Source of the DNA: Ostreococcus lucimarinus
Taxonomy: Eukaryota
Strand: one strand, 5' to 3'
Assembly (NCBI GenBank): GCA_000092065.1
Contig: CP000592.1
Length of the DNA stretch: 64,000 nucleotides
Shown: one piece after another, positions 1-64,000 of the stretch
Position numbering within the stretch: position 1 is the first letter of the stretch
Layout: each line of letters begins with the position of its first letter
Notes under the pieces: model-generated
What the model was told of the DNA's origin: nothing
Seen by the model: the letters and a program-made list of their open reading frames with translations, nothing else
Database searches by the model: none
Position numbers and translations under genes: made by a program

Positions 1-1103
1 ACTGCGACTGCACCCGCTGGTTCGAGGATCGAACGAGTGTCACCGAATACGTCTTTGATCGCGGAAGCGATTTGATCCGTTTTCACGGTGATGATACCGT
101 CAATCATGGTTTGAATAATCTCAAAGCAATCGCGCCCTGGCTCACGAACTGCGACGCCGTCGGCAAAGCCGTCCACTTTCGACAACTTCACAATCTCACC
201 GCGAGCCAAAGATAAAGTCATCGCGTTTGCGCCCGCTGGTTCAACACCAATCACGCGAATTTCGGGTCGAATAGCCTTGATGTACGCCACCATGCCCGCC
301 GCGAGCCCGCCGCCGCCGATGGGCACAAAGATGATTTCCGCCGAGGGCAACTGACGCATAACCTCTACGCCCACGGTGCCCTGACCCGCTATGACGTAAG
401 GATCATCAAACGGGGGAATATATGTCAGGCCTTCCGCCGCGGCGCGCTCTTTCGCGTACGCCTGGGTGGCGTCGTAGTTTTCCCCGACCAATTCCACCGT
501 CCCACCGAGTCGACGAACCGCCTCCACTTTGATGGCGGGCGTCGTCACCGGCATGGCGATGATCGCCTTACAGTTCAGCTTTTGCCCTGAAAGCGCCACC
601 CCCTGCGCGTGGTTCCCCGCACTGGACGTAATGACCCCTCTCGCTCGCTCTTCTTCCGTCAATTGCTTCATCTTATTGTACGCCCCTCGAATCTTAAACG
701 AAAACACCGGCTGCAAGTCTTCTCGTTTGAGATAAATTTGCGCCCCGACCCGATCGCTCAATCGCGGGGCGAGCTCAAGCGGGGACTCGATCGCGACATC
801 GTACACATCAGCGGTCAAAATCGCTCGCACGTACCACGCCTCTCGCGCCACGTCCGAATCTTTTGCCTCTGGCCGCATCACCGGCCCGATTTCCCCGTCG
901 AGCAAAATCAAATCCTCTGGATCGACGAGCGGTAACTCCCCCACGAACGGGGCGGGGCGCACCAGCGGCGCGAACACATTCGTGCGCGTGCGTCTGGCGC
1001 GTTCATTTGTCGTCGTTCGACTCGACGTCGACGGGCGACGCGAACATCTTCGAGCCGTGAGCCCTGGCGCTGGGACGGCGGCGGCGAAGCCTCGCGCGAG
1101 CAT
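1..1103 (-). CDS. Threonine dehydratase (biosynthetic, PLP-dependent), 5' part; the 3' end lies beyond the window start. ATG at 1103-1101 with an in-frame TAA just upstream.
   Basis: The minus-strand translation gives MLARGFAAAVPAPGLTARR... (transit-peptide-like) followed by the catalytic core: SPLELAPRLSDRVGAQIYLKREDLQPVFSFKIRGAYNKM, SSAGNHAQGVALSGQKLNCKAIIAMP, IIFVPIGGGGLAAGMVAYIKAIRPEIRVIGVEPAGANAM. These are the PLP-lysine motif and the glycine-rich loop of IlvA/OMR1-type threonine deaminases. The ORF is open to position 1 and is absent from the ORF track because it has no stop inside the window. Confidence 0.8.
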   Translation of the reverse strand, partial: MLARGFAAAVPAPGLTARRCSRRPSTSSRTTTNERARRTRTNVFAPLVRPAPFVGELPLVDPEDLILLDGEIGPVMRPEAKDSDVAREAWYVRAILTADVYDVAIESPLELAPRLSDRVGAQIYLKREDLQPVFSFKIRGAYNKMKQLTEEERARGVITSSAGNHAQGVALSGQKLNCKAIIAMPVTTPAIKVEAVRRLGGTVELVGENYDATQAYAKERAAAEGLTYIPPFDDPYVIAGQGTVGVEVMRQLPSAEIIFVPIGGGGLAAGMVAYIKAIRPEIRVIGVEPAGANAMTLSLARGEIVKLSKVDGFADGVAVREPGRDCFEIIQTMIDGIITVKTDQIASAIKDVFGDTRSILEPAGAVA

Positions 1104-1394
1104 CGTCGTGCGCGAAGCGACGCGTGCGGTGGAACGAGATCGTTCGCGTTAGATGCGTGCGACCTCGTCGAGCGGTCACGCGCGGTTTGACGCGCGCGCG
1201 TATGTGACGAAAGACTGATTTTCCACGAGGAGGATTCGAGGAGGATTCGTCGTTTGGAGCGCGTCGGCGCGAACGCGTTTGAGGTTCTAATTTCGACTAA
1301 CATCGCTCTATCGTTTTCATCGTTCGCGTGCGCTAATTCTATTTTTACGTTTTTGACGTTTCGTTCGTCGGTGGGCGTTGGTCGCGCGTCGGAA

Positions 1395-2414
1395 TCACTG
1401 CGTCGGGGCGCCGTGGATGTTGTTTGATCCTATGCGATATTTGACGGGCTTGGCGGAGACGCCGTACACGATGGAGGCGCTGTGCCAACCAGTGCCTGGA
1501 ATCTTGGATAACCGTATCCGACGGTGCGGCACGGCCGTCCAACGCGTCCCGAGAGCGGGCTTCAAGTTACTCCCGTGATCGTCCGCGAGTGAATCTTGAC
1601 CGGCGCTCACCGTGTGGTTGGTGTAGAGCGCCGCCGTCTTTCGCGTCGTCGCCAGGCCGCGAAGCATGGCGGCCACCGTGGCCATGATGGTGTACCCTTG
1701 ATGATGCGCCTTCGTCAGCAAGGGTGACAGCAACGCGGAAAGCGAATCTATCACGAGTAATCCCATGGTGGCGCGCTCCGGATTGTTATCGTCCTCGCTC
1801 GCCTCTTCGCCGAGTTGCGACAGTAAAGTTAACAACGAAAACACGTCGTGACACTTGTGAACGGCGATCAAATTCAGCGTCTTGTCCAAGTGCTCCTCCA
1901 CCACCGCCTTTTCCGCGTCCTCGGCGAAGAACCCACGATGTAACTGCTTGATTCGGGTCGCCGAAAACCCGCCGGTGGTGTCCACGTACACGACTCGATT
2001 ATCGAGCGCCGCGAAACTCGCCGCCGCGCTCAGACACAACTGCGTCTTCCCGCTCGCGCTCGGCCCCGTGATCTCGATCAACTGCCCTTGTCGTAATCCC
2101 CCCCCCAACAGCTCATCGATCGCGTCGCATCCCGTGGGTAAGATCTCCAACAAGCTCAACTGTCGCTCGACGTCCGAGCCGTTCACCGCGTTCGCGCACG
2201 TCTCGTTATAAATCTCCTCCACGATCGCCCGTCGTCGCGCCTCCGCCCCGCCGCGCCCCATCGACCGTCGTCGCGCTCCCCCACCGCCCGTCCCGTCCCC
2301 GTCGCGCCCGTTTCCGTCGTCGTCGCCGCACAGCGCGTCCGCGAGCGCGCGATTTTTCGCCAGCGCCCGTCGCGCGCGCGCCGTCTCGCGCGCCCTCGCG
2401 TCGTCCGCCTCCAT
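1395..2414 (-). CDS. RAD51 paralogue (XRCC3/RAD51D-like recombination-repair ATPase)
   Basis: 339-aa ORF with a true ATG at 2414. It carries the Walker A motif ELLGGGLRQGQLIEITGPSASGKTQLCL, followed by YVDTTGGFS and LLVIDSLSALLSP (Walker B region), which is typical of RAD51 paralogues. Confidence 0.65.
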   Translation of the reverse strand: MEADDARARETARARRALAKNRALADALCGDDDGNGRDGDGTGGGGARRRSMGRGGAEARRRAIVEEIYNETCANAVNGSDVERQLSLLEILPTGCDAIDELLGGGLRQGQLIEITGPSASGKTQLCLSAAASFAALDNRVVYVDTTGGFSATRIKQLHRGFFAEDAEKAVVEEHLDKTLNLIAVHKCHDVFSLLTLLSQLGEEASEDDNNPERATMGLLVIDSLSALLSPLLTKAHHQGYTIMATVAAMLRGLATTRKTAALYTNHTVSAGQDSLADDHGSNLKPALGTRWTAVPHRRIRLSKIPGTGWHSASIVYGVSAKPVKYRIGSNNIHGAPTQ

Positions 2415-2727
2415 CCGTCGAGGCGCGCGCGCGCGTCACCGATCGTCGCCGATCGCGCGACCGCCGGCGCGGCGCGCGCGCGTCGCGCGGTGCCGCGGTC
2501 GCGCGGTCGACGCGACGTCGCGTCGACGCGCCTCGGACGTTCGCACTGTTTACCCATACACAAACCAGTACTCTTGAGTCATGAACCGTCAATAAAAGGG
2601 ACTCCCGGCGGCGCCGATCGATCGACCGCCGACGACGACGCGACGCGACCGACGGCGACACATCGCGACGCGCGCTCGAACGCGCGAACCGCTCGAACGC
2701 CGCGACCGACGGCCCGCGAACGCGCCG

Positions 2728-3948
2728 ATGCCGCTCGTCGAGCGCGCGAGCGACGGCGGCGCGTCGCCGGCGCTCGTCGCGGCGTGCGAGACGCTCGGGG
2801 TTTTGATCCACGGCGAGACGGAGCGACGCGCGACGGAGCGCGCGGACGAGGACGACGCGAGCGAGGCGCGGGAGACGGCGAAGGAGGGCGCGAGCGACGT
2901 CGAGGATGGAGAGGCGGAGAAGTTCGCGAGGGCGCTGAGCGCGAAACCGCGAGGGGAGGTTTTGGAGGCGCTGACGGGACACGCGGAGACGCTGTTCGGC
3001 GACGGGGGGGATAAGGAGGTGAGCGGCGTCGTGGCGGTGATGGCGAATCTGGCGGGAGACGATGGGGGGGCGATGAAACGCGTGATGGAGTGCGTGACGG
3101 CGAGCGTGAGCGAACGAGTGAGTCTGCGGGTGCGGTGCGCGATTGCGTTGTACAACGACGCCGACGCGAAGGATGGGGAGACAAAGCTTGAATTGTTTGA
3201 AAAGATTGCGGCGTATTGCGTCGCGGCGAAACAAAAGCAAGTGTTACCCATGCTCGTCGCGCACGCGAGCGAGGCCAAGGCGTGGGGCGGCGAGGTCAAG
3301 ACGCAGCGCAGAGTGTTGAAGTTGTGCGTCGATTTGCTCCGAGAGTTGGAGGGTCGCGAGGAGGAGTTGTTCTCGTGCATGATCAAGTATTTAGCGACGT
3401 TTGAAAACGACAGTGGAGCCGTCGCGGAGGCGGCGGATATCGCCAAGGAAACCGCGCGCATATTCATCAGCTCGCCGACGATGTTCCACGGGGATTTCTT
3501 AGCGCTCAAGGGGATGCAACATTTGCAATCCGCCGACGCCAACGCGCTCAAGCTCTTGTCCACCATGCTCACGGGCTCCGTGGCCGACTACAACGCCTTG
3601 GTCAAGGCGAACGGGTCGATCGTCTCCGGTCTCGGCTTAGACGCCGATGACTGCGTGGCAAAGATGCGCATGATGGCGCTGGCGGCGCTCGGTAAGAAGG
3701 GCGACGCGTCGTACTCTGAAATCAAGGAGGCGATGCAGTGCGACGACGGTGAGGTTGAGGAATGGGTCGTGCGCGCAGTTGGCGCGGGTGTGGTCGACGC
3801 GAAGATGGATCAAATGAAGCAACGCGTTGTTTTCACTAGATGCACCGACCGCGTATTCACTGGTGCCGAGTGGCAAGAGTTGAGCTCGCGCATAACGCAG
3901 TGGCGAGGCAAGATCGCCGCGCTTCAAAAGACGTTGTCGGCAAACTAA
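2728..3948 (+). CDS. EIF3M: Translation initiation factor eIF3 subunit M (PCI domain)
   Basis: 406-aa ORF with ATG at 2728. The C-terminal PCI domain reads EWVVRAVGAGVVDAKMDQMKQRVVFTRCTDRVFTGAEWQELSSRITQWRGKIAAL, which aligns with the eIF3m C-terminus (..IDQ.NQRV.V...THRTFGKQQWQQL...WK.NL). Confidence 0.65.
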   Translation: MPLVERASDGGASPALVAACETLGVLIHGETERRATERADEDDASEARETAKEGASDVEDGEAEKFARALSAKPRGEVLEALTGHAETLFGDGGDKEVSGVVAVMANLAGDDGGAMKRVMECVTASVSERVSLRVRCAIALYNDADAKDGETKLELFEKIAAYCVAAKQKQVLPMLVAHASEAKAWGGEVKTQRRVLKLCVDLLRELEGREEELFSCMIKYLATFENDSGAVAEAADIAKETARIFISSPTMFHGDFLALKGMQHLQSADANALKLLSTMLTGSVADYNALVKANGSIVSGLGLDADDCVAKMRMMALAALGKKGDASYSEIKEAMQCDDGEVEEWVVRAVGAGVVDAKMDQMKQRVVFTRCTDRVFTGAEWQELSSRITQWRGKIAALQKTLSAN

Positions 3949-4013
3949 CTCTCTAGTCGATTGAATGTTCATCAATACAACGAACCTATCTATAAACTAC
4001 AACTTTGAATGCA

Positions 4014-5696
4014 CTATTCCCACAGCAGACACACGCCATTTTTGCACGCCGACGCGAGCACGCCCGCCGCGTTCCACGCGCACGTCGCGACGACGGCGTC
4101 GTGACCGTGCAACGTCGTCATCAAGCGTCCGCCCTGTACACGCCAGATGAATAACGCCCCGTCTGCCCCGCCAGATGCGATATGTTGTCCATCCGGTGAC
4201 ACGCAAGGATTACTCCAATCAGTGCCGACGCGATATTTTGGCGCGGAGAACGTTTGCACGACGTCCATTGTTCGAATATCGACGAGTTTCAACGTGTTGT
4301 CGCGACTGTTTGTCAGAATTTCGTTTTGATTTGGCGTATCGAAGACGGCGGTGATTAAACCATTATGCACCTTCGTTTCGCGCGCTACGTTCCCCGCGCG
4401 AAGATCCCACGCGCGAATCGCGCCATCAAAGTGACCGGAATACGCTTGCTGTTCGTTTGCGTCGAAGACGACCGAGTACACGCCGCTTGAAGTCAACATG
4501 GATGACGTTACGTGTCCACGATTGAGATCCCAAAGCTTCACGTTCCGGTCCTGAGAGCACGAAATCGCGCGCTTAGCATCAATCTGGCTGATTCGCGCCG
4601 ACGTCACCTTTTGCGCGTGCCCAGTGAGTCGGTGCCGTACGCGACCGGTGAGCGCGTCCCAAAGCTGGAGCGAGCAATCGGTCGAGGTCCCGAGGACGAG
4701 CGAGTCGTCGGCGCTAAATGTAACATCTAATGCTGCACCGAGCAAACCAGTCAATTCGCTGGTTCGTGCGCCCGTATTCGTGTCGAACATAGCGATTACC
4801 TTGTCCTCTCCGGCGCTTGCTACGGTGAAACCATCGTGCGAGAGGGCGACACGGTGCGTCCCACCCTTGTTACTTTGTAAAATATGTCTCTTCTTCGAAG
4901 GCACGACGTTGCTCATGACGGTAGACATCGAAAGCGCCTTCATACTCGCCGCCGAGGCCTCAGCGAGACTCTCCGCCCTCGCATTCAATTCTACGCTCTT
5001 CTTTTGTCGCAACAAATCAGCGTACAAATCGTTAATTTCATTCATCTTCTCCGCCTCCTTCGTCTTCATCTCCATCAGTCGCTCCACAAGCTCTGCATTC
5101 TCCTTTTCTAACTTTTCTACCTTCCCCAACACCGCGTTCTTCATCGCCGATTGGGATTCTGCCTCGTCCAACGCCTGCGATTCTGCCCGCCGCGCCGCGC
5201 TCGAAGCCTCCTCCGCGTCCCTCACTCGTCGTTCCAATCGCTCTTTATCCGCCGTCAACGTCTCCACGACGCGTTCAGAGTCTAAACGCGCCATTTCCTC
5301 GCGAACCAGCGCCTCTTTCGCCTGAATCGCTTCTCGACTCGCTTCGTCGCGTCTTCCGTACGCCTCCGTCAGCTCGACGCGCGCCCGCGTCGCCGCATCG
5401 TCGCTGTCGTCGCCCTCTTCCCCCCCCCGCGCGCGCGCGAGCGCCAACTCGCGCTCGGCACGCATTGTTCGCGTCTCCGCCACCTCAAGCGCGCGCATCG
5501 CTTTACACAGCGCGTCGTCGCGGTCCATCACCGCGCTGCGCCAACGCTCCAGCTCGGCAAACAATTCATCAAACGTCGCCTCTGTCGGCGCTCTCGCGCG
5601 TCGATCGCGCTCGACGACCGCGTGACGAATGATCGTCGTCGCGTCCGCCGCCCCGCTGACGTCGAGCGCGCCGTCGGCGTCGGCGTCGTCCGCCAT
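4014..5696 (-). CDS. ATG16: Autophagy protein ATG16 (coiled coil plus 7 WD40 repeats). The start was moved to the internal ATG at 5696 (MADDADADG...).
   Basis: The C-terminal WD40 region aligns closely with ATG16L1: SGHFDGAIRAWDLRAGNVARE, NTLKLVDIRTMDVVQTFSAPKYRVGTDWSNPCVSPDGQHIASGGADGALFIWRV, ending in CLLWE. A long coiled coil lies upstream, and TFDELFAELERWRSA resembles the ATG5-binding N-terminus. The track ORF extends to 6239, but its first 181 codons are R/S/P-rich and overlap the plus-strand gene that starts at 5837. Confidence 0.7.
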   Translation of the reverse strand: MADDADADGALDVSGAADATTIIRHAVVERDRRARAPTEATFDELFAELERWRSAVMDRDDALCKAMRALEVAETRTMRAERELALARARGGEEGDDSDDAATRARVELTEAYGRRDEASREAIQAKEALVREEMARLDSERVVETLTADKERLERRVRDAEEASSAARRAESQALDEAESQSAMKNAVLGKVEKLEKENAELVERLMEMKTKEAEKMNEINDLYADLLRQKKSVELNARAESLAEASAASMKALSMSTVMSNVVPSKKRHILQSNKGGTHRVALSHDGFTVASAGEDKVIAMFDTNTGARTSELTGLLGAALDVTFSADDSLVLGTSTDCSLQLWDALTGRVRHRLTGHAQKVTSARISQIDAKRAISCSQDRNVKLWDLNRGHVTSSMLTSSGVYSVVFDANEQQAYSGHFDGAIRAWDLRAGNVARETKVHNGLITAVFDTPNQNEILTNSRDNTLKLVDIRTMDVVQTFSAPKYRVGTDWSNPCVSPDGQHIASGGADGALFIWRVQGGRLMTTLHGHDAVVATCAWNAAGVLASACKNGVCLLWE

Positions 5697-5836
5697 GACG
5701 CGTCGCGCACTGATGCCACCGGTCGCGTCACTCGTCGCCGCGTCGACTCGGACGACCTCCGACGCGCGCGCGTCGAGCGACGGGCGCGCGCGAGGCGCTC
5801 TCGGCGACGCTCGGGGCGCGCGCGCGCGTCGAGTCG

Positions 5837-6985
5837 ATGCGCGTCGTCGGCGCCGTTTCGTGTGCCCCAACGACCTCGAATCAGGACGACGACGACGACG
5901 ACGCACGCGCGGTGGCGTCGCTGCGCGCGCGCTTGCACGCCCCGCGACACGGCGAGACGTTGCGCGCGAAGTGTGTGCGTCTGCGCGACGCGGTTCGATC
6001 GCGGACGTGCTCGAGCTCGGAGATAAAGGGGAGACTCGCTCGCCGCGCCGAGACGAGCGCGCTGGCGGCGCTCGAGCGATGGGCGACGACGGCGCGAGCG
6101 ATCGAGGTTGATCTCGAACGAATCGTGCGAGGTGATGTCGATAAAAAATCGTTGAGCGCGATGGGAGAGGAAGTGACGCGAGCGTTACGAGATTTTGAGT
6201 GGTATTTGCGAGAACATGACGTGATGGAAGATTTGCCATTCGTCGTCGACGACGACTGCGAGACGCGCTCGAGCGATGAAACGACGATCGATTTGATGCG
6301 TAAGGTGCTCGAAAAAGACGTTAAAGACGATGATGCATCGATACTGGACACGATGTGCGATGAATTACGCGCGCGCGAGAGTGATTACGCGTGGCGAGGG
6401 GCGTTGTTAGGGGAGGTGGAAAACCAAGCTCGCGCGCGCGGATGGAGTTCGGAGAATTTCTCTTACGGATCGACGCCGTTCGCGTCGTGGGTCGCGGTAT
6501 TCGTGCAATGCGATGAATTGCGCGAACGCGCGAAAACGCTAGAGGAAGATGACTTAAAGTACGTCGTTTTCGGAAGCTCTGCTGGGTGGTTGGTGTTCTA
6601 TGCCGCGACGACGTTTCGCGGCGCGCGATGCGAAGGATTTGAAATTCTCGAGACTCTCCACGCAACTGCTTCGCACGTGTTGGAGGGCGCCGAAAAAAAA
6701 GCATGCAAAAAGTTCAATGTGAATTTTTGCAACGCTGACATGCTTTCGTCATCGCTGTGCGACGTCGGTATCATCGTTCTCACCTCCATGTGTTGGGACG
6801 ACGCCGTGTACGACGCCGTGCTCGAAAAACTCGCCGAAGAGCTCCGAGCGGGTGCGTTTGTGATCGATTACCGGGGAAATCTCGCGCAAAAAGACAAGTT
6901 TGCGCTCGTCTCAAAAGATTCCTTGCGCGCGCCGGTGAGTTGGAATCCAGGTCAGCGATTTTATGTCTTCAAAAAGGTGGCGTAA
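5837..6985 (+). CDS. Putative class I SAM-dependent methyltransferase-like protein
   Basis: 382-aa ORF with ATG at 5837. The C-terminal half has a Rossmann-type methyltransferase signature: YVVFGSSAGWLVFYAA (motif I-like), CDVGIIVLTSMCWDD, and AGAFVIDY. The N-terminal half is non-repetitive. The family was not identified. Confidence 0.4.
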   Translation: MRVVGAVSCAPTTSNQDDDDDDARAVASLRARLHAPRHGETLRAKCVRLRDAVRSRTCSSSEIKGRLARRAETSALAALERWATTARAIEVDLERIVRGDVDKKSLSAMGEEVTRALRDFEWYLREHDVMEDLPFVVDDDCETRSSDETTIDLMRKVLEKDVKDDDASILDTMCDELRARESDYAWRGALLGEVENQARARGWSSENFSYGSTPFASWVAVFVQCDELRERAKTLEEDDLKYVVFGSSAGWLVFYAATTFRGARCEGFEILETLHATASHVLEGAEKKACKKFNVNFCNADMLSSSLCDVGIIVLTSMCWDDAVYDAVLEKLAEELRAGAFVIDYRGNLAQKDKFALVSKDSLRAPVSWNPGQRFYVFKKVA

Positions 6986-7077
6986 ACGCCGCCTTTCGAG
7001 GCGCGCGGACAAGCGTTAACAAACAAGCGCCATCAACCCTGGCGCGCGCGCGCGCGTAGGGTTTGAGCTTTGGGTCC

Positions 7078-8151
7078 ATGCGGCCGCAGACCGCGGCGTC
7101 CATGCGCGATGGCGACGGTGTGGTGAGCGTGCGCGATGCGAAAGAACGCGTCACGATCATCATCACCACCTCTCCGTGTCGCGCGCATCCGAGCACGTGG
7201 CTGATCGAAGAAGTCGCCGCGAGCATCGCCGGGCGAAGCGGCCTCGCGACGGCGACGGGGACGCGACTGTTGGTCGTGTGCGATGGGTACAAAGTGCGAG
7301 AATCGAATAAATTCCGCGCCGGCGCCGTCAACGAGGAAGGGTTGAAGAATTATGAGACGTATCTGTCCAGATTAGTGTGGTTGAGCGAACAGAGCGACGG
7401 CGCGCTGCGCGGCGCGGAGTTGATTCGGTTAAAACAGCGCCACGGGTTCGGTCACGCTTTGAAGCGAGCGATGATGCGCGTGACGACGGAGTACGTGCTC
7501 GTGGCCCAGCACGACCGCTTATTTACACGCGTCGTTCCCATGAGTGCGGTCCTCGACGCAATGGACGCGGACCCACAGATCAACTACGTCGGCTTCCCTA
7601 CGAAGACGACTCAAAACTACGACGTCAAGTGCGTAGGGCGAGTATTCACGAGCGAATATGGACAGCTGCGAATGTCACGAAAGCAGTTTCGCGACGTCGA
7701 ACTCGTACCTTTGGTTCAACACTACGATTCCATGCACGTCGCGCGCACATCCTTCTACCTCGGTCGCGTGTTTGGACAGCGCCGTTGGACAAATTTGCCC
7801 GTCGGGGGCTTCATCGAGGACACCGTCGGCCAACACATGCTCGCCGAGTTTCGCAAAATAGGCGCCGACGCGCACTCCATCTTCAACATGTACATCGTCG
7901 AAGACGCCATCGACGACGAACCCATGGCTGGTCACCTCGACGGCCACGATCCCGCCCACGCCCACGAAGACGCCGGCGCCGAGTTTTCCTTTGCCCGCGC
8001 GCGCTCCGCCGAGCGCGACTGGTTCGAGCGCGCGCTCCGGCCTTCCTCGACCATCGAAACCCTCCTCGGCACCGGGCATTTCAGCGAGCGTAAAGCCTAC
8101 CTCACCGCCATCGGTCGCGCGGATTTACTCCCGATCCCACCCACCGCCTAG
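7078..8151 (+). CDS. Hypothetical protein (N-terminal motifs resemble a nucleotide-sugar transferase)
   Basis: The track ORF starts at a TTG at 7063. The first ATG is at 7078 and a TAG lies in frame upstream. Motifs include IIITTSPCRAHPSTWLIEEV and LLVVCDGYKV. The sequence is non-repetitive and the family is uncertain. Confidence 0.35.
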   Translation: MRPQTAASMRDGDGVVSVRDAKERVTIIITTSPCRAHPSTWLIEEVAASIAGRSGLATATGTRLLVVCDGYKVRESNKFRAGAVNEEGLKNYETYLSRLVWLSEQSDGALRGAELIRLKQRHGFGHALKRAMMRVTTEYVLVAQHDRLFTRVVPMSAVLDAMDADPQINYVGFPTKTTQNYDVKCVGRVFTSEYGQLRMSRKQFRDVELVPLVQHYDSMHVARTSFYLGRVFGQRRWTNLPVGGFIEDTVGQHMLAEFRKIGADAHSIFNMYIVEDAIDDEPMAGHLDGHDPAHAHEDAGAEFSFARARSAERDWFERALRPSSTIETLLGTGHFSERKAYLTAIGRADLLPIPPTA

Positions 8152-8290
8152 CTTCTAGCCATAGACTTCTACTTCTAGCCTCGCGAAGACGCGCGCAACA
8201 AAAAAACTTTGAACTTCGTTCGAGCTGTCTTCGCGTCGCGAGATCGCGTCGCGCGCGGCGCCGAACCGCGCCCGCGCGGCGTCCGACGCG

Positions 8291-9598
8291 ATGCAGCGAC
8301 GCGAGCGCGCGTTGTGGTCGTTAGAACACGCGCTGTCGAGCCCCGAAATCCCGCTCGACGTCAAGGTGGAGGTGAAAAACGCGTGCGCGGCGTCGCTCGA
8401 CGACGAGACGCTGGCGTCGTGCGATTCGCTCGTCGTGCGATTGTTTGACGTTTTATCCCGCGCGCGCGATGCGTTGATCGCCGGTGAGGGCGCGATGCGA
8501 GGAAACAGCGCGCGCGCGTGCGCGGACGCGCTGCACGCGGTGACGACGCGACGCGACGCGCCGGAAACGCTGAAAAGGAGAGGGAAAGACGTCGTCGAGG
8601 CGCTGCGCGGCGAGTGGTGCTTCGCGGCGGCGAGAGAGACGCGGAACGAGGGAGGGACGAGCCCGGTGCGAGGATGGAAAGCGATGGAGAATTTTTGGAT
8701 GCGGTGGCGAACGCTGACGATCGGTGACGGAGGGCTGGGCGATGGGAGCGCGTTGGGAACGAAGGCGAAGAGGACGTACGACATGGTCGAGCGCGCGGAG
8801 AGCGATATGCGGTTGCCGAGCGACTGGGAGAGTCGCGTGCCCACGGCGGAGGATATAGCGCAAGATTTACAAACGTTGTTCACAGATCTGTGCGAAAGCG
8901 GTGAATTGATGAGTTTCTTGAGCGTCGTGAGGAACGATATCTCGAGCGGGAGGTACAAGGTGCAGGTGAGAGGAGACGGGCGCGTGGCGCGGCAATCGGG
9001 CGCGATGACGGATTCGATTGGACTCGAGCCGCACCTCGAGGGATTGGGTCGAAAGCTCAGGGCGGAGGCGACGAGACACCGACAAGAACCGCCGTTAGGT
9101 GCTCTAACCGCCGTGCCGGAAAGCTTTTCCTCGCCGCCGAAGCGCGTACACATAGCGGCTCAACGAAAAAAGAACGCGCGAACCGTGGAGTGGGATTCGC
9201 AAAACGACCAACCAGACGACAACGACAAAGAAGAAGAAGACAAAGATGAACACGAAGATATCGCGCCCACACAGCAAACCCCTCGCGCAAAGCCATCACC
9301 ATTAACCAATTTATCTTGGGAAGAGGTCGGATACCGCACGCCACGCGCGAATCTACCCGCCATTTCGCCGGCGCCCAGGGCTGCGCTGAAATCGCCGTCG
9401 ACGCGCAAGAAGCTTCACGTGAAGGTGAAGTGGACGGACGCCGAAGTCACGTGTTTGCACCTCGGCGTGCAAAAGTACGGCATTGGGAATTGGGCGAAGA
9501 TTTTGAACGATCCGACGCTCACCAACGGCTTTCACACGTCTCGCACCGGCGTGCATTTGAAGGACAAGTGGCGCACGATACAACGACAAGCGCGTTGA
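8291..9598 (+). CDS. Telomere-repeat-binding-factor-like protein with a C-terminal telobox Myb domain
   Basis: 435-aa ORF with ATG at 8291. It ends with KKLHVKVKWTDAEVTCLHLGVQKYGIGNWAKILNDPTLTNGFHTSRTGVHLKDKWRTI, a single Myb/SANT domain with the telobox signature (..LKDKWR..), as in plant TRFL/TBP proteins. Confidence 0.6.
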   Translation: MQRRERALWSLEHALSSPEIPLDVKVEVKNACAASLDDETLASCDSLVVRLFDVLSRARDALIAGEGAMRGNSARACADALHAVTTRRDAPETLKRRGKDVVEALRGEWCFAAARETRNEGGTSPVRGWKAMENFWMRWRTLTIGDGGLGDGSALGTKAKRTYDMVERAESDMRLPSDWESRVPTAEDIAQDLQTLFTDLCESGELMSFLSVVRNDISSGRYKVQVRGDGRVARQSGAMTDSIGLEPHLEGLGRKLRAEATRHRQEPPLGALTAVPESFSSPPKRVHIAAQRKKNARTVEWDSQNDQPDDNDKEEEDKDEHEDIAPTQQTPRAKPSPLTNLSWEEVGYRTPRANLPAISPAPRAALKSPSTRKKLHVKVKWTDAEVTCLHLGVQKYGIGNWAKILNDPTLTNGFHTSRTGVHLKDKWRTIQRQAR

Positions 9599-9650
9599 CG
9601 CACAGATAGATTAGATTGTAAAACCATCGCACCACCGCAGATTTAAACGC

Positions 9651-10571
9651 ATGTCTTTTTTCACCGCCGCCGTGCGCCGCGTCGTCAATCATCGACGTCG
9701 CGCTCTCACGCGCGCGTTTTCCGATCACGCGCGCGTCCTCGCCCACGAAGTCCACGGCGCACCGTTCGGTTCAAAAGTCGATGCCGATGCGTCGTCAACC
9801 ATCTTCATCTTACACGGGCTCTTGGGCGCGGGCCGAAACTGGCGCAGTTTTGCGAAACAGTTGCGGCAGCGCCTCGGCGAACAAGATTGGCGCGTGGTTT
9901 TGGTGGATCTGCGCGGACACGGCGCGAGCGCGAGCATCGGGCAGCGGACGCCGGCGTGCGGCGTGGTGGAGGCGGCTCGGGACGTCGACGCCCTGGCGAA
10001 GATGATCGGGACGGCGCCGAGCGTGGTCGTGGGACACAGCTTGGGAGGGAAAGTCGCGCTGGAGTATTCAAAATTGGCGACAACGGCGCCAAAGCAGACG
10101 TGGTCCTTGGATTCGGTGCCGGGGAGAGTGGAGGCGGATCCCCACGGCGTCGCGGAGGTGTTGTCGGCGATTCGAGCGCTGCCGAGGCGCATACCCAGCC
10201 GCAAGTGGCTCGCGCAGGCGCTACCACAGTTCTCCACTGAGTTGGTGGATTGGATAGGGAGTAATTTGAAAAACGTGTGCGATGGTGGGAGTGAATTAGA
10301 GTTAGTTTTCAACCTCGATACCGTCATGCAGCTTTACGATTCATATCAAAAGACAGACAGTTGGCACGCCATCGAGGACGAGGCTTCTGGCATTTACGTC
10401 GTGAAGGCGGAAAATAGTACGCGCTGGAGTACGGCATGCGTCGAGAGGTTGAAAAGGTCGCCGGCGAATTTCCAAGTGCTAGCAAATGCTGGTCATTGGG
10501 TGCACACCGACAATCCAAACGGGTTGCTCGAGATTCTCACGACGTCCATTCCGAAAAGTAGACAACTATAG
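9651..10571 (+). CDS. Alpha/beta-hydrolase fold protein, ABHD11-like
   Basis: 306-aa ORF with ATG at 9651. It has an HGLLGAGRNW oxyanion region, the nucleophile elbow VVGHSLGGKVAL, and GHWVHTDNP (catalytic His region). Confidence 0.7.
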   Translation: MSFFTAAVRRVVNHRRRALTRAFSDHARVLAHEVHGAPFGSKVDADASSTIFILHGLLGAGRNWRSFAKQLRQRLGEQDWRVVLVDLRGHGASASIGQRTPACGVVEAARDVDALAKMIGTAPSVVVGHSLGGKVALEYSKLATTAPKQTWSLDSVPGRVEADPHGVAEVLSAIRALPRRIPSRKWLAQALPQFSTELVDWIGSNLKNVCDGGSELELVFNLDTVMQLYDSYQKTDSWHAIEDEASGIYVVKAENSTRWSTACVERLKRSPANFQVLANAGHWVHTDNPNGLLEILTTSIPKSRQL

Positions 10572-10605
10572 CAAGTGCGTTGTGTATTTCTAGAAGCTAG
10601 GTATG

Positions 10606-13296
10606 CTAGGTCAACACGTCTATGGATGCTCGACACGTCGGGCATCGTAATGCATTTCGAAGAGAACAGAGTAAGCACGAGGCGTGGAATATGTGCGAGC
10701 AGTCTGTGCGAATCAATTTTTCATTCGTTCGACATTCGTTCAAGCAAATGGCGCACGTAGTACATTCCACGTCTTTGTCAGCGACGTACGCGCGCTTTGC
10801 GATCTCTCGTAACGTCGTGTCTCTGCGATCACGCTCGACGTCTTCAGCAGTAGTGTACAAAAGTCGGTCGCTCTCCCAAAGATTCGCTCCGAATTGTCGC
10901 GCGTCAGCGGCAAATAGATTCGAATCCGTCGCGGTCAAGTCGGCGCCAAAACGTGGTGTTCCGTCGCGAAAAAGCGCCGAATCGCTCGCATAGAGATGTG
11001 CATCGGGATAGAGATTCGAACGATGAGACACTCCGGCGATAATTCCCAATCTACTCGCAATATCTAGCAGAACTTCCGCATCGAGCGCAGCGTAAGTGAT
11101 CTGGGCTTGCGCGAGTGGTCTGGCATCCCAGTTGCTTCGCTGACAGCGCTTATCGAGCGCGTATCCGAGCGTTTCGGAAACGATGGAAGCCAACGAGTTC
11201 ATGACATCGCCTTGCAAGTCGATGACGTTGGCGTCCTGAAAACAGCCGGGTAGAGGGCTCGAGGACGACGACGGATATGACTTGCTCGCGACACGAAGTC
11301 GTTTCCAGTCTTGCTCTGGGGCAAACGCAATCTTTTTCATACCCGATTCACCGAACACGTCTGCGATGAATGTAGACATCCGCGTCCGTTCGATTCGTAA
11401 ACAATCGATGACGAATGTTTCGCAATTGTGCACTGGAGAAATTTGGAGCGTTGAAATCGGTCGCGGATCACGCCATTCGCAATCAAATGCGAAGGCGTCA
11501 CAATGTGGCGACGCAAGAACTTCTTTGATTCGCTCTAATCCGCACTCGTCTTCCACGACGATGATTCTCTTCTTCGGCACCAGGAGGGGAAGTTCAGAAG
11601 AAATTGTCATACTTTGAAGGTTTGCGTCGACGTCGAGAAACTCGTCCGGCGCGCGAAGATCAAATGTTTCGCGCAACGTTTCGCGCGTCAAAGCGTACGC
11701 CTTTGCCTCCAACCAGTCGCCTCGATCCATTAGATCGTCCAAAACTGATATTTCCATGCACTCCACGATCGCATTGCTGGCAATCGTCGTGATGTCGTTT
11801 TCCCACGTGTCCACCAAACGTCGCGCCACTTTTGACACGGTCTTTGAATCCAATGTGGCAATGGCTTCGTCCAATCCCGCGAAAATTGGTTGCCTCCACG
11901 ACTCGACGCGTCCTCCAAGATCAGCTAAACTTACCGCTGTATGTGCGACTGAGGTGGGATCGCTCGCATCGATGGCGCTGCACATGCGTTGCGCAAAATC
12001 CGTGACGCTCTCAAGCGCTCGAGACGTTGTCGTCATCGTCTTGGCGTCTGTTATTTCGAGAAGCGCCGCGATATCATTCAACTCACGGCAGTTGGTCTCT
12101 TCGCACGCACGCACGATGGCAGATACAATTTGATCTTCCGTAAACATCATCTCGCGATCCTTCATCGTCGTGACGAATGTTGAAACCGATCCGCAAATGT
12201 CAAACATTTGTCGCGACGTCACTGAACTCCACGCGCCGTTGTCCATCGCGCTCGCGACGGCGGAGGCTAAAATCCTACACGCAGTTCTACGCGCCTTCTC
12301 TTCGCGAACGCGCACACGATCGGATATTCCACAGTCACGGAGTCGCACACCCACCAAAGCTCGCAATATCGATAAATTGCCATCGTCGTCGGCGACGCCC
12401 GCGAGTGTCTCCGCGGCGCGCGAAGAAACATCCGGCTTCTCCCCGCTCACCGCAATGGCTGTCTCAGCACGCAATATCTTCGCCACTAACTCAACCATGG
12501 CGTCACTTTCGACGTCTTTCGACAATCTTTGGTCCCGCAACAACGTCCCAAACTCCTCCCACGCCGTCTCCGCGTCTTTTTCTCGCTTCTGCTTCGCCGC
12601 CGCTTTTCGCTCCAGCGAACGATCAATACCGTCGGGATTATCCCACGACACTCCTTTATTCAATCGACTAAAATTGCCTCGACGAGATTCCCTCGTCGAC
12701 ACCCCCCGAGCCGGTTCGTTCGCCACCTCATCCGGAAAAAATCGCTCATCCAGGTCGCCGTACTTTAAGCCGTCCGAGTGCGACGCTCGAAAATTCCACC
12801 ACGTCGTCTCTCGCCGCTCGGCTTCCTCGATCGCCTCGATCGTCGCCCTTTCGCAGTGCGACAGCGCTAACGATCGCACGCTTTGTCCCTTATTATTCAC
12901 TATTTTCACCTTTGCCCCGCGCTGCAGCAGGTACAGCACGACGTCGTCGCGACATCGCGTCGTCGCGTAAAACACCGCCGTCTTTCCGTAGTTGTGTCGC
13001 CCCGTGCTGATCTGATCGATCGCCCCTCCCCTCTCCAGCACGCACTTCACCACGTCGAGCGACCCTCGCCACGCCGCGAGGTGCAGCGGCGCCTTCCCGG
13101 ACCTCGCCGCGCGTCGCGCGAGCAATTCGTCGTCGCCCTCGGGTCGCGCGTCGAGCCACTCGCGCAGACCGTCGACGTCGTCGGCCACGAGCAGGCGCTG
13201 CGGCACGCACGCCTCGGCGCGTCGCGCGCGGGCGACGATGGGCATGCGCGCGCGCGCGGTCGCGAGGCGCGACGACGACGGCGCGCGCGCGCGCAT
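10606..13296 (-). CDS. Ankyrin-repeat / 3'-5' exonuclease (DEDDy, WRN/RNaseD-like) / RING-H2 finger protein. The start was moved to the internal ATG at 13296.
   Basis: Ankyrin repeats: KAPLHLAAWRGSLDVVKCVLERGGAIDQ...GKTAVFYATTRCRDDVVLYLLQRGAKV. Exonuclease motifs: AFAFDCEWRDPRPISTLQISP (Exo I DxE) and ITYAALDAEVLLDI (Exo III YxxxD). C-terminal RING-H2: CTTCAICLNECRTNEKLIRTDCSHIFHASCLLCSLRNALRCPTCR. Codons 1-185 of the track ORF are antisense to the BolA gene. Confidence 0.6.
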   Translation of the reverse strand: MRARAPSSSRLATARARMPIVARARRAEACVPQRLLVADDVDGLREWLDARPEGDDELLARRAARSGKAPLHLAAWRGSLDVVKCVLERGGAIDQISTGRHNYGKTAVFYATTRCRDDVVLYLLQRGAKVKIVNNKGQSVRSLALSHCERATIEAIEEAERRETTWWNFRASHSDGLKYGDLDERFFPDEVANEPARGVSTRESRRGNFSRLNKGVSWDNPDGIDRSLERKAAAKQKREKDAETAWEEFGTLLRDQRLSKDVESDAMVELVAKILRAETAIAVSGEKPDVSSRAAETLAGVADDDGNLSILRALVGVRLRDCGISDRVRVREEKARRTACRILASAVASAMDNGAWSSVTSRQMFDICGSVSTFVTTMKDREMMFTEDQIVSAIVRACEETNCRELNDIAALLEITDAKTMTTTSRALESVTDFAQRMCSAIDASDPTSVAHTAVSLADLGGRVESWRQPIFAGLDEAIATLDSKTVSKVARRLVDTWENDITTIASNAIVECMEISVLDDLMDRGDWLEAKAYALTRETLRETFDLRAPDEFLDVDANLQSMTISSELPLLVPKKRIIVVEDECGLERIKEVLASPHCDAFAFDCEWRDPRPISTLQISPVHNCETFVIDCLRIERTRMSTFIADVFGESGMKKIAFAPEQDWKRLRVASKSYPSSSSSPLPGCFQDANVIDLQGDVMNSLASIVSETLGYALDKRCQRSNWDARPLAQAQITYAALDAEVLLDIASRLGIIAGVSHRSNLYPDAHLYASDSALFRDGTPRFGADLTATDSNLFAADARQFGANLWESDRLLYTTAEDVERDRRDTTLREIAKRAYVADKDVECTTCAICLNECRTNEKLIRTDCSHIFHASCLLCSLRNALRCPTCRASIDVLT

Positions 13297-13370
13297 GCGT
13301 GTGACGACGTCGCGAGCACAGACGGCGAAACAATTGGATTCGCCGAGGACGCACACGTCGTCGCGCGCGC

Positions 13371-13604
13371 ATGAGCTCGACGCGCGAGGTGCGCGAGCTG
13401 CTCGAGCGCGCGTTCGCGCCGTGCGCGGAGCTGGACGTCGTGGACGTGAGCGGGGAGTGCGGGAGCGCGTTCGAAGTGCGCGTGGTGAGCGAATCGTTTC
13501 GAGACAAGAGTCGGATTGAGAGTCATCGCGCGATTCACGACGCGCTGGGGAGCGTGATGGGAAAGATACACGCGCTGAGCGTGAAAGTGGCCAAGGCGCC
13601 GTGA
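13371..13604 (+). CDS. BOLA: BolA-like protein (BolA2 type)
   Basis: 77-aa ORF with ATG at 13371: ...LDVVDVSGECGSAFEVRVVSESFRDKSRIESHRAIHDALGSVMGKIHALSVKVAKAP. This is a canonical BolA fold signature (SGGCGS..F.V.VVS..F.GK....HR.V...L....IHALS.K). Confidence 0.75.
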   Translation: MSSTREVRELLERAFAPCAELDVVDVSGECGSAFEVRVVSESFRDKSRIESHRAIHDALGSVMGKIHALSVKVAKAP

Positions 13605-13673
13605 ACGAGGCGCGACGTAGGGGCGCAGAGGATCGTGATGGACCGTTGTTATGGAATGAATGTTGGCTACGAA

Positions 13674-14675
13674 TCAACGCACGGCGAGAAATTTCTCGAG
13701 TTTGGCCACCATCACGGGAGGCCAACGACGTATGCGCGTGACGTAATCGATATCGCGATATTTGGCGCAACCACTCTCGCGCGAACACGCTCGTTCCCAC
13801 GCATCTTCGGCGTCTTCGAAGCGGGCCGCTGAATAATATAAAGCGGCGCACGCCGCGCGCACGTCGGCGCTGTTCGGCGCGCGGCGGACGAGAGATTCGA
13901 GCTGTTTCAGCGCTTTATCTTCGTTTCCAAGCTGAGCTTCGGCGAGGGCAAGGTTGGAGAAGGCGTAAATAGCGCCGTCCAGGCGTTGCGTCGTCGAGGC
14001 GCCGACTTTGAAGCCGCGCGCGCCTTGGAAAAGATTCGCCGCGCTTTCGTAGTCATCCTTTGCCTTGTCCCAATTTCCGAGCGAGCCGTGGACGTTACCT
14101 CTAGAGTTCAAAACGTACGGATCCGGCGCGAATCCCGAGACTTCACACAACCGCAACACCTCGTCATAGTCGCGCAGGGCGTCCCGGAAGCGGTACACTC
14201 CCTCCAGAGCTAACGCCCTTCCCGCGAGAACGCGCGCCGAAGCGCTCGCATCGCCTTCGCACATCGCCACGGCCTCATCGTACGCTTTCAACGCATCGTC
14301 AAACTGTTTCGCGTCCACGCTCACCGTGGCCTTGGCCTCGATCCACCGCAGCTCGTTCGGCTCGGCTCGGCGCAGGGCGTCCAGCGCGTCGAGAGCGCGG
14401 CTAAAGTCTTGCACGTCGTACGCCTCTACCAACGCGCGCTGTAATTCGTCGATGCTCTCAGATGCAAACGCGCGGGAGTTTGCGCGCAACGAGCAACAGA
14501 ACGCGCCGATGACGGCGCTTCGGCGCGTCGTCGTCGTCCCGGAAGTGCTCGGGACGTCATCGGTCGGTGCTTTGAACCGTCGCGTTTGGTTTTGTCCACG
14601 TTCGGGGCGCGCGTCGGCGCGAACGCAGCGCGAAGACGACGCGATGATCGGTGTCGCGCTATACGAAGCGCGCAT
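13674..14675 (-). CDS. TPR-repeat protein, probably plastid-targeted
   Basis: 333-aa ORF with ATG at 14675. It has an S/T/R-rich N-terminus, then tandem TPR-like helices (ALKAYDEAVAMCEG..., ALRDYDEVLRLCEV..., NWDKAKDDYESAANLF..., FEDAEDAWERAC). Confidence 0.55.
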   Translation of the reverse strand: MRASYSATPIIASSSRCVRADARPERGQNQTRRFKAPTDDVPSTSGTTTTRRSAVIGAFCCSLRANSRAFASESIDELQRALVEAYDVQDFSRALDALDALRRAEPNELRWIEAKATVSVDAKQFDDALKAYDEAVAMCEGDASASARVLAGRALALEGVYRFRDALRDYDEVLRLCEVSGFAPDPYVLNSRGNVHGSLGNWDKAKDDYESAANLFQGARGFKVGASTTQRLDGAIYAFSNLALAEAQLGNEDKALKQLESLVRRAPNSADVRAACAALYYSAARFEDAEDAWERACSRESGCAKYRDIDYVTRIRRWPPVMVAKLEKFLAVR

Positions 14676-14762
14676 GGCGCGTGGGACGTCGTGAATGCGA
14701 GTTTGATTGACTCGCCGGCGCGCAATGGCGCGACGGCAGTTCTGCTTACAACGTTTTCCGGC

Positions 14763-16259
14763 CTACAAGCGCATCTCGTGAATCTCGCAATTCTTCATGC
14801 TTCGCTCTGACTTGGAAAACTCCTTGAAGAATGTGGAGTGTCCGAAGACCACAAACGTTTCCTCCGGTCGCTTGAGGAGCCAGTCGCGGAAACGCGCGAC
14901 GCGGCGCTTGAAGTTCGTCTGCGGCTCGAGAGACTTGAACTGTTCTGACTGTGCGTCGTTGGGCCTATGTTCGCAACCCTCCCACCACCAGCGATCTTCA
15001 GGGATTCTAGATAGTGCTAATTCTAATTCCGGAAATTCCGCCTCAAGGCAGCGTCTGGGACGACCGACGTCTCCCGAGCAGCTGAGTTTCTCAGTCAATT
15101 CTTCGCGAATCATGAGTCGGCTTGTCCACTCTTCAAATTCCCGCTCGGGGTTGAAAGCCTTCTTTGACGAAGTACTCAACGGTGTATTTAAGTCGTCGAC
15201 ATTCTCGTCCGGTGAGGCATCGTCCGCGACGTTCGCTCCGCCGCGCTGAGCCTTGTTCAGTTCCGCCGCTTTCGCCTCGAGCGCCGCCTTGCGTCCGATG
15301 ATGCACGTCTCTATCGCCCTCGTCAAAGGTGACGTGATCCAAAGCGCATTTTTCGGCATCTTCGAAAGAGCCATGCCTAAAGCCTTCGCTTGCTTCCTTC
15401 CCAGCTCGGTCAGCGCGGCGTCGAACATCTTTGGCTCGTCCCAGGACCCCGGGCCCGAATTCGCGGCGTTCCACGTACTCTGGCCGTGACGAACCAAGTG
15501 CACCTTCTTCTGACCCGTGCGAAAGATTGGATATAACTTGAGCTGCCGATCCTTTTCCGCCTGAACGCGTGCTGCTGCAGCATCCCTCTTACACTCATCA
15601 TCGCGAATCTTCTCCGCCCTCGCTCTCGCCGTCCGATCTTCGTCGCTATCGCACTGCGAAAATTCGCGCGCCGGCGATATGACGTACTGCGACCCTCCGT
15701 ACTCTCCCGGCGACATCCCTCCCCACTCACTCCTCGGCGTGTCTTCCTCGAACCCCGGCGTTTCATTCCCGTCGCCATCGTCATCATCCACAGTCCCTCG
15801 CTTCCCTCCTGACGCGCGCGCCGAACTCGAATCCCGCCGCGTCCGCCGCCGGCGTTCCCTCCCAATCGACCCCCCCGCGCTCCCACCCGCGACGTCCACG
15901 CTCTTACACGCGCTCATAGACCGACGTTTCGCGATGTTGAACCCTCCCAGCCCGACATCGTCGCTCTCTACTCTCGGCGTTTGCATCGGCGTCGTCTTCA
16001 GGTCTCCCATCGTCCCCAACGGCCCGAGTTCGCTCCGTCGTCGTTTCCGTCCCGTCGTCCACGTTCTTCCGTTCGCGCTCGCCGTGCGCAGCGCACGACC
16101 GTGATGCGCCGCGCGCGCCTGCGTCACCGCGGGCGTCACGGCGTCGTCACGGAACCCATCGTCGTCGTCATCCGTTCGCACGACAGCCGAGACGTGCGCA
16201 TCATCTTTCGACGTTTCCACGCCCGCGCGAGCGTCAACGGGCGCGCGCGCGGACGACAT
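14763..16259 (-). CDS. Histidine-phosphatase superfamily protein (phosphoglycerate-mutase-like, branch 1) with a long acidic/low-complexity N-terminal region
   Basis: The C-terminal domain has the RHG motif HLVRHGQSTWN, then ITSPLTRAIETC and FVVFGHSTFF (second catalytic His). The track start at 16388 is a TTG. The first ATG is at 16259. Confidence 0.5.
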   Translation of the reverse strand: MSSARAPVDARAGVETSKDDAHVSAVVRTDDDDDGFRDDAVTPAVTQARAAHHGRALRTASANGRTWTTGRKRRRSELGPLGTMGDLKTTPMQTPRVESDDVGLGGFNIAKRRSMSACKSVDVAGGSAGGSIGRERRRRTRRDSSSARASGGKRGTVDDDDGDGNETPGFEEDTPRSEWGGMSPGEYGGSQYVISPAREFSQCDSDEDRTARARAEKIRDDECKRDAAAARVQAEKDRQLKLYPIFRTGQKKVHLVRHGQSTWNAANSGPGSWDEPKMFDAALTELGRKQAKALGMALSKMPKNALWITSPLTRAIETCIIGRKAALEAKAAELNKAQRGGANVADDASPDENVDDLNTPLSTSSKKAFNPEREFEEWTSRLMIREELTEKLSCSGDVGRPRRCLEAEFPELELALSRIPEDRWWWEGCEHRPNDAQSEQFKSLEPQTNFKRRVARFRDWLLKRPEETFVVFGHSTFFKEFSKSERSMKNCEIHEMRL

Positions 16260-16432
16260 CGACGCGAGCGATCCCCACGCGCGCGGCGACTGCGCCCGCG
16301 CGCGTTCACGCGCTCGATGCGCGCGCGCGCGAGCTCCCGAACGTCTCGTTTTGACGTGTTTGAAATTCAAATCGCGTCGACGCGTCAATACGCGACGTCG
16401 CGATCGCGATCGCGGCGCTCTTCGCGCGCGCG

Positions 16433-17475
16433 ATGGCGACGAAGTCGTTGGTGATGACGACGCGCGATGATCGCGCGCTGACGCGGTCGACGCGCGACGC
16501 GGAGACGATCGCGACGCTGCAGCGAGAGCTCAGCTCGAGTGAAATAGAACGCGCGACGACGGCGCGCGCGATGGCGGCGCACGAAGAGCGCGCGCGAGAG
16601 CTCGAACGCGCGTTGGCGCGCGCCGAAGACGCGCTGGAGGAAGCGACGAGCGAGATGGAGACGAAGGAGCGAACGCGGAGGGACGGCGCCGAACGCCTGG
16701 CGCGACGATACGAGGCGTTGGCGCGGCGAGTGGAGGAGACCGAACGCGCGGCGAGGCGCGAGCGAGAGGAGTGCGTGATGTATAAAACGGAATGTGAGAG
16801 CCTCAGACAGGCACTGGAGGCTTCGACGCGGGAATTAGGGGCGATGCAGGTGGACGCCGCGCGCGGGAAATCGGCGGCGAGCGAGGCAAAGAATTTTAAA
16901 AGAGAGATTGACAGAGCGCGACGAGAGAAAGACGCGGCGATGAGCGCAATTAGAGCCGAGTTGGCGGATGCGCGGCGGCGGGCAACGTCGTTGGAGGCAT
17001 CGAGCACGGAGGTTAAAAGGATATTGGGCGACGCGTTGGGGGAGGAGTTGGGCGAGCGCGACGCCGCGACGGTGGCGGCGAGACGCGTGGCCGACGCGAT
17101 GCGCGACGCCAAGGCGCGATTGCAAGCGCTCGAACGCGTTCAACACGCGAATAGTGCAGATGGTGCGAGCACGCTCAGAAACTCGACTTCTTCGGCGATG
17201 GAAGACGACGTCGCACTCGTCGCCGAGACGGAGGCCGCGCTCGAAGAGGCCCTCGGCACCGCGCGACGATGGAAGTCAGCGGCCGAGAAAGAGCGCACTT
17301 CGCGAGAACGCATCGAAAATGAGCTCGACGACTGTCGCTCGTCCCTCGCGCGCGCGATCGAGGAAAGGTCTCGAGCCGAATCGTACGAGCGCGAGCTCGA
17401 AGCCGTCGTCGAGCGACTCGGCGATAGAATTCGCGCCCTGGAATCCGCGTCGCCCGCCGTGCGCCGCGACAACGT

Positions 17476-17506
<31 letters not shown>

Positions 17507-17509
17507 TAG
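16433..17509 (+). CDS. Coiled-coil protein (function unknown)
   Basis: 358-aa ORF with ATG at 16433. It shows heptad-rich E/R/A/L composition throughout and ends in a DTDTDTDTDA tail encoded by a (gacacc)4 repeat. Confidence 0.4.
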
Positions 17510-17781
17510 CCAAGCCACCCGGACCGCGCCCGCGTAGCCGCTTGCCCGCTTTCTGATTAATCTGACGACAACATGCCCGCACACTCGGGTTGAGACATAT
17601 CGGGTTTCCGTCGAAACCGTCCGGTGATCTATGAAAAACGACCTCGAATACGCAACACATCGCTGAGATTTCCCAAACCACGCGTTCACTGATTGCCAGC
17701 GCCGAGTCGTCCCCTCGACCGCGCCCTCGGGGTGCGGCGCGACATCGCGACGTCGGGCGCGTCGACGACGCCCCCGACGCG

Positions 17782-19038
17782 ATGCAGACGACCGCGATCC
17801 CGTCGCGAACCGCGGCGCGCGCGCGCGGGTGGACGAGAGCGCGAGAGGGCGCGCGCAACGCGACCATCGTGCGCGCTAACCCACCCGGAAGTGCGCGACG
17901 CGAAGGCGTCGCGCGACGCGGCGACGACGCGGCGACGACGCGCGCGATCGCGGTGGATGAAAGAAAGTCATCATCATCGACGGACGCCGTTCGCGAGTGC
18001 GCCGTGGGGGACGCGCTGCGGGTGCGATTGCCCGGGGAGACTCGAGCGAGTTATCTAGAGGTGGAGGCGACGAGCGCGAACCGCGCGCGCGGAGCGTTTC
18101 GAGGCGTCGATGCGGTGCTCGAGGTGTGCGAAGAGACGAATAGAGTGTTGTTGAGTGAAATTGTCGATGGGAACTTTGGAAAGGATGGGAAGAGGAAGTC
18201 AACGCGATTGTTGCGGGAAAGGTTTACGCGCTCGTACGACGGTTTGACGACGACGCTGGAGACGCTGCGAAGGTCGGGAGAATATCCGGCGCCTGGGTTT
18301 TCGGGCGCGATCGAGTGCGAAGAGGTGTCGAGACTTTGTAGTTTGGAAGAGTTACGCGCGCGAGTTTCGGAAGATGCGAGCTTTTGGGCCGACGGAAGTC
18401 CGAAAGATTTCCAAGGCTTGTCCGCGGACGAGCACGCAACGCTCAACGCCGGGGAGATTTTGGCGTTTCAGTGTGGATGCAGACCGATGTGCATGGTGCA
18501 GCTGTGGACTGGTTGGGAAGACGATTTGGGTCGACGACAAAGCATTGACATGCCTTTTGTCGCCCGATTGCTGAAGGAAATCACCGAAGACGATGAAATT
18601 GGTGTCATCACCGTCGCGCCTCCAGGGGCATCAGAAAAGCTCGGAATCACCGCGCTGTTGTATCCTCGAAAGTCGCCGTATAAAGAGCGCGCGAAGCTGC
18701 TCGCCTCTTTCGGCGCCCAAGCAGCCATCGTGGCGGGTTCAGCGTACTATCAAACGCTGATAGGACGGTGCCTCGGGTACAAGGAGGAGAACATCAATGC
18801 GCACGTGCAGCAATACAACAAGGGCGTCGGCGTCTCGAAGCAAATCAGCGACTTGGTCGAAGAAGAATTGGCCGGGCTTAGCGCAGTTCCCGCGTCAAAA
18901 CGGTGGAGAGATGGGTTCGCGGTCGCTACGGTGTCGAACGACAAGTCGCGAAGTCGAAGGAAAAAGAAGTCCAATCGAGCGTCCTCAAACTTGGAGGACG
19001 TGGAAATGATGTTTGGCCGACGCGGGCGCGCAAAGTAG
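17782..19038 (+). CDS. Conserved hypothetical protein, probably plastid-targeted
   Basis: 418-aa ORF with ATG at 17782. It has an S/T/R-rich presequence and a non-repetitive body (FQCGCRPMCMVQLWTGWEDD..., AIVAGSAYYQTLIGRCLGYKEENINAHVQQYNKG). A TGTAA lies about 7 nt after the stop. Confidence 0.4.
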   Translation: MQTTAIPSRTAARARGWTRAREGARNATIVRANPPGSARREGVARRGDDAATTRAIAVDERKSSSSTDAVRECAVGDALRVRLPGETRASYLEVEATSANRARGAFRGVDAVLEVCEETNRVLLSEIVDGNFGKDGKRKSTRLLRERFTRSYDGLTTTLETLRRSGEYPAPGFSGAIECEEVSRLCSLEELRARVSEDASFWADGSPKDFQGLSADEHATLNAGEILAFQCGCRPMCMVQLWTGWEDDLGRRQSIDMPFVARLLKEITEDDEIGVITVAPPGASEKLGITALLYPRKSPYKERAKLLASFGAQAAIVAGSAYYQTLIGRCLGYKEENINAHVQQYNKGVGVSKQISDLVEEELAGLSAVPASKRWRDGFAVATVSNDKSRSRRKKKSNRASSNLEDVEMMFGRRGRAK

Positions 19039-19077
19039 TATGACTGTAAAAAACAATGAAACAATTTTTTATTAATC

Positions 19078-22000
19078 CTATGAGAGCGTGCCTATTGCTT
19101 CGAAGTCATTCAGCATGTTACGCGAATGCACGGCTTCGAAGATTTTCGTACCGTCGCCTCCGCCGTATCGCAAAATTGCGTCGGCGCCGGCGGGATGGTC
19201 ATCCAAGAAATCGGTAAAGTCGTAAACACGGCCGTACAAAGCCACCCAGCAGTCATCCGCGGAGGCGTGTTTAGCGAGTTCCTCATGCGTGATAATGCGA
19301 TCTCGTTTCGGTATCTTCAGTTTCGGTACCTCCGTCGCGGCAGATGGCGCATCCGTGTTTGAGACAATGTTCACGTTCGTGCCGACGAGCCGCCCGAACA
19401 CCGCGCACTCAGTGAGCGCATTTCCACCTAGACGATTCTTGCCGTGCACACCACCGATGATTTCCCCAGCGGCAAATAATCCAGCGACGGGCGTTCCATC
19501 AGCTCGCACGACTCGTCCATAGCTATCAACCTTGACACCACCCATGGTGTAATGTACCACTGGCGTGACTCGCCCGGCGTAAAACGGCCCAGAAACTTTG
19601 AAAGGCGCGTTAGCAAAGTATGTCTTGTTGAATTCATCGAGACCCGCATTGGCTTGGTCGTTGTACTGCTCCAACGTCGCACGAAGCTGAGACTCCGTCG
19701 TGTTTCCACGGACGGACATCCACTTCGTCAAATCCGCGAGTGTGTCGAACTTGGTCATCAGGTTCTTCTTCACGTAAAGCGGCACATGCTTGTTCGCTTC
19801 GCTCGCGCCTTTTTCATCAAGCAGTAACACGAAGTCGAGCTTTTCTGCGTCTTCTTCTTGCATGCGAGCGCTGACGTAATCACGCGTGCCAAGCTCGTTG
19901 GCAAATCGTTTACCCGAACGATTCAATAGAATACCACCCGCACCTCGGAGTAATTCTGCGGCAAGCGTTTTCGTGTCGGCGCCCTCGTCTTCAGGATTGA
20001 TGAAGCCCGTGGGATGTACTTGAACGCGTTGCATGTCAACAGCACCAGCGCCTAATCCAAAAGCGAGCTTGTGTCCATCACCGGTCGTGCCTTTCGTGTT
20101 TGTCGTGGCGAACTTTGTGAGCTGAGGCGCGTACTTGCTCAGTAATGCGTCTTCTCCTTGCTTGTCATTCGAGTATCCCCCGGTGGCGAGCAGCACGTGG
20201 CGTGCTCTGACTTCGCCGCCTACATTACTACCATTCGAACCATCGGATGGCGTCCAACGCACGGCATTGATCGCGCCATCTTCAGCAGTGATTATTTCAC
20301 TCACCCTAGCCTTTTTCACCACTTTAAATCGCCCAGATTGAATGTAGTCTTCGCATTTCCCTTTGAGTGCGAAAACGAGAGACGATCCCGCCATACCTTC
20401 GTTCGGTCTGTACGTACGAGCGTAGCTGTGCCCTCCAAGCCTCGAAAGTAGGCTTAAATCGGCGCCAACGCGTCGACGAAGCCATTCAATCGTGGCACCA
20501 GCCTGGCTAGTGAGCGTCGGGATATGTTCGACGGTTTCGGGATCGAGATTTTCGCGACCGTTGCCGTTTCCGTAGGAGGATTTTTCGCAGTCGTCTGAAT
20601 ACGCTTCGACGCTGTCGGGATTATCTTCAAACGAAGTCTTGATCACTCCGTTGATCCCCGAAGACGCCCACTGAGAATTACCACCAACATATGCCTCTTT
20701 CTCTACCAACGTCACCCTACCGCCACGATCGAGCACGGTGAGTGAAGCCGTCAAGCCCGCTAAACCGCCGCCGACGACGACCAAGTCAACCGGGGGGTCA
20801 TCTTCAATGCCGCCTTTGGGTAGGGGTACGCCGAGTGCGCGAAGCGCGTGTTCGATGAATCTCCACGGCATGCTCTCAGCGTAGTACTTTGCTAAGACGA
20901 CAACTTTTGGATTATCCTCGAGCATTGCGCTCACGATGGCTGCCTCTGATTCTGGCGTCAACGCGCCAGATTTCACGTACGTCGCGGTAGCTGCAATCGC
21001 CGCCTCCAGTGGGCTCTGCTCCACCTTTTGACCGCCTTCAGTTTCGCGCAGATGTAAACCAACGCTTTCCAAATCTACTGAGCTCTTCAACGCGTCCTGC
21101 CTCGCCGCATTCATGAGTTCGGGCACTTTGCGAATGGCGTGACTAAACTTTGCAATGGTGTTCACAAGAGCCACCACCTCTTGCTTGTTCAAAGAAGACT
21201 CCAAGAGATCTTCGGGCAAGAGCAAGACTTTCAACGCCGAACCAAGACCCAAGAGTTGAAGTTTACCGTGAAGCTTGCACTTTTGACACGAAATGCAGTC
21301 CATGACTTCGCTAATGTTCAAGAAGATGTCTTTGAACTGGCTCTTCAGCGACACCGGCGCGAGAAGCTCTTCTCCCACTCCGCTGATCATTCCCGAGTTC
21401 GCACTCAACGTCGACTGCACATCGCGAAAAAGAGACTTTTCATCGAAAGCACCGAAGACATCGCGACAAGACGACAAAATGTGGCTTTCCAGCAAGCGAC
21501 TCATCAAAGCGTGCGTTCGCTCGTCCTCTTCGGCGTCTTGACCGATGCGAACGTCCATCTTCGACAGCGCCGGGGCCGCCTTACGAAGCGCTCTCAAGAG
21601 GACGACGAAAGAAAAGTGCAAGTTTTTCAGACGTTCTGGGTGCTTGGCGAATATTTCCACGAACTTTTTGGGATCGCTTCCCCACTCCGTTTCCCCGAGC
21701 GCGCGTTTCGGAGGCTTGGAGTGAAGCGCGATGTGGATGTTGATGCTCGAATGCATGCCGGACAAAAGGCGATACAGCACCCGCTCTTCGTAGCACATTT
21801 CATCCACGCTCGACGCCGACTTTAAGCAATTCTCTTCGTAAATGGCCCGCCAAACGTGCGATCCGTTGTATCCAGTCCATCGCTCTGGATTCAGCTGCAA
21901 GTTTACGTACTCTGTTTGCTCCTCGGGCGCAAACTTGTGGCACATGTCCGTCCAAAACGTCGGCAAATCCTCATCCGAGCATTCCGTTTCCGGGACGTCG

Positions 22001-22593
22001 ATGGACGTCAACGCCTCCGCCTCGGGCGTACTGATGGTTCGATCAACGCTATCCGTCACCGGGCTCCGCAGCGTCGGTTCCGAGCCATCCTTATGTTCCA
22101 AATCTAGCGAGCACATCGTCTTCGGCGGCGACGCCGACGACGACGACGCGAACGGGGCGGAAGAAAAACCACCACCGCCGTGACCACCGTCACCGAACGC
22201 CGCGGTCGCACCGGACGGCGCCTCGCACGACGGCTCCGTCTCCGTCTTCGTCTCCGCGCCTTCCGTCGCCTTCCAAAACTTACACGTCCGTTTCAAATCC
22301 ACTTGAAACAACCTAAAATACGTCGTATTCGTCAACTCACTGAGAATAGAGTGTAACTGCGCCTCGTTCGCGCCCTCGACGTCCTCCACGTCGCACGACG
22401 CGTCCCCGACCGCGCCTCGCACCGCGTCGCGCGAGCGCGTCTCGCCTTCGCCTTCCCCTTCGCCCGTCGCCACCCCCGCGCCCCGCGCGCCGACGCTCGA
22501 CGCCACCGCGACGACCGCGATCGCGCCCACGAGCACCATCCACCATCGTCCGCGTCGTTCGCGTCCGCGTCCGCGCGTCCGCGTCGTCGCCAT
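19078..22593 (-). CDS. Tripartite fusion: ERO1 (ER oxidoreductin) + soluble FAD fumarate reductase (Osm1/Frd1 type) + cytochrome b5. The start was moved to the internal ATG at 22593 (a signal anchor).
   Basis: See finding 1. ERO1 motifs: [51 protein letters not shown]. Fumarate reductase motifs: [49 protein letters not shown]. Cyt b5: [22 protein letters not shown]. The N-terminus [26 protein letters not shown] is a signal anchor. The track ORF starts at a GTG at 22923. Confidence 0.8.
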
Positions 22594-22626
22594 CGTCGCG
22601 AACCAATCAATCAATCCGTCGCGCGG

Positions 22627-22708
22627 TCGAACCGAACCGCGCCGAACCGCGCCGAACCGCGCCGAACCGCGCCGAACCGCGCCGAACCGCGCCGAACCGA
22701 ACCGATCC
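22627..22708. repeat. 10-bp tandem repeat (gccgaaccgc), about 7 copies, in the divergent upstream region of the ERO1-fusion gene
   Basis: Direct read: gccgaaccgc is repeated head-to-tail from about 22631 to about 22700. It translates as a [10 protein letters not shown] periodic peptide inside the rejected upstream extension of the track ORF. Confidence 0.7.
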
Positions 22709-23294
22709 GCGACGCCCGCCCGCCCCCTCGCCCGCGCCCCCCCGCGCGCGCGTCGCTCGCGTCGCGCGATGCCGCCGCGATCGGTCGCCCGCGCCGTCTC
22801 CATCGCACATTCGTCGATCGCTCGTTCGCGTCGATCGACGATCGACCGATCGCCCGTTCGACGCGCGATCGGTCGAACGGCCCTCGGGGGCGAAACACAC
22901 CACCGCGGGCGGACCCGAAACACCGCGACAGCGGACCAAACGATGTTACGTATTTAACATTCACTTTACACTAGATGGTATTTTCCGCGACTCGCCGATC
23001 TCGACACGCGCCCGACGTCTTTCGGTCGCCGTTTCGCGCCGCGCGACGACGGCGGCGACGACGCCGCGCGACGGCGACGACGCCGCGCGACGCGACGCGA
23101 CGCGAAGAGTCGACGCTCGACGCTCGACGCTCGACGCGCGCGCGTCGCGACGCGTCGACGCGTTCGGCGCGCGTCGAGCGGCTCGGATCGGAGTTCGTTG
23201 GGCGCCGCCGCCGATCGACGATCGCGCGGGCGCGACGCGGATTCGAGGGCGCGCGCGACGCGCGGCGACGAGCGATCGACGACGATCGTCGACG

Positions 23295-24224
23295 ATGGGG
23301 AGGGGGACGGGGAGCGACGCGACGGCGCGGGCGGCGGAGGCGAGGACGAGGGCGCGGGACGACGACGCGAGGGCGGACGCGCGGGGCGACGCGAACGCGA
23401 ACGCGAACGCGAACGCGAACGCGAACGCGAACGCGGCGAGACCGCCGTATGCGGCGATGACGGTGTATCCGGCGGTGTACGGGGCGTACGATGCGATGCG
23501 AGCGATGTCGCCGATGACGTACGACGCGTACGCGGGCGCGGCGCGCGCGGTGGCGGTGCCGGGGGATTCGTTTTCGAGACAGATTCAGGAGCGGGCGTAC
23601 GCGAGCGCGTTTACGTTTACGCGGCAGTGGAATTATTTGCAACACGCGGCGGCGGCGCAGCACGCGGCGTTCGCGTCGGGGAGTCGTGGGGGTGGAACGA
23701 TGATGGATCTTCTCGCCGCCACCGGTTCGGCGGCGGCTGAGCGCGATATCGGCGTCGAGCGCGAGGTGGAGCTGAGCAAGCGACAGCGGTTGGTGTGGAC
23801 GCCGCAACTGCACGCGCAATTCATCGCGGCGGTGCAAAAGCTCGGGGTTAAGACGGCGGTGCCGAAGGCGATTATGAAAATAATGAATGTCAAAGGGTTG
23901 ACGCGTGAAAACGTCGCTTCGCATTTGCAGAAGTATCGTCTGACGCTCAAACGAGCGCAGGATAGCTCTGAATCGACCCGGGCGTCGGGAGACGCGACAG
24001 ACGCGAAGAGAAGCGACGTCCGCGCGGGACGTAAGAGGAAAGATCGCGAAGAAAAAGGTAAAACCAACAGTGGAAGCGGCCAGGGAAGCGGCCAGGGAAG
24101 TGACGGTGGAAGTGCCGAGCATAGCGCGAGTGAAAACCTCGAGAATCGCGCCAAGCGAATTTCTTCCAGCGAAGAAGAAGAGACGCGACAAATTACGCTC
24201 GCCGTCGACCACAACGACGAATAA
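23295..24224 (+). CDS. GARP-family (G2-like) Myb transcription factor
   Basis: 309-aa ORF with ATG at 23295. The GARP DNA-binding domain reads [55 protein letters not shown] (SHLQKYR signature). It has an (AN)8 tract encoded by (gcgaac)n and an acidic C-terminus. Confidence 0.7.
23391..23436 (+). repeat. (gcgaac)n hexanucleotide microsatellite, about 7.5 copies, inside the GARP CDS
   Basis: Direct read. It encodes ANANANANANANANA. Confidence 0.7.
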
Positions 24225-24323
24225 TTAGCGCAGCACGCGCTTGTATGTAGACTACGCCGACGCTCGATGATTCACAGGGCGCGCAAGAACGCCGAAATCG
24301 TCGACATCACCCTCCAATTTTGT

Positions 24324-24328
24324 TGTAA
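24324..24328 (+). promoter_or_regulatory. TGTAA putative polyadenylation signal in the convergent 3' region between the GARP and FTO genes
   Basis: UGUAA is the characteristic poly(A) signal of chlorophyte algae. Similar TGTAA pentamers occur 7-25 nt after the stops at about 9617 (Myb gene) and about 19045 (gene 17782..19038). Confidence 0.3.
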
Positions 24329-24410
24329 ACAAGAGACAAGCACAATTTCTATGCACACGATGCAATGTCTGAACTACAATTTCTAAACTCTACGCGACGG
24401 ATCGATAGAT

Positions 24411-25670
24411 TCACACTTTGTTTTGCTCCTCCTCGAGAAAGTAAATCACGGGTTTGAGCTCGAACGGAAGGGGAGAAGTATTGTCGTACGCGGGCAGATC
24501 AACTGGACGTTGCGACGGCGGTAGCGACGCGTACGCCGACGCCTTGGTTCGCTTCGTGTACTCGTCTCGCAACTCCTTGACGGTTTTCAGCGCGTAAAGC
24601 AGCATCGCGTACGCTCGAGGCGGCGACTCGGGCGAGCGAGATGAACGCTTGAGCTTGGACAAAATCACTCGAAAGCAAGCCTCCATGCGATCCCACGCCT
24701 CGGTGAGCTCGGCGATTTTTCTCGTCCAATACGTATCGTGCCACGCCGCGTGTGCTTCGCCTTGCAGGTGAAACATTCTAATCCATTGAAATTCAACCTC
24801 GCGATGGACGTCGGCTAAGAACTGTATCTGTTTCGCATCCAAAGGTTTATTCTCGCGCTCTAAGTCTGGTACAATTGCGAGCGCATCGATACACCGCCTT
24901 TTGATGTACTGGAACGTATCCTTGGCCACCACGGCGACTCGATGTGTCGAAGAATATCTCGCACTCGAGCCGGTGAGCACGGCGTGATGGTGAGTGGCGT
25001 TGAACTCACCACACATGTAATACGTCGCTTTATCCTCCAAAGGCACGCAAAGCACCTCGCACTCCGCGTTCAACGCCCTCAGCGCCACTCGCCAGTCTTT
25101 TCTCTCTGGCGCCTCGTATGTGTGATACACCGCCACGGTGGAGTTTTCTCGCAACGACGAATCGCTGTGCCAACTCACCGACGTCGTCCCGAGATCGAAC
25201 TTCTCCTCATTCCGTAGCTCTATTTCGCTCTCACCCTCTGTTTCCATGTAATTAATCAGCGTCACGTTGTATTCGCACTCACTCTCCGCGAACGCTCCGC
25301 CGAGCTTTTCGCATCGCTCTCGCGCGCTCCTCGTCAGCGTCTCGTTCAACCGTCTCACCACTTCGTACGCCTCCCGTCCGCGCCACGGTTGCGCAAACAG
25401 GCGTAACTTCTGATAATGATACGTCATTCCGTCCTCACCGAGCAGGCAGCGCCGCACGTACGTCGTGGACACTTTATTTCCGGCGGAAACGACGTCGTGC
25501 GTGAATTCGCCTCGGCTGCGCATGTCGTCGAACGCGCGTTCGACGTCGTCGTGAAGCGACGCGGGAAGCACCGAGGGCGCGTCCACGACGAAACCGCGGT
25601 AGTGCGCTCGATGGACGCGCGCGAACGGTTCGCCGTCCTCGGGTTCGAGCACGGAGGATGACGGCGACAT
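24411..25670 (-). CDS. FTO: FTO-like alpha-ketoglutarate/Fe(II)-dependent dioxygenase
   Basis: 419-aa ORF with ATG at 25670. It matches the FTO catalytic core: TYHYQKLRLFAQPW (cf. TYKYLNTRLFTVPW) and EYNVTLINYMET...TSVSWHSDSSLRENSTVAVYHTYE (cf. AYNVTLLNFMDP...[25 protein letters not shown]), with an FTO-like helical C-terminal domain. Confidence 0.75.
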   Translation of the reverse strand: MSPSSSVLEPEDGEPFARVHRAHYRGFVVDAPSVLPASLHDDVERAFDDMRSRGEFTHDVVSAGNKVSTTYVRRCLLGEDGMTYHYQKLRLFAQPWRGREAYEVVRRLNETLTRSARERCEKLGGAFAESECEYNVTLINYMETEGESEIELRNEEKFDLGTTSVSWHSDSSLRENSTVAVYHTYEAPERKDWRVALRALNAECEVLCVPLEDKATYYMCGEFNATHHHAVLTGSSARYSSTHRVAVVAKDTFQYIKRRCIDALAIVPDLERENKPLDAKQIQFLADVHREVEFQWIRMFHLQGEAHAAWHDTYWTRKIAELTEAWDRMEACFRVILSKLKRSSRSPESPPRAYAMLLYALKTVKELRDEYTKRTKASAYASLPPSQRPVDLPAYDNTSPLPFELKPVIYFLEEEQNKV

Positions 25671-25876
25671 GACGCGAGGGACAGTGACGGCGGCGGTTGT
25701 GTCGCGCTTTTCGCTCTGAGCAGTCGTTCGCGAACGCGCGCGAGCGGCGAAGTCATGAAGCGCGTGAAAGTGCGTGAAAGAGTTTAAATTACACGATTCT
25801 AAATGCGGTTAAGTTGCTTATTCATTTCTCGTCCAAGATCGACGGGCGATTGAGAGACTTCGGTTTCGCGGTTTGC

Positions 25877-26780
25877 TCACATGGCGGCGAAGAGCGTGGC
25901 GCCGAGTCGGGCGACGCCCATGGTGAAGTGCTTCGTGAACTCGGCAGCCTTGAAGGCGGCGGCGTGCTTACGCATCATGTAAAGGTTCATCAAGTTGTCC
26001 ACGGCGTGGAACTTGGCCACGGTGCCGAGAGATTCCTCGGGAAGGATGGTGAACATCTTCATTGTGCCCATCCAGCGAAGAAAGCCGATGGTGGCGGTCC
26101 AGTGGATTGCGATATAATCGGTGGCTTTGATCTTGGACGAGAACCAGCCCGCGACGGTGGCGTCGCCGAAGTGAAGCATGAGCATGTAGTACAACTCCAT
26201 AAGCAAAGAGGCGGCGATGATCTTTTGCTTGACAGTCTTGGAATCCGTGATAAAGTTGCGCATCGGAGTAAGACGCGTCGTACCGCGTTGCGACTCGGCG
26301 AGCAAGATAAACGTGAGCAAGCCCACCTTGGATCCCATCGCGAGCTCCTTGGTCACTTGAAGACCACCGATGCGCGACTTGGCGCCGTGGCACGACATAA
26401 CGGTGATGCGAGAGAAGCATCCGATCATCTGCGCGAATGTGAATCGGTGCAGCGTCGGCTCGGATTGCGTCCTCGCGACGTACACGAGGGCGACCATGGA
26501 CGTTAAGAGCATGATTCCGGTCGCGTGCATCATAAAGTCAGAGATAACGGTGCTCTTAAGACCGTAGTACTTCATCATCGGCTGCGCGAACGCTGTGGCA
26601 TTTAAAATCGCGTATACTCCGTCAGTTCACACCGCGCAACGGTAATTCAGTCAATTCTCCGAACGCATTCGCGCGGTCCGTCGACGCACTCGGAAGTTCG
26701 GGCATGAACTGCAGCCCGTAGCCGAAGCCCGTGGCGGCGGTGAATAACAGGGCGTTTTTTTGTGAAATCATAGTGGCCAT
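25877..26780 (-). CDS. Multi-pass membrane protein (possible TLC/TRAM-LAG1-CLN8-like). Predicted 2 exons: complement(26633..26780) and complement(25877..26592).
   Basis: Two same-strand ORFs (26622..27104 and 25877..26578) are separated by a stop. Exon 1 runs from the ATG at 26780 (MATMISQKNALLFTAATGFGYGL...) to a GT donor. A 40-nt GTGTGA...CCACAG intron (26593..26632) restores the frame: ...ELPLR/AFAQPMMKYYGLKS.... Hydrophobic helices run throughout. The family call is tentative. Confidence 0.4.
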
Positions 26781-27024
26781 CGCGCGAGTTCGTGAGCGTT
26801 TGACGCGCAAAGTTGTGAAGAGTTCGTAATTCGTTTCTCCCGCCAAAAACGTCGCTTCGATCGAATCTGAGCGCGGGGTGGGATGGATCTGCGCGAACCC
26901 AGAGGGCGAGCGAAGAGGGAGAAGAGAGAGGTTGCCTTGGCGCTGGCGCTGGTGGTAAATGAAATAGTTTACAATGTTGTGGTGATGGGTGGTGTGTGAA
27001 ACGGTAAGAGCCGGTCGAGCGCGT

Positions 27025-28248
27025 TTACTCGATGGCGCAACCGTCGGCGTCTTTCCCGTCGATAACGTTGCGCCACCGGCGATAATGTAAACCGAGCTTA
27101 TCATAAGCTACGGGATGGGCCCAAACTCGGGCACCACGCTGCATGCGGTCTTGTTGACCCGTGACTAGACGTAAATCCTCGCCGAGAACTTGGTTCGCCA
27201 TCTCGGTCCAGATGTATTCGATGCCCGGGACGTATTGGGCCCACGAGGCAAAATCGAGGGACATACGGTAGAGCAAACGCGTGTGACCTGGAGTGCTAGG
27301 CAAGCACACGTGGAGCTGATGCAAGTGCTTCTCGCACTCCAACGCGCTGACACCTTCCTTAAACTGCGCACCCTTACCCACTGCGCCCGCTTGCGCCAAG
27401 CCAATGTGGCTGTCAACCATGCACGGCGCCAAAAACTTCATGTCGATGGGGTACGGTTTCCAGCTCCCTTCGCTGCGACCGTTGGCGAGAAAGTTACCCA
27501 TATCGTGCCACCCGTCGCCGTCTTTTCTTAATTTGCGAGACGCAAACTTGACCATGTTTGGCACGCCCCAACCCTTGGCAAAGGTGCCGGTGTGCGTAAA
27601 CGGCGCGTGCGCCAAATCGAGCAAGTTCTCCATCAACAACCCGTGTTCGACGGGAACGTCCTCGATGATGAGTTCTGCGTGAATGGTGTACCCTTCTGGC
27701 GCCGCAAAGTGCGACGGAAGCTCCTCCGTGGGTCCACAATTCATCGAAGGCCACACCATGACGAGCCCGTCCCTCGTCCCCGTCGCCAGCATCGTACGCG
27801 GACTCTTCTTACTCTCGCATTCGTACTGCCCTTCCGCAACCTTGCGCACCACCCACGTCTCATCTAGCAAAACAACCTCGACTTCTTCGTCGATTTCCTT
27901 AAACTTGCTCTCAAACATCACCGGATACCAAAACTCCCGAATCTTACTCTCCTCCCGCGGCGTCTCCAACGAGCTCTCGTCGCAAAACACCCGACGCATC
28001 CCCGGTCGCACCTTTCGACTCACCGCCGCCGCGCTCGTCGCGACGCTCTCCACTTCCGTCTTCACCACGAATCTCTCATCCGCGACGACGCGCGTATCGT
28101 TCGAATCCGTCACCGCTCGCGTCCGCGTCGTCCTCGCCGTCGATCGCGTCCGTACCTTCCCGTCGTCTCTCCCTCGCCCGACCCTCTCTCTTCGCGCCCT
28201 TTCTCCCGCGCGCGCGCCCGTCGACGTCGGCGCTCGCATCGCGCGCAT
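27025..28248 (-). CDS. CAO: Chlorophyllide a oxygenase-like protein carrying only the mononuclear non-heme iron (catalytic) domain, with no Rieske cluster
   Basis: It has a transit-peptide-like N-terminus and the PaO/CAO/Tic55-family motif ENLLDLAHAPFTHTGTF (cf. E-N-L-M-D-P-x-H-x-P-F-x-H). No CxH...CxxH Rieske motif is present. The track start at 28293 is a GTG. The first ATG is at 28248. Confidence 0.6.
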   Translation of the reverse strand: MRAMRAPTSTGARAGERARRERVGRGRDDGKVRTRSTARTTRTRAVTDSNDTRVVADERFVVKTEVESVATSAAAVSRKVRPGMRRVFCDESSLETPREESKIREFWYPVMFESKFKEIDEEVEVVLLDETWVVRKVAEGQYECESKKSPRTMLATGTRDGLVMVWPSMNCGPTEELPSHFAAPEGYTIHAELIIEDVPVEHGLLMENLLDLAHAPFTHTGTFAKGWGVPNMVKFASRKLRKDGDGWHDMGNFLANGRSEGSWKPYPIDMKFLAPCMVDSHIGLAQAGAVGKGAQFKEGVSALECEKHLHQLHVCLPSTPGHTRLLYRMSLDFASWAQYVPGIEYIWTEMANQVLGEDLRLVTGQQDRMQRGARVWAHPVAYDKLGLHYRRWRNVIDGKDADGCAIE

Positions 28249-28586
28249 CTTCACCGTCCCTCGTCCCCGTTCGCTCGTCCGCGCGCGTCGCACGACGCGA
28301 ATGCGTTCGCTCGATTCGTTTGGATACGCTATCCACGATCGCGACGCGCGCGACGCGAAACGCGCGCGCGCGTCGCGTCGTCGCGCGTCGCGCGTCGGCT
28401 ATCCCGAGCGGAGGCGTCTTCGGGCGACCGCGCGTCGACCGGGCGCGCGCGCGGGCGTGCGCGACGGCGTGTGACGCGGCGCGCGCGCGCGTATCCCGGT
28501 ATCCCGGTTGGCGCGCTGCGCTGGCGCCGCGCGAGGTGTGATTTCGTGCATTTTTGGATTTTTGATTTCGCATCCGTCCGTCTGCG

Positions 28587-29591
28587 CTACGCCGCGGTCG
28601 ACGACGAGGAATAATTAATCGCGCTGTCGCCGACGGCGTAATCGCCGCGAAGATCAGTCGGGGCGATCGAACCGTCGCGAGGGGGCACGGTCAGGTCGAC
28701 GCATCGAACCTGCCCGAGCTCGAACGGGTAGTCGAGGTGGTGGCGGGAGAGGTCGGTGCCGTTCAACGCGGCGGCGAAGACGCTGAGGGTGTCCTGATGG
28801 GAGACGATGATGATGTCTTCGCCGTAATACGTGGCTTCGAGACGCGTGAACGCCTCGAGGGCGCGTCGATAAATGTCTAAGCACGACTCCACGCTCGCCG
28901 ACGGTTGCAACGAACTCGGCACCGGAGGCGGCGTCGAGGAGGGGTCGTCGAAATCGTTCTTCCAAACGTCAACCCACGCCTCTTGCGAGCCGAAATCCAA
29001 CGCACCCATCTTTCTCGGATCTAATAACCCGCTAAACTCGGTGCGCATCTGCGAAAACAACAGCCCGATCTCTTCCCTGAGCACCAACGCGCTTTGAAAC
29101 GACCGCTGAAAATTCGACGTGTACAACCACGCCGGCGCGCCGTCGAAATCCCTTAAAATAGTCTTCGCCGCCTCTTGCATCTGCGCTCGGCCTCTCGCCG
29201 TCAGCCCGAACGTGGTGTCGTACTTGAAGCTCGGGTTACTCAAAATCATCCCCCCGTTCCGCACGTCCAGCACCGATTCTCCGTGCCTCACGAAGAAGTA
29301 TCTGTTGTGGAGCCGACTCGGTAAATCTATGAACGCCCGCGCCGGCGCCGCGCCGATCTCGCCCGCCCCGACCGCGCCCACGAGCGCGATCCCTCTCCCC
29401 AGCGCTCCTCGCCTGCTCACGCCGTCCTCGCGCGTCGTCGCGCCGCTTCGCGCCCCCTCGCCGTCTCGCGATGTCCCGCGCGCGCGCGCGCGTCGACGTC
29501 CATCCGCGCGTCCTCGCGACGTCTTTCGCGCGCGTCGCGGCGTCGACGGACGCGCGATCGTCGGAGACGAGTTCGCACGCGCGCACGGCAT
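28587..29591 (-). CDS. Histidine-phosphatase (PGAM-like) protein with a bipartite plastid / twin-arginine thylakoid-lumen presequence
   Basis: RHG motif YFFVRHGESVLDVRNG. It is preceded by SRRGALGRGIALVGAVGAGEIGAAPARA (an RR followed by a hydrophobic core and AxA, Tat-like). The track start at 29765 is a GTG. The first ATG is near 29591 (MPCARANSS...). Confidence 0.5.
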   Translation of the reverse strand: MPCARANSSPTIARPSTPRRARKTSRGRADGRRRARARGTSRDGEGARSGATTREDGVSRRGALGRGIALVGAVGAGEIGAAPARAFIDLPSRLHNRYFFVRHGESVLDVRNGGMILSNPSFKYDTTFGLTARGRAQMQEAAKTILRDFDGAPAWLYTSNFQRSFQSALVLREEIGLLFSQMRTEFSGLLDPRKMGALDFGSQEAWVDVWKNDFDDPSSTPPPVPSSLQPSASVESCLDIYRRALEAFTRLEATYYGEDIIIVSHQDTLSVFAAALNGTDLSRHHLDYPFELGQVRCVDLTVPPRDGSIAPTDLRGDYAVGDSAINYSSSSTAA

Positions 29592-29772
29592 CGCGCGCGT
29601 CGACGCGTGACGCCCGTCGTCGCCGTTCGCGCGCGCATCGTGCGCCGACACGCGCCAGCCATCGCAACCGTCACGAGGTCCGAGTTTAGCGCTACATGCC
29701 GAGTCTCGCACCGTCGTATGGGTAAACAGTCGGAACCGTCGGACGGCGGCGCGTCGACGGCACACGGCGACG

Positions 29773-30731
29773 ATGCGCGCGCGACGACGACGCGACGGCG
29801 ACGACGGCGACGACGAGGACGCGCGCGATGATGACGTCGATCGCGACGACGACGACGACGCGTCGACCGACGACGACGACGACGGCGAACGCGGGATGGA
29901 TTCGGACGACGAACTCGAGCGCGAGATGGCGGCGCTGGAATCGGTGAAACGCGAGCGCGCGGGCGCGCGGGACGGCGCGACGGCGAGGAAGAGTTACGCG
30001 AACAATGAAAAGGGGTTGGAGGCGAGCCTGGAAGGTGCGACGCGACGCGACGCGCGGCGGATGAGGGAAGGATGGGATGGGACGGGAACGGGACGGAGGC
30101 GCGCGCGGGGTTGTCGAGACCGAACGCGAAGACTGACGACGACGGTGATGGAACCGCGCGGTGCGGCGTAGATTTTAAATGGACGCATAAGGCGAAATGG
30201 ATCGATCACATGACGATCACGGGGACGAATGCGGAGCGCGTGGTGGATGTGAACGACGACTTGACGAGGGAAACGTTTTTTTACGAGCGAGCGTTGGAGA
30301 GCGCGAACGAGTGCGTGCGACGGTTGAAAGATCTCGGAGTTCCCGTGCGAAGACCGGATGATTACTACGCTGAAATGGTGAAGAGCGATGAGCACATGAA
30401 GCGCGTGCGAAGTGAGTTATTGTTCGAGCAACAACAGTTGGAGATTCGCGAGGAGCGCAGGAAAGCGCGCGAATCGAAAAAGTACGGTAAACAAGTGCAA
30501 GCCGAGAAGATCAAGCAACGAACGCTCGACAAGAAATCGCAAATTAAAAGTTTGGATAAGTGGAGGAAGCAGCGCCAGAAGAGTGGGTTCGCGGACGACG
30601 GCAAGGCGCCGTTCGAGGGCGCGGGTGGCGACGCCAAGCGCAAGCGCGAGGATCGGGATTCCAAATACGGCTTCGGTGGACGTAAAAAGGTACGTGCGAT
30701 GCTCTCGTCGAAACGCGCGCGAAGATGTTAG
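29773..30731 (+). CDS. EBP2: rRNA-processing protein EBP2. Predicted 2 exons: 29773..30034 and 30172..30731.
   Basis: Exon 1 (ATG at 29773) is an acidic N-terminus ending ...NNEKGLEASLE. Exon 2 carries the conserved Ebp2 domain: KWIDHMTITGTNAERVVDVNDDLTRETFFYERALESANECVRRLKDLGVPVRRPDDYYAEMVKSDEHMKRV, with a ...KYGFGGRKK tail. The two frames are joined by a 137-nt GTGCGA...GTAG intron (30035..30171) in phase 1. Confidence 0.6.
30035..30171 (+). other. Predicted spliceosomal intron of EBP2 (GT...AG, 137 nt)
   Basis: It joins the frame of ORF 29773..30171 to the frame of ORF 30072..30731 exactly at the conserved domain boundary. Confidence 0.5.
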
Positions 30732-31117
30732 TATTTCCGTCAATTTTTCGTTTTTTTCTCATTTCGGTGGACCCTGGGGTGCTGCCCGCATCCCAGGATG
30801 TCAACGCGACGAGGCGTCGAAACTCCACGACGTATATCTCTACGTAAACACCGTATATAGACTCTTCGGTCGTAGGCTCTTCTCACGAAGACGCCTCCCG
30901 AAAGAGCAGGACCATATTCCATTGCCTAGGCGGGCGCGACGTCGTCGCAATTACGTCACGGGACAGACCATGGGCCTGTTATCACAGAGCCTCGCTCGCT
31001 CGCGTTCGCGTCCTCGGCGGAGAACTTTCTTCGCTCAAACATTCGACTGACGGCCGCGCTCATCATTTTTCATCATCGTAGACGGCGAAACGAAACGATA
31101 AATTCAGCGCGAACGAC

Positions 31118-31246
31118 ATGTCCGACTACAAGCCTTCTTCGTTCGATAAGGACATCAGAAGCGGCAAGACGGGCGGTTTATACGTCAAAGGTCGCGGCGG
31201 CGGTCGCGGCGGCGGTCGCGGCGGCGGTCGCGGCGGTCGTCGATGA
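31118..31246 (+). CDS. Candidate small ORF encoding a 42-aa RGG-repeat peptide (MSDYKPSSFDKDIRSGKTGGLYVKGRGGGRGGGRGGGRGGRR)
   Basis: An ATG-initiated ORF sits in an otherwise empty 560-bp lower-GC intergenic interval. Its C-terminus is encoded by a (ggtcgcggcggc)4 tandem repeat. There is no homology call. It could be an exon of a larger unannotated gene or non-coding. Confidence 0.2.
   Translation: MSDYKPSSFDKDIRSGKTGGLYVKGRGGGRGGGRGGGRGGRR
31191..31243 (+). repeat. 12-bp tandem repeat (ggtcgcggcggc), about 4 copies
   Basis: Direct read. Confidence 0.6.
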
Positions 31247-31295
31247 CGAATCGTCCGTGTTAATATCCAAAACTAGACTAGAGAACCTACCACCC

Positions 31296-31813
31296 CTACG
31301 CGAGAAATCGATCGTCGTCTTCGTCGTCGCCGAATCGACACTCGTCCCTGCGTCCCAAGATCGAGTACCGATTATCCGCCACGCGATCGTACACCCAATC
31401 CCCCACCACCCGAGGCACCGCCCACATCGCCACTCGCGCCGCCCCCCCGAACGGCGCCCCCAACAAATCTCTCCCTATGCGCAGTATCGCCTCCGACTTC
31501 GCGTACGCCGTCCCGCTCGCCTCCACGTACACGATGCTGCTGATGTCGTCCGCGTCCCGTCCCGCCTCCACCAACAGCGCGCGCCCGACGGACGATTGCA
31601 GCGCGGCGAACCGCACCGACCCCCTCGCGCGGTCTCGATCGTGCCGCAGCGCGAAGTTCACCGCCCCGTTGCACAGATTGCACACGCCGTCGTACAGCAC
31701 GATTCCGCGGTCGTCGCTCGCGAACAGCGCGCGCGACCGCGGTTCGCTCGCGGCTCGCGTCGCGCACGCGCGTCGTCGCGCGCGCGTCGTCGCGGGCGCT
31801 CGACGCGTCGCCG

Positions 31814-31846
<33 letters not shown>

Positions 31847-31850
31847 GCAT
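31296..31850 (-). CDS. Thiol-disulfide oxidoreductase DCC family (DUF393). The start was moved to the internal ATG at 31850.
   Basis: It has the IVLYDGVCNLCNGAVNFALRHD motif (YDGxCxLC) and a poly-Thr N-terminus: MPTTTTTTTTTTAAT. Codons 1-271 of the track ORF 31296..32663 are R/S-rich and antisense to the FMO gene. Confidence 0.65.
31815..31846. repeat. (cgt)n trinucleotide tract encoding the Thr10 run at the N-terminus of the minus-strand DCC gene
   Basis: Direct read. It is the mirror image of the (acg)n tract at about 32025-32064 in the divergent FMO gene. Confidence 0.6.
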
Positions 31851-31873
31851 CGCGTCACACACTGGCGCGCCGC

Positions 31874-32028
31874 ATGCGCGCCGCGCGGGTCGGGACGCGC
31901 GACGCGCGCGGGACGACGACGACGACGCGCGTCGGTGGCGTCGGTGGCGTCGTCGCGCGTCGCGCGCGTCGCGTCGCGGTCGCGATGCGCGCGGCGCGCG
32001 TGAAAGATGATGACGCCGACGCCGAACA

Positions 32029-32064
<36 letters not shown>

Positions 32065-33421
32065 ACGACGCGCGCGCGTCGCGATCGTCGGCGCGGGCGC
32101 CGCGGGACTGAGCGCGCTGCGCGCGATGCGACGCCAAGGTCACGACGCGCGCGCGTTCGAGGTTGCGGATTCGCTGGGAGGGACGTGGCGGTACGACGGC
32201 GACGAGGCGACGGCGTCGAAATCAAAGGCGCCGACGCCGATGTACGCGTCGTTGCGAACGAATCTGCCGCGAGAGGTGATGGGATTTCGAGAATTTCCGT
32301 TCGACGCGACGGGCGAGCGCGGTGGCGATATGCGACGGTTTTGCGGACGCGAGGAGGTGCGAAGGTATTTGCAGAGGTACGCGGAGACGTTTGGGCTCGA
32401 AAGATTCGTGGAGTACGACGCGCGGGTGACGTCGGTGGTGCGCGCGGTGCGGGAGAGCGCGGAAGAGGAGGCGCGGTGGTCGAGCGCTTGGGAAGTGGTG
32501 TGGAAGAGCGGAAAAGACGATGAGACGCGGCGGGAAATGTTCGACGCCGTAGTCGTCGCGAACGGGCACTACAACGAGCCACGAGTGCCGGAATTCGACG
32601 GTGCGCAGACGTGGCCGGGGGAACGAATGCACAGTCACGAGTACAGGATTCCCAATGACACACGCTTCGTCGGGAAGAAGGTGTTGCTCATAGGCGCGAT
32701 GGCGAGCGGAGAAGATATCTCGCGGGAAATCGCCGAAGTCGCTTCGACGGTGTACTTGTCGGCGCGCACGTGGCAAAATCCCGAATGGGCCAAATCCACC
32801 GAGGGCATCGGCGCCCGCGGGAATATTTTCCGTAAACCAAACGTGAAACGATTCGAGTCCGATGGTTCGGTGGTTTTCGAAGATGACACGGTTGCGGCAG
32901 ACTGCGACGTGTGCGTGTTTTGTACAGGTTACAAGTATCGTTTTGAATTTCTGCCGCAGGATTTGGTCTCGGTGGAAGATAACTACGTCGCGCCGTTGTA
33001 CGAGCATTGCATTTCGGTCAATGCACCGTCCATGTCGTTCGTCGGTTTGCCGTGGAAAGTCGTGCCATTTCCAATGTTCGAACTACAGAGTGAGTGGATA
33101 GCGCGCATGCTCTCCGGAGTCGTGCCGATGCCGACGCGTGAAGAGTGCGCTCGAGGTGCGGCTGAACTCGATGCGAAGCTCGAGCCTCACGGCGAAATTC
33201 CGCGAAGACACGCGCACATGTTCGGTGACGCGCAGTTCGCGTACAACGATCGCATCGCGAGCTTGGCTGGGGTGGAAGTGCACGCGAGCTGGCGAGCTCG
33301 AATGTACAAGGCGACCGGACAAAACAAGCGAGCGCATCCCGAAAAGTATCGCGACGCGAACATGCCGGACGCGGCCGAACTGGAGGAAGCGCGGCGCGAG
33401 TTTGAAACAATTGTATATTAG
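31874..33421 (+). CDS. Flavin-containing monooxygenase (FMO)
   Basis: 515-aa ORF with a true ATG at 31874. A second in-frame ATG lies at 31985. It has the FAD fold RVAIVGAGAAGLSALRA, the FMO-identifying motif WPGERMHSHEYR (FxGxxxHxxxY), and the NADPH fold KKVLLIGAMASGEDIS. A Thr11 tract lies near the N-terminus. Confidence 0.7.
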
Positions 33422-33469
33422 ATTGATTCTGTTGCTGCATTTTAAATATTGATGACCGGTAGAGTAGTT

Positions 33470-36100
33470 TTATGCTAACTCGCGCAGGAGGTTGCCCAGA
33501 CCTTTTCGACTTTGCTGCATAATGGATGAAAAAATCCCTTCCTGCTCTTCGTCTTCGAACGTATCGACTTTGATCTCGCCCCAGTCTATTTTTCCTTTAC
33601 CTCTGTCAGAGTTCAACGCACGAAGAGTGGGTAAACTGACGGGGAGATAGGTGAAGCGCGCGACTGGCTTTGCCGAGGCGGCGCTCGCCCCAGTCGCGGG
33701 CTTGATGGACGTGTCTTGATACAAGTTGGACAGTTGAACGAAACCGCCGAGCAAAACAGCGCATCGTCTGTAGGCGCGACGTTCATTGTCCAAAATATAA
33801 GGCTCATACGTCGCCCAATCGATCGGGTCGAGCGCACTCGTGAGGCGATTTTGCACGTCGTTGACTCGAGACGTATCCTTCATCGCGAGCACGTCCATGG
33901 CAAATTTGACATCCAAAAGCAGCTGTAACGTACCCTTTTCCGAACGAAGAGGTCGAGCGAGCGCATCAATGTACGCTTGCAAAAGACCATCGGCGAGAGA
34001 AGTAGCGAGCATGCGAATAGCAGATCTTGGTAGGAGGTGTCCGCCAACGCGCTGTGCTTCCTGTAACGCGCCGTGCAGAGACGTGAGCACGTAGGACGAC
34101 GGCGTCGCTGGAAGCCGAAGCTGCAATCCTTCGCTGTTCTTATCCGTCACTTCTTCCCAACACGAAGGCGTCGTGTCAGACGCCAACGAGTCATCCGAAC
34201 TCAACGCCGCTCTGAATGTGCGAACGGTGTCGGCGGCGCAGTTGTTCACCCACACCTCATATCCAGCGTTCATCGCGTTCTCAAACTCTGTCTTGACGCC
34301 CTCGATTTTCGCACTTTCAGATTCTTTTGGTTTCTTCAACCCTCGTAGTGTTCGCGCGGGTTTGATGATCAACTCCGCGGATTCGTCGTACTTTGGCCAC
34401 ACGTTCGCTGGTTTCAAAAGCACGGTTGTCTCTTTGACGACATCCATAACGGCGGCCGCGAGATGTCCTATCATCAACGCCCCGTTCACCTCCGTAGGCT
34501 GCGTACTGATTTTGGACAAAAGGTACTGAGCTAAATCTACCAAACCCTTGTGCGCGCACGCATGAATGTGCTCGGCTAATTTCGCGAGTCGACCTTCAAC
34601 GTCGGCGTTGCCGCCGATGTGAATGCCGTGCAGCTTCAAAGCGTCTTTCCTCACCGTAAGCATAATCTTATTCATGCTTCGCGCCACGGCGCGCGCACAT
34701 TTGATATCATCAGGAACACTGACGATTTCATCCTTTGACGCGCTCGAGCTCGACCACATCGAAGATTCTTTGCGAGAATCAGTGGAATTCTTTTTGAGCG
34801 CGTCCACGAGCGCCGCGTCGACTTGCGGTTTGATGACGGCGAACGACAACGACTTCTTGAACAGAGCAAATGCTTGCTGAAGCCAAGGTTGCTCGAATAA
34901 TGTAGGCCAAAGATTGATTTTGCGGTTGAAAAGCGTGGCGCAGGATTCTTCCCACTCCTTCTCATCGCTCGCGCACGTGGCTTCGAGCGCGGCAAGTTCG
35001 GCGCAGCTTGACATCTTCCCAAATACCGCGACACCCCTCAGCGAGATATCGCGCCCCAATCGATCCAACCACGCCAAACACGCATCACTCACCACACTAC
35101 TGCTCAAAGTTTCTAACTTTTCCCTCCTTTGCTTCGTGGACGCCTGAAACTGCTCCCATTCGACGTGCGGTTCGAAGACGCCTTGGAACAAGTCATCCAC
35201 AGTGAGCGATTTAGCCGTATTCGAAGCGATCAAAGCCTTCTCTCCCGCAAAAATTTCGAAGCAAAGCTGCAACACGTGCTTGATATCCGCCATAAGTGCC
35301 ATCAGACGCTTATTCAACGACTCTTGCGTCACCGTGGAGCCCGCGATGTCGCGAAGGCACGCGCGTACCCATGCTTGACGCGTTTGCAACAGCAGTGTCA
35401 ACGCCTGCGTCGCGCTCAAATTCTCCATCATCACGAGCGCTTTCAGCGCGCTCACAACCTCTGACACGCGCAATCCAGAACGCTCCAGTCCCGCTCGAGC
35501 GCGTTTAGAAACGCGCGCCTTGAAGCTATTCAGCGCAGTCGCCTGTTGTCGCGCCACCGGAAAAGTCGTGTACAGCGCCTCCGCCCGCCCTTTCCCGCGG
35601 GTCATCTCATCTAACATCTCCACCGACGCCATCAACCGTATCGCCGCTTCCTCGTACGCGCAATCCTCCAACAGCCCCCACATTTTCTCTGGCGTGTCCA
35701 ACAAAAATTTTACTCGACTCCCTCGCTCCACCGCCGCCGCCCTTCGCGCGTCCTCCTCCCCGATCTCCCGCTCACTCGATCTATCCACGCTTTCATTCAT
35801 CTCCCGCAGCGCGCGCTCGATCTCCCTCGACGTCTGCGCCACGCTCCGTGACGTTTCTTCGATGATTTCCAGCGCCTCCACCGTCGCGATCGCATCTTTA
35901 TACGACTCCCCGAGCAATTTCCTGCGCGTTCGGAGCGCGTCGGTCAGTCCAGGACGTCGATCGCGTCGCGTGCGCACGCACCGCAGCGCCTCGGCCTTTT
36001 CTCGCGCTTCGCGACGCGTCCGGGCTTCGACTTCTCTGATCTCGTCTAACGTCCTGTTTTTAAACAGCGCCTCCGCGTTCGCCTCCATCGTCGTCGTCAT
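33470..36100 (-). CDS. COG1: Conserved oligomeric Golgi complex subunit 1 (COG1)
   Basis: 876-aa ORF with ATG at 36100. The N-terminal Vps51/COG1 domain reads ALFKNRTLDEIREVEARTRREAREKAEALRCVRTRRDRRPGLTDALRTRRKLLGESYKDAI. The rest is a long alpha-helical body of the size expected for COG1. Confidence 0.55.
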   Translation of the reverse strand: MTTTMEANAEALFKNRTLDEIREVEARTRREAREKAEALRCVRTRRDRRPGLTDALRTRRKLLGESYKDAIATVEALEIIEETSRSVAQTSREIERALREMNESVDRSSEREIGEEDARRAAAVERGSRVKFLLDTPEKMWGLLEDCAYEEAAIRLMASVEMLDEMTRGKGRAEALYTTFPVARQQATALNSFKARVSKRARAGLERSGLRVSEVVSALKALVMMENLSATQALTLLLQTRQAWVRACLRDIAGSTVTQESLNKRLMALMADIKHVLQLCFEIFAGEKALIASNTAKSLTVDDLFQGVFEPHVEWEQFQASTKQRREKLETLSSSVVSDACLAWLDRLGRDISLRGVAVFGKMSSCAELAALEATCASDEKEWEESCATLFNRKINLWPTLFEQPWLQQAFALFKKSLSFAVIKPQVDAALVDALKKNSTDSRKESSMWSSSSASKDEIVSVPDDIKCARAVARSMNKIMLTVRKDALKLHGIHIGGNADVEGRLAKLAEHIHACAHKGLVDLAQYLLSKISTQPTEVNGALMIGHLAAAVMDVVKETTVLLKPANVWPKYDESAELIIKPARTLRGLKKPKESESAKIEGVKTEFENAMNAGYEVWVNNCAADTVRTFRAALSSDDSLASDTTPSCWEEVTDKNSEGLQLRLPATPSSYVLTSLHGALQEAQRVGGHLLPRSAIRMLATSLADGLLQAYIDALARPLRSEKGTLQLLLDVKFAMDVLAMKDTSRVNDVQNRLTSALDPIDWATYEPYILDNERRAYRRCAVLLGGFVQLSNLYQDTSIKPATGASAASAKPVARFTYLPVSLPTLRALNSDRGKGKIDWGEIKVDTFEDEEQEGIFSSIMQQSRKGLGNLLRELA

Positions 36101-36299
36101 CGCGCGGCGCGAACGGAAGCGTCTACTTCGCGCGCGTCACGCGATCGCGGCGCGCGCGGGCGCGGGCGCGCGCTCGATCGACGCGAGCGTCGCGAAATGA
36201 CGCGAAACGCCGATTCGCGTCGAGCCGCGTCACTGCGCGTCGCGCGCGGCCCTCTCGAGCGCGCGTCCGCGCGCGAGCCCGTCGCGAGGCGACGGAAAA

Positions 36300-37011
36300 A
36301 TGTGCGATGAAAACTGGCGCGCGGACGACGCGACGGGGTGCGCGTGGCGGCAGGACGAGACGACCGTGACGGTCAAAGTCGCACCCGTGCGGTCGCTCGC
36401 GATGGACCGCGCCGAGCGATGGGACGCGCGAGGTGCGCTCGGCGCGACGCGCGCGGGCGCTCGCGCGCGTTTGATCGCGCTCGCGTCGTCGACTGACGAG
36501 ATCTGCGATGACGAGCGCAGGGACGTCGGCGCGTCTCGCGCTGTCGGCGCCGCCGTACTCGTGGCGCGCGGATTTATACGACGACGTCGAGACGCGCACG
36601 ATGACGATCGAGCGCACCGCGCGCGAGGTGATTTTTCACTGCGTTAAAAAGGTTTCGAAAGTTTGGCCGCGCCTGACCGCGGTTGGACGCGCGGAAGATA
36701 TTGAGAGACGTCGCGTGGACGCGGAACGCGAGGCGGCGGCGAATGCAGAGCTCGCCGAAGCGGAGCGCGCGATGGAAAAGCGTCGTTTGGCGCGGGTATT
36801 TCTCGAAAAACAATGGGCGATCGACGACCGTCGCGCTATTGCGCGCGCGTGTGCGCCGATATCGTCCGCTGTGGCTGAAATGCGTCCGAGATGCGTCACG
36901 CGGCTGCCGGCGTTTGACGCCGCGCGCGGCTCGAAACCGCCGCGCACGCGCATCGAGATTGACGTCGTCTTCACCCCGACCGCGCGCCTCCCCGCGCGCC
37001 ACGCGCGGTGA
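36300..37011 (+). CDS. CS-domain (p23/HSP20-like) protein. Predicted 2 exons: 36300..36432 and 36521..37011.
   Basis: Two overlapping frames carry the two halves of a CS domain. The first is ...CAWRQDETTVTVKVAPV.... The second is ...PPYSWRADLYDDVETRTMTIERTAREVIFHCVKKVSKVWPRL (cf. DYX1C1 FEAFLYAPIDDES..IVFTLYKKEAAMWETL). An 88-nt GTGCGC...GCAG intron (36433..36520) joins them in frame, followed by a coiled coil. Confidence 0.4.
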
Positions 37012-37226
37012 GAAAAGAGCCACGCGTGCCATGCTCAGTGGGGGGCGACCGTCCTCGTCAGCAACTTTGAAACTGTGGAAAAACCGGTCGGTCGCCATCC
37101 AATCATCGGCGTCGCGCGTGTCTCTGTACGCGCACATAGACGTATTGTAAAGCTGATTAATTCTAAGAAGGAGGGTCGTCGGCCGCGCGACGGCGCGCGC
37201 GACACCGCGCCGCGACGCCGCGGCGC

Positions 37227-38006
37227 ATGGCGCCTCCGCGCGTCGCGCGCGCCGCGTATCGCGCGCTCGTGCGCGTCGCGCGCGCGCTCGAGCGCGAGCG
37301 CGTCCGCGCGCGCGCGAAGACGGCGCTAGAGCTGTGCACCGAGCGCGAACTGTCGACGCTCGAGGGCGCGCTCGGGGCGCGCGCGATGCGGCGCGCGCGG
37401 ACGCGCGGAGGCGCGACGACGACGACGGACGTCGTTCGGGACGCGTTTCGAGCGCGCGCGAGCGGCGAGGACGACGACGCGCGCGTGGACGCGGCGCTGA
37501 CGGCGCTGGGGACGCTGCGGCGACGCGCGAGGTGGTTGGGCGAGACGCCGACGCGCGCGACGAGCGAGCGCGCGACGGAGGGCGTGCGGGTCAAGGTGCG
37601 GGCGAGACTGATGCCCGATCAGACGGTGCCGGCGATCGGGCGGTTCGCGTACGCGTACGAGGTGGAGATCGCGAACGAGGGGAACGACGAGGCGGTGCAG
37701 GTGGTGTCGAGAGAGTGGCGCGTGCGGGACGAGAGCGGCTTCGAGGAGACCATCTCGGGGAACGGCGTCGTCGGCGAGCAGCCGACGCTCGCGAAGGGGG
37801 AGACGTTTCGTTACGCGTCGGCGTGCGTGCTGAAACGCGAGCGAGGGAGCATGTCTGGGAAGTACACGTGCGTTTTCCAAGAGTCGCGGCGAATCGTCGA
37901 CGTCGTCGTGGCGCCGTTCGCGTTGACGCCTCGCGAGCGCGACGACGTCGAGGACGACGACGTCGAGATTCGAAACGATTCTTCCGTCGTCGAGGCGATC
38001 GATTGA
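37227..38006 (+). CDS. ApaG-domain (DUF525) protein
   Basis: 259-aa ORF with ATG at 37227. The ApaG fold reads VKVRARLMPDQTVPAIGRFAYAYEVEIANEGNDEAVQVVSREWRVRDESGFEETISGNGVVGEQPTLAKGETFRYAS. Confidence 0.7.
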   Translation: MAPPRVARAAYRALVRVARALERERVRARAKTALELCTERELSTLEGALGARAMRRARTRGGATTTTDVVRDAFRARASGEDDDARVDAALTALGTLRRRARWLGETPTRATSERATEGVRVKVRARLMPDQTVPAIGRFAYAYEVEIANEGNDEAVQVVSREWRVRDESGFEETISGNGVVGEQPTLAKGETFRYASACVLKRERGSMSGKYTCVFQESRRIVDVVVAPFALTPRERDDVEDDDVEIRNDSSVVEAID

Positions 38007-38126
38007 TTCGCGCGCGCGCGCGTTGTTTCCACATTCATTCATCGTCGTACCGACGCCGTCTCGTCGCCTCTCGTCGCCGTCGCGACGCGATTTCGCGCGA
38101 CTTCGCGACGCGAGCGACGCGAAGAC

Positions 38127-39266
38127 ATGCGCGCGATCGCGACCCGCGCGCGCGCGCTCGCGCCCCGGTCGACGTCTCGCGCGTCGCGTCGCTCGAACGC
38201 GCCGCGCGCGAGCGCACGCGCGTCTCGAGCGACGGATGATTATCCATCAGTCATGGCGGACGCCGCGCGCGCGGTGCGGCTCGCGGGCGCGCTGTGCCGG
38301 AAGATGCAGTTCGAGCTGCGAACGAACGAAAAAGTGTCGAAATCGGACGACTCGCCGGTGACGGTGGCGGATTTCGCGGCGCAGGCGGTGGTGTCGCACG
38401 TCCTGGGCGTCGCGAGGCCGGACGTCGGGCTGGTGGCGGAGGAAGACGCGCGGAGTATGCGGGAACCAGCGGGCGCGAAATTGCGAGCGAGAGTGACGGC
38501 GGTGGTGAACGATGCGCTCGAAGGCGTGGTGGAGCGCAGACTGAGCGAGGAGGAGGTCATGGACGCGATCGATCGCGGGGCGACGGACGGCGGCGCGTCG
38601 GGGTCGTTTTGGATTCTCGATCCAATCGACGGCACGAAAGGATTCATTAATGGTCGGCAGTACGCCATCGCTTTGGCGCTCATGGAGGACGGCGAAGTTA
38701 CGGGTGGTGTTCTCGGGTGTCCGAACATGCCGAGCGAGAAGATACCGCGAGGAGCGACGGAAATTCCGACGGCGGCGCCGGGAGTAATTTTCGTCGCGTA
38801 CAAGGGGCGCGGGACGACTGTGGGGGCGTTCGACGCGGAGCATCCTCTGCGAGATGGCGCGAAAATAACGACGAATAAAGTGGCCAGTTCGAGCGAAGCG
38901 ACGTACATGGAATCGTGGGGGGACTCCATCGTCGCCGATCATGGGTTTACGAATTCTTTGAGCGCGGCGATGGGCGTAACGGCGCCGCCCGTGCGCATCG
39001 ATAGCATGGCAAAGTACGGTGCGCTCGCCCGTGGAGACACGAATATGTATCTCAGGTTTCCGCCCGCGAGTTATAGAGAAAAAGTTTGGGATCACGCCGC
39101 GGGCGCGATCGTGGTTCAGGAGGCGGGAGGGGTCATCACCGATGGCGCCGGGAATCCACTCGATTTTTCAAAGGGACGATTTTTGGACATCGACATCGGC
39201 ATCGTGGCCACGTCTTCGCCAGAACTGCACGCGACGTTGCTCGAAACGATCGCGAAAGTCAGATGA
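38127..39266 (+). CDS. SAL1: 3'(2'),5'-bisphosphate nucleotidase (SAL1/FRY1/HAL2 family), plastid presequence
   Basis: 379-aa ORF with ATG at 38127. It has metal-binding motifs of the inositol-monophosphatase fold (VAEEDA, WILDPIDGTKGFI, WDHAAGAIVVQEAGG) and an S/R-rich N-terminal presequence. Confidence 0.8.
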   Translation: MRAIATRARALAPRSTSRASRRSNAPRASARASRATDDYPSVMADAARAVRLAGALCRKMQFELRTNEKVSKSDDSPVTVADFAAQAVVSHVLGVARPDVGLVAEEDARSMREPAGAKLRARVTAVVNDALEGVVERRLSEEEVMDAIDRGATDGGASGSFWILDPIDGTKGFINGRQYAIALALMEDGEVTGGVLGCPNMPSEKIPRGATEIPTAAPGVIFVAYKGRGTTVGAFDAEHPLRDGAKITTNKVASSSEATYMESWGDSIVADHGFTNSLSAAMGVTAPPVRIDSMAKYGALARGDTNMYLRFPPASYREKVWDHAAGAIVVQEAGGVITDGAGNPLDFSKGRFLDIDIGIVATSSPELHATLLETIAKVR

Positions 39267-39304
39267 TCGTCCACGATAGCTGCTATGTTATATTATTACC
39301 GTTA

Positions 39305-40435
39305 CTACGCGCTTTTATTCTTTCCGACGGGTCGCAAGCGTTGGCGTAACATCGCCACTATTTCTTCCTTTGTCCTCGCCGGCTGTCCAACGTTGACGTA
39401 TCTATCTGCTAACCATCCTAACCTGCCACACAACACCGCGAGCCCGACGCGGCGTCGCGTGACGCCGTCAAAAATCAGACCGTCGTTCCTCGCGAACTCG
39501 TCCAAAGACTCGATAAATTTTTCTGGCAAGTCGGACCAGTGCGCGTCGGCGTCGACGCGATGCACGGTGTAATACCCATCGTTGAACGTCAACTGATTAT
39601 TCGGATGATTGATCGCGCAGTACGACGAACGATAATGACACTGCGGTTTATCTGGATCAACAAAGATTTGCTGCGACCAGCTTCCGAACGCCGCCGCGAA
39701 CGATCCCGCGACGTACGGCACGACAAAGATCCAAAACGCCGCCGTCGCGTTCATCGCCGCCGCGTACGAATACACTCCATACGTCGCCGCGAGTCCTAAG
39801 ACGCACCGCATCGCGTCGACGTACGCCTTCCTCTTCACCGCCCCGACGAGCAACTCCACGAAGCACCACGCGCCGAACCGTACCCAATACCTCAAAAACG
39901 CAAACGCCCCGTCTCTCGCGTACGTCGCCGTCGAATTCATCCCTCGCCCTCGCCCTCCGCTCGCCTTCGACCCCTCGTCCCCATCGTGATGCATCAACTC
40001 GTGCCGCATCGCGTACAGCCCACACGGCATCCCGAAAAACGGTCCGAGCGCGCAACTCGCGACGTTATTCAACACCGTTCCCGCCGTCCCGTCGCCTCGA
40101 AACGCCGGCGCGTGGCTCGAGTAGTGCGCCGCCGTGACGAACCGTCGCCAATACAACCCATATATCGTCACCGCGTACGCCAACCCGAGCGCGTGCGACG
40201 GCGGAGACATCACGACCGTCATCGCCATCGCCGGCACCGTGCTCGCGACGTTTATGAGCGCGTACACGAGCGGTAAATCCCGCGCGTCCCGCACCATCGG
40301 TCGCATGCGTTTGACGAGCGCGGACGTCGGCGCGACGACGTACTCGCGACGACGGGCGTGGAGGTCGTCGAGGGTGACGTCGCGGTCACCGCACGCGCCG
40401 ACGCGGGCGACCATCGTCGGGCGGGGCGCGGGCAT
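39305..40435 (-). CDS. Membrane fatty-acid desaturase family protein
   Basis: 376-aa ORF with ATG at 40435. Histidine boxes: HYSSH, HELMHH and HRVDADAHW, separated by hydrophobic spans. Confidence 0.55.
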   Translation of the reverse strand: MPAPRPTMVARVGACGDRDVTLDDLHARRREYVVAPTSALVKRMRPMVRDARDLPLVYALINVASTVPAMAMTVVMSPPSHALGLAYAVTIYGLYWRRFVTAAHYSSHAPAFRGDGTAGTVLNNVASCALGPFFGMPCGLYAMRHELMHHDGDEGSKASGGRGRGMNSTATYARDGAFAFLRYWVRFGAWCFVELLVGAVKRKAYVDAMRCVLGLAATYGVYSYAAAMNATAAFWIFVVPYVAGSFAAAFGSWSQQIFVDPDKPQCHYRSSYCAINHPNNQLTFNDGYYTVHRVDADAHWSDLPEKFIESLDEFARNDGLIFDGVTRRRVGLAVLCGRLGWLADRYVNVGQPARTKEEIVAMLRQRLRPVGKNKSA

Positions 40436-40604
40436 GCCGCCGCGCGCCGCCGCCGCGCGAAGTGACGACGATCCAACGGTCGCGGGCGCTTTTCGCGAGC
40501 ACGGCGTACAATACGCTCGGTCTTCATAGAATACACTACGCTATCGCGCGCGTCGGCGACGCTCGGCCGGAGGGTGGCTCTCGCGTATTTATTTACCAAT
40601 GACG

Positions 40605-42614
40605 TCACCGCGACTCGCGATCCGCAACGCCGCGCTCGCGGGACTGAGCGACGACGCCGCGCTTGCCGATTTCGGCGAAGGACTTTTCGGCCTCGGGCTT
40701 GGGCTTGTAGTATTGGTCTGGGGTCATGAATTCGGCGCCGCCGCCCGCGGCGGGTCGGAAAGGCGCGGGCGCGGACGCGAGCCACTTTTCCTTGCCTCCG
40801 CACTCGCGCCAAAAGGTGTTTTGAGTTTGGGAAACGTCCCACATGAGACCGAGGTGCTTGGGGAGCGGGGCGAGCGTGCTCGCGGCGATGGCGCCAGAGG
40901 CGGCGACCGCGGGAACGCCGACGCCCGGGAACACGGAGTCGCCGCAACGTAATAACTTGGGGATAGGGGATAATACGCCCGGTTGCGGAACTTCGGGCAG
41001 AGGTAAGAAGCCGAAGAGGCTGCCGCCGGCTGGGAGCGCCGGGCCGTACGTGCCGCGGTGCCGTCGGAGGAACCGTTGATGCGTCTGCGGAGACGCGTAC
41101 ACTTCAACTTCGACGCGGCTACGAATGTCCGGTATGATGCGTTCGATGGCATTCCACAGGATTTCAGCGCGTTCGCGCTTGAAATCCTTGTACTCTTGAC
41201 TCCCTCGATCCTTGCCTTCCCAAATGTCGTACGGTTCGCTTCCGGCTGTGTACACGTGAATGATGTGCTTACCTTCGGGTGCGACTTCAGGATCGAGCAC
41301 GGTGGGAATGAAGATTGTGATGACGTTTTGGGGATCACCGAGAGGTCGGTCCCAGTCCAAAACGCACAGATGCGACGGATCCAGATCGGGTAAGCCCGTG
41401 GCGTCGATGCCGAGGAACAAGTGCATGATGCTTCCGAGGGCGGGGATTTCCGACATTTCGTCCTTCCACTCCACCGCCCTGTCGAGACCTTGTGCTATTA
41501 ATTCGTCTGTCTGGGGCAACATCGGCACAGTGTCCCAGATAGTCGCGTTCGAAACGACCGCGACGTTCGCCTTGATGACTTTACCGTTTCGAAGACGCAC
41601 ACCCTTGGCTTCTCCGTCTTCGACGATGATTTCCTCCACGTGCGACTTGAGCTGCAATTCACCACCATACTTTTCCAAGCAGTATTGAAGCTTATCCACA
41701 ACTGCCTGCGTACCGCCCTCGGGCGCGCACAACGACGCCCCGGGACGATGGAATCCTGGAATACTATAAATCATTGTCGCCCCCATCGTGCCCTCCGCCG
41801 GGAACCCGCTGAAAAACGCCAGCATGTCGATCCACTGCTTCAAGAACGGTTCGGTGACGTACTGTCGCGATAACTTATGAAATGAGTCCAAAATATAAGG
41901 AATATCCAACATCACGTTCGGATGGGTGAGGTAAAACGGAATCGCAATCACCGTGGACACCAACAACCCGGCGTCCTGGCGAAGCGCCGTGAGCGGACAC
42001 GCGTCCAGCGCGTCGTACAACGGTTCCAACCGCCCCTTCAGCGCCTTCCACTCCTTGATCGCCAACTCCGGATCCGTCGCCTTCTCGCGCAACAAATCGC
42101 AGAACCCACCCGGGGCGTCATCGTCCCCGGTTTGAAACCTCCAGTGCCCCTCCGGCGTCCACATCGAAATCCCGTCGTACGTCTTCACCGGCACCGTCTC
42201 CCCGAGCGCGTCCAGCACCATCCTCAGCGGGTTCCCCGTCGGTCGATCCAACCCCTCCCAAATGCTCGGTCCGACCTCAAACTTATACAACGCCCCATCC
42301 GGCGCTCGATGATCGAACATGTGACAGCACCCGCCCGCGAGATAGTGACTCTCAAACACCTTCACCTCGTATCCGTACTTCGCCAACAGCGCGGCGCACG
42401 ACAACCCACCGATCCCGCTTCCGATCACCACGACGTCGTGCGTTTCGCTCGCGTCGTCCAGCGCGCTCGCGCGCGTCACCGTTCGTCGCCCGCGCGCGTC
42501 TTTCCTCGTCGCGCTCGTTATCCGCGCGGTCGCGCGCTGCATCTTGCGCGCGCGCGTCGTCGCGCGCGTCGTCGCGCGCGCGGCGCCGCGCGCCACCGTC
42601 GCGTCGGGCGTCAT
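40605..42614 (-). CDS. CRTISO: Carotenoid isomerase-like FAD-dependent oxidoreductase (CRTISO / phytoene-desaturase family), plastid presequence
   Basis: It has the dinucleotide-binding fold HDVVVIGSGIGGLSCAALLAKYGYEVKVFESHYLAGG and extensive CrtISO-like similarity through the C-terminal FAD region (GDSVFPGVGVPAVAASG). The track start at 42629 is a GTG. The first ATG is at 42614. Confidence 0.6.
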   Translation of the reverse strand: MTPDATVARGAARATTRATTRARKMQRATARITSATRKDARGRRTVTRASALDDASETHDVVVIGSGIGGLSCAALLAKYGYEVKVFESHYLAGGCCHMFDHRAPDGALYKFEVGPSIWEGLDRPTGNPLRMVLDALGETVPVKTYDGISMWTPEGHWRFQTGDDDAPGGFCDLLREKATDPELAIKEWKALKGRLEPLYDALDACPLTALRQDAGLLVSTVIAIPFYLTHPNVMLDIPYILDSFHKLSRQYVTEPFLKQWIDMLAFFSGFPAEGTMGATMIYSIPGFHRPGASLCAPEGGTQAVVDKLQYCLEKYGGELQLKSHVEEIIVEDGEAKGVRLRNGKVIKANVAVVSNATIWDTVPMLPQTDELIAQGLDRAVEWKDEMSEIPALGSIMHLFLGIDATGLPDLDPSHLCVLDWDRPLGDPQNVITIFIPTVLDPEVAPEGKHIIHVYTAGSEPYDIWEGKDRGSQEYKDFKRERAEILWNAIERIIPDIRSRVEVEVYASPQTHQRFLRRHRGTYGPALPAGGSLFGFLPLPEVPQPGVLSPIPKLLRCGDSVFPGVGVPAVAASGAIAASTLAPLPKHLGLMWDVSQTQNTFWRECGGKEKWLASAPAPFRPAAGGGAEFMTPDQYYKPKPEAEKSFAEIGKRGVVAQSRERGVADRESR

Positions 42615-42919
42615 CGCGCGCGTCGTCACCGATCGAAGCGACTCGCGAGCGATGCCCGCGCGGCGCGCGCGCTGTGACGTTCGGCGCGAGATACGCCGCG
42701 CGCCGTTATCTTTTTTGACTCTTCACTGTTTACCCATATACGACGGTACACGACTCAACGTACCCGATGGGGTCGAGCGCGGCGCGCGTCGACGCGCCGC
42801 ACCGCGCGACGCCGCGGCTCGACGCCGCGAGCGAGCGTGAACGCGCGCGCGCGCGCACGCTCGACGTCTCGACGCGAGACGCGCGTCGTTCGACGCGCGC
42901 GTGACGCCGCGAGACGGTG

Positions 42920-44452
42920 ATGACGCAACGACCGGCGGATGCGGCGGCGTCGTCGTTCGGCGCGCGACTGCGACGCGCGGGCGTGAAAACGCTGCGGTTG
43001 CGCGTCAGCGGCGAGCGGGCGAAGCGTGGACTCGAGTCCGATAACGAGAGCGACTCGGACGACGACGCGGGAGCGCGGGATGGACCGTTCGTGATGCGGT
43101 GCGGGGCGGTCGGCGCGCGGGGCGTCGAGCGAGCGACGACGTTCGAGGCGTGGCGGCCGAGACGTGGGATGGATCGCGAGGAACTCGCGGAGAAGTACGG
43201 AGACGGAGGCTTGAAGAGGCACCGCGGGATGCACGGGGGGCTGGAGGAGGCGTTTCGGGGGAATAATATCGTCGTGCGAGGGACGCTCGACGGGGTGGAG
43301 TACGTGGGGAAGAATTTTACGCACGCGGCGAGCGGCATTGGGAGAGCGTACGAGCGCGAACGGGGGTACGACGGGAAGATGATGTTGGGGAGGCTGAAGA
43401 AAGCGTCGGGTGAGGATGATGGGGCGTACGAGTTGGAGTTGATGCCGATCGCTGGCGGGCGAGTGATTGACTTGGAGACGCGCTTGCGCAAGTACAATTA
43501 CACGGAGCACTCCAAGAGCGATTTGGCGGATATCAACGATCCGGCGGTTCGCGCGGAGATCAACGCGAAACAACTCGAAGCGTTCGCGTCGGACAAGCGC
43601 AAGCGCCAAGTGAATAGGCTGAACGCGGCGAGAAAATTGGACGAAGCTTCCATTGCGTCGCCGAAGCTCATGCAGGCGCACATCGCCGAGGGAGCGGCGA
43701 CGCTGAAGAGTCGCGCCGAACTCATCCTCGAGGCTGGGAAAACGCGGAATATTCCGCCTCACGAACCAAACGCGTTGAATTTGGACGAGGCGTACCCGAT
43801 TGCCTCCATGCCGTGCCATGCGTTGCTTCATAAGCTTCGGTCGAAGGATCTTTTGGAAAACGCCGACGGCGCTACCGATTCGGGCGAAGTCACGTTTGAG
43901 CCGCTCACGCTGGCTTTGGCGTCGTTGTGCCTCAAAACGGGCACAAAGCCCGAACTCAACAAACGCGCGCAGCTCATTATGTACGCCGACGCGCTGTGCA
44001 AGTTACTTGCGCGCGAACGAATCAAAGAAGCCAAGCCAAAGGCGACAGAGGACGCCGAGACGCCGACCGAGCCCTCGCATCGGTTCACGTTCACCAGCGC
44101 CGAAAACGTCGATCCGTTGCTTCAGGAGGCACTCATACATAGTTATATGGACGAAGACGTGGCGAGCGACGTTCGACAGTACGTCATGTCCAAACACAGA
44201 AGAGATCTCGTACGACTGCAAGTCATTCTCATCGCGCTTCGCCTTTGCCAGTGGACGCTGGAGATTGAGCTCGTGCGCCCGCACTTGAAAGTGGACTCGA
44301 AAGAGATGATGGCGTACACGCGCGAACTCGGGTGCAAATCCGTCAAGGGTGGGAAGAATCCTGTCGTGAAACTCGATCTCAACGGCAGAGCGTTGTCGAG
44401 CGTGCTTCCGGAGATTCGAGCGCGAGGGAAACGAGCGAAACCAAAAGAATGA
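42920..44452 (+). CDS. Hypothetical nuclear protein, possibly an RNA polymerase I subunit A49 (RPA49/PAF53) homologue
   Basis: About 510 aa. The track start is a GTG. The first ATG is at 42920. It has a beta-rich N-terminal region, a K/E-rich linker and C-terminal helical repeats. Its size and layout resemble A49, but this is a weak call. Confidence 0.3.
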   Translation: MTQRPADAAASSFGARLRRAGVKTLRLRVSGERAKRGLESDNESDSDDDAGARDGPFVMRCGAVGARGVERATTFEAWRPRRGMDREELAEKYGDGGLKRHRGMHGGLEEAFRGNNIVVRGTLDGVEYVGKNFTHAASGIGRAYERERGYDGKMMLGRLKKASGEDDGAYELELMPIAGGRVIDLETRLRKYNYTEHSKSDLADINDPAVRAEINAKQLEAFASDKRKRQVNRLNAARKLDEASIASPKLMQAHIAEGAATLKSRAELILEAGKTRNIPPHEPNALNLDEAYPIASMPCHALLHKLRSKDLLENADGATDSGEVTFEPLTLALASLCLKTGTKPELNKRAQLIMYADALCKLLARERIKEAKPKATEDAETPTEPSHRFTFTSAENVDPLLQEALIHSYMDEDVASDVRQYVMSKHRRDLVRLQVILIALRLCQWTLEIELVRPHLKVDSKEMMAYTRELGCKSVKGGKNPVVKLDLNGRALSSVLPEIRARGKRAKPKE

Positions 44453-44526
44453 ATAGCCTAAACCGACGTAAATTTTTAGCAAAGTTTCTACATTACACAA
44501 CACGACGATACTCTCGTAACGACGCG

Positions 44527-45060
44527 TCATCGCATCATTTTCCGCCGCCGCCCCTCGAGCGAGCACCCCGGCGACGCGTCCGACTCGTCGCACTCCAACT
44601 TGCTCCACCGCCCGTCCACCTTCGCGCAATCAAACCACGCTTTGCCCAGCGACGCGTTCACCTCGTTGTGCACCGCGCACATCCATCGCTGCAAAGCCAA
44701 CCCCGAGGAGCAATCGGGCGGATTCACGCGCACAATCTCCGCGAAATGCGCCGCGCACTCGCCGCACGGGTACGCTCGCGTGAGAATCATAATCAACTCC
44801 CGCGCGTCTCGCTCCTGCCGCCGCGTCGGTTCATCCGGGTACTGCGCCGCGAACGTGTGTAAAAACGTCCACGTCGCGCGTCCGAGGTCCTCCTTCGTCG
44901 TCTTCGTCGTCGACGTCGACGCATCGTCGTCGTCTTTCGCGTCGTTGAATTTCTTCGTCATCGACGCGAGCCAGCGCTGCGGCATCGCGCGCGCGCGCGT
45001 TCGCGCCGTCGTCCAGCGCCACGCGCGTTCGCGCTCGCGCGTTCCATCGCGCGACGCCAT
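44527..45060 (-). CDS. ERV1: Erv1/ALR-family FAD-linked sulfhydryl oxidase
   Basis: 177-aa ORF with ATG at 45060. It reads LGRATWTFLHTFAAQYPDEPTRRQ...YPCGECAAHF...RWMCAVHNEVN, which is the Erv1/ALR FAD-binding four-helix core with the CxxC redox pair. Confidence 0.75.
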   Translation of the reverse strand: MASRDGTRERERAWRWTTARTRARAMPQRWLASMTKKFNDAKDDDDASTSTTKTTKEDLGRATWTFLHTFAAQYPDEPTRRQERDARELIMILTRAYPCGECAAHFAEIVRVNPPDCSSGLALQRWMCAVHNEVNASLGKAWFDCAKVDGRWSKLECDESDASPGCSLEGRRRKMMR

Positions 45061-45688
45061 CCCGCGTCGTCGTGTGCGCGTCGGCGCGTCGCGAACGCGC
45101 TCGACGCGCGCGCGCGCAAACCGGGCACTCCCGGGCAGCGCGTTCGCCGCGTCGCCGTCGCCGCGTCGCGCGCCTCGATCGTCGCGCGCCTCGATCGTCG
45201 CGCGTCTCGACGTGTCTCTCTCGCGCGCGCGGTCGAGCGACGCGCGCGACGCGCGAGGCGCGCGCGAGGCGCGACAACGCGACGCGTCTCTGGGACAGTT
45301 TCGACGAAGATGCGTTCGCGATGAACGACGACGACGCGGCGATTCGAGGGTATCTCGCGCGTCTGCGCGACGTCGAGGGCGAGGGCGACGCCAGCGCGGT
45401 GGACGCGCAGGGCGTGCTCGTGGAACTCAAGGTGCGGCGACGACGACGACGACGACAGAAGGATGATGATTTGATTTGATTTGATTTGGAAACTGACGAA
45501 CGGTGACGTAGGAACGATGCGAATCGATCGCGAAGGAAGACGTGGCGCGTCTGGGGATCCCGGGTGCGGTGTTCGATCGGCGCGCGGGCGTGGTGGCGTT
45601 CGTGGAGGCGACGGATGGACGACGAGGGAACGCGTTCGCGACGGCGCGAGCCAAGGCGTTGGACTTGACGGGAGAGCTCGCGACGAGG

Positions 45689-48600
45689 ATGGAGGGAATG
45701 GACGGCGATGATGGTGGGTTGGGATCGCGAGCCAGGGATGGGTTTGAAGTGATCATGATGACGTTTCGTAAGGAGACGTCGATGAGCGTGCGCTCGGGGG
45801 CGTTGAAGACGCTGTTGACGTTGGCGAGACGATACGCGGGCGAGATTGGACGAGGGACGATGCAGGCGTACGGACGGGCTTTGCGCAGAGATTTCGAGAG
45901 TTACACGAAAAATAGCAAGACGGTGAAAGGTTTGATATTGCGAGTCATCGGCGGTATGCACGAAGGGTTGCGACGCGAGGGTTTGACGCTCGTGACGGCG
46001 GAGGAAGCCATGGAGGACTCGAGTGCGCCGACGGCGAAGTGGTTGATGACGGCGTCGTGTCGCATTTTAGATGCCGCGCTGGACGATGAAGAAGACGTAA
46101 AGAAGGAGATTGTGCTCATGGCGAGCGCGTTATATGCGATTACGGCGTCCTTATCCGCGCGCGTCGCCGAAGAAGGTGCGGACAAGGCGAATTTTGCGCG
46201 CATTGTTCGCATCGTCGAGCACGCGGTGTCGTTGCGAGAGACTGGAACTCGAACAGACATGTCCAAGGCAGCGCTTGACTTAATCACCACGCACGCGCAC
46301 GCGTTGAGACACGAACTGGTGAAAATCTCTTCCAAGATGTTCGAGCTCCTGTTGAATTTGCGCACGCACAACAACAAGGAACTGGCTCGCTGTGCGGCAG
46401 CAGCGTACGAAGAGTTTTTACCTGCCATGCGTGACGCGTTCGTGTGCGATACGTTTTCTTCATCACGGGATTCCCGCGCAAAATTACTGGATGATATTTT
46501 AAAAGTCATCATGCGGATGCTAGACGACGAGAAAACGTCACAACGTGATAAGACGGCGTGCGTTCACGCATTGGGGAAATTCGCCGCGCCGGCGATGGAG
46601 TTGCTCTCCGACGACTACGCAGAGGTGAATACATACATGGAACGACTCGGCAAGCTCACGATGTACATCAAATTTCAGCAAGGAGAAAATGAGTTTCAAG
46701 AAAGATTCGAAAGCATTGAGCGTCAGGTGGCATTACTATCGGCTTTTAGCGACGTATTGCGATCTTCAAACGTTATGATTGACGAGGCGCTTCTAGAGAC
46801 TTTCGCTGGTTTGGTTGTTTGGATTTGGGAGCAGTACGCTTTCGAACTCGAGAGACGTAAACCTCAAATTCGTAACGCGTTGCTGAATTTGTTTGTCGTT
46901 CTCGCTTCCAAAGGTTGCGCTCTTCAGACACTCTTGACGCGCATCGGCTCTCAGCTTTTGTTCTTGACGCTCCGATTTTCTGAGCCGGACCCAATCGACA
47001 AAGTGCTGTGCAAAAACGATCCGGTACCGATGTGGCCTCGTTACGTCGATCTTTGGACGGCTCTCATCGGCGGCGGCAATGAATGCGCCGCAGGCGTTTA
47101 CGGTTGTTTCGTAAACGAGCTCCTCAACTTTTGCACTACGCTCGATCTTGGCATTGTGACGCCTACCGGAGAGGATTCGAATAGCGAACGAAACGCACGA
47201 ACCGATACTTCTACTAGCGATGATTTAGACACAACTTCAGTGGCGGTGAGCTTAGGCGACGACGCAAGCGCATCTAATCCGGGTGATATGTGCACCTTCT
47301 TACAGCTCGTAGAGTTCGCACAGCGAGTCATTGAGGAGTCCCCTGCAGACGCATTACTGCCTTGGGTGAACCATATCAGCACGAAATTAATGGCGATGGC
47401 TAATCGAAACAGCTCGATTTCTGCCTTTTACAAACTCATTGGAACGATCGTCAATGCCGCTGATCGCAGTGGATACTTTGGCAGACGAGATTCAGCCGAA
47501 GTGGAGCAAGTCGTCGCGCTGTTTCGAGAATTCTTACGAGATGTTTTGCAAGACACAAGACGATTCTCCGGCGAGCTGCTCGCGTCTGTGTTACAATTAC
47601 TATTGACACTCCCTTCGGTAATACTTCCGATTGAAAATTTGATAGCACCACTGTTGCGAGCCCTTGAACTTGGTCTACAACATCCTCCGGTGACGACAAT
47701 CGCTTTGAACACCCTCGAGCGCTGGCTCGATGGTAAGCATCTAGATGAGACTTCTCCGCACTTAGTACAGATAGCTAAACGCCTTAGTGCGTACTTGGAC
47801 AGCGCATCGAGTTCGAATGCGTTCTTTGGCGAAGTATACGAAAGCGAGGGTCGCGACAGGAAGAAAAAGCAGGCGAGCAAGGAGCAAGACGAAATGAGGC
47901 TCAAACGCGCGACTTTCATTCGGATCGTTAAAATTTTGGGCTCGATGGGTGGCGCAGCACACGGTTTATTGTCTGCAAAATCAAACAGTGAGCTCGACTC
48001 GCCGTGGGATTCTGACTCGAAGCTGTCGATGCCCATCGGTTTGGTTCGATCGTCTACAAAGTTATGGCTCGATAAATTACTTCCTCGCACTTCTCATTTG
48101 GCTATGTCTTCTCAAGATAGAGCGACAAAAATTGCTGCGTGCGAGGCACTTTATGGTTCAACTGTCTTTTTGATTGGCAGAAGCGCGCAAGGTCCGACGG
48201 CGTCGGCGGGCGATTTCACTCGCAGCGCATCTCAGTACCGCTCAATTTTCGAGAAACTTTTCCCAATAATTTTCGAATTGTCTGTCGATGCTGATGCAAT
48301 CTCCAGAAAGCTCTTCAGCGACCTTAGCTTCCAAATGACCAGATGGTATGCGAAGAGCCAAGCTCGTGAGTTGGACGTGACACTGTGTTTGTTTGACGCC
48401 TTAATCGAGGGACTGTCAAACACTTCAAAAGCCGGTGCCGTTCGTGATCTTTGCGCCTCACTAGTCGCAGAGTTGTTAGAGTGGAGTATAAAATATGTGC
48501 GAGATACGAAAGCGTTCGAAGGTACGGTAAATCACAGGTACATTCTGCGCACCTTGTTCGGATTGATGGGACACACGGGCTCAGCGCACAGATTGGGTGC

Positions 48601-51600
48601 GGTCACGGCGCTAAGAAAGTGTCTCAAGCATGTGACGAAGCATCGAAACTTGCTCGATGAATACGTTCTGGAAATACTTAACGTTACATTCAAAAGTATT
48701 GAAAGGTCGGGTGAACATTCTTTGACTGTTGGAGTTTCCACGAGAGGCGCTGATGTTGCTATGGCTATCGTTGTTCGCGAGATCCTACGCGCTATCCAGA
48801 CTCATGCGAAATGGCTCCTGCATTCACCGGGATCAACAGTGTCGAAATGTACTGACTCATTCATGCGAAGTCTACTCGAGCTCACCGCTAGCGGTGATGA
48901 TTTCTTGAGACGCGAGGCACAGCAGGCTTTTGCCACCATCGCGCCGCTGGCGCTTTCTGACGTCCGACGGTGGCTGCAAGGCAACTTGCATGTGATTTCG
49001 TCTTGCGTCGATGCTTCAGTTCCCGAAATGAAGGCGCTTGAGAATGGGAGCAAACGGCTGCTTAATAGATTTATCGCCGTCGTGCAGTGGTCAAGTTGGA
49101 CTATGTCCATGCATTTCACTGATTTGGAATTTTTCACCGCCTCGAGAACGACGCACTTTCATGCTGTCGGTCAATATTTAGATAGCATTTCTGGTAGACT
49201 CGAAAGTTCTTTCGTTCTAGAACAAGATACACCAGCCAATCAGACTGGTCATTTAGCTCGCGAAATTCTGGTTCTCTTTGATAGTATTTTGAACTCGCCG
49301 TGGAGTGGTGGCGATAAGGAAGCGCTCTTGGCGCTCTCCTTACCGCAAGAAAATGGAAACAGACGCGTGATCAAGCTGATATCGTCATCCATCTTCTACT
49401 CGCAAAACATTGCCAATGACGCTGATTCTAGTCGCAAATACCTTATGCCCGCTGCGGCACAGCTTCTGAGAACGCTTACAAAGGATCACGGTTCGAGCAA
49501 AGTTGCGCGACTAGGGGAAGAAGCATTTGCGTGTCTCAGAGGACTGATTGCGCTACCAAAGTTTGATCTCGGTGCGATCAATTTGGAGAACGCACAAGGT
49601 TGCATAGCCGCACAACGACTCGCCGACGGATATCGCGAGCTCGCGAATGTGCTCGTGCTACGCAGAATTCTACCACAGGAAGGTGAATCATCGGCAAAGA
49701 ATCTGACTCGTCGCGCGGCGACAGTCGTGCGTAATTTGTTCCACGCAAATCCTCCTCAGCGTGTGGTCGGCCAAGTCGTGATGCAGCTTTGTCTGCATCT
49801 TAACATAGCCCCTAGTGCTCTTCTTGACCTTCTTCTTGACAGGGTCCAAGATTCAGATGCGAAACTCGGTGAGACATTCTATCGCAATTACCGAGAACCC
49901 ATTCTGCGCGCATGCAAATATTCATTCGACGATTATGCCGGTGACTTGTTCAAAGTCGCTGGGGCGGACGTTCAATCACCCAGTGGTGCCGTCGTCACCG
50001 ACGTCATCGTCAGTGTGATTGAGCTCTCAATCCCAAAGGAAAACGCGACGCAAACTCGAAGTTTGGATGGAGGACGTGTACTGGCCACTCTGAAAAAGAA
50101 CATGTCGCATTTGTGTCATCTGTATGAGGATCACGAAGACGCCTCTGCCGTCGTGAAAAATACCTGTCATCAACGATTTTTGGCAATTCTTCGCGCAGCG
50201 GTGAAGCTAAATCGAGCGCTTGGATCGAGCCACGACTCGATTGCATCGGAGGACAGTTACACGAGTTTCTTAACTGTTATGGCTGGCTTGATGCGATGCG
50301 TGCGATGCGACTGCATCTCTCTGAGTTCGCAAGTTGATGCCGTCATGATCACCGCTGAGATTTTGGAGGGAATTAACATATCAAAATCATCTCGCGATGC
50401 GCTGGAAAAGAGTTTGAGTGATTCGTTGAAAAATATGGTCGTTCAAGAGCGATGTGATTCAACCACGTTCAAGAAACGTTTTCCATCAACAGTGAAAGCC
50501 TTCAAACAAGCGTTTTCCAAATACCAAGCACCATCGCTGATTGCTGCGCTTCTTCCGTTTTACGATGATTCAGATTCAAAGTCGGTCTTACTGGAAGAAG
50601 ATGTCACGGAAATACGATGGAATGCCGCTGTAGCGCAACAGATATGGCTCATTGCAGAGGATGAACATGTGGCAGTTGAGTCTCGCGCACTCGCCGTGTG
50701 TCGCATTCTTCCAAAACTTTTGTCGTCGAGCGACCCCACACAAGTCTTGGCGTTTTTCACGGATAATGCAAAAGCGATCGCGCAGGATATCGGCGGCGGT
50801 AAAACTGATATCCTATCGCGATTAAGGACTTTCGGTGTCTTGTCTGCGATGTACTCAAAGTGCACGAAGCAAGAAGTGATGGATGGACCTTGCGTGCAAG
50901 TTCCAAAACTGAATGCCCTCGTTTCAAAAGCTGTAATCAGCGAACTCAGTGGACACGGAACGGCAAGTAAATCGCTCTTAGGTCAAGAGAGTATCGCGTT
51001 GCACGCGACAAAAATGGCCTTTTCTGTCTTTGCGTCGCTGCTCACCTGCACACAGACAGATGTCAAGTTTTACGCCAAGTTATTTGAGAACGTTGCGTCA
51101 TGGAATAATCTGGTCGACCGGACAAAACGCGTGAAACTTGAGGCGACAATGGAAGTGAAACGAGCTCAACGAAACTTGAAAGCTGACGTGAGTACTACAC
51201 GGCTCAAATCGTTCACTTTGTCTTCAAATCTTGCGGCGATGTACTCCCTGAAACCGTCTGATACTGCCGAGAATGATAATCTCGCCGCCGACGAAGATAT
51301 TGCGCAACAAGACAACCATTCAAAAGGTACCCCGCGAGATGAACTCGAGGCTCACCCGGTGTCTGATGGCGTCTTTAAGATGCTAAAGCTCGTCGTAATG
51401 CGCGGTTTGACGGGCGATGCAAGTGGCTTGCGACCGGAGATGCAACTTTTGGAAATGGTTTCGTGTCTGCTGTACTCTCCCGCGGTTTTGGCTTCGGTCA
51501 AACTTCTCGTCGTCAAGGCGTTACTTAGATTAAACGATGATCTCACATCTGAGTCCAGTGGCGATGTCGGCATGACTGTTTTGATTACACAGCCATCGTT

Positions 51601-54600
51601 CCTGGCCGCGCACTCGGACCTTATGATTGCACTTCTCTCCGCGATGATTGAAATCACGAAGGAATCTGATGCCGCGTACGTGTCAACACCTTTGCGAAAA
51701 ACTATGAACATCGCGTTGGAGTGCGACAACTTGTGGTCTTCGAACTTTGAGGAAGCAAAAACGAGCATATTTGAGGCCACCGAGCTCGTCATCAAGAGTG
51801 GGTACTCGAGGAATGAAGACATCTTCAGAGAGAATCTCAAACTCTGCAGCAAGTTGTTCTCGCGTTTGCGTGACACCGCGCGAATGACAAGTACACCTAC
51901 GTCGCATTGCTTCCAAAGTTCGATGTATCAATTGCAACGACATCTTGAGTGCAAGCCAAAAGACCCCAGAAACACGAGTCTGGTGAAAGTATGTGCGCTT
52001 CGGAAGAAATTCGCTATTAAACTCATCGAGATATTAATCAACGCTGAAGCACCAGTATTGTGCGTTCGCGATACGAGTGTTTTCATCACGACTGCTCAGG
52101 GGAAGAAAATTGACGAAGAAATACCGTCACCTCTTTTGAATATTTTGTTGCGTTTTATCGATAAAGACGTTCGTAAGGGGTTGACAACGCTTGCTGCGTC
52201 GTTACTTGGTAGAATCATGAAAATCGATGGCGGTGTCGCTCAATGGCACAAATCCTTGCAAAAACAGTTAAAAGGTGTGAGTGACGACCTCTTACTGAAC
52301 ACGCTTGATCAAATCACGATAAGTTGTCCATCATTTGTGCACGATGCTGGATTCGCACCATCGATACAGTCACGTCTTGATACATTCTGGGGCGAACCGC
52401 GGTGCGTGGCGCTGCTGATTTTGACGAGAGATCACAGACCAGAACGGGTACAGTGGACATACGACCGACTATTGCCGTTCGTTGGTTCTCTATTGAAGCA
52501 GCGGGATTGCGAAGTCATGATTATACTTTTCGAAGCGCTCACGCGCGGCGCTCAGGCAATCACACGAACTCAGAGAGACGCAAATCATATCGAGCTATGG
52601 AAGAATGCTCTCGTTGAAGCAGACAATGCGGTGTCGATGGAAAGTGCTGTCAAAGTTCGCGAATCGCATACAAACTTGTGCATTGCCATTGCGGAGACGT
52701 ACCCTAAACTCATCAACGAATCGTCGTTGCAAGGTCCACTTTTACGAGCACTCGCCGATCCCGTGAGCTTGACTTGTCGACAAACGGCTTTACAATTTTG
52801 GAACAAGCGACTGCAATTCGATAACTTGGTCACGCGTCTTCACGACACCCTCCAATTGATTCCTCACGCGAAAGTAGAGAGTTTATGGCTCGCTGCAGCG
52901 TGCAGACTCTTATTTGCGGTACAAGAGATGAATCCGGCGTCAAGGGCTCCTTTGATTGACAACGACCTATCGGAGTGCGTGTTCACTTCGGTGAAGCTGG
53001 ATTCGTTGCGCCGCCGTGGAGCGTCTCAAACCATGGCTCCTTTGTTTTCAACTCAAGCGCAAGACCCGGACGCGGATGAGAAGCGAAGTGTCGTGCTCTC
53101 GACAATATTGGCAAACTTCAAACAACCTGCACGTGGTGACCCAACGATTGCGACCTCGCTTCCGTACGAGCTAGCGAATTTATTACAGTCGCAAGAGCAC
53201 GTCAAAGACTTTGGTGCGTTCCATGAGATTGCGCAAAATCTTGACATTGGAGCCAACAAAAAGAAGATCGACGATTTTCTGGTCGAAGAGATGAAAAACA
53301 GCGTCAAGCTGACTCGATCTTACAGGACAGGTGACTTACCTGACGTGAAAATATCGTGCCACGAATTGATTACGCCTTTCCTCCTCTGCGCTGAACGCGA
53401 TTCGGCAGTCGCATGCACGCTTCTCCGAGAGCTCGCGAATTCAGCACAGCATGAGTTTGCATTCATTCTAAAAGACCAAAATGATGCACGTCCAGCAAAG
53501 GAAGCGATGGCGATCGTGGCACAACCGCTGAAAGATTTCGTCGGAAGCATTGAAGGCAGGGATGCGTCGCTCGTTCGATTCATCCTTTCCTTGTGTGAAG
53601 TCATCCCACAAGCCGCGGAAATTCCTGTCGACCACGTCGTTCGACTCGCGACACGCGGTAGAAGTTTATCGAGTGGTGTCATCGCGATGGAGTCGATGAT
53701 CACGTCTGGTGATCAGTCACCGCAGACTTGGGAAGCTTTGGCTAAACTATACAGATCGCTGGGTTACGACGACGCCGCTTTGCTGTCGTTTGTGAACGCG
53801 TTTCCTCACCAGGAGGAGACGATGTGTGCGATTCGACAAGAGATGGCTGGCAATGTGCGAGATGCCGTGCAAGCGTACAAACACTTATTGAGTGCTGAAA
53901 TTGATCGATCTCCGCGAGAGAGCGAGTTTTTGAAACATGAATTTTTTCGCTGCGCCGAGCGGCTCGGAGAATGGGATGAAATCGGAAAACATCTCGAGGA
54001 CGTGCGAACTGGCGAGTTTAAAATCGAAGACTTGTCTTGCATTCCTGGAGAAGCTTCGGGTGGATCTAGTATTTGCACAGCATTTAGAGTCGCTCTTCGT
54101 CAACCTTTGGAAGACTGGTCGCCATTCTTGACCAAAGTTCTTCTGCAGGAGGACTCTACTCGCAAGTTGAAGCATCTCGGTGTAGAGATTGCGATGAACG
54201 CGCTGCTATCTGACAGTGCCGGCGACGATACTCGTGAGGTGCATGATGTATTGCAGCAAGTTTACCAAAGCTTCATAGACTCATGGAGCACGACCTGTAG
54301 TGCGTCCGTTGCCATTCGTCGGAAACTGCTGCAGGCCTTACAACCAGCCGTCGAGATCGACGAAACATTGCGCACGATTGACGAACTGAAGACAGGACTT
54401 CGCAAGCTGAAGAATATGGACATCAAGAAAGCGGAATCTATCGTCAATCAACTCGAAAGCAAATGGCAAACACGATGGCCTTCGGCTGCGTACGATGCGT
54501 CTGAGGTTTGGGAACGCGTCGTGACTTTTCGCTCCAGGATGCTGGGCACGCTGGCAAGTGTGATTCCAGAAATTCGCACAGATTCTATTGCAACGATGCG

Positions 54601-57139
54601 GACTGAAATGTTTCTACGAGCATCCGACGGTCTGAGACAAGTCGGTCAAGTGGTTCTTTCTCGCAAATTCTTGCGACAATACATCGAAAGTGTGGTACAA
54701 ACAGGCGCGCCCGAGGATTTGAGACTTCATGAAGCAGTGTTTAAGCTCAAGCTGTCGATGGGTACGAACACCGCCATGGAACAATCATTGGAAATGTGCC
54801 GAAAGTTGCAGAGTGAAGATCGATGGCGGGAGGACGATAAAATGAGCCTGACCATTTTAGAAGCACAATTCTGCGAGCACCTAGCGAGTGCACGCGACGA
54901 TGATTCGTTGAGTCATAGCATCGCGGCGATCAATTCTTATATCTCTGTTGCAGAACGAAGCACAAATGCAGCGCAGGCGTCCGAGGCGTCGTTGAGACTC
55001 GCTCACTTTTGCGACACAGCGCTAAAAAAGCTACACGGTGAATACGTGCAAACGTCTGTATCGACCGAATGCGCAGAAGCATTAAACGGTTGGCTGGTAT
55101 CGAGTCTAAACGACGCGTCGAGTCTTGCGGAAGTCTTCATCCTACACACTTTGAAGGCATTGGCGGCTTCCAGCGCGCATAAATCTACACCAGCGCGTCA
55201 TCTATTACCTCGACTTCTGACCTTGCTCAGAGAAACTTGCCCCGACGCTCGCGACTACAGTCAGACACTCTTACGCGTCCCGACTTGGTTATTTTTGGAT
55301 TGGATTCCGCAGCTTTTATCGATGGTTTCCGACGTGAATCTTCGAAAGGTTGCTGCGCCGTTGGTACAAAGATTGGTGTCAAAGTATCCAGCGGCCGTAC
55401 GACCGCACTTCAACCTCATCAAAGAAACGATGGATAAACATATAAGTGAAAGGATGAACTTTTCGCTCGCCTCGTCGCTACACGATGGATTCAATCGTGG
55501 TATGGAGCTCTTGGATTTCCCTTCGAATCGATTGAATTTTTGGCGTCAACAAATTCAACTCCGCGAGTATCAGCACGACGTCAACGCCGCGAGCAATATC
55601 GTCGATGGCATGATTTCAGATCTGACAAATACAGAAGATCCTTTGTTGGGCTTGATTAACAAACGGTTCGTTGAAATTGCGTCACCAATGTTGACGAGCG
55701 CGATAGCCACGGCGCGCAGGGAGAAAACGAGCGTCAACGCCGCATTGAAACATGCCGAAGCTCAAATCGTCGCAGTTTGGGTCAAAGAATTCCCGGGTCT
55801 AAACAACGCATCAAGAATCCGACTAAGCGACTTCTCTTCATGGTTTGCGAGCTATGCGAGCTTTGCCGGAGTTTCAACAGCCCTGGAAATTCCCGGGCAG
55901 TACGACAACATAAATGCACCGCCAGATATGGAGCGACACGTCACCATAATGGGATTCGCACCGGAAGTACAGGTCTTCGAATCCAAGCAGCGACCAAAAA
56001 AAATAACGATGAGAGGAAGCGATGGCAGAGATTATCAGTTCATCGTGAAGGGTGGAGAGGACTTGCGTCAAGACGAGCGCATTCAGCGCTTATTCAGAGC
56101 AATGAATGGGCTCTTGGCCTCTAATACGGAATCTCGAGGTAGGGGGTTAGAGGTTCGGACTTTCCATGTCTCCCCTCTATCTAATCGAACCGGCTTGATT
56201 GAATTTTTGCGCAAAACTTCGCCGCTGCTTCGGCTTCTGAATAAGCCTGTTGAAGAAGCGAATGTGACTGCATTCGTTGAACATCAACGATGGATTAAAG
56301 AGCGCGCGACGGGACTTGGCAAGCGAAAGCGAGAGTCTGCGCATGTAGATGCGACGACACACAGCGACTACCTCAGTGCGATAGGCAAAGCATCGAAAGA
56401 CGACTCGGTGGCTATACTCACGCGATTGAAATCGGCGACGACGTCGCCAGATGCTCTACGGAAGATTTTGTTCACAGCCGCAGGCAGCGCAGAAGCTTTC
56501 GTCATGATGAGGCAATCATTTGCGACATCTTTAGCATCCTCCAGCATTTGTGGCTACGTTGCTGGAGTTGGCGATAGGCATCTGGACAACATCCTTCTCG
56601 ATATATCGACGGGAGAGTTGGTACACATCGATTTTGGGTACGCCTTTGGCACCGCTACACACGCTCTTCCGATTCCTGAACTTGTCCCATTCAGAGCGAC
56701 TCCAGCTCTTCTCGATGTTTTCTCTCCATTGAACGCGCGCACGTGGCTGGAAACGGACATGTGCCGAACTATGAAGGCGCTTCAGGACGGCTCGACACTT
56801 CTCAAGGGCGTGATGGACATTTTCCTTCGCGATCCCCTAATCGATTGGGAACGCGAATCCGTGAGTGCAGGTACGCAATCTCACATCCAGAACAGAATCA
56901 CTCGCGCGTGGGGCAAATTAGAACTCGACAATCCAGCCGTCGTCGTCGTCGACGAGTGCGAATCAAAGCACAAGAATTCTGCACATTGGACAGATTTGCG
57001 CAAGACGCTCGTTGGCGCGAATGCGCCGCCCGCGAAGAAATGCACCGATGTCGAGCATCAAATTCGTGCGTTATTAGACTTAGCGACCAACCCAGAACTT
57101 TTAGCCGTCGCGTGGAGCGGATGGCGACCCTGGCTTTGA
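45689..57139 (+). CDS. PRKDC: DNA-dependent protein kinase catalytic subunit (DNA-PKcs / PRKDC homologue), about 3.8 k codons
   Basis: The frame is open from 45512 but has no ATG before 45689. The track start at 45542 is a GTG. The PI3K-like kinase domain reads KITMRGSDGRDYQFIVKGGEDLRQDERIQRLF, GYVAGVGDRHLDNILLD, and HIDFGYAFG. The FATC tail LLDLATNPELLAVAWSGWRPWL (cf. human [22 protein letters not shown]) is specific to DNA-PKcs. The internal region TYRTGDLPDVKISCHELITPFLLCAERD aligns to human [28 protein letters not shown]. Confidence 0.85.
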   Translation: MEGMDGDDGGLGSRARDGFEVIMMTFRKETSMSVRSGALKTLLTLARRYAGEIGRGTMQAYGRALRRDFESYTKNSKTVKGLILRVIGGMHEGLRREGLTLVTAEEAMEDSSAPTAKWLMTASCRILDAALDDEEDVKKEIVLMASALYAITASLSARVAEEGADKANFARIVRIVEHAVSLRETGTRTDMSKAALDLITTHAHALRHELVKISSKMFELLLNLRTHNNKELARCAAAAYEEFLPAMRDAFVCDTFSSSRDSRAKLLDDILKVIMRMLDDEKTSQRDKTACVHALGKFAAPAMELLSDDYAEVNTYMERLGKLTMYIKFQQGENEFQERFESIERQVALLSAFSDVLRSSNVMIDEALLETFAGLVVWIWEQYAFELERRKPQIRNALLNLFVVLASKGCALQTLLTRIGSQLLFLTLRFSEPDPIDKVLCKNDPVPMWPRYVDLWTALIGGGNECAAGVYGCFVNELLNFCTTLDLGIVTPTGEDSNSERNARTDTSTSDDLDTTSVAVSLGDDASASNPGDMCTFLQLVEFAQRVIEESPADALLPWVNHISTKLMAMANRNSSISAFYKLIGTIVNAADRSGYFGRRDSAEVEQVVALFREFLRDVLQDTRRFSGELLASVLQLLLTLPSVILPIENLIAPLLRALELGLQHPPVTTIALNTLERWLDGKHLDETSPHLVQIAKRLSAYLDSASSSNAFFGEVYESEGRDRKKKQASKEQDEMRLKRATFIRIVKILGSMGGAAHGLLSAKSNSELDSPWDSDSKLSMPIGLVRSSTKLWLDKLLPRTSHLAMSSQDRATKIAACEALYGSTVFLIGRSAQGPTASAGDFTRSASQYRSIFEKLFPIIFELSVDADAISRKLFSDLSFQMTRWYAKSQARELDVTLCLFDALIEGLSNTSKAGAVRDLCASLVAELLEWSIKYVRDTKAFEGTVNHRYILRTLFGLMGHTGSAHRLGAVTALRKCLKHVTKHRNLLDEYVLEILNVTFKSIERSGEHSLTVGVSTRGADVAMAIVVREILRAIQTHAKWLLHSPGSTVSKCTDSFMRSLLELTASGDDFLRREAQQAFATIAPLALSDVRRWLQGNLHVISSCVDASVPEMKALENGSKRLLNRFIAVVQWSSWTMSMHFTDLEFFTASRTTHFHAVGQYLDSISGRLESSFVLEQDTPANQTGHLAREILVLFDSILNSPWSGGDKEALLALSLPQENGNRRVIKLISSSIFYSQNIANDADSSRKYLMPAAAQLLRTLTKDHGSSKVARLGEEAFACLRGLIALPKFDLGAINLENAQGCIAAQRLADGYRELANVLVLRRILPQEGESSAKNLTRRAATVVRNLFHANPPQRVVGQVVMQLCLHLNIAPSALLDLLLDRVQDSDAKLGETFYRNYREPILRACKYSFDDYAGDLFKVAGADVQSPSGAVVTDVIVSVIELSIPKENATQTRSLDGGRVLATLKKNMSHLCHLYEDHEDASAVVKNTCHQRFLAILRAAVKLNRALGSSHDSIASEDSYTSFLTVMAGLMRCVRCDCISLSSQVDAVMITAEILEGINISKSSRDALEKSLSDSLKNMVVQERCDSTTFKKRFPSTVKAFKQAFSKYQAPSLIAALLPFYDDSDSKSVLLEEDVTEIRWNAAVAQQIWLIAEDEHVAVESRALAVCRILPKLLSSSDPTQVLAFFTDNAKAIAQDIGGGKTDILSRLRTFGVLSAMYSKCTKQEVMDGPCVQVPKLNALVSKAVISELSGHGTASKSLLGQESIALHATKMAFSVFASLLTCTQTDVKFYAKLFENVASWNNLVDRTKRVKLEATMEVKRAQRNLKADVSTTRLKSFTLSSNLAAMYSLKPSDTAENDNLAADEDIAQQDNHSKGTPRDELEAHPVSDGVFKMLKLVVMRGLTGDASGLRPEMQLLEMVSCLLYSPAVLASVKLLVVKALLRLNDDLTSESSGDVGMTVLITQPSFLAAHSDLMIALLSAMIEITKESDAAYVSTPLRKTMNIALECDNLWSSNFEEAKTSIFEATELVIKSGYSRNEDIFRENLKLCSKLFSRLRDTARMTSTPTSHCFQSSMYQLQRHLECKPKDPRNTSLVKVCALRKKFAIKLIEILINAEAPVLCVRDTSVFITTAQGKKIDEEIPSPLLNILLRFIDKDVRKGLTTLAASLLGRIMKIDGGVAQWHKSLQKQLKGVSDDLLLNTLDQITISCPSFVHDAGFAPSIQSRLDTFWGEPRCVALLILTRDHRPERVQWTYDRLLPFVGSLLKQRDCEVMIILFEALTRGAQAITRTQRDANHIELWKNALVEADNAVSMESAVKVRESHTNLCIAIAETYPKLINESSLQGPLLRALADPVSLTCRQTALQFWNKRLQFDNLVTRLHDTLQLIPHAKVESLWLAAACRLLFAVQEMNPASRAPLIDNDLSECVFTSVKLDSLRRRGASQTMAPLFSTQAQDPDADEKRSVVLSTILANFKQPARGDPTIATSLPYELANLLQSQEHVKDFGAFHEIAQNLDIGANKKKIDDFLVEEMKNSVKLTRSYRTGDLPDVKISCHELITPFLLCAERDSAVACTLLRELANSAQHEFAFILKDQNDARPAKEAMAIVAQPLKDFVGSIEGRDASLVRFILSLCEVIPQAAEIPVDHVVRLATRGRSLSSGVIAMESMITSGDQSPQTWEALAKLYRSLGYDDAALLSFVNAFPHQEETMCAIRQEMAGNVRDAVQAYKHLLSAEIDRSPRESEFLKHEFFRCAERLGEWDEIGKHLEDVRTGEFKIEDLSCIPGEASGGSSICTAFRVALRQPLEDWSPFLTKVLLQEDSTRKLKHLGVEIAMNALLSDSAGDDTREVHDVLQQVYQSFIDSWSTTCSASVAIRRKLLQALQPAVEIDETLRTIDELKTGLRKLKNMDIKKAESIVNQLESKWQTRWPSAAYDASEVWERVVTFRSRMLGTLASVIPEIRTDSIATMRTEMFLRASDGLRQVGQVVLSRKFLRQYIESVVQTGAPEDLRLHEAVFKLKLSMGTNTAMEQSLEMCRKLQSEDRWREDDKMSLTILEAQFCEHLASARDDDSLSHSIAAINSYISVAERSTNAAQASEASLRLAHFCDTALKKLHGEYVQTSVSTECAEALNGWLVSSLNDASSLAEVFILHTLKALAASSAHKSTPARHLLPRLLTLLRETCPDARDYSQTLLRVPTWLFLDWIPQLLSMVSDVNLRKVAAPLVQRLVSKYPAAVRPHFNLIKETMDKHISERMNFSLASSLHDGFNRGMELLDFPSNRLNFWRQQIQLREYQHDVNAASNIVDGMISDLTNTEDPLLGLINKRFVEIASPMLTSAIATARREKTSVNAALKHAEAQIVAVWVKEFPGLNNASRIRLSDFSSWFASYASFAGVSTALEIPGQYDNINAPPDMERHVTIMGFAPEVQVFESKQRPKKITMRGSDGRDYQFIVKGGEDLRQDERIQRLFRAMNGLLASNTESRGRGLEVRTFHVSPLSNRTGLIEFLRKTSPLLRLLNKPVEEANVTAFVEHQRWIKERATGLGKRKRESAHVDATTHSDYLSAIGKASKDDSVAILTRLKSATTSPDALRKILFTAAGSAEAFVMMRQSFATSLASSSICGYVAGVGDRHLDNILLDISTGELVHIDFGYAFGTATHALPIPELVPFRATPALLDVFSPLNARTWLETDMCRTMKALQDGSTLLKGVMDIFLRDPLIDWERESVSAGTQSHIQNRITRAWGKLELDNPAVVVVDECESKHKNSAHWTDLRKTLVGANAPPAKKCTDVEHQIRALLDLATNPELLAVAWSGWRPWL

Positions 57140-57398
57140 TAGATTTGAATAACTTTGATAGATGCAAACATGACAACGCGCAGCGCTCCTCCCTGCGCCT
57201 CGACAGCCACACTCGACAGCCACACTCAAACTTCAAATCGCGACCGCGCGCCGCGCGTCGCGGGACATGACGCGCGCCGCGTAGACCGGGCGAACGAACA
57301 AACGACACCAACTATTCAATCGCCGCGCGCCGCCGCCGGCGCCGCCTTCATCAGTGGTAGCGCGCGCGGCGAAGCCGTTCCGAGACGCGACGCGCGCG

Positions 57399-60300
57399 AT
57401 GGATGACATCGCTGCCCTGCACGACGCCTTGCGAAGCGATGGGCTTCGAAAGCGGCGGGTGCGTCTCGAACGACCGCGATTGACCGTACGCGTCGGTAGT
57501 GACGCGCGCGGACGCGTGAACGTGCGGTCACCGATGCGAAAGATGACTGACGGCGCGCGCGCGTAATCCCAACAGGATGGCATCAAGACGCTGTTGCTTC
57601 ATCTGCAGTCGAGCGATTTCGTGAAACAGCTCGACTCAGGCACGAGAGCGTATGATTCCACGGGAAGCGGTGACGTGCAGCGCACGTGGGCGGGATTGAT
57701 TAGCTCGGTGATGGTGTGCGTGACAAGCGAGTTAGAGGACGAGAAGCGCGTGGTTGACAAGAACGCGACGTCTTTGTTGAGAAAATTGGTGACGGCTGCG
57801 GAAGGAAGAAAAAAGACGAATGGGCTTTCGGCGCCGTTAATTCGGCGCGCGGGCAAGATATTTACGCACGTGCTTTACGTCTTACAAACGGGAGATGTGA
57901 ATTTTGTCGTCGATTACGTGCATGTGTTGCGCACCAATTTGCTCGTCGCGCCAGAGTATTGCTCGCGGGCGAAGCAAAGCGTCTTCGAGGGATTGATTGA
58001 ATATTTTGCCTCTAATCTTGCGTCGTATCGCGGTGAAGTGATTAACGGTGAAAAGAAGGAGGAGCGGTACCGTGGCGCGGCGGCATTTAATTTGTTGTTG
58101 CGCAACTGTCCATTTGATTTGTCAACGAATGCGGTAAACGGTTTGTTTGAGGTGTTCAAAGAAATATTTCGAGATATGCACGAGGATGGACGCACACCCG
58201 CTATGCTCGTTTCTGCGATGAATAGCTTTCTTCTGAAGACGAGCTTGGACGTGAGTTCGCGCATGACTTCGCTTCACGAGAGTGTCGTGCCGTATCTCTC
58301 GTGGGCGCTTAAGGGAAACGCACGTGACAAGCGCTTGAAAGAGGAATTGATTAAGTACTGCCACTTGCACGTCAATTTAGATGTAGTGAGTGATGGTGGC
58401 GCTGAATTTCTCGTCGAGTTGCTCGCGAGGCAGATCGATGAGATTGGTTCGGACAGATCCGTAGGCGGCGACAACGCCGAAAGATTTGAAGTGAAATTGC
58501 CGCAAAAGTTGTTGTTTGAGCTCTTCGCAGACTTGGTCATGGTTTTGAAGCAACAGAAATCCTTTGCGGGAGTGTGTTTGTACGATGGTGAGCGAACGCC
58601 GAAGCGCGCACGAGGGAACGAAAAACCTGTGGAACGCATACTATCAAAGATTTTGAACGACAGTGGTTGCTGGAGCGCCGTGTTTTGCTTGCTTTTGAAA
58701 CGGCACAGCGCCGCGTTAACGAAGGAAGAGTTAGCTAGTTGCGCGAAACGACTGTTGCACGCACTGAGCGAAATGTTTTCTCAAGGAAGCATGTCAGATA
58801 TGAAAGCCCTGGCTCACGCAATCTGGTTGATTCGATGCTTGCAGGAAATCGCTGGCACGATGCACAACGAAACGCTACCATTGTGGACGGATGTGACGAA
58901 TTGTCTCGTCTACTGGCTTCCAGCGCACCTATCTGACGTTCGCTTAACGAACGACGTGCTTTTACTTTTTGCGGCGATGATCAGTCACAGACTCGTACAC
59001 CCGTCGTTATTGAGACAGAAATTCTGGTTGCTCACCATCTTTGATTTTGCTGACATTCCAAGTTTGGCTACGCTGGAGCTCGTGGGTGCGGTGGCGTCCA
59101 TCGGGCTTTGTGATCACGTCTTGGCGGGTCGCTCTTATGACAGTTACTTTAAGTGGCTAATTCGTGGACTGTCGCAGAAGAATGACGATCGAATGTCATT
59201 CTACGGGCGTCGCGCAAATGTGACGTCTTCGTACGATTTAGCGCTGTTGCGTGTGCAATCGGCGATTCAGAATTCATTCATCGCTGGCTCTCACAAGCCT
59301 TGGGTAGACGATGTCACGCGCCGCGCGTGGCTAGAAGTGCCCGATGAAGAGCATTTAGAGTTTTTGCGAGGCGTGGAAGATCTTCACTTAGTTGCGAAAC
59401 CTTTCGCCACACTCAAGCTTGAGTTTAGAGACGCGGCAGAGCGCAAAGAGGACGATGGCGCGAAGCGAATCAATACGAAGGAACTAAGCATGGACCCGGA
59501 AGTTCATCGTGTAGGTACCGATTGTTTGGAGCACGCGATGACGAACGCGTCGACATCTGAAGACGCGATGCGACTATGCACGATAGCTTTAGGTATTATA
59601 GGAGCCGTGGCGTCGGTCGGTCGATCGTCACGGTCTGTGCAGAGTCTAGATTGGGGCGTGAGCGGGTCGCTCATCAGAACGGTCAAACACACCATATCTA
59701 CTGCGTTAGAGTATGACACGATGGTGATGCTGAACGCGAAGACGAGTGTGCTCGAAACCATCCCAATCTTGGCGGGCGCTCTTGAGCAAATTCAACAAGC
59801 AGCCGGTTTGGGAGCAAGTTTGGAAGCAACCTCTCACAAACTCGTCAAAGTATTGACTGAAATGACCAAAGACTTTTTGAAAATCATCAGAGATGCACTG
59901 CAAGGCAACGGAAGCGTGCCAGCTAGTGCTCGGCAGTCGCAAGAAGCCGTTCAGTTTGGTGACGATTTGGACTTTGAGATGGCCGACGCCACCTTGTCAG
60001 AGACGCAGCGCTCAAATACATCTCAGATGGCGACAACATCGGGGTCCAATGAACGAGAAACGACGATTGCCTGTGGCGAACAAGTCATAAGGAAAATTCT
60101 GAGATGCTTTAAGTCGATGTCCGTGGTGGTTCCAAGCACGGTGACAACATCTACATCGATGTTGCTCCGATACGCCGTTCCTCCAGAAGGTGCGCCACCT
60201 CGTGGACCCTGCGGTATTGGTGTTTCTCAAGACATCGCCGAGTTAGTCGTAGATTTTGTCGGATTAGCCGACACGGAGTATCTGATTGATCACCTCGTTC

Positions 60301-63300
60301 CTTGTCTTCAGGCGGTGGCGAGAGGGCAAGTAAATTTGGATGAGAACACGGGCCTCACTTCTTCTGCTCGTTTATGGTTACTGCATCAGATCACAGTCTT
60401 GTGTCACGGAATATGCAGGCTTAAGTTGAACGCTTCAAATTATCCGTCTACGACTCAGGGCACGATGCCCAGTAACATACACGAGGTATTGGCTGACTTG
60501 GTGTCACGAGCCGCCGGTATTTTGGACGGTGAAGCTCCAGCAGCGTTGAGAAATTGTGTTGCTCGCGCAAAATTAGCTGACTGCATTTTTTCGTTGTTCA
60601 AGCTGAATATAGACTACTTCCAGCCTAGATTTGGTAGTTCGTTAGCTTGGCTTTTAGGGGATGAAAGTTATTTGGTGCGCATACATGCTGGCTCTGCAAT
60701 TGCGTCCATACTAGATTTCTACGAAGAAGCGGACCACACGAGTATATTTCAAAATACCGTCGTTCCTGGATTGGCCATCAAGTGTCAGTTTCTCCCGAAT
60801 GGCAGCTTGAATATTGGCGATGGTGAAATTGCAGAAACCGAAGCTGAGTGGTCTAGCTTGCATTTCATTTCCGCCGTTGGTGTTGTTTCTCGAGTGTTGG
60901 AACCGTGGTGCACGTACATAATCGTTCATCATCGAGCGCGTCATGGTGAACGTGTGCAGATACCTGCGATAAACGCGTTAAAATATCTAGCAGAAGCAAC
61001 TGGCCACACATCTCTGGAATCTTTCGTTGCCTATCACAGCCGAACTATCGGGAAACTTTGGATAGACTCTGGCGCACCTTTGTCGATGTTGTTTCAAGTG
61101 CCAGAGTTCCTCGGCTTGTCTCAATCTGCTGAGCGAGAGTCCGTCGCGATTCATCTCAAAAGATCTTTGCTCCCAGCGTTGATATATGAGCAAGACCGTG
61201 ATGGATTGAAAACTTTGACGTCGACTTGCGGAATGGCACACAAGTTCAAGCAAATGATTCAAGGAGATTGGGACGCCATTTATGCGCGTTTGTACGCGTC
61301 GGCGGTAAAGTCTAATCCCGATCGCAAAGCTATTCAAGCACTCACGTACGCGAATTCCATGGTGAAAAACAATGGTGGATGGAACTCCAAACATCCTTCG
61401 GTGCAGATTCAGATTTTATTCGAACTCTTGCTCTTGGCAAGGGATCCTGTTTCGCCTCCCTACAGTCGATCCAGCGATATTGTGGAAGTCGTCGGTAAGT
61501 TTATGGATGAAAAGGACTTGAATATTCGTTGGGATGTTAACATCATATTTCAATGCATGTTGCGTATCCACGAGGCGGTTGATATGGCTACGTCATCGAG
61601 ACATAAATTGAAGACTTTGAACGCGCTGAAAGTTTTGCTGCTGTGTATCGGCGACGAAAGGGTTCGAAGTCCGTCCATATTCCGTTACGTCTACTTCATG
61701 CTTATTCCAAATATCAACGATCATACGATCGGCACGCAGTGTATTCAAGTTTTGGTCAACCTAACTCTCAACGCCTACGACGACCTACGTCAAGCCGACG
61801 ACGCCGAAAGTGAACTTGCGTTAGCGATGGAAAGTTTCATCATGCCTCTCATGTTTGTGTTGTCTTCTGTCGTCGAGTCAAAGTCAAGTCCGAACGCTCA
61901 ACGCAATGAGGCTCTAAAGTTGTTGACCGCTATCGTCACCAATCCACCGATGCTCATTCATCACGCGCTATGTGTGCTACCGCCATTGCCAGATGTACCC
62001 ATGCTGAGCGAAGTCAGATCGATTCTCTCGGTCGCATTTGAGAAGCCAAGCTTTGATATACGTCTCATGTCGCTCGTCAAAAAGGCACCGACGTTGCCTA
62101 AAGCCTTGAGTAGAGTAGCGTTGAGAGCCGGCGGTCTCGAGGCTCTACAGCACAAAACAGAGCTCGCGCAAATGTACGGGCAGAACGAGTCATCTTCCAT
62201 TCCTGAAAACGTATGGAAATTTGCAGAGCTCGTCTCACCGCTTGGAGATACTGAACTCTTCGCGATCGCCGCTGAGCTGCTTTCTTTACTCGGTCCTCTG
62301 AGGCCGAACACGTTGGCGTTCATCACGCCAGAGATGAAACTTCCGATTGACTCGAAGCATATCAAAGTCGGACTCACCGAAGCGGGCACTTTCGTTTTCG
62401 ATGTTCTCAAGTACTTGAGCGGCCTTCTCTGCTCGCCGATGAGCTCGACTGTTCGCGCTGCAGCGACTACCATTCAATCGTTACTGATGGTAAAAAAAGC
62501 GGCTCTGGTCATGGACAAGATGTCTAAAATAGACAAGGCATATCTCTTGCCTTTTGAGCATCCTTCGTTGCGATTGGTGCCTGAATCTGTCAGCGCAACC
62601 AACAATGTCACGGACGCATACGCTCTCGATGATGAACGTCTTTGGACAGTCAATGAGAACGGTTCCGAGACGAAGTACGAAGAATGGATTTGTCGTCTCA
62701 GCCATAGGTTGATAAGCGAGTTCAAACCACATACGAAGAGTAAGAATGACCCTCAGTTTTCGTTGACGGTGTTCGAATTATTGGGTCCGCTGATGATTTC
62801 TGACGCCGTATTGGCAGAGTTGGTGTTCCCTCCTATTTTGTATGAGATCACTAGCGCGCGCGGTAATTTGTCGATTCCTGCGAATCGAGAGGTGCGCGAT
62901 CGCCTGAGTCGCGGGGTTTCAATTTGTCTAAGTCGCGCAAATTTGCCAGAAGGAAAAAAGGCGGCGAAGTTCATGTTGCGCGCTCTTGATTACTTGCGCG
63001 GTAAACGCATGCGGGCATTTAGGATGGTGGATGCGCTACCACAGGATGACTCAAAAGTTTCTGCCGTTCAGAGAAAGGTGCCTCGAGGCGTGGAGGCAAC
63101 TCAATGGGAAAAAGTGTACTGGCTGAATGTTGACTATCTCGTCGTCGCTCAAGCTGCCATTCGCTTGCAAGCTCCTCTCACGGCTACGCTTCTTGTGGAA
63201 CATTGGCTCGAAGATAAAACCGGCACGGTTTCGCTGAACGCGATGGACTCTCAAGGACAAACGTCCGACGCAGTGCCTCCATATCTCACGCTCCTGCTCG

Positions 63301-64000
63301 AAGCACAATCGAAACTTTCAGAACCCGATGGTTTGTACGGTCTATTACGCTCCAACTCGCTGGAATTACAATTGCATTTGAGTGAGCACGAAGGTCACTG
63401 GGATAGAGCGCTCGCCGGTTACGACTTGCTGCAGAGCGACGTCGAAAACAATATGAACGGTGGAATGGCGAGCTCACGCGTGCCCATGCTGAACGCATTA
63501 CGTCAGCTCGGTTGTTTGCATCTTCTTCGCGCATACTCCAAGGCACTTTCAGACGACGAATTGGCCGCTCCAGAGCTCAAGGATGTGCAATATGAAGCCG
63601 CATGGAGAGCGGGTCAATGGACGCTGCCGGCTGCGGTTACGCGCACGCAAAATTCGGGCGTTGTAGATTTCAATCAGAATCTTCATTCGTCGTTGCGAGC
63701 GCTCGAACGAGGTGATGTAGGCTGTGCGATATATGAGACCAATCGGTGTCGTGCGCAACTGCTGCAAAATGTCATAAGTGGTGCCGCAGAATCGGCTGAC
63801 GCGATGAATATAACGATCATGCGCATGCGCATGCTCGACGACGTCACCGATGCGGCGAAATTATGGCGTCACTTCATGGGTAACAACATCGACGCGATGC
63901 AAACTGCTACCAAAAGTTTGAGCGATTCCTGGCAGATGAGACACGTGAAAGATGGTCCGTTTAAGCTCATCGAACCATCACTCGCGCTGCAAGGCGTTCT
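57399..64000 (+). CDS. ATM: ATM (ataxia-telangiectasia mutated) kinase, N-terminal about 2100 codons; it continues past the window end. Predicted exon 1 is 57399..57485, then a 90-nt intron, then 57576..>64000.
   Basis: A single frame is open from 57567 to the window end, so it is not in the ORF track. The FAT-region reads QWEKVYWLNVDYLVVAQAAI, then EPDGLYGLL...HEGHWDRALAGYDL...ELKDVQYEAAWRAGQWT, which aligns to human EPDSLYGCGG...HEAMWGKALVTYDL...ELEELHYQAAWRNMQWD. A TAN-motif-like start MDDIAALHDALRSDGLRKRRVRLE lies in the same frame upstream of an in-frame TAA, and a GTACGC...ACAG intron removes that stop. Confidence 0.8.
57486..57575 (+). other. Predicted 5' intron of ATM (GT...AG, 90 nt, containing the in-frame TAA at 57564-57566)
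   Basis: Same-frame exons lie on either side, with a phase-0 donor after ...RPRLT and a phase-0 acceptor before DGIKTLLLHLQ. Confidence 0.45.

Follow-up and report, generated by a model that had tools for sequence, protein, structure and literature searches.

An Ostreococcus lucimarinus gene joining ankyrin repeats, a Mut-7/Nibbler-like DEDDy exonuclease domain and a RING-H2 finger

The window analyzed in this study is a stretch of 64,000 nucleotides from contig CP000592.1 of Ostreococcus lucimarinus, strain CCE9901. A long open frame in this window was described, in a reading made from the sequence alone, as ankyrin repeats, a WRN-like 3'-5' exonuclease and a RING-H2 finger in one protein. 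This locus raises three questions: whether the three modules belong to one gene, which known enzymes they resemble, and what such a protein would act on. Our analysis found one gene; with modest confidence, we favour the reading that it encodes a bifunctional, two-enzyme protein with putative exoribonuclease and E3 ligase activities.

Gene, start codon and N-terminal modules

The gene is nuclear and intron-free. The features identified are as follows.

10606..13245, minus strand: whole coding sequence, 879 codons, stop at 10606-10608 (ORF list and translation, from the orthologue-aligned Met)
12811..13200, minus strand: ankyrin repeats, about three helix-turn-helix units and a cap, residues ~16-145 of 879 (Pfam, AlphaFold2)
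12736..12804, minus strand: invariant motif WWNFRASHSDGLKYGDLDERFF, residues 148-170 (alignments)
11626..12618, minus strand: all-alpha middle domain, a helical-repeat-like scaffold of ~330 residues, residues ~210-540
11047..11559, minus strand: DEDDy 3'-5' exonuclease domain, residues 563-733 (Pfam PF01612)
10759..11028, minus strand: linker, residues 740-829 (AlphaFold2, sequence inspection)
10630..10758, minus strand: RING-H2 finger, residues 830-872 (Pfam zf-RING_2)

On the minus strand, the frame is open from 13851 down to the stop codon at 10606-10608. Translation from the ATG at 13296, the start chosen in the sequence-only reading, gives a single ORF of 897 codons including the stop (896 amino acids), as had been claimed, and the strings quoted in that reading (AFAFDCEWRDPR, YAALDAEVLL and CAICLNEC...CSHIFHASC...CPTCR) are all present in the translation. 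The frame thus stands, on the minus strand; the start does not, since orthologues favour the ATG at 13245, which yields 879 amino acids, 17 residues fewer. The methionine of an MPxVARA sequence in four orthologues aligns with this ATG, at which the protein begins MPIVARA, and the JGI gene call of 879 amino acids starts there as well. Judged by these alignments, the ATG at 13245 rather than that at 13296 is probably the true start. An N-terminus extended up to 13851 was considered and rejected: the extension is not conserved and overlaps a BolA-like gene on the opposite (plus) strand, and because that gene occupies 13371-13604 the upstream part of the frame is non-coding for the gene studied here.

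An identical protein is present on independent contigs. In databases the 879-residue form was found under JGI and Logan sources only and the 896-residue form under Logan; a search for an NCBI or UniProt model of the exact O. lucimarinus gene found none. The proteins of the adjoining genes are identical to XP_001420640.1 and XP_001420641.1.

The N-terminal ankyrin repeats noticed from the sequence were recovered by Pfam above the curated cut-offs, both as Ank_2 (residues 66-132 in the 896 numbering; E 6e-9, 36.8 bits against 27.3) and as Ank (E 1.3e-7, 31.9 bits against 21.1). Their helix pairs have a pLDDT of mostly 80-97 in the AlphaFold2 model, and mean identity over this region is 78% among RING-bearing orthologues. 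The motif that follows, with the consensus WxNFRxSHSDGxxYGDLDxRF, is the best-conserved segment of the family (mean identity 81%). Its invariant columns run from W166 to F186 (896 numbering) in an alignment of 11 sequences, and in a second alignment, with members from green algae and diatoms, the H/S/D/Y/G/D/L/D/R residues either do not vary or are conserved to at least 90%. The pLDDT of the motif is just 54-72 (AlphaFold2), and comparison with Pfam and PDB gave no match. The middle helical domain has no detectable similarity to the N-terminal domain of Nibbler/MUT-7 or to other solved structures.

Exonuclease domain and RING-H2 finger

Analysis of the exonuclease domain with Pfam revealed DNA_pol_A_exo1 (PF01612) at residues 580-750 in the 896 numbering (E 6.2e-18; 65.6 bits, cut-off 23.6), a match that spans profile positions 3-168 of 173. 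The catalytic set consists of D588 and E590 (ExoI), D646 (ExoII), and Y718 and D722 (ExoIII); in the 896 numbering these are D605, E607, D663, Y735 and D739. All five residues are intact and invariant in 11 sequences, and over 25 sequences, diatoms included, the catalytic D, E and D do not vary either. The description of this domain as DEDDy in the sequence-only reading holds. To call it WRN-like is imprecise, since Nibbler/Mut-7 is nearer by sequence and fold.

In this ranking of Nibbler against other DEDDy enzymes, which is a comparison with solved structures only, the top sequence match in PDB is Nibbler, the "mut-7 homolog" 7jw2 (phmmer E 1.5e-9, profile 1.1e-15), with EXD2 (8e-6) and RNase D (5e-5) among the lower phmmer matches; WRN is absent from the sequence matches at E<=0.01. 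The same structure is the top fold match (Foldseek E 3.5e-8), and the next exonuclease is mouse WRN exo (2e6l, 4.5e-6). WRN exo, EXD2, RNase D and Rrp6 are all significant matches ranked below Nibbler, and these enzymes, together with plant WEX, share the fold and the five catalytic residues (Foldseek 4.5e-6 to 1e-4). On these comparisons the predicted exonuclease is closest to Mut-7/Nibbler and not to WRN. The DEDDy fold itself is uninformative on RNA versus DNA preference. Proteins of the Mut-7/Nibbler type are single-stranded-RNA trimming enzymes, and most members of the Mut-7/Nibbler/EXD3 group carry a MUT7-C domain, which was lost in drosophilids. Pfam gave no match to MUT7-C (PF01927) after the EXO domain at E<=1, and the RING-H2 finger is found in its place.

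The linker between the two modules is predicted to be disordered over residues 740-799 (pLDDT 32-40), followed by a helix at ~800-817; the AlphaFold2 model shows helices over 772-817. It contains approximately three 19-residue repeats of the form [ST]D.xLF......FGAxL, which are conserved in ten orthologues. Mean identity is 57% for the linker and 58% for the RING against an alignment-wide column mean of 53%; by this measure linker and RING are about as conserved as the remainder of the protein. Comparison of the linker with Pfam and PDB gave no match. Two word-index searches for the origin of the linker and RING tail, one with the tail and the other with the tail and EXO together, brought up nothing but fragments of the protein's own family.

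The C-terminal RING-H2 finger is complete, in agreement with the first description of it. The zf-RING_2 profile (PF13639) matched residues 847-889 in the 896 numbering (E 3.5e-9; 37.2 bits, cut-off 27.3). The zinc ligands are C831, C834, C849, H851, H854, C857, C868 and C871, with R872 next, and their spacing is C-x2-C-x14-C-x-H-x2-H-x2-C-x10-C-x2-C. All ten RING-bearing orthologues have the eight ligands, together with Ile or Val following C1, Pro following C7 and Arg following C8. The nearest solved RING is that of RNF4 (phmmer 2e-8 for the single RING), followed by synoviolin/HRD1, AMFR and RNF165/Arkadia, with values ranging to 1e-6. The E2-surface residues C-x-[IV]-C and C-P-x-C-R align with RNF4; active RINGs of the RNF4 type use these residues to hold the ubiquitin-charged E2.

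The finger might, instead of modifying another protein, only autoubiquitylate and so set the abundance of the nuclease, or it might be a structural zinc module replacing MUT7-C in partner or RNA binding. The C-terminal zinc-finger domain of MUT-7/EXD3, which follows EXO on a flexible linker, binds partner and RNA (PMC11347159), and the AlphaFold2 model of the Ostreococcus protein has the same topology of EXO, disordered linker and Zn module. Moreover, a frameshift deletes the RING in an environmental variant (P0045); if this frameshift is real, the RING is dispensable. RING fingers in general may be structural or purely autoregulatory. However, the E2-contact residues and the Arg after the last Cys, conserved in all ten orthologues, would be unneeded in a purely structural finger, and Pfam found a RING and not MUT7-C. 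We consider such a restricted role of the RING unlikely.

A DNA-repair function appears quite improbable; here the exonuclease would act on DNA 3' ends, as WRN exo and EXD2 do, while the RING would provide ubiquitin signals at damaged chromatin. The significant matches to mouse WRN exo by fold and to EXD2 by phmmer speak for it, as does the nearest RING, since RNF4 acts in the DNA-damage response. Against it, WRN was undetected by sequence at E<=0.01, the protein has no helicase, HRDC or DNA-binding domain by Pfam, its relatives carry a fused tRNA-editing domain and not DNA-repair domains, and the best match by both sequence and fold is the EXO domain of Nibbler, which is RNA-specific (PMC11347159). 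The favoured reading remains that of a putative exoribonuclease joined to a putative E3 ligase.

Distribution of the architecture and the wider algal family

Nine other Ostreococcus/Bathycoccus-like sequence clusters have a protein collinear with this one and with the same genes around it, so that the same domain order does occur in other algae. These orthologues have 51-61% identity and share the neighbourhood His_Phos-TPR-BolA-X-hydrolase-Myb. The architecture is as unusual as the sequence-only reading supposed: when 1.84 billion representatives were searched with a profile, the form with the RING made up one cluster at 50% identity. A search of the available literature found no paper on an Ank-exonuclease-RING architecture or on a YbaK-ankyrin-exonuclease protein.

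Outside this branch the RING was not found. In the Micromonas pusilla orthologue a stop codon follows the exonuclease immediately, which indicates that a RING-less form is viable, and the downstream gene is unrelated. A RING hidden downstream in Micromonas was considered and rejected, as the ORF ends after ExoIII and the next ORFs contain no RING. The RING pattern occurred in none of 122 further family representatives from the same profile search, diatoms included (0/122). Since the Micromonas orthologue and these 122 representatives are without it, the RING is a lineage-specific addition. It is, as far as these sequences sample the family, derived and confined to the Ostreococcus/Bathycoccus-like branch of the algal Ank-exonuclease proteins.

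Separate genes for the exonuclease and the RING, the alternative named in the sequence-only reading, are contradicted by the frame. The final Met, residue 682 of 879, falls within the exonuclease domain, and no stop and no in-frame ATG lie between the two domains. By this sequence evidence, the ankyrin, exonuclease and RING modules are one gene, with a single polypeptide as its predicted product. An artefact in which a neighbouring Ank-exonuclease gene and a small RING gene are read through in one frame is extremely improbable: although the Micromonas orthologue terminates after the exonuclease and the exonuclease-RING linker is disordered in the AlphaFold2 model, the final 197 codons contain neither a stop nor an in-frame ATG, both the frame and the sequence of the linker persist, at 57% identity, across ten species-level clusters, the convergent neighbour finishes 35 bp past the stop codon, and the linker-RING tail was never seen as a standalone protein when it served as the sole query. 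A fragment (P0119) pointed to an isoform that skips the exonuclease, and this too was rejected; the genomic junction in the matching species has no GT/AG and 3-nt microhomology only, and the fragment was judged to be an assembly chimera.

The algal family with ankyrin repeats, invariant motif and EXO comprises more than 100 clusters at 50% identity from marine green algae and diatoms. Its members, such as those of Micromonas pusilla (C1MQA7/XP_003058095) and Pseudo-nitzschia multiseries (Psemu1 13496), are homologous to the Ostreococcus protein over the ankyrin repeats, the motif, part of the helical region and EXO; unlike it, they have no linker and RING. Some members have a C-terminal extension of ~300 residues. 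An N-terminal YbaK-like aminoacyl-tRNA editing domain is present in ~25 family representatives (approximately a fifth); Pfam found tRNA_edit (PF04073) in three of them (P0014, P0155 and P0237), and the regions in the ~25 representatives are homologous. These fusions hint at tRNA 3' ends as substrate, and because approximately a fifth of the family carries the YbaK-type domain, the tRNA 3' end would be the first choice if one substrate has to be named. Transfer of a tRNA role to the Ostreococcus protein is weak, because the fusions sit in RING-less relatives with ~25-30% identity. O. lucimarinus and O. tauri have neither Dicer nor Argonaute (PMC4014436), so that small-RNA trimming as in animals is unlikely.

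Proposed function and relation to known systems

In the bifunctional reading, the ankyrin repeats, the WxNFRxSHSDG..YGDLDxRF motif and the helical scaffold would recruit a ribonucleoprotein substrate. The exonuclease would trim a free RNA 3' end, at best guess that of tRNA, and the RING, on its disordered tether, would ubiquitylate a protein that shares its complex, or its own polypeptide chain. The coupling of nuclease action to ubiquitylation proposed in the sequence-only reading, and any role in repair or quality control, are inferences from the architecture.

A bolder proposal, which we regard as very doubtful, is that the algal family constitutes an unrecognised system acting on the 3' (CCA) ends of aminoacyl- or peptidyl-tRNA, and that the RING of Ostreococcus/Bathycoccus turns it into one-polypeptide quality control. 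Some members would deacylate through the fused YbaK-like domain and then trim; the tRNA or RNA 3' end would be degraded and the attached or neighbouring protein ubiquitylated in the same stalled complex. Such a protein would be a fused counterpart of Ccr4-Not (Caf1 and Not4) or of RQC (ANKZF1 and Listerin), in which these are separate proteins.

Comparison with known systems revealed partial likenesses. Ccr4-Not (the DEDD exonuclease Caf1 and the RING E3 Not4) and PAN2 (USP-like and DEDD domains) are functional precedents for joining an exoribonuclease with ubiquitin-system modules; in Ccr4-Not the two activities are on separate subunits, and the ubiquitin-system domain of PAN2 is an inactive protease. 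An N-terminal ankyrin region serves as a recruitment module in Ank-RING proteins (XB3/XBAT of plants, MIB1 of animals) and in Ank-nuclease proteins (RNase L, ANKLE1, ANKZF1/Vms1), and MIB1 was among the matches to the ankyrin region in a search of solved structures. To our knowledge the three modules are not combined in any of these, and their nucleases have folds other than DEDDy and unrelated to it; likewise, we know of no ankyrin repeats or RING in WRN, WEX, EXD2, RNase D or Rrp6. RNF4, HRD1/synoviolin, AMFR and RNF165/Arkadia share the cross-brace spacing and E2-contact residues of the Ostreococcus RING, whereas the Ostreococcus protein is without the SUMO-interaction motifs, transmembrane segments and further hallmarks of those E3s and has its RING as the tail of a nuclease. 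The large helical region, EXO and a zinc module on a flexible linker form the shared layout with Mut-7/Nibbler/EXD3 (PMC11347159); the Ostreococcus protein differs in adding the ankyrin repeats and the invariant motif, in carrying a RING-H2 where those proteins have the PIN-like/zinc-finger domain, and in its host, which has no Argonaute or Dicer (PMC4014436).

The finding overturns no established view; eukaryotic RING fingers commonly acquire further domains. Should both modules prove active, no protein described earlier would unite a DEDDy 3'-5' exonuclease and a RING E3 in one chain, and the fusion would argue that RNA 3'-end trimming and ubiquitylation share a target. Because Ostreococcus is genetically tractable, with a minimal genome that lacks RNAi, what a Mut-7-like nuclease does outside small-RNA pathways is directly testable there. 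The wider algal Ank-motif-exonuclease family, unstudied so far, may matter more than the RING fusion.

A single reading frame for three domains

Pfam annotation of the Ank-exonuclease-RING gene (minus strand, 10606-13245, 879 codons) revealed all three families proposed by a sequence-only reading of this DNA, each above its curated cut-off; the three-domain observation is therefore real and no chance pattern. An AlphaFold2 model, with a 25-sequence alignment as input (mean pLDDT 81.9), gave the layout listed here.

Features of the gene and the window. Residue ranges refer to the minus-strand gene and follow the 879-residue protein, except for the 896 numbering, which is 17 residues longer N-terminally.
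Residues 66-132 (896 numbering): Ank_2, Pfam E 6e-9
Residues 580-750 (896 numbering): DNA_pol_A_exo1 (PF01612), Pfam E 6.2e-18
Residues 847-889 (896 numbering): zf-RING_2 (PF13639), Pfam E 3.5e-9
Residues ~16-145: ankyrin-type helix pairs, model
Residues 150-206: lower-confidence segment with an invariant motif, model
Residues 210-540: all-helical domain, model, pLDDT >90
Residues 555-735: exonuclease, model
Residues 740-799: disordered stretch, pLDDT 32-40
Residues 800-817: helix, model
Residues 830-872: RING, model
13371-13604, plus strand: BolA-like gene, 77 codons
45542-57139, plus strand: DNA-PKcs homologue, single 3865-codon ORF (Pfam DNA-PKcs_N, CC1-2, CC5, FAT, PI3_PI4_kinase, FATC)

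The motif in the lower-confidence segment, WWNFRASHSDGLKYGDLDERFF, is the best-conserved of the family: in our alignments, green-algal and diatom members alike show little or no variation in it. Within the disordered stretch, a 19-residue unit ([ST]D.xLF......FGAxL) recurs about three times.

In the ORF list of the window, the frame is open from 13851 to the stop at 10606-10608, and translation from the ATG at 13296 yields 896 residues, as had been claimed. The likely start is the ATG at 13245 (MPIVARA...), 17 codons further in, with which the MPxVARA methionine of four orthologues aligned; one public gene call also uses it. The ORF's long stretch upstream of that ATG does not belong to the gene because the BolA-like gene occupies the opposite strand there. 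The two genes are divergent, with ~125 bp between their start codons, a pairing also present in two sister species (L007 and L010). Three independent public contigs (L004, L005 and L006) stop 1-2 nt short of the 13245 ATG, at a (CG)n-rich simple stretch (window 13246-13300), probably an assembly break in low-complexity sequence and not biology.

The rival explanation of two separate genes, Ank-exonuclease and RING, is contradicted by the sequence: the frame has no internal stop codon, a RING-only product lacks a start codon because the last in-frame ATG (residue 682) lies within the exonuclease domain, and collinearity with nine other 90%-identity clusters (51-61% identity) begins at the ankyrin repeats, or at the motif behind them, and extends through the RING. 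Conservation does not drop in the linker and RING (mean pairwise identity 57-58%), which equal the rest of the single polypeptide in this respect. All four relatives with fetched DNA share the neighbourhood of histidine phosphatase, TPR protein, (BolA), Ank-exonuclease-RING gene, alpha/beta hydrolase and Myb protein; the G+C content of their loci (48-60%) suggests several Ostreococcus-like species and, perhaps, Bathycoccus.

The gene in the window has no intron. The L007 orthologue carries a canonical GT..AG intron of ~90 nt (about 2868-2958) inside ankyrin repeat 2, and its gene calls are therefore split into two ORFs and the protein record P0002 shows an in-frame insertion. A 99-aa record from the transcript catalogue 'merc' (P0119) runs from the helical domain's end (..YLEAKA) straight into the linker (LLFRDG..), with the whole exonuclease absent. 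An exonuclease-skipping product was rejected, as the genomic junction (L007 4192-4221 and 4915-4944) has no GT/AG and only GCG microhomology; P0119 is probably a chimeric assembly.

The two proteins adjoining the gene match the Ostreococcus lucimarinus CCE9901 entries XP_001420640.1 and XP_001420641.1 in every residue, and the first 45 kb of the window (61% G+C, densely packed genes) is as expected for that genome. The G+C of the DNA-PKcs homologue ORF is about 0.49-0.50, against 0.61 in the first 45 kb. Unlike the densely coding left part, window 57300-64000, where G+C is still low (0.48-0.55), has just one ORF that reaches 150 codons; it may be intron-rich or non-coding and perhaps belongs to a chromosome region of atypical composition.

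The exonuclease and its relatives

The catalytic DEDDy residues (D588, E590, D646, Y718 and D722) are intact, being invariant in 11 of 11 aligned sequences. In sequence comparisons with solved structures, the EXO domain of Nibbler, a 'mut-7 homolog' (7jw2), scored best (E 1.5e-9; profile 1.1e-15), ahead of EXD2, a Pol I exonuclease, RNase D and Rrp6; WRN gave no sequence match at E<=0.01. By fold, two Nibbler EXO structures rank on top (3.5e-8 and 7e-7) and mouse WRN exonuclease comes next (4.5e-6). The designation 'WRN-like' therefore holds only at the superfamily level, the nearest characterised relatives being the Mut-7/Nibbler RNA trimmers. A role in DNA repair is a rival and less likely reading of the protein.

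Mut-7/Nibbler proteins are described as combining a HEAT-like N-terminal domain with a DEDDy EXO domain that acts specifically on single-stranded RNA; in most of them a flexible linker leads on to a MUT7-C domain, which contains a zinc finger (PMC11347159). The Ostreococcus protein has a parallel layout (helical region, EXO, linker, zinc module). However, it was not assigned to this family because MUT7-C is absent and homology of its helical domain to the Mut-7/Nibbler N-terminal domain could not be demonstrated. Small-RNA trimming, the animal role, is unlikely since O. lucimarinus and O. tauri are missing Dicer and Argonaute (PMC4014436).

The RING finger and its origin

The RING-H2 finger claimed at the C-terminus is complete (C-x2-C-x14-C-x-H-x2-H-x2-C-x10-C-x2-C), and its eight zinc ligands are conserved in 10 of 10 RING-bearing sequences, as are Ile/Val two residues past the first cysteine, Pro after the seventh ligand and Arg after the last. 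RINGs of the RNF4 type use these conserved residues for binding the E2~ubiquitin conjugate and activating it. RNF4 is also the nearest RING of solved structure (E 2e-8), ahead of HRD1/synoviolin, AMFR and RNF165/Arkadia, and all of them are active E3 ligases. A rival reading takes the RING as only autoregulatory or structural; conservation of the E2~ubiquitin-contact residues argues for a working E3 over a purely structural finger.

A profile search over 1.84 billion representatives placed the RING-bearing form in a single 50%-identity cluster, with the Micromonas pusilla orthologue as the next match. More than 100 further clusters gave two matching stretches (Ank plus motif, then exonuclease); named members come from Micromonas and the diatom Pseudo-nitzschia. 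The RING pattern occurred in none of 122 such representatives, most of which end 20-30 residues past ExoIII, and the ORF in the genome of Micromonas pusilla CCMP1545 terminates directly after ExoIII and is followed by an unrelated gene. On this distribution, linker and RING are a secondary gain of the Ostreococcus/Bathycoccus-like branch. Sequence searches with the tail, and with EXO plus tail, found no source for them. In P0045 (801 aa, from an ENA contig of 265,727 bp), a protein of the same 90% cluster, a frameshift just past ...GVSHRSNL removes linker and RING; it reflects either an error in sequencing or assembly, or an allele that naturally lacks the RING.

Proposed function of the fusion

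An aminoacyl-tRNA editing domain (YbaK-type, PF04073) was Pfam-confirmed in three family members (P0014, P0155 and P0237), and within-family searches found homologous regions in about 25 representatives, with E-values made generous by the small local database. In that subfamily the editing domain lies on the N-terminal side of the ankyrin repeats, and many members also have an unannotated ~300-residue extension past the exonuclease. Since a deacylase for the aminoacylated tRNA 3' end is fused to a 3'-5' exonuclease, the family may work on tRNA 3' ends, a suggestion drawn only from domain fusion in RING-less relatives at about 25-30% identity.

The Ostreococcus protein is most likely a bifunctional enzyme, whose substrate, coupling and pathway we infer as follows. 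The ankyrin repeats, motif and helical scaffold would recruit a ribonucleoprotein, the exonuclease would trim a free RNA 3' end, and the tethered RING would ubiquitylate a protein in the same complex or the enzyme itself.

Public collections already list the sequence as a hypothetical protein. The literature searched held no description of the architecture. Precedents exist by module pair, namely Ank-RING ligases and Ank-nucleases; in the Ccr4-Not complex, a RING subunit accompanies the DEDD nuclease, and PAN2 has a ubiquitin-system domain alongside a DEDD nuclease. To our knowledge, none of these joins all three in a single chain. Domain accretion of this kind is common in eukaryotes, and the Ank-exonuclease-RING fusion is a clean, conserved and testable case.

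What the first reader, a model, noticed from the sequence alone, without database searches (positions are those of the whole stretch)
45542..64000. DNA-PKcs and ATM arranged head-to-tail 260 bp apart
Seen: an 11.5-kb ORF (45542..57139) ends with the DNA-PKcs-specific FATC tail LLDLATNPELLAVAWSGWRPWL and carries the PIKK catalytic motifs (GGEDLRQDERIQRLF, GVGDRHLDNILLD, HIDFGYAFG). 260 bp downstream on the same strand, a second giant frame (57399 or 57576 to beyond 64000) matches the ATM N-terminal HEAT region and FAT domain (QWEKVYWLNVDYLVV; EPDGLYGLL..HEGHWDRALAGYDL..ELKDVQYEAAWRAGQWT).
Established knowledge: DNA-PKcs is absent from land plants and yeasts, so a full-length PRKDC in a green-lineage genome is phylogenetically notable.
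Inference: two of the largest DNA-damage PIKK genes sitting adjacent and co-oriented is unusual. They may share regulatory context, or the arrangement may preserve an ancient linkage.
Basis: partly seen in the sequence, partly recalled or inferred. Interest (0 to 1): 0.7.

Follow-up and report, generated by a model that had tools for sequence, protein, structure and literature searches.

The report
Adjacent DNA-PKcs and ATM genes, Ostreococcus
Two giant DNA-damage kinase genes, DNA-PKcs and ATM, do sit next to each other in the green picoalga Ostreococcus lucimarinus, but both genes were already known there and the neighbouring looks like ordinary inherited gene order.

Summary
The window is Ostreococcus lucimarinus CCE9901. 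It carries an intact DNA-PKcs gene of 3912 aa under my model, ending at 57139. An ATM gene starts 259 bp downstream on the same strand at 57399. All quoted motifs are present, and Pfam and PDB comparisons place each gene firmly in its own PIKK family.

The interpretation needs correcting in three ways.
1. DNA-PKcs is not absent from land plants, only from angiosperms. It has been reported in Ostreococcus since 2014.
2. The pair is already implicit in the O. tauri annotation as consecutive locus tags: DNAPK Ot12g01950 and ATM Ot12g01960.
3. I found the same head-to-tail pair in three further Ostreococcus-like lineages and in Bathycoccus prasinos. It is missing downstream of DNA-PKcs in Micromonas pusilla and at least six related lineages.

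This distribution matches the published genome-wide pattern, in which Ostreococcus and Bathycoccus share more gene order with each other than with Micromonas. The 259-bp spacer is normal for this compact genome. The genes are separate units, each with its own ATG and short first exon, a conserved stop codon and a freely evolving spacer. They are not recent duplicates. The low GC of both genes follows a general gene-length versus GC3 trend.

Verdict: real, ordinary and largely already known.

The parts
45321..45431 (+). Proposed DNA-PKcs exon 1: ATG plus 37 codons (MNDDDAAIRGYLARLRDVEGEGDASAVDAQGVLVELK)
   Evidence: Read from the sequence. The exon ends at GTGCGG. It shows 0-1 substitutions in 111 nt against L001/L002. 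The big ORF has no ATG before the conserved ATDGRRG block. This is a model and is not confirmed by a transcript.
45432..45511 (+). Proposed DNA-PKcs intron 1 (80 nt, GTGCGG...GTAG)
   Evidence: The in-frame TAG at 45509-45511 doubles as the 3' splice site. L001 carries 6 indel columns here.
45512..57139 (+). DNA-PKcs exon 2 with stop codon. Pfam domains: DNA-PKcs_N 47096-47827, CC1-2 48242-48739, CC3 (weak) 50798-51196, CC5 53288-53470, FAT 54194-55222, PI3/PI4 kinase 56033-56851, FATC 57047-57136. Also a T2609-like TQ at 53036-53062 and the YRPD motif at 53318-53380.
   Evidence: Codon-phase substitution counts are 145/71/330 and 78/42/215 against L001 and L002.
57140..57398 (+). Intergenic spacer between the DNA-PKcs stop and the ATM ATG (259 nt)
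   Evidence: It is 4-6% diverged and carries indels that are not multiples of three against L001/L002. The spacer is 230-291 nt in other Ostreococcus lineages and 143 nt in Bathycoccus. The only words shared with the DNA-PKcs upstream region are CG-rich.
57399..57458 (+). ATM exon 1 (MDDIAALHDALRSDGLRKRR), the first half of a TAN-like N-terminal motif
   Evidence: Conserved as M[DE][DE][IL].A[LV]HE.LRSDKLRKRR followed by GT in 4 other lineage representatives. A similar exon is present in Bathycoccus L089.
57459..57575 (+). ATM intron 1 (117 nt, GTGCGT...CAACAG) containing an in-frame TAA
   Evidence: It carries 13 substitutions in 117 nt against L001, compared with 1 in 60 nt for exon 1.
57576..64000 (+). 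ATM exon 2, cut by the window end. It covers the HEAT/TPR solenoid (TPR_ATM 61146-61655) and the start of the FAT domain (about 63066-63990, aligned to human ATM 1915-2227). The gene runs about 2.7 kb beyond the window through the kinase and FATC domains.
   Evidence: The remainder was read from the same-species contigs L001 and L003. Total length is about 3060 aa.

Best explanation
These are the two ordinary, intact, vertically inherited single-copy orthologues of PRKDC (DNA-PKcs) and ATM in Ostreococcus lucimarinus CCE9901.

**Gene structure.** Each is an independent gene. Each has its own ATG, a short first exon and one small 5' intron, then one giant exon. They lie in tandem with a 259-bp spacer, which is normal for this very compact genome.

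**Origin of the adjacency.** It arose by rearrangement, either in the common ancestor of Ostreococcus and Bathycoccus or earlier with later loss in the Micromonas lineage. It has since been carried along as part of the generally well-conserved gene order within Bathycoccaceae. It is not an operon, not a fusion and not a recent duplication.

**Inferred function.** DNA-PKcs would be recruited by Ku70/Ku80 to DNA ends and act as the non-homologous end-joining kinase. ATM would act as the double-strand-break signalling kinase. This is inferred from orthology and intact catalytic motifs. It was not shown here.
For: **Organism.**
- Exact protein matches to XP_001420808.1 and XP_001420641.1 of O. lucimarinus CCE9901.

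**Orthology.**
- DNA-PKcs-specific Pfam domains plus FAT, kinase and FATC.
- Human DNA-PKcs scores 8e-155 against mTOR 2e-40.
- The YRPD motif and the T2609-equivalent TQ are present.
- Among the top-ranked hits that carry a source name in a 1.84-billion-protein library are near-full-length proteins labelled DNA-PKcs (liverwort, slime mould).
- ATM ranks ATM > Tel1 > ATR > mTOR > SMG1 > DNA-PKcs.

**Purifying selection.**
- Third-codon-position excess of substitutions in both genes.

**Separate genes.**
- Stop codons are present in every lineage (TGA, TAA or TAG).
- The ATM exon 1 and its splice position are conserved.
- Spacer length varies.

**Distribution of the adjacency.**
- Present in O. 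lucimarinus, in three other Ostreococcus-like lineages, and in Bathycoccus prasinos across three independent assemblies.
- O. tauri carries consecutive tags Ot12g01950/Ot12g01960.
- Absent downstream of DNA-PKcs in M. pusilla CCMP1545 and at least six related lineages.
- This mirrors the published statement that genome organisation is better conserved between Ostreococcus and Bathycoccus than with Micromonas (PMC3491373).

**Ordinary spacing.**
- Spacers between neighbouring genes in the window range from 34 to 288 bp.
Against: - Two specific genes out of about 7,600 being immediate neighbours has a prior of roughly 3 in 10,000. For any pair among 5-6 PIKK genes it is roughly 0.4%. These are my own estimates.
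- The pair has survived the Ostreococcus-Bathycoccus divergence, so selection for linkage cannot be excluded.
- I could not measure what fraction of adjacent pairs is retained between these genomes. The neutral expectation is therefore qualitative only.
- No expression data were examined.
- Only the downstream side of DNA-PKcs was examined in Micromonas.
Confidence: 0.8

Rival explanations
1. The tandem is a selected DNA-damage-response gene cluster. Keeping the two double-strand-break kinases in one chromatin or regulatory domain, or allowing read-through from DNA-PKcs into ATM, would co-ordinate their expression. On this view the order has been kept across Bathycoccaceae for that reason.
For: - The head-to-tail order and a short spacer (143-291 nt) are conserved in all six adjacency-positive lineages, including Bathycoccus and O. 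tauri.
- Both genes share an unusual 5' architecture and the same low GC3.
Against: - The pair is not kept in the sister family: ATM does not follow DNA-PKcs in the Micromonas lineages.
- The spacer evolves fast and with indels.
- No shared upstream motif was found beyond CG-rich words.
- Low GC3 is explained by gene length alone.
- The distribution matches genome-wide synteny.
Confidence: 0.12
2. The adjacency is a relic of the ancient tandem duplication that produced the PIKK family, preserved since before the last eukaryotic common ancestor.
For: Both genes are PIKK paralogues in the same orientation.
Against: - The two proteins are the most distant PIKK pair in my comparisons. ATM scores 95 bits to DNA-PKcs against 263 to ATR. 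Identity is 25-28% and limited to the kinase-to-FATC region.
- The arrangement is missing in Micromonas, the nearest outgroup examined.
- From general knowledge, human PRKDC and ATM lie on different chromosomes.
Confidence: 0.03
3. The adjacency or the giant uninterrupted ORFs are assembly or annotation artefacts, such as a chimeric join or a collapsed region.
For: None was found. Some metagenome copies carry single-base indels that fragment the ORFs.
Against: - The same junction is present at 96-100% identity in at least five independent metagenome assemblies of the same species (L001-L005).
- It is also present in independent assemblies of four other lineages.
- The window ORFs are intact.
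Confidence: 0.01

Closest known systems
Ostreococcus tauri DNA-PK (Ot12g01950; OUS42981.1) and ATM (Ot12g01960), described in Hindle et al. 2014 (PMC4143559), Lees-Miller et al. 2021 (PMC8021618) and Khan & Ochi 2023 (PMC10419180)
   Same: These are the same two orthologues in a sister species. They carry consecutive locus tags on chromosome 12, which implies the same adjacency. The DNA-PKcs is intron-poor and about 3,900 aa, with FAT, kinase and FATC domains and the YRPD motif.
   Different: The species differs. No fetched lineage matched the one O. tauri peptide I could check. The papers do not comment on the adjacency. O. lucimarinus keeps a TQ at the T2609-equivalent position, where the 2023 paper reports Glu in O. 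tauri.
Human DNA-PKcs (PRKDC; e.g. PDB 5w1r, 7nfc)
   Same: It has the same domain order: N-HEAT, circular cradle, FAT, kinase, FATC. It shares the catalytic motifs KGGEDLRQD, DRHxxN and DFG, the YRPD motif, and a TQ at the T2609 position. The match is 520 bits over three colinear stretches.
   Different: The algal protein is about 3912 aa against 4128 aa. Identity is roughly 30%. The CC3 domain is only weakly detectable. The PQR and several ABCDE sites are reported as not conserved in green plants (PMC10419180). The gene is essentially one exon, whereas the human gene has many (general knowledge).
Human ATM / yeast Tel1 (PDB 6k9k, 8oxm, 6sky)
   Same: The size is about 3060 aa against 3056 aa for the human protein. 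TPR_ATM, FAT, kinase and FATC are present, and ATM is the best hit.
   Different: The N-terminal solenoid is very diverged, with no PDB match before residue about 1830. The TAN-like motif is split by an intron and deviates from the consensus at two positions in O. lucimarinus.
Micromonas pusilla CCMP1545 DNA-PKcs locus (GG663735.1, partial model MICPUCDRAFT_2423)
   Same: It is an orthologous DNA-PKcs ORF open across the whole fetched stretch (at least 3829 codons), with the same FATC ending WSGWRPWL.
   Different: It is followed by a small minus-strand gene and other ORFs, not by ATM. That small gene is TPR/ARM-like in the related lineages, with no Pfam hit on record in M. pusilla itself. Its GC (0.72) is not lower than its flanks.

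Membership tests
DNA-PKcs (PRKDC) | PIKK catalytic domain with an ATP-binding Lys motif, a DRHxxN catalytic loop and a DFG motif | tested here: met
   Pfam PI3_PI4_kinase 1.3e-50. Motifs found: FIVKGGEDLRQD, GVGDRHLDN and HIDFG.
DNA-PKcs (PRKDC) | FAT domain upstream of the kinase and FATC at the extreme C-terminus | tested here: met
   FAT 29.9 bits (cut-off 24.2). FATC 30.2 bits (cut-off 25.3), ending at the last residue.
DNA-PKcs (PRKDC) | DNA-PKcs-specific N-HEAT and circular-cradle regions | tested here: met
   DNA-PKcs_N 1.5e-45, CC1-2 6.5e-24 and CC5 1e-16. CC3 scores only 18.2 bits, below its cut-off of 28.9.
DNA-PKcs (PRKDC) | YRPD motif (YRxGxxPD), which distinguishes DNA-PKcs from other PIKKs (PMC8021618) | tested here: met
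   SYRTGDLPDVKISCHELITPF aligns to human [21 protein letters not shown].
DNA-PKcs (PRKDC) | Closer to DNA-PKcs than to any other PIKK | tested here: met
   Human DNA-PKcs scores 520 bits. mTOR scores 140, SMG1 129, Tel1/ATR 121 and ATM 119. The top-ranked library hits that carry a source name are labelled DNA-PKcs. No formal multi-family tree was built.
DNA-PKcs (PRKDC) | Ku70/Ku80 partner present; kinase activated at DNA ends | not testable with these tools
   Ku genes are not in the window. PMC11936186 Table 3 lists O. lucimarinus as having both Ku70 and Ku80. Activation is biochemical.
ATM / Tel1 | ATM-type solenoid (TPR_ATM) and a FAT domain colinear with human ATM | tested here: met
   TPR_ATM 32 bits (cut-off 27). 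The only PDB matches are ATM chains at 8e-18, with query 1831-2139 aligned to human 1915-2227.
ATM / Tel1 | Kinase and FATC domains, closer to ATM than to ATR, TOR or DNA-PKcs | tested here: met
   This part lies outside the window. On the same-species contig L001 the scores are ATM 493 bits, Tel1 278-334, ATR 263, mTOR 195 and DNA-PKcs 95. The protein ends ...LAVMYAGWAPWV.
ATM / Tel1 | N-terminal TAN motif (L/V/I)xxx(R/K)xx(E/D)Rxxx(L/V/I). The consensus is quoted from memory. | tested here: inconclusive
   The spliced N-terminus reads LRSDGLRKRR|DGI, which is L-xxx-G-xx-K-R-xxx-I. Other lineages have K at the (R/K) position. The consensus was not checked against a database.
Polycistronic unit or gene fusion | One continuous reading frame, or no independent start for the second gene | tested here: not met
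   A stop codon is present in all lineages. The ATM ATG exon is conserved. The spacer carries indels that are not multiples of three.
Recent tandem duplicates | The neighbours are each other's closest paralogues | tested here: not met
   Identity is 25-28%, restricted to the kinase-to-FATC region. Each gene is far closer to its human orthologue.
Mamiellales low-GC outlier-chromosome region (BOC1) | A contiguous low-GC region spanning many genes, intron-rich, on the big outlier chromosome | tested here: not met
   Low GC begins and ends with the two genes. GC returns to 0.67-0.73 right after the ATM stop. The source contig is about 539 kb. GC3 is predicted by gene length.

The most novel reading that the evidence does not exclude
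The DNA-PKcs to ATM tandem is a selected two-gene DNA-damage-response unit of Bathycoccaceae. Its head-to-tail order and short spacer would be maintained because transcription or chromatin state of the upstream giant gene controls the downstream one, for example by read-through or a shared nucleosome/5mC domain. That would couple the dosage of the end-joining kinase and the checkpoint kinase in a cell with a minimal regulatory repertoire.
Probability: 0.1. Interest if true: 0.4.

Novelty: already known. Interest (0 to 1): 0.15.

Why it matters
The practical value is small.

- **Correcting the premise.** DNA-PKcs is widespread in green plants other than angiosperms. It has been known in Ostreococcus since 2014.
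- **Better gene models.** This work gives a cleaner model for both O. lucimarinus genes, each with a short first exon and a 5' intron. It shows that the T2609-type TQ site is kept in this species.
- **A small synteny marker.** DNA-PKcs is followed by ATM in Ostreococcus and Bathycoccus but not in Micromonas. This may help in binning or classifying Mamiellales contigs.
- **An experimental opening.** O. tauri allows homologous-recombination knock-outs, so the pair is a compact place to study DNA-PK and ATM in a photosynthetic cell.

None of this changes current understanding.

Tried and rejected
1. **Protein word-index search.** The search with the full 3865-aa protein timed out. Shorter queries returned only 95%-identical metagenome fragments. 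I therefore used the exhaustive representative search and a metagenome locus scan with an alignment.
2. **Low-GC outlier-chromosome hypothesis.** The 18-kb low-GC block (GC 0.50 against about 0.62) suggested the Mamiellales outlier chromosome or foreign DNA. I rejected this. GC recovers immediately after ATM. GC3 falls with gene length among 20 other ORFs (rho -0.72), and extrapolation predicts the observed values.
3. **Shared promoter elements.** I compared the two upstream regions. Only CG-rich words are shared and no E2F-like sites were found.
4. **Large ORFs downstream of DNA-PKcs in Micromonas-like loci.** These ORFs (1465-2153 aa, in L021, L024 and L025) might have been diverged ATM. They have no Pfam hits and no tblastn match to ATM, including its kinase domain.
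5. **Position of Bathycoccus in a DNA-PKcs tree.** A neighbour-joining tree with 200 bootstraps recovers the Ostreococcus and Micromonas groups at 100%. It leaves Bathycoccus unresolved (56% / 31% / 12%), so gain versus loss of the adjacency cannot be polarised from this gene.
6. **Naming an O. tauri lineage.** The single O. tauri peptide printed in a paper supplement matched none of the fetched lineages. O. tauri adjacency therefore rests on locus tags only.
7. **tRNA scan of the window.** None were found.
Full report

Yes. The ORF listing reports one 3865-codon ORF at 45542..57139 on the plus strand.
- FIVKGGEDLRQDERIQRLF at 56039-56095
- GVGDRHLDNILLD at 56564-56602
- HIDFGYAFG at 56624-56650
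- the C-terminal LLDLATNPELLAVAWSGWRPWL at 57071-57136, followed by TGA

An ATG lies at 57399, 259 nt after the stop. The frame starting at 57576 is open for 2141 codons to the window end. It contains QWEKVYWLNVDYLVV, EPDGLYGLL, HEGHWDRALAGYDL and ELKDVQYEAAWRAGQWT.

Two metagenome contigs are 96-97% identical to this part of the window and colinear with it. Against them, substitutions in both genes fall mostly on third codon positions: 145/71/330 and 20/11/67 against L001. Both frames are therefore under purifying selection and are not chance ORFs.

**2. Organism and gene models.**

Exact-sequence look-ups of neighbouring ORFs hit XP_001420808.1 and XP_001420641.1 of Ostreococcus lucimarinus CCE9901, on a record of about 539 kb.

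- Exon 1 is 57399-57458 (MDDIAALHDALRSDGLRKRR).
- A 117-nt intron follows (GTGCGT...CAACAG). It holds an in-frame TAA.
- Exon 2 starts at 57576.

This short exon, ending ...LRSD[K/G]LRKRR directly before a GT, is conserved in the three other Ostreococcus-like lineages. A similar exon is present in Bathycoccus.

The DNA-PKcs ORF has no ATG before the conserved ATDGRRG block. I propose a 37-codon exon 1 (45321-45431), an 80-nt intron (45432-45511) and exon 2 from 45512, giving 3912 aa. This model is supported only by sequence logic and low divergence. No transcript confirms it.

The rest of ATM lies outside the window. On same-species contigs it continues to a kinase and FATC domain ending ...LAVMYAGWAPWV. 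The total is about 3060 aa, followed by a Psb27 gene.

**3. What the genes are.**

Gene 1 is DNA-PKcs.
- It hits the DNA-PKcs-specific Pfam models DNA-PKcs_N (1.5e-45), CC1-2 (6.5e-24) and CC5 (1e-16), and weakly CC3. It also hits FAT, PI3_PI4_kinase (1.3e-50) and FATC.
- Against all PDB chains, human DNA-PKcs scores 520 bits (8e-155). mTOR scores 140, SMG1 129 and ATM 119.
- The YRPD motif that defines DNA-PKcs (PMC8021618) is present as SYRTGDLPDV.
- The T2609-equivalent position is a TQ, in APLFSTQAQ.
- An exhaustive HMMER search of 1.84 billion representatives returns many near-full-length proteins of 3,400-4,500 aa. Those carrying a source name are labelled DNA-PKcs, including a liverwort and a slime mould.

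Gene 2 is ATM.
- It hits TPR_ATM above threshold.
- The in-window part matches only ATM chains, colinear with human residues 1915-2227.
- The C-terminal part ranks human ATM (493 bits) > Tel1 (278-334) > ATR (263) > mTOR (195) > SMG1 (155) > DNA-PKcs (95).

The two neighbours are thus about as distant as PIKK paralogues can be. That rules out a recent tandem duplication.

**4. What is already known.**

- DNA-PK in O. tauri was described in 2014 (PMC4143559).
- DNA-PKcs was then shown to be widespread in eukaryotes (PMC8021618).
- It is present in all green-plant groups except angiosperms (PMC10419180).

In the 2014 kinome table, O. tauri DNAPK is Ot12g01950 and ATM is Ot12g01960. Consecutive locus tags mean the adjacency is already implicit in a public annotation. 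I found no paper that comments on it.

**5. How far does the adjacency extend?**

I scanned JGI metagenome contigs with an alignment of DNA-PKcs C-termini, then ran tblastn with both proteins.

Lineages with ATM immediately downstream on the same strand:
- O. lucimarinus
- L007/L008
- L009/L010/L017
- L011-L016 and L020

In the three non-lucimarinus lineages DNA-PKcs is 48-57% identical to the window protein and ATM is 50-58% identical. All have high-GC flanks (0.61-0.68) after ATM, as expected for Ostreococcus.

A low-GC (0.45) lineage also has DNA-PKcs followed by ATM. It was seen in three independent assemblies (L089, L093, L094). It is Bathycoccus prasinos. All five NLS peptides printed for the B. 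prasinos DNA-PKcs in a supplement of PMC10419180 occur exactly in L089.

Lineages without ATM within the 6-10 kb available downstream:
- The DNA-PKcs locus of Micromonas pusilla CCMP1545 (L083, which matches L018/L019 at 93-98% nt identity).
- At least six other high-GC Micromonas-like lineages.

In several of the Micromonas-like lineages DNA-PKcs is instead followed by a small minus-strand TPR/ARM-like gene.

A neighbour-joining tree recovers the Ostreococcus and Micromonas groups at 100%. It leaves Bathycoccus unresolved. I therefore cannot say whether the tandem was gained in Bathycoccaceae or lost in the Micromonas lineage.

The distribution equals the published genome-wide pattern. Organisation is "globally better conserved" between Ostreococcus and Bathycoccus than with Micromonas (PMC3491373).

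**6. Is there anything special about the junction?**

I found nothing.
- The 259-nt spacer lies within the range of other spacers in the window, 34-288 bp.
- The spacer is the fastest-evolving segment along with the introns. It carries indels that are not multiples of three.
- Its length varies from 143 to 291 nt among lineages.
- The two upstream regions share only CG-rich words.

The striking 18-kb drop in GC (0.50 against about 0.62) is confined to the two genes. It is explained by a general rule in this window. GC3 falls with ORF length among 20 other ORFs (rho -0.72, p = 4e-4). Extrapolation predicts 0.51 and 0.54, against the observed 0.535 and 0.551.

**7. Conclusion and likely mechanism.**

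Shown:
- Two intact, selectively constrained, separately initiated genes.
- Each is firmly orthologous to DNA-PKcs or ATM.
- They are adjacent in Ostreococcus and Bathycoccus, but ATM does not follow DNA-PKcs in Micromonas.

Inferred:
- DNA-PKcs acts with Ku at DNA ends in non-homologous end joining.
- ATM acts as the double-strand-break checkpoint kinase.
- The adjacency is a neutral, lineage-specific piece of conserved gene order.

A regulatory coupling remains possible, at about 10%, and needs transcript data. The finding is real but ordinary and largely already in the literature, so interest is low.

Noticed in passing
window 19078..22923 (-): A single 1281-aa ORF fuses an ERO1 domain (aa 189-599), a fumarate-reductase-type flavoprotein domain (FAD_binding_2, aa 713-1170) and a cytochrome b5 domain (aa 1212-1279). 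This may be a Rosetta-stone link between ER oxidative folding and an alternative electron acceptor.
   Followed up: no
window 45512..64000, compared with the other ORFs of the window; also L007, L010, L011: Both giant genes have GC3 of 0.54-0.55 against 0.61-0.84 for their neighbours. GC3 declines with ORF length among 20 other ORFs (rho -0.72), and this trend predicts the PIKK values. The same dip is conserved in three other Ostreococcus lineages. It is absent in Micromonas, where DNA-PKcs is as GC-rich as its flanks.
   Followed up: partly
window 57399..57575; L003, L007, L008, L010, L011, L089: The first ATM intron interrupts the N-terminal TAN-like motif at the same position (...LRSD[K/G]LRKRR|GT...) in all Ostreococcus lineages. 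A similar boundary is present in Bathycoccus prasinos. DNA-PKcs appears to have the same layout of a short first exon followed by a small intron.
   Followed up: partly
window 53036..53062: The residue aligned to human DNA-PKcs T2609 is a Thr followed by Gln (APLFSTQAQ) in O. lucimarinus. PMC10419180 reports a Glu at this site in O. tauri.
   Followed up: no
window 10606..13851 (-): A 1081-aa protein combines ankyrin repeats, a 3'-5' exonuclease domain (DNA_pol_A_exo1) and a C-terminal RING finger.
   Followed up: no
window 24411..25670 (-): An FTO-like 2-oxoglutarate dioxygenase, identical to XP_001420808.1, which UniRef names 'Alpha-ketoglutarate-dependent dioxygenase FTO'.
   Followed up: no
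L021:14436-20798, L024:14508-20966, L025:12831-17225 (Micromonas-like loci): Large ORFs (1465-2153 aa) lie 1-3 kb downstream of DNA-PKcs in the same orientation. They have no Pfam hit and no similarity to ATM. In high-GC DNA some of these may be spurious.
   Followed up: partly
proteins P0370, P0382, P0389 (clusters of Micromonas-like DNA-PKcs): Gene calls of 5174-5199 aa appear in the same 90% clusters as DNA-PKcs C-terminal fragments. They are about 1,300 aa longer than any DNA-PKcs examined here. I did not check whether they are real extensions or over-long calls.
   Followed up: no
window 45168..45205 and 57189..57217: Short tandem duplications lie in the two upstream regions: CGCGCCTCGATCGT x2 upstream of DNA-PKcs, and CTCGACAGCCACA x2 upstream of ATM. 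I attach no significance to them.
   Followed up: no
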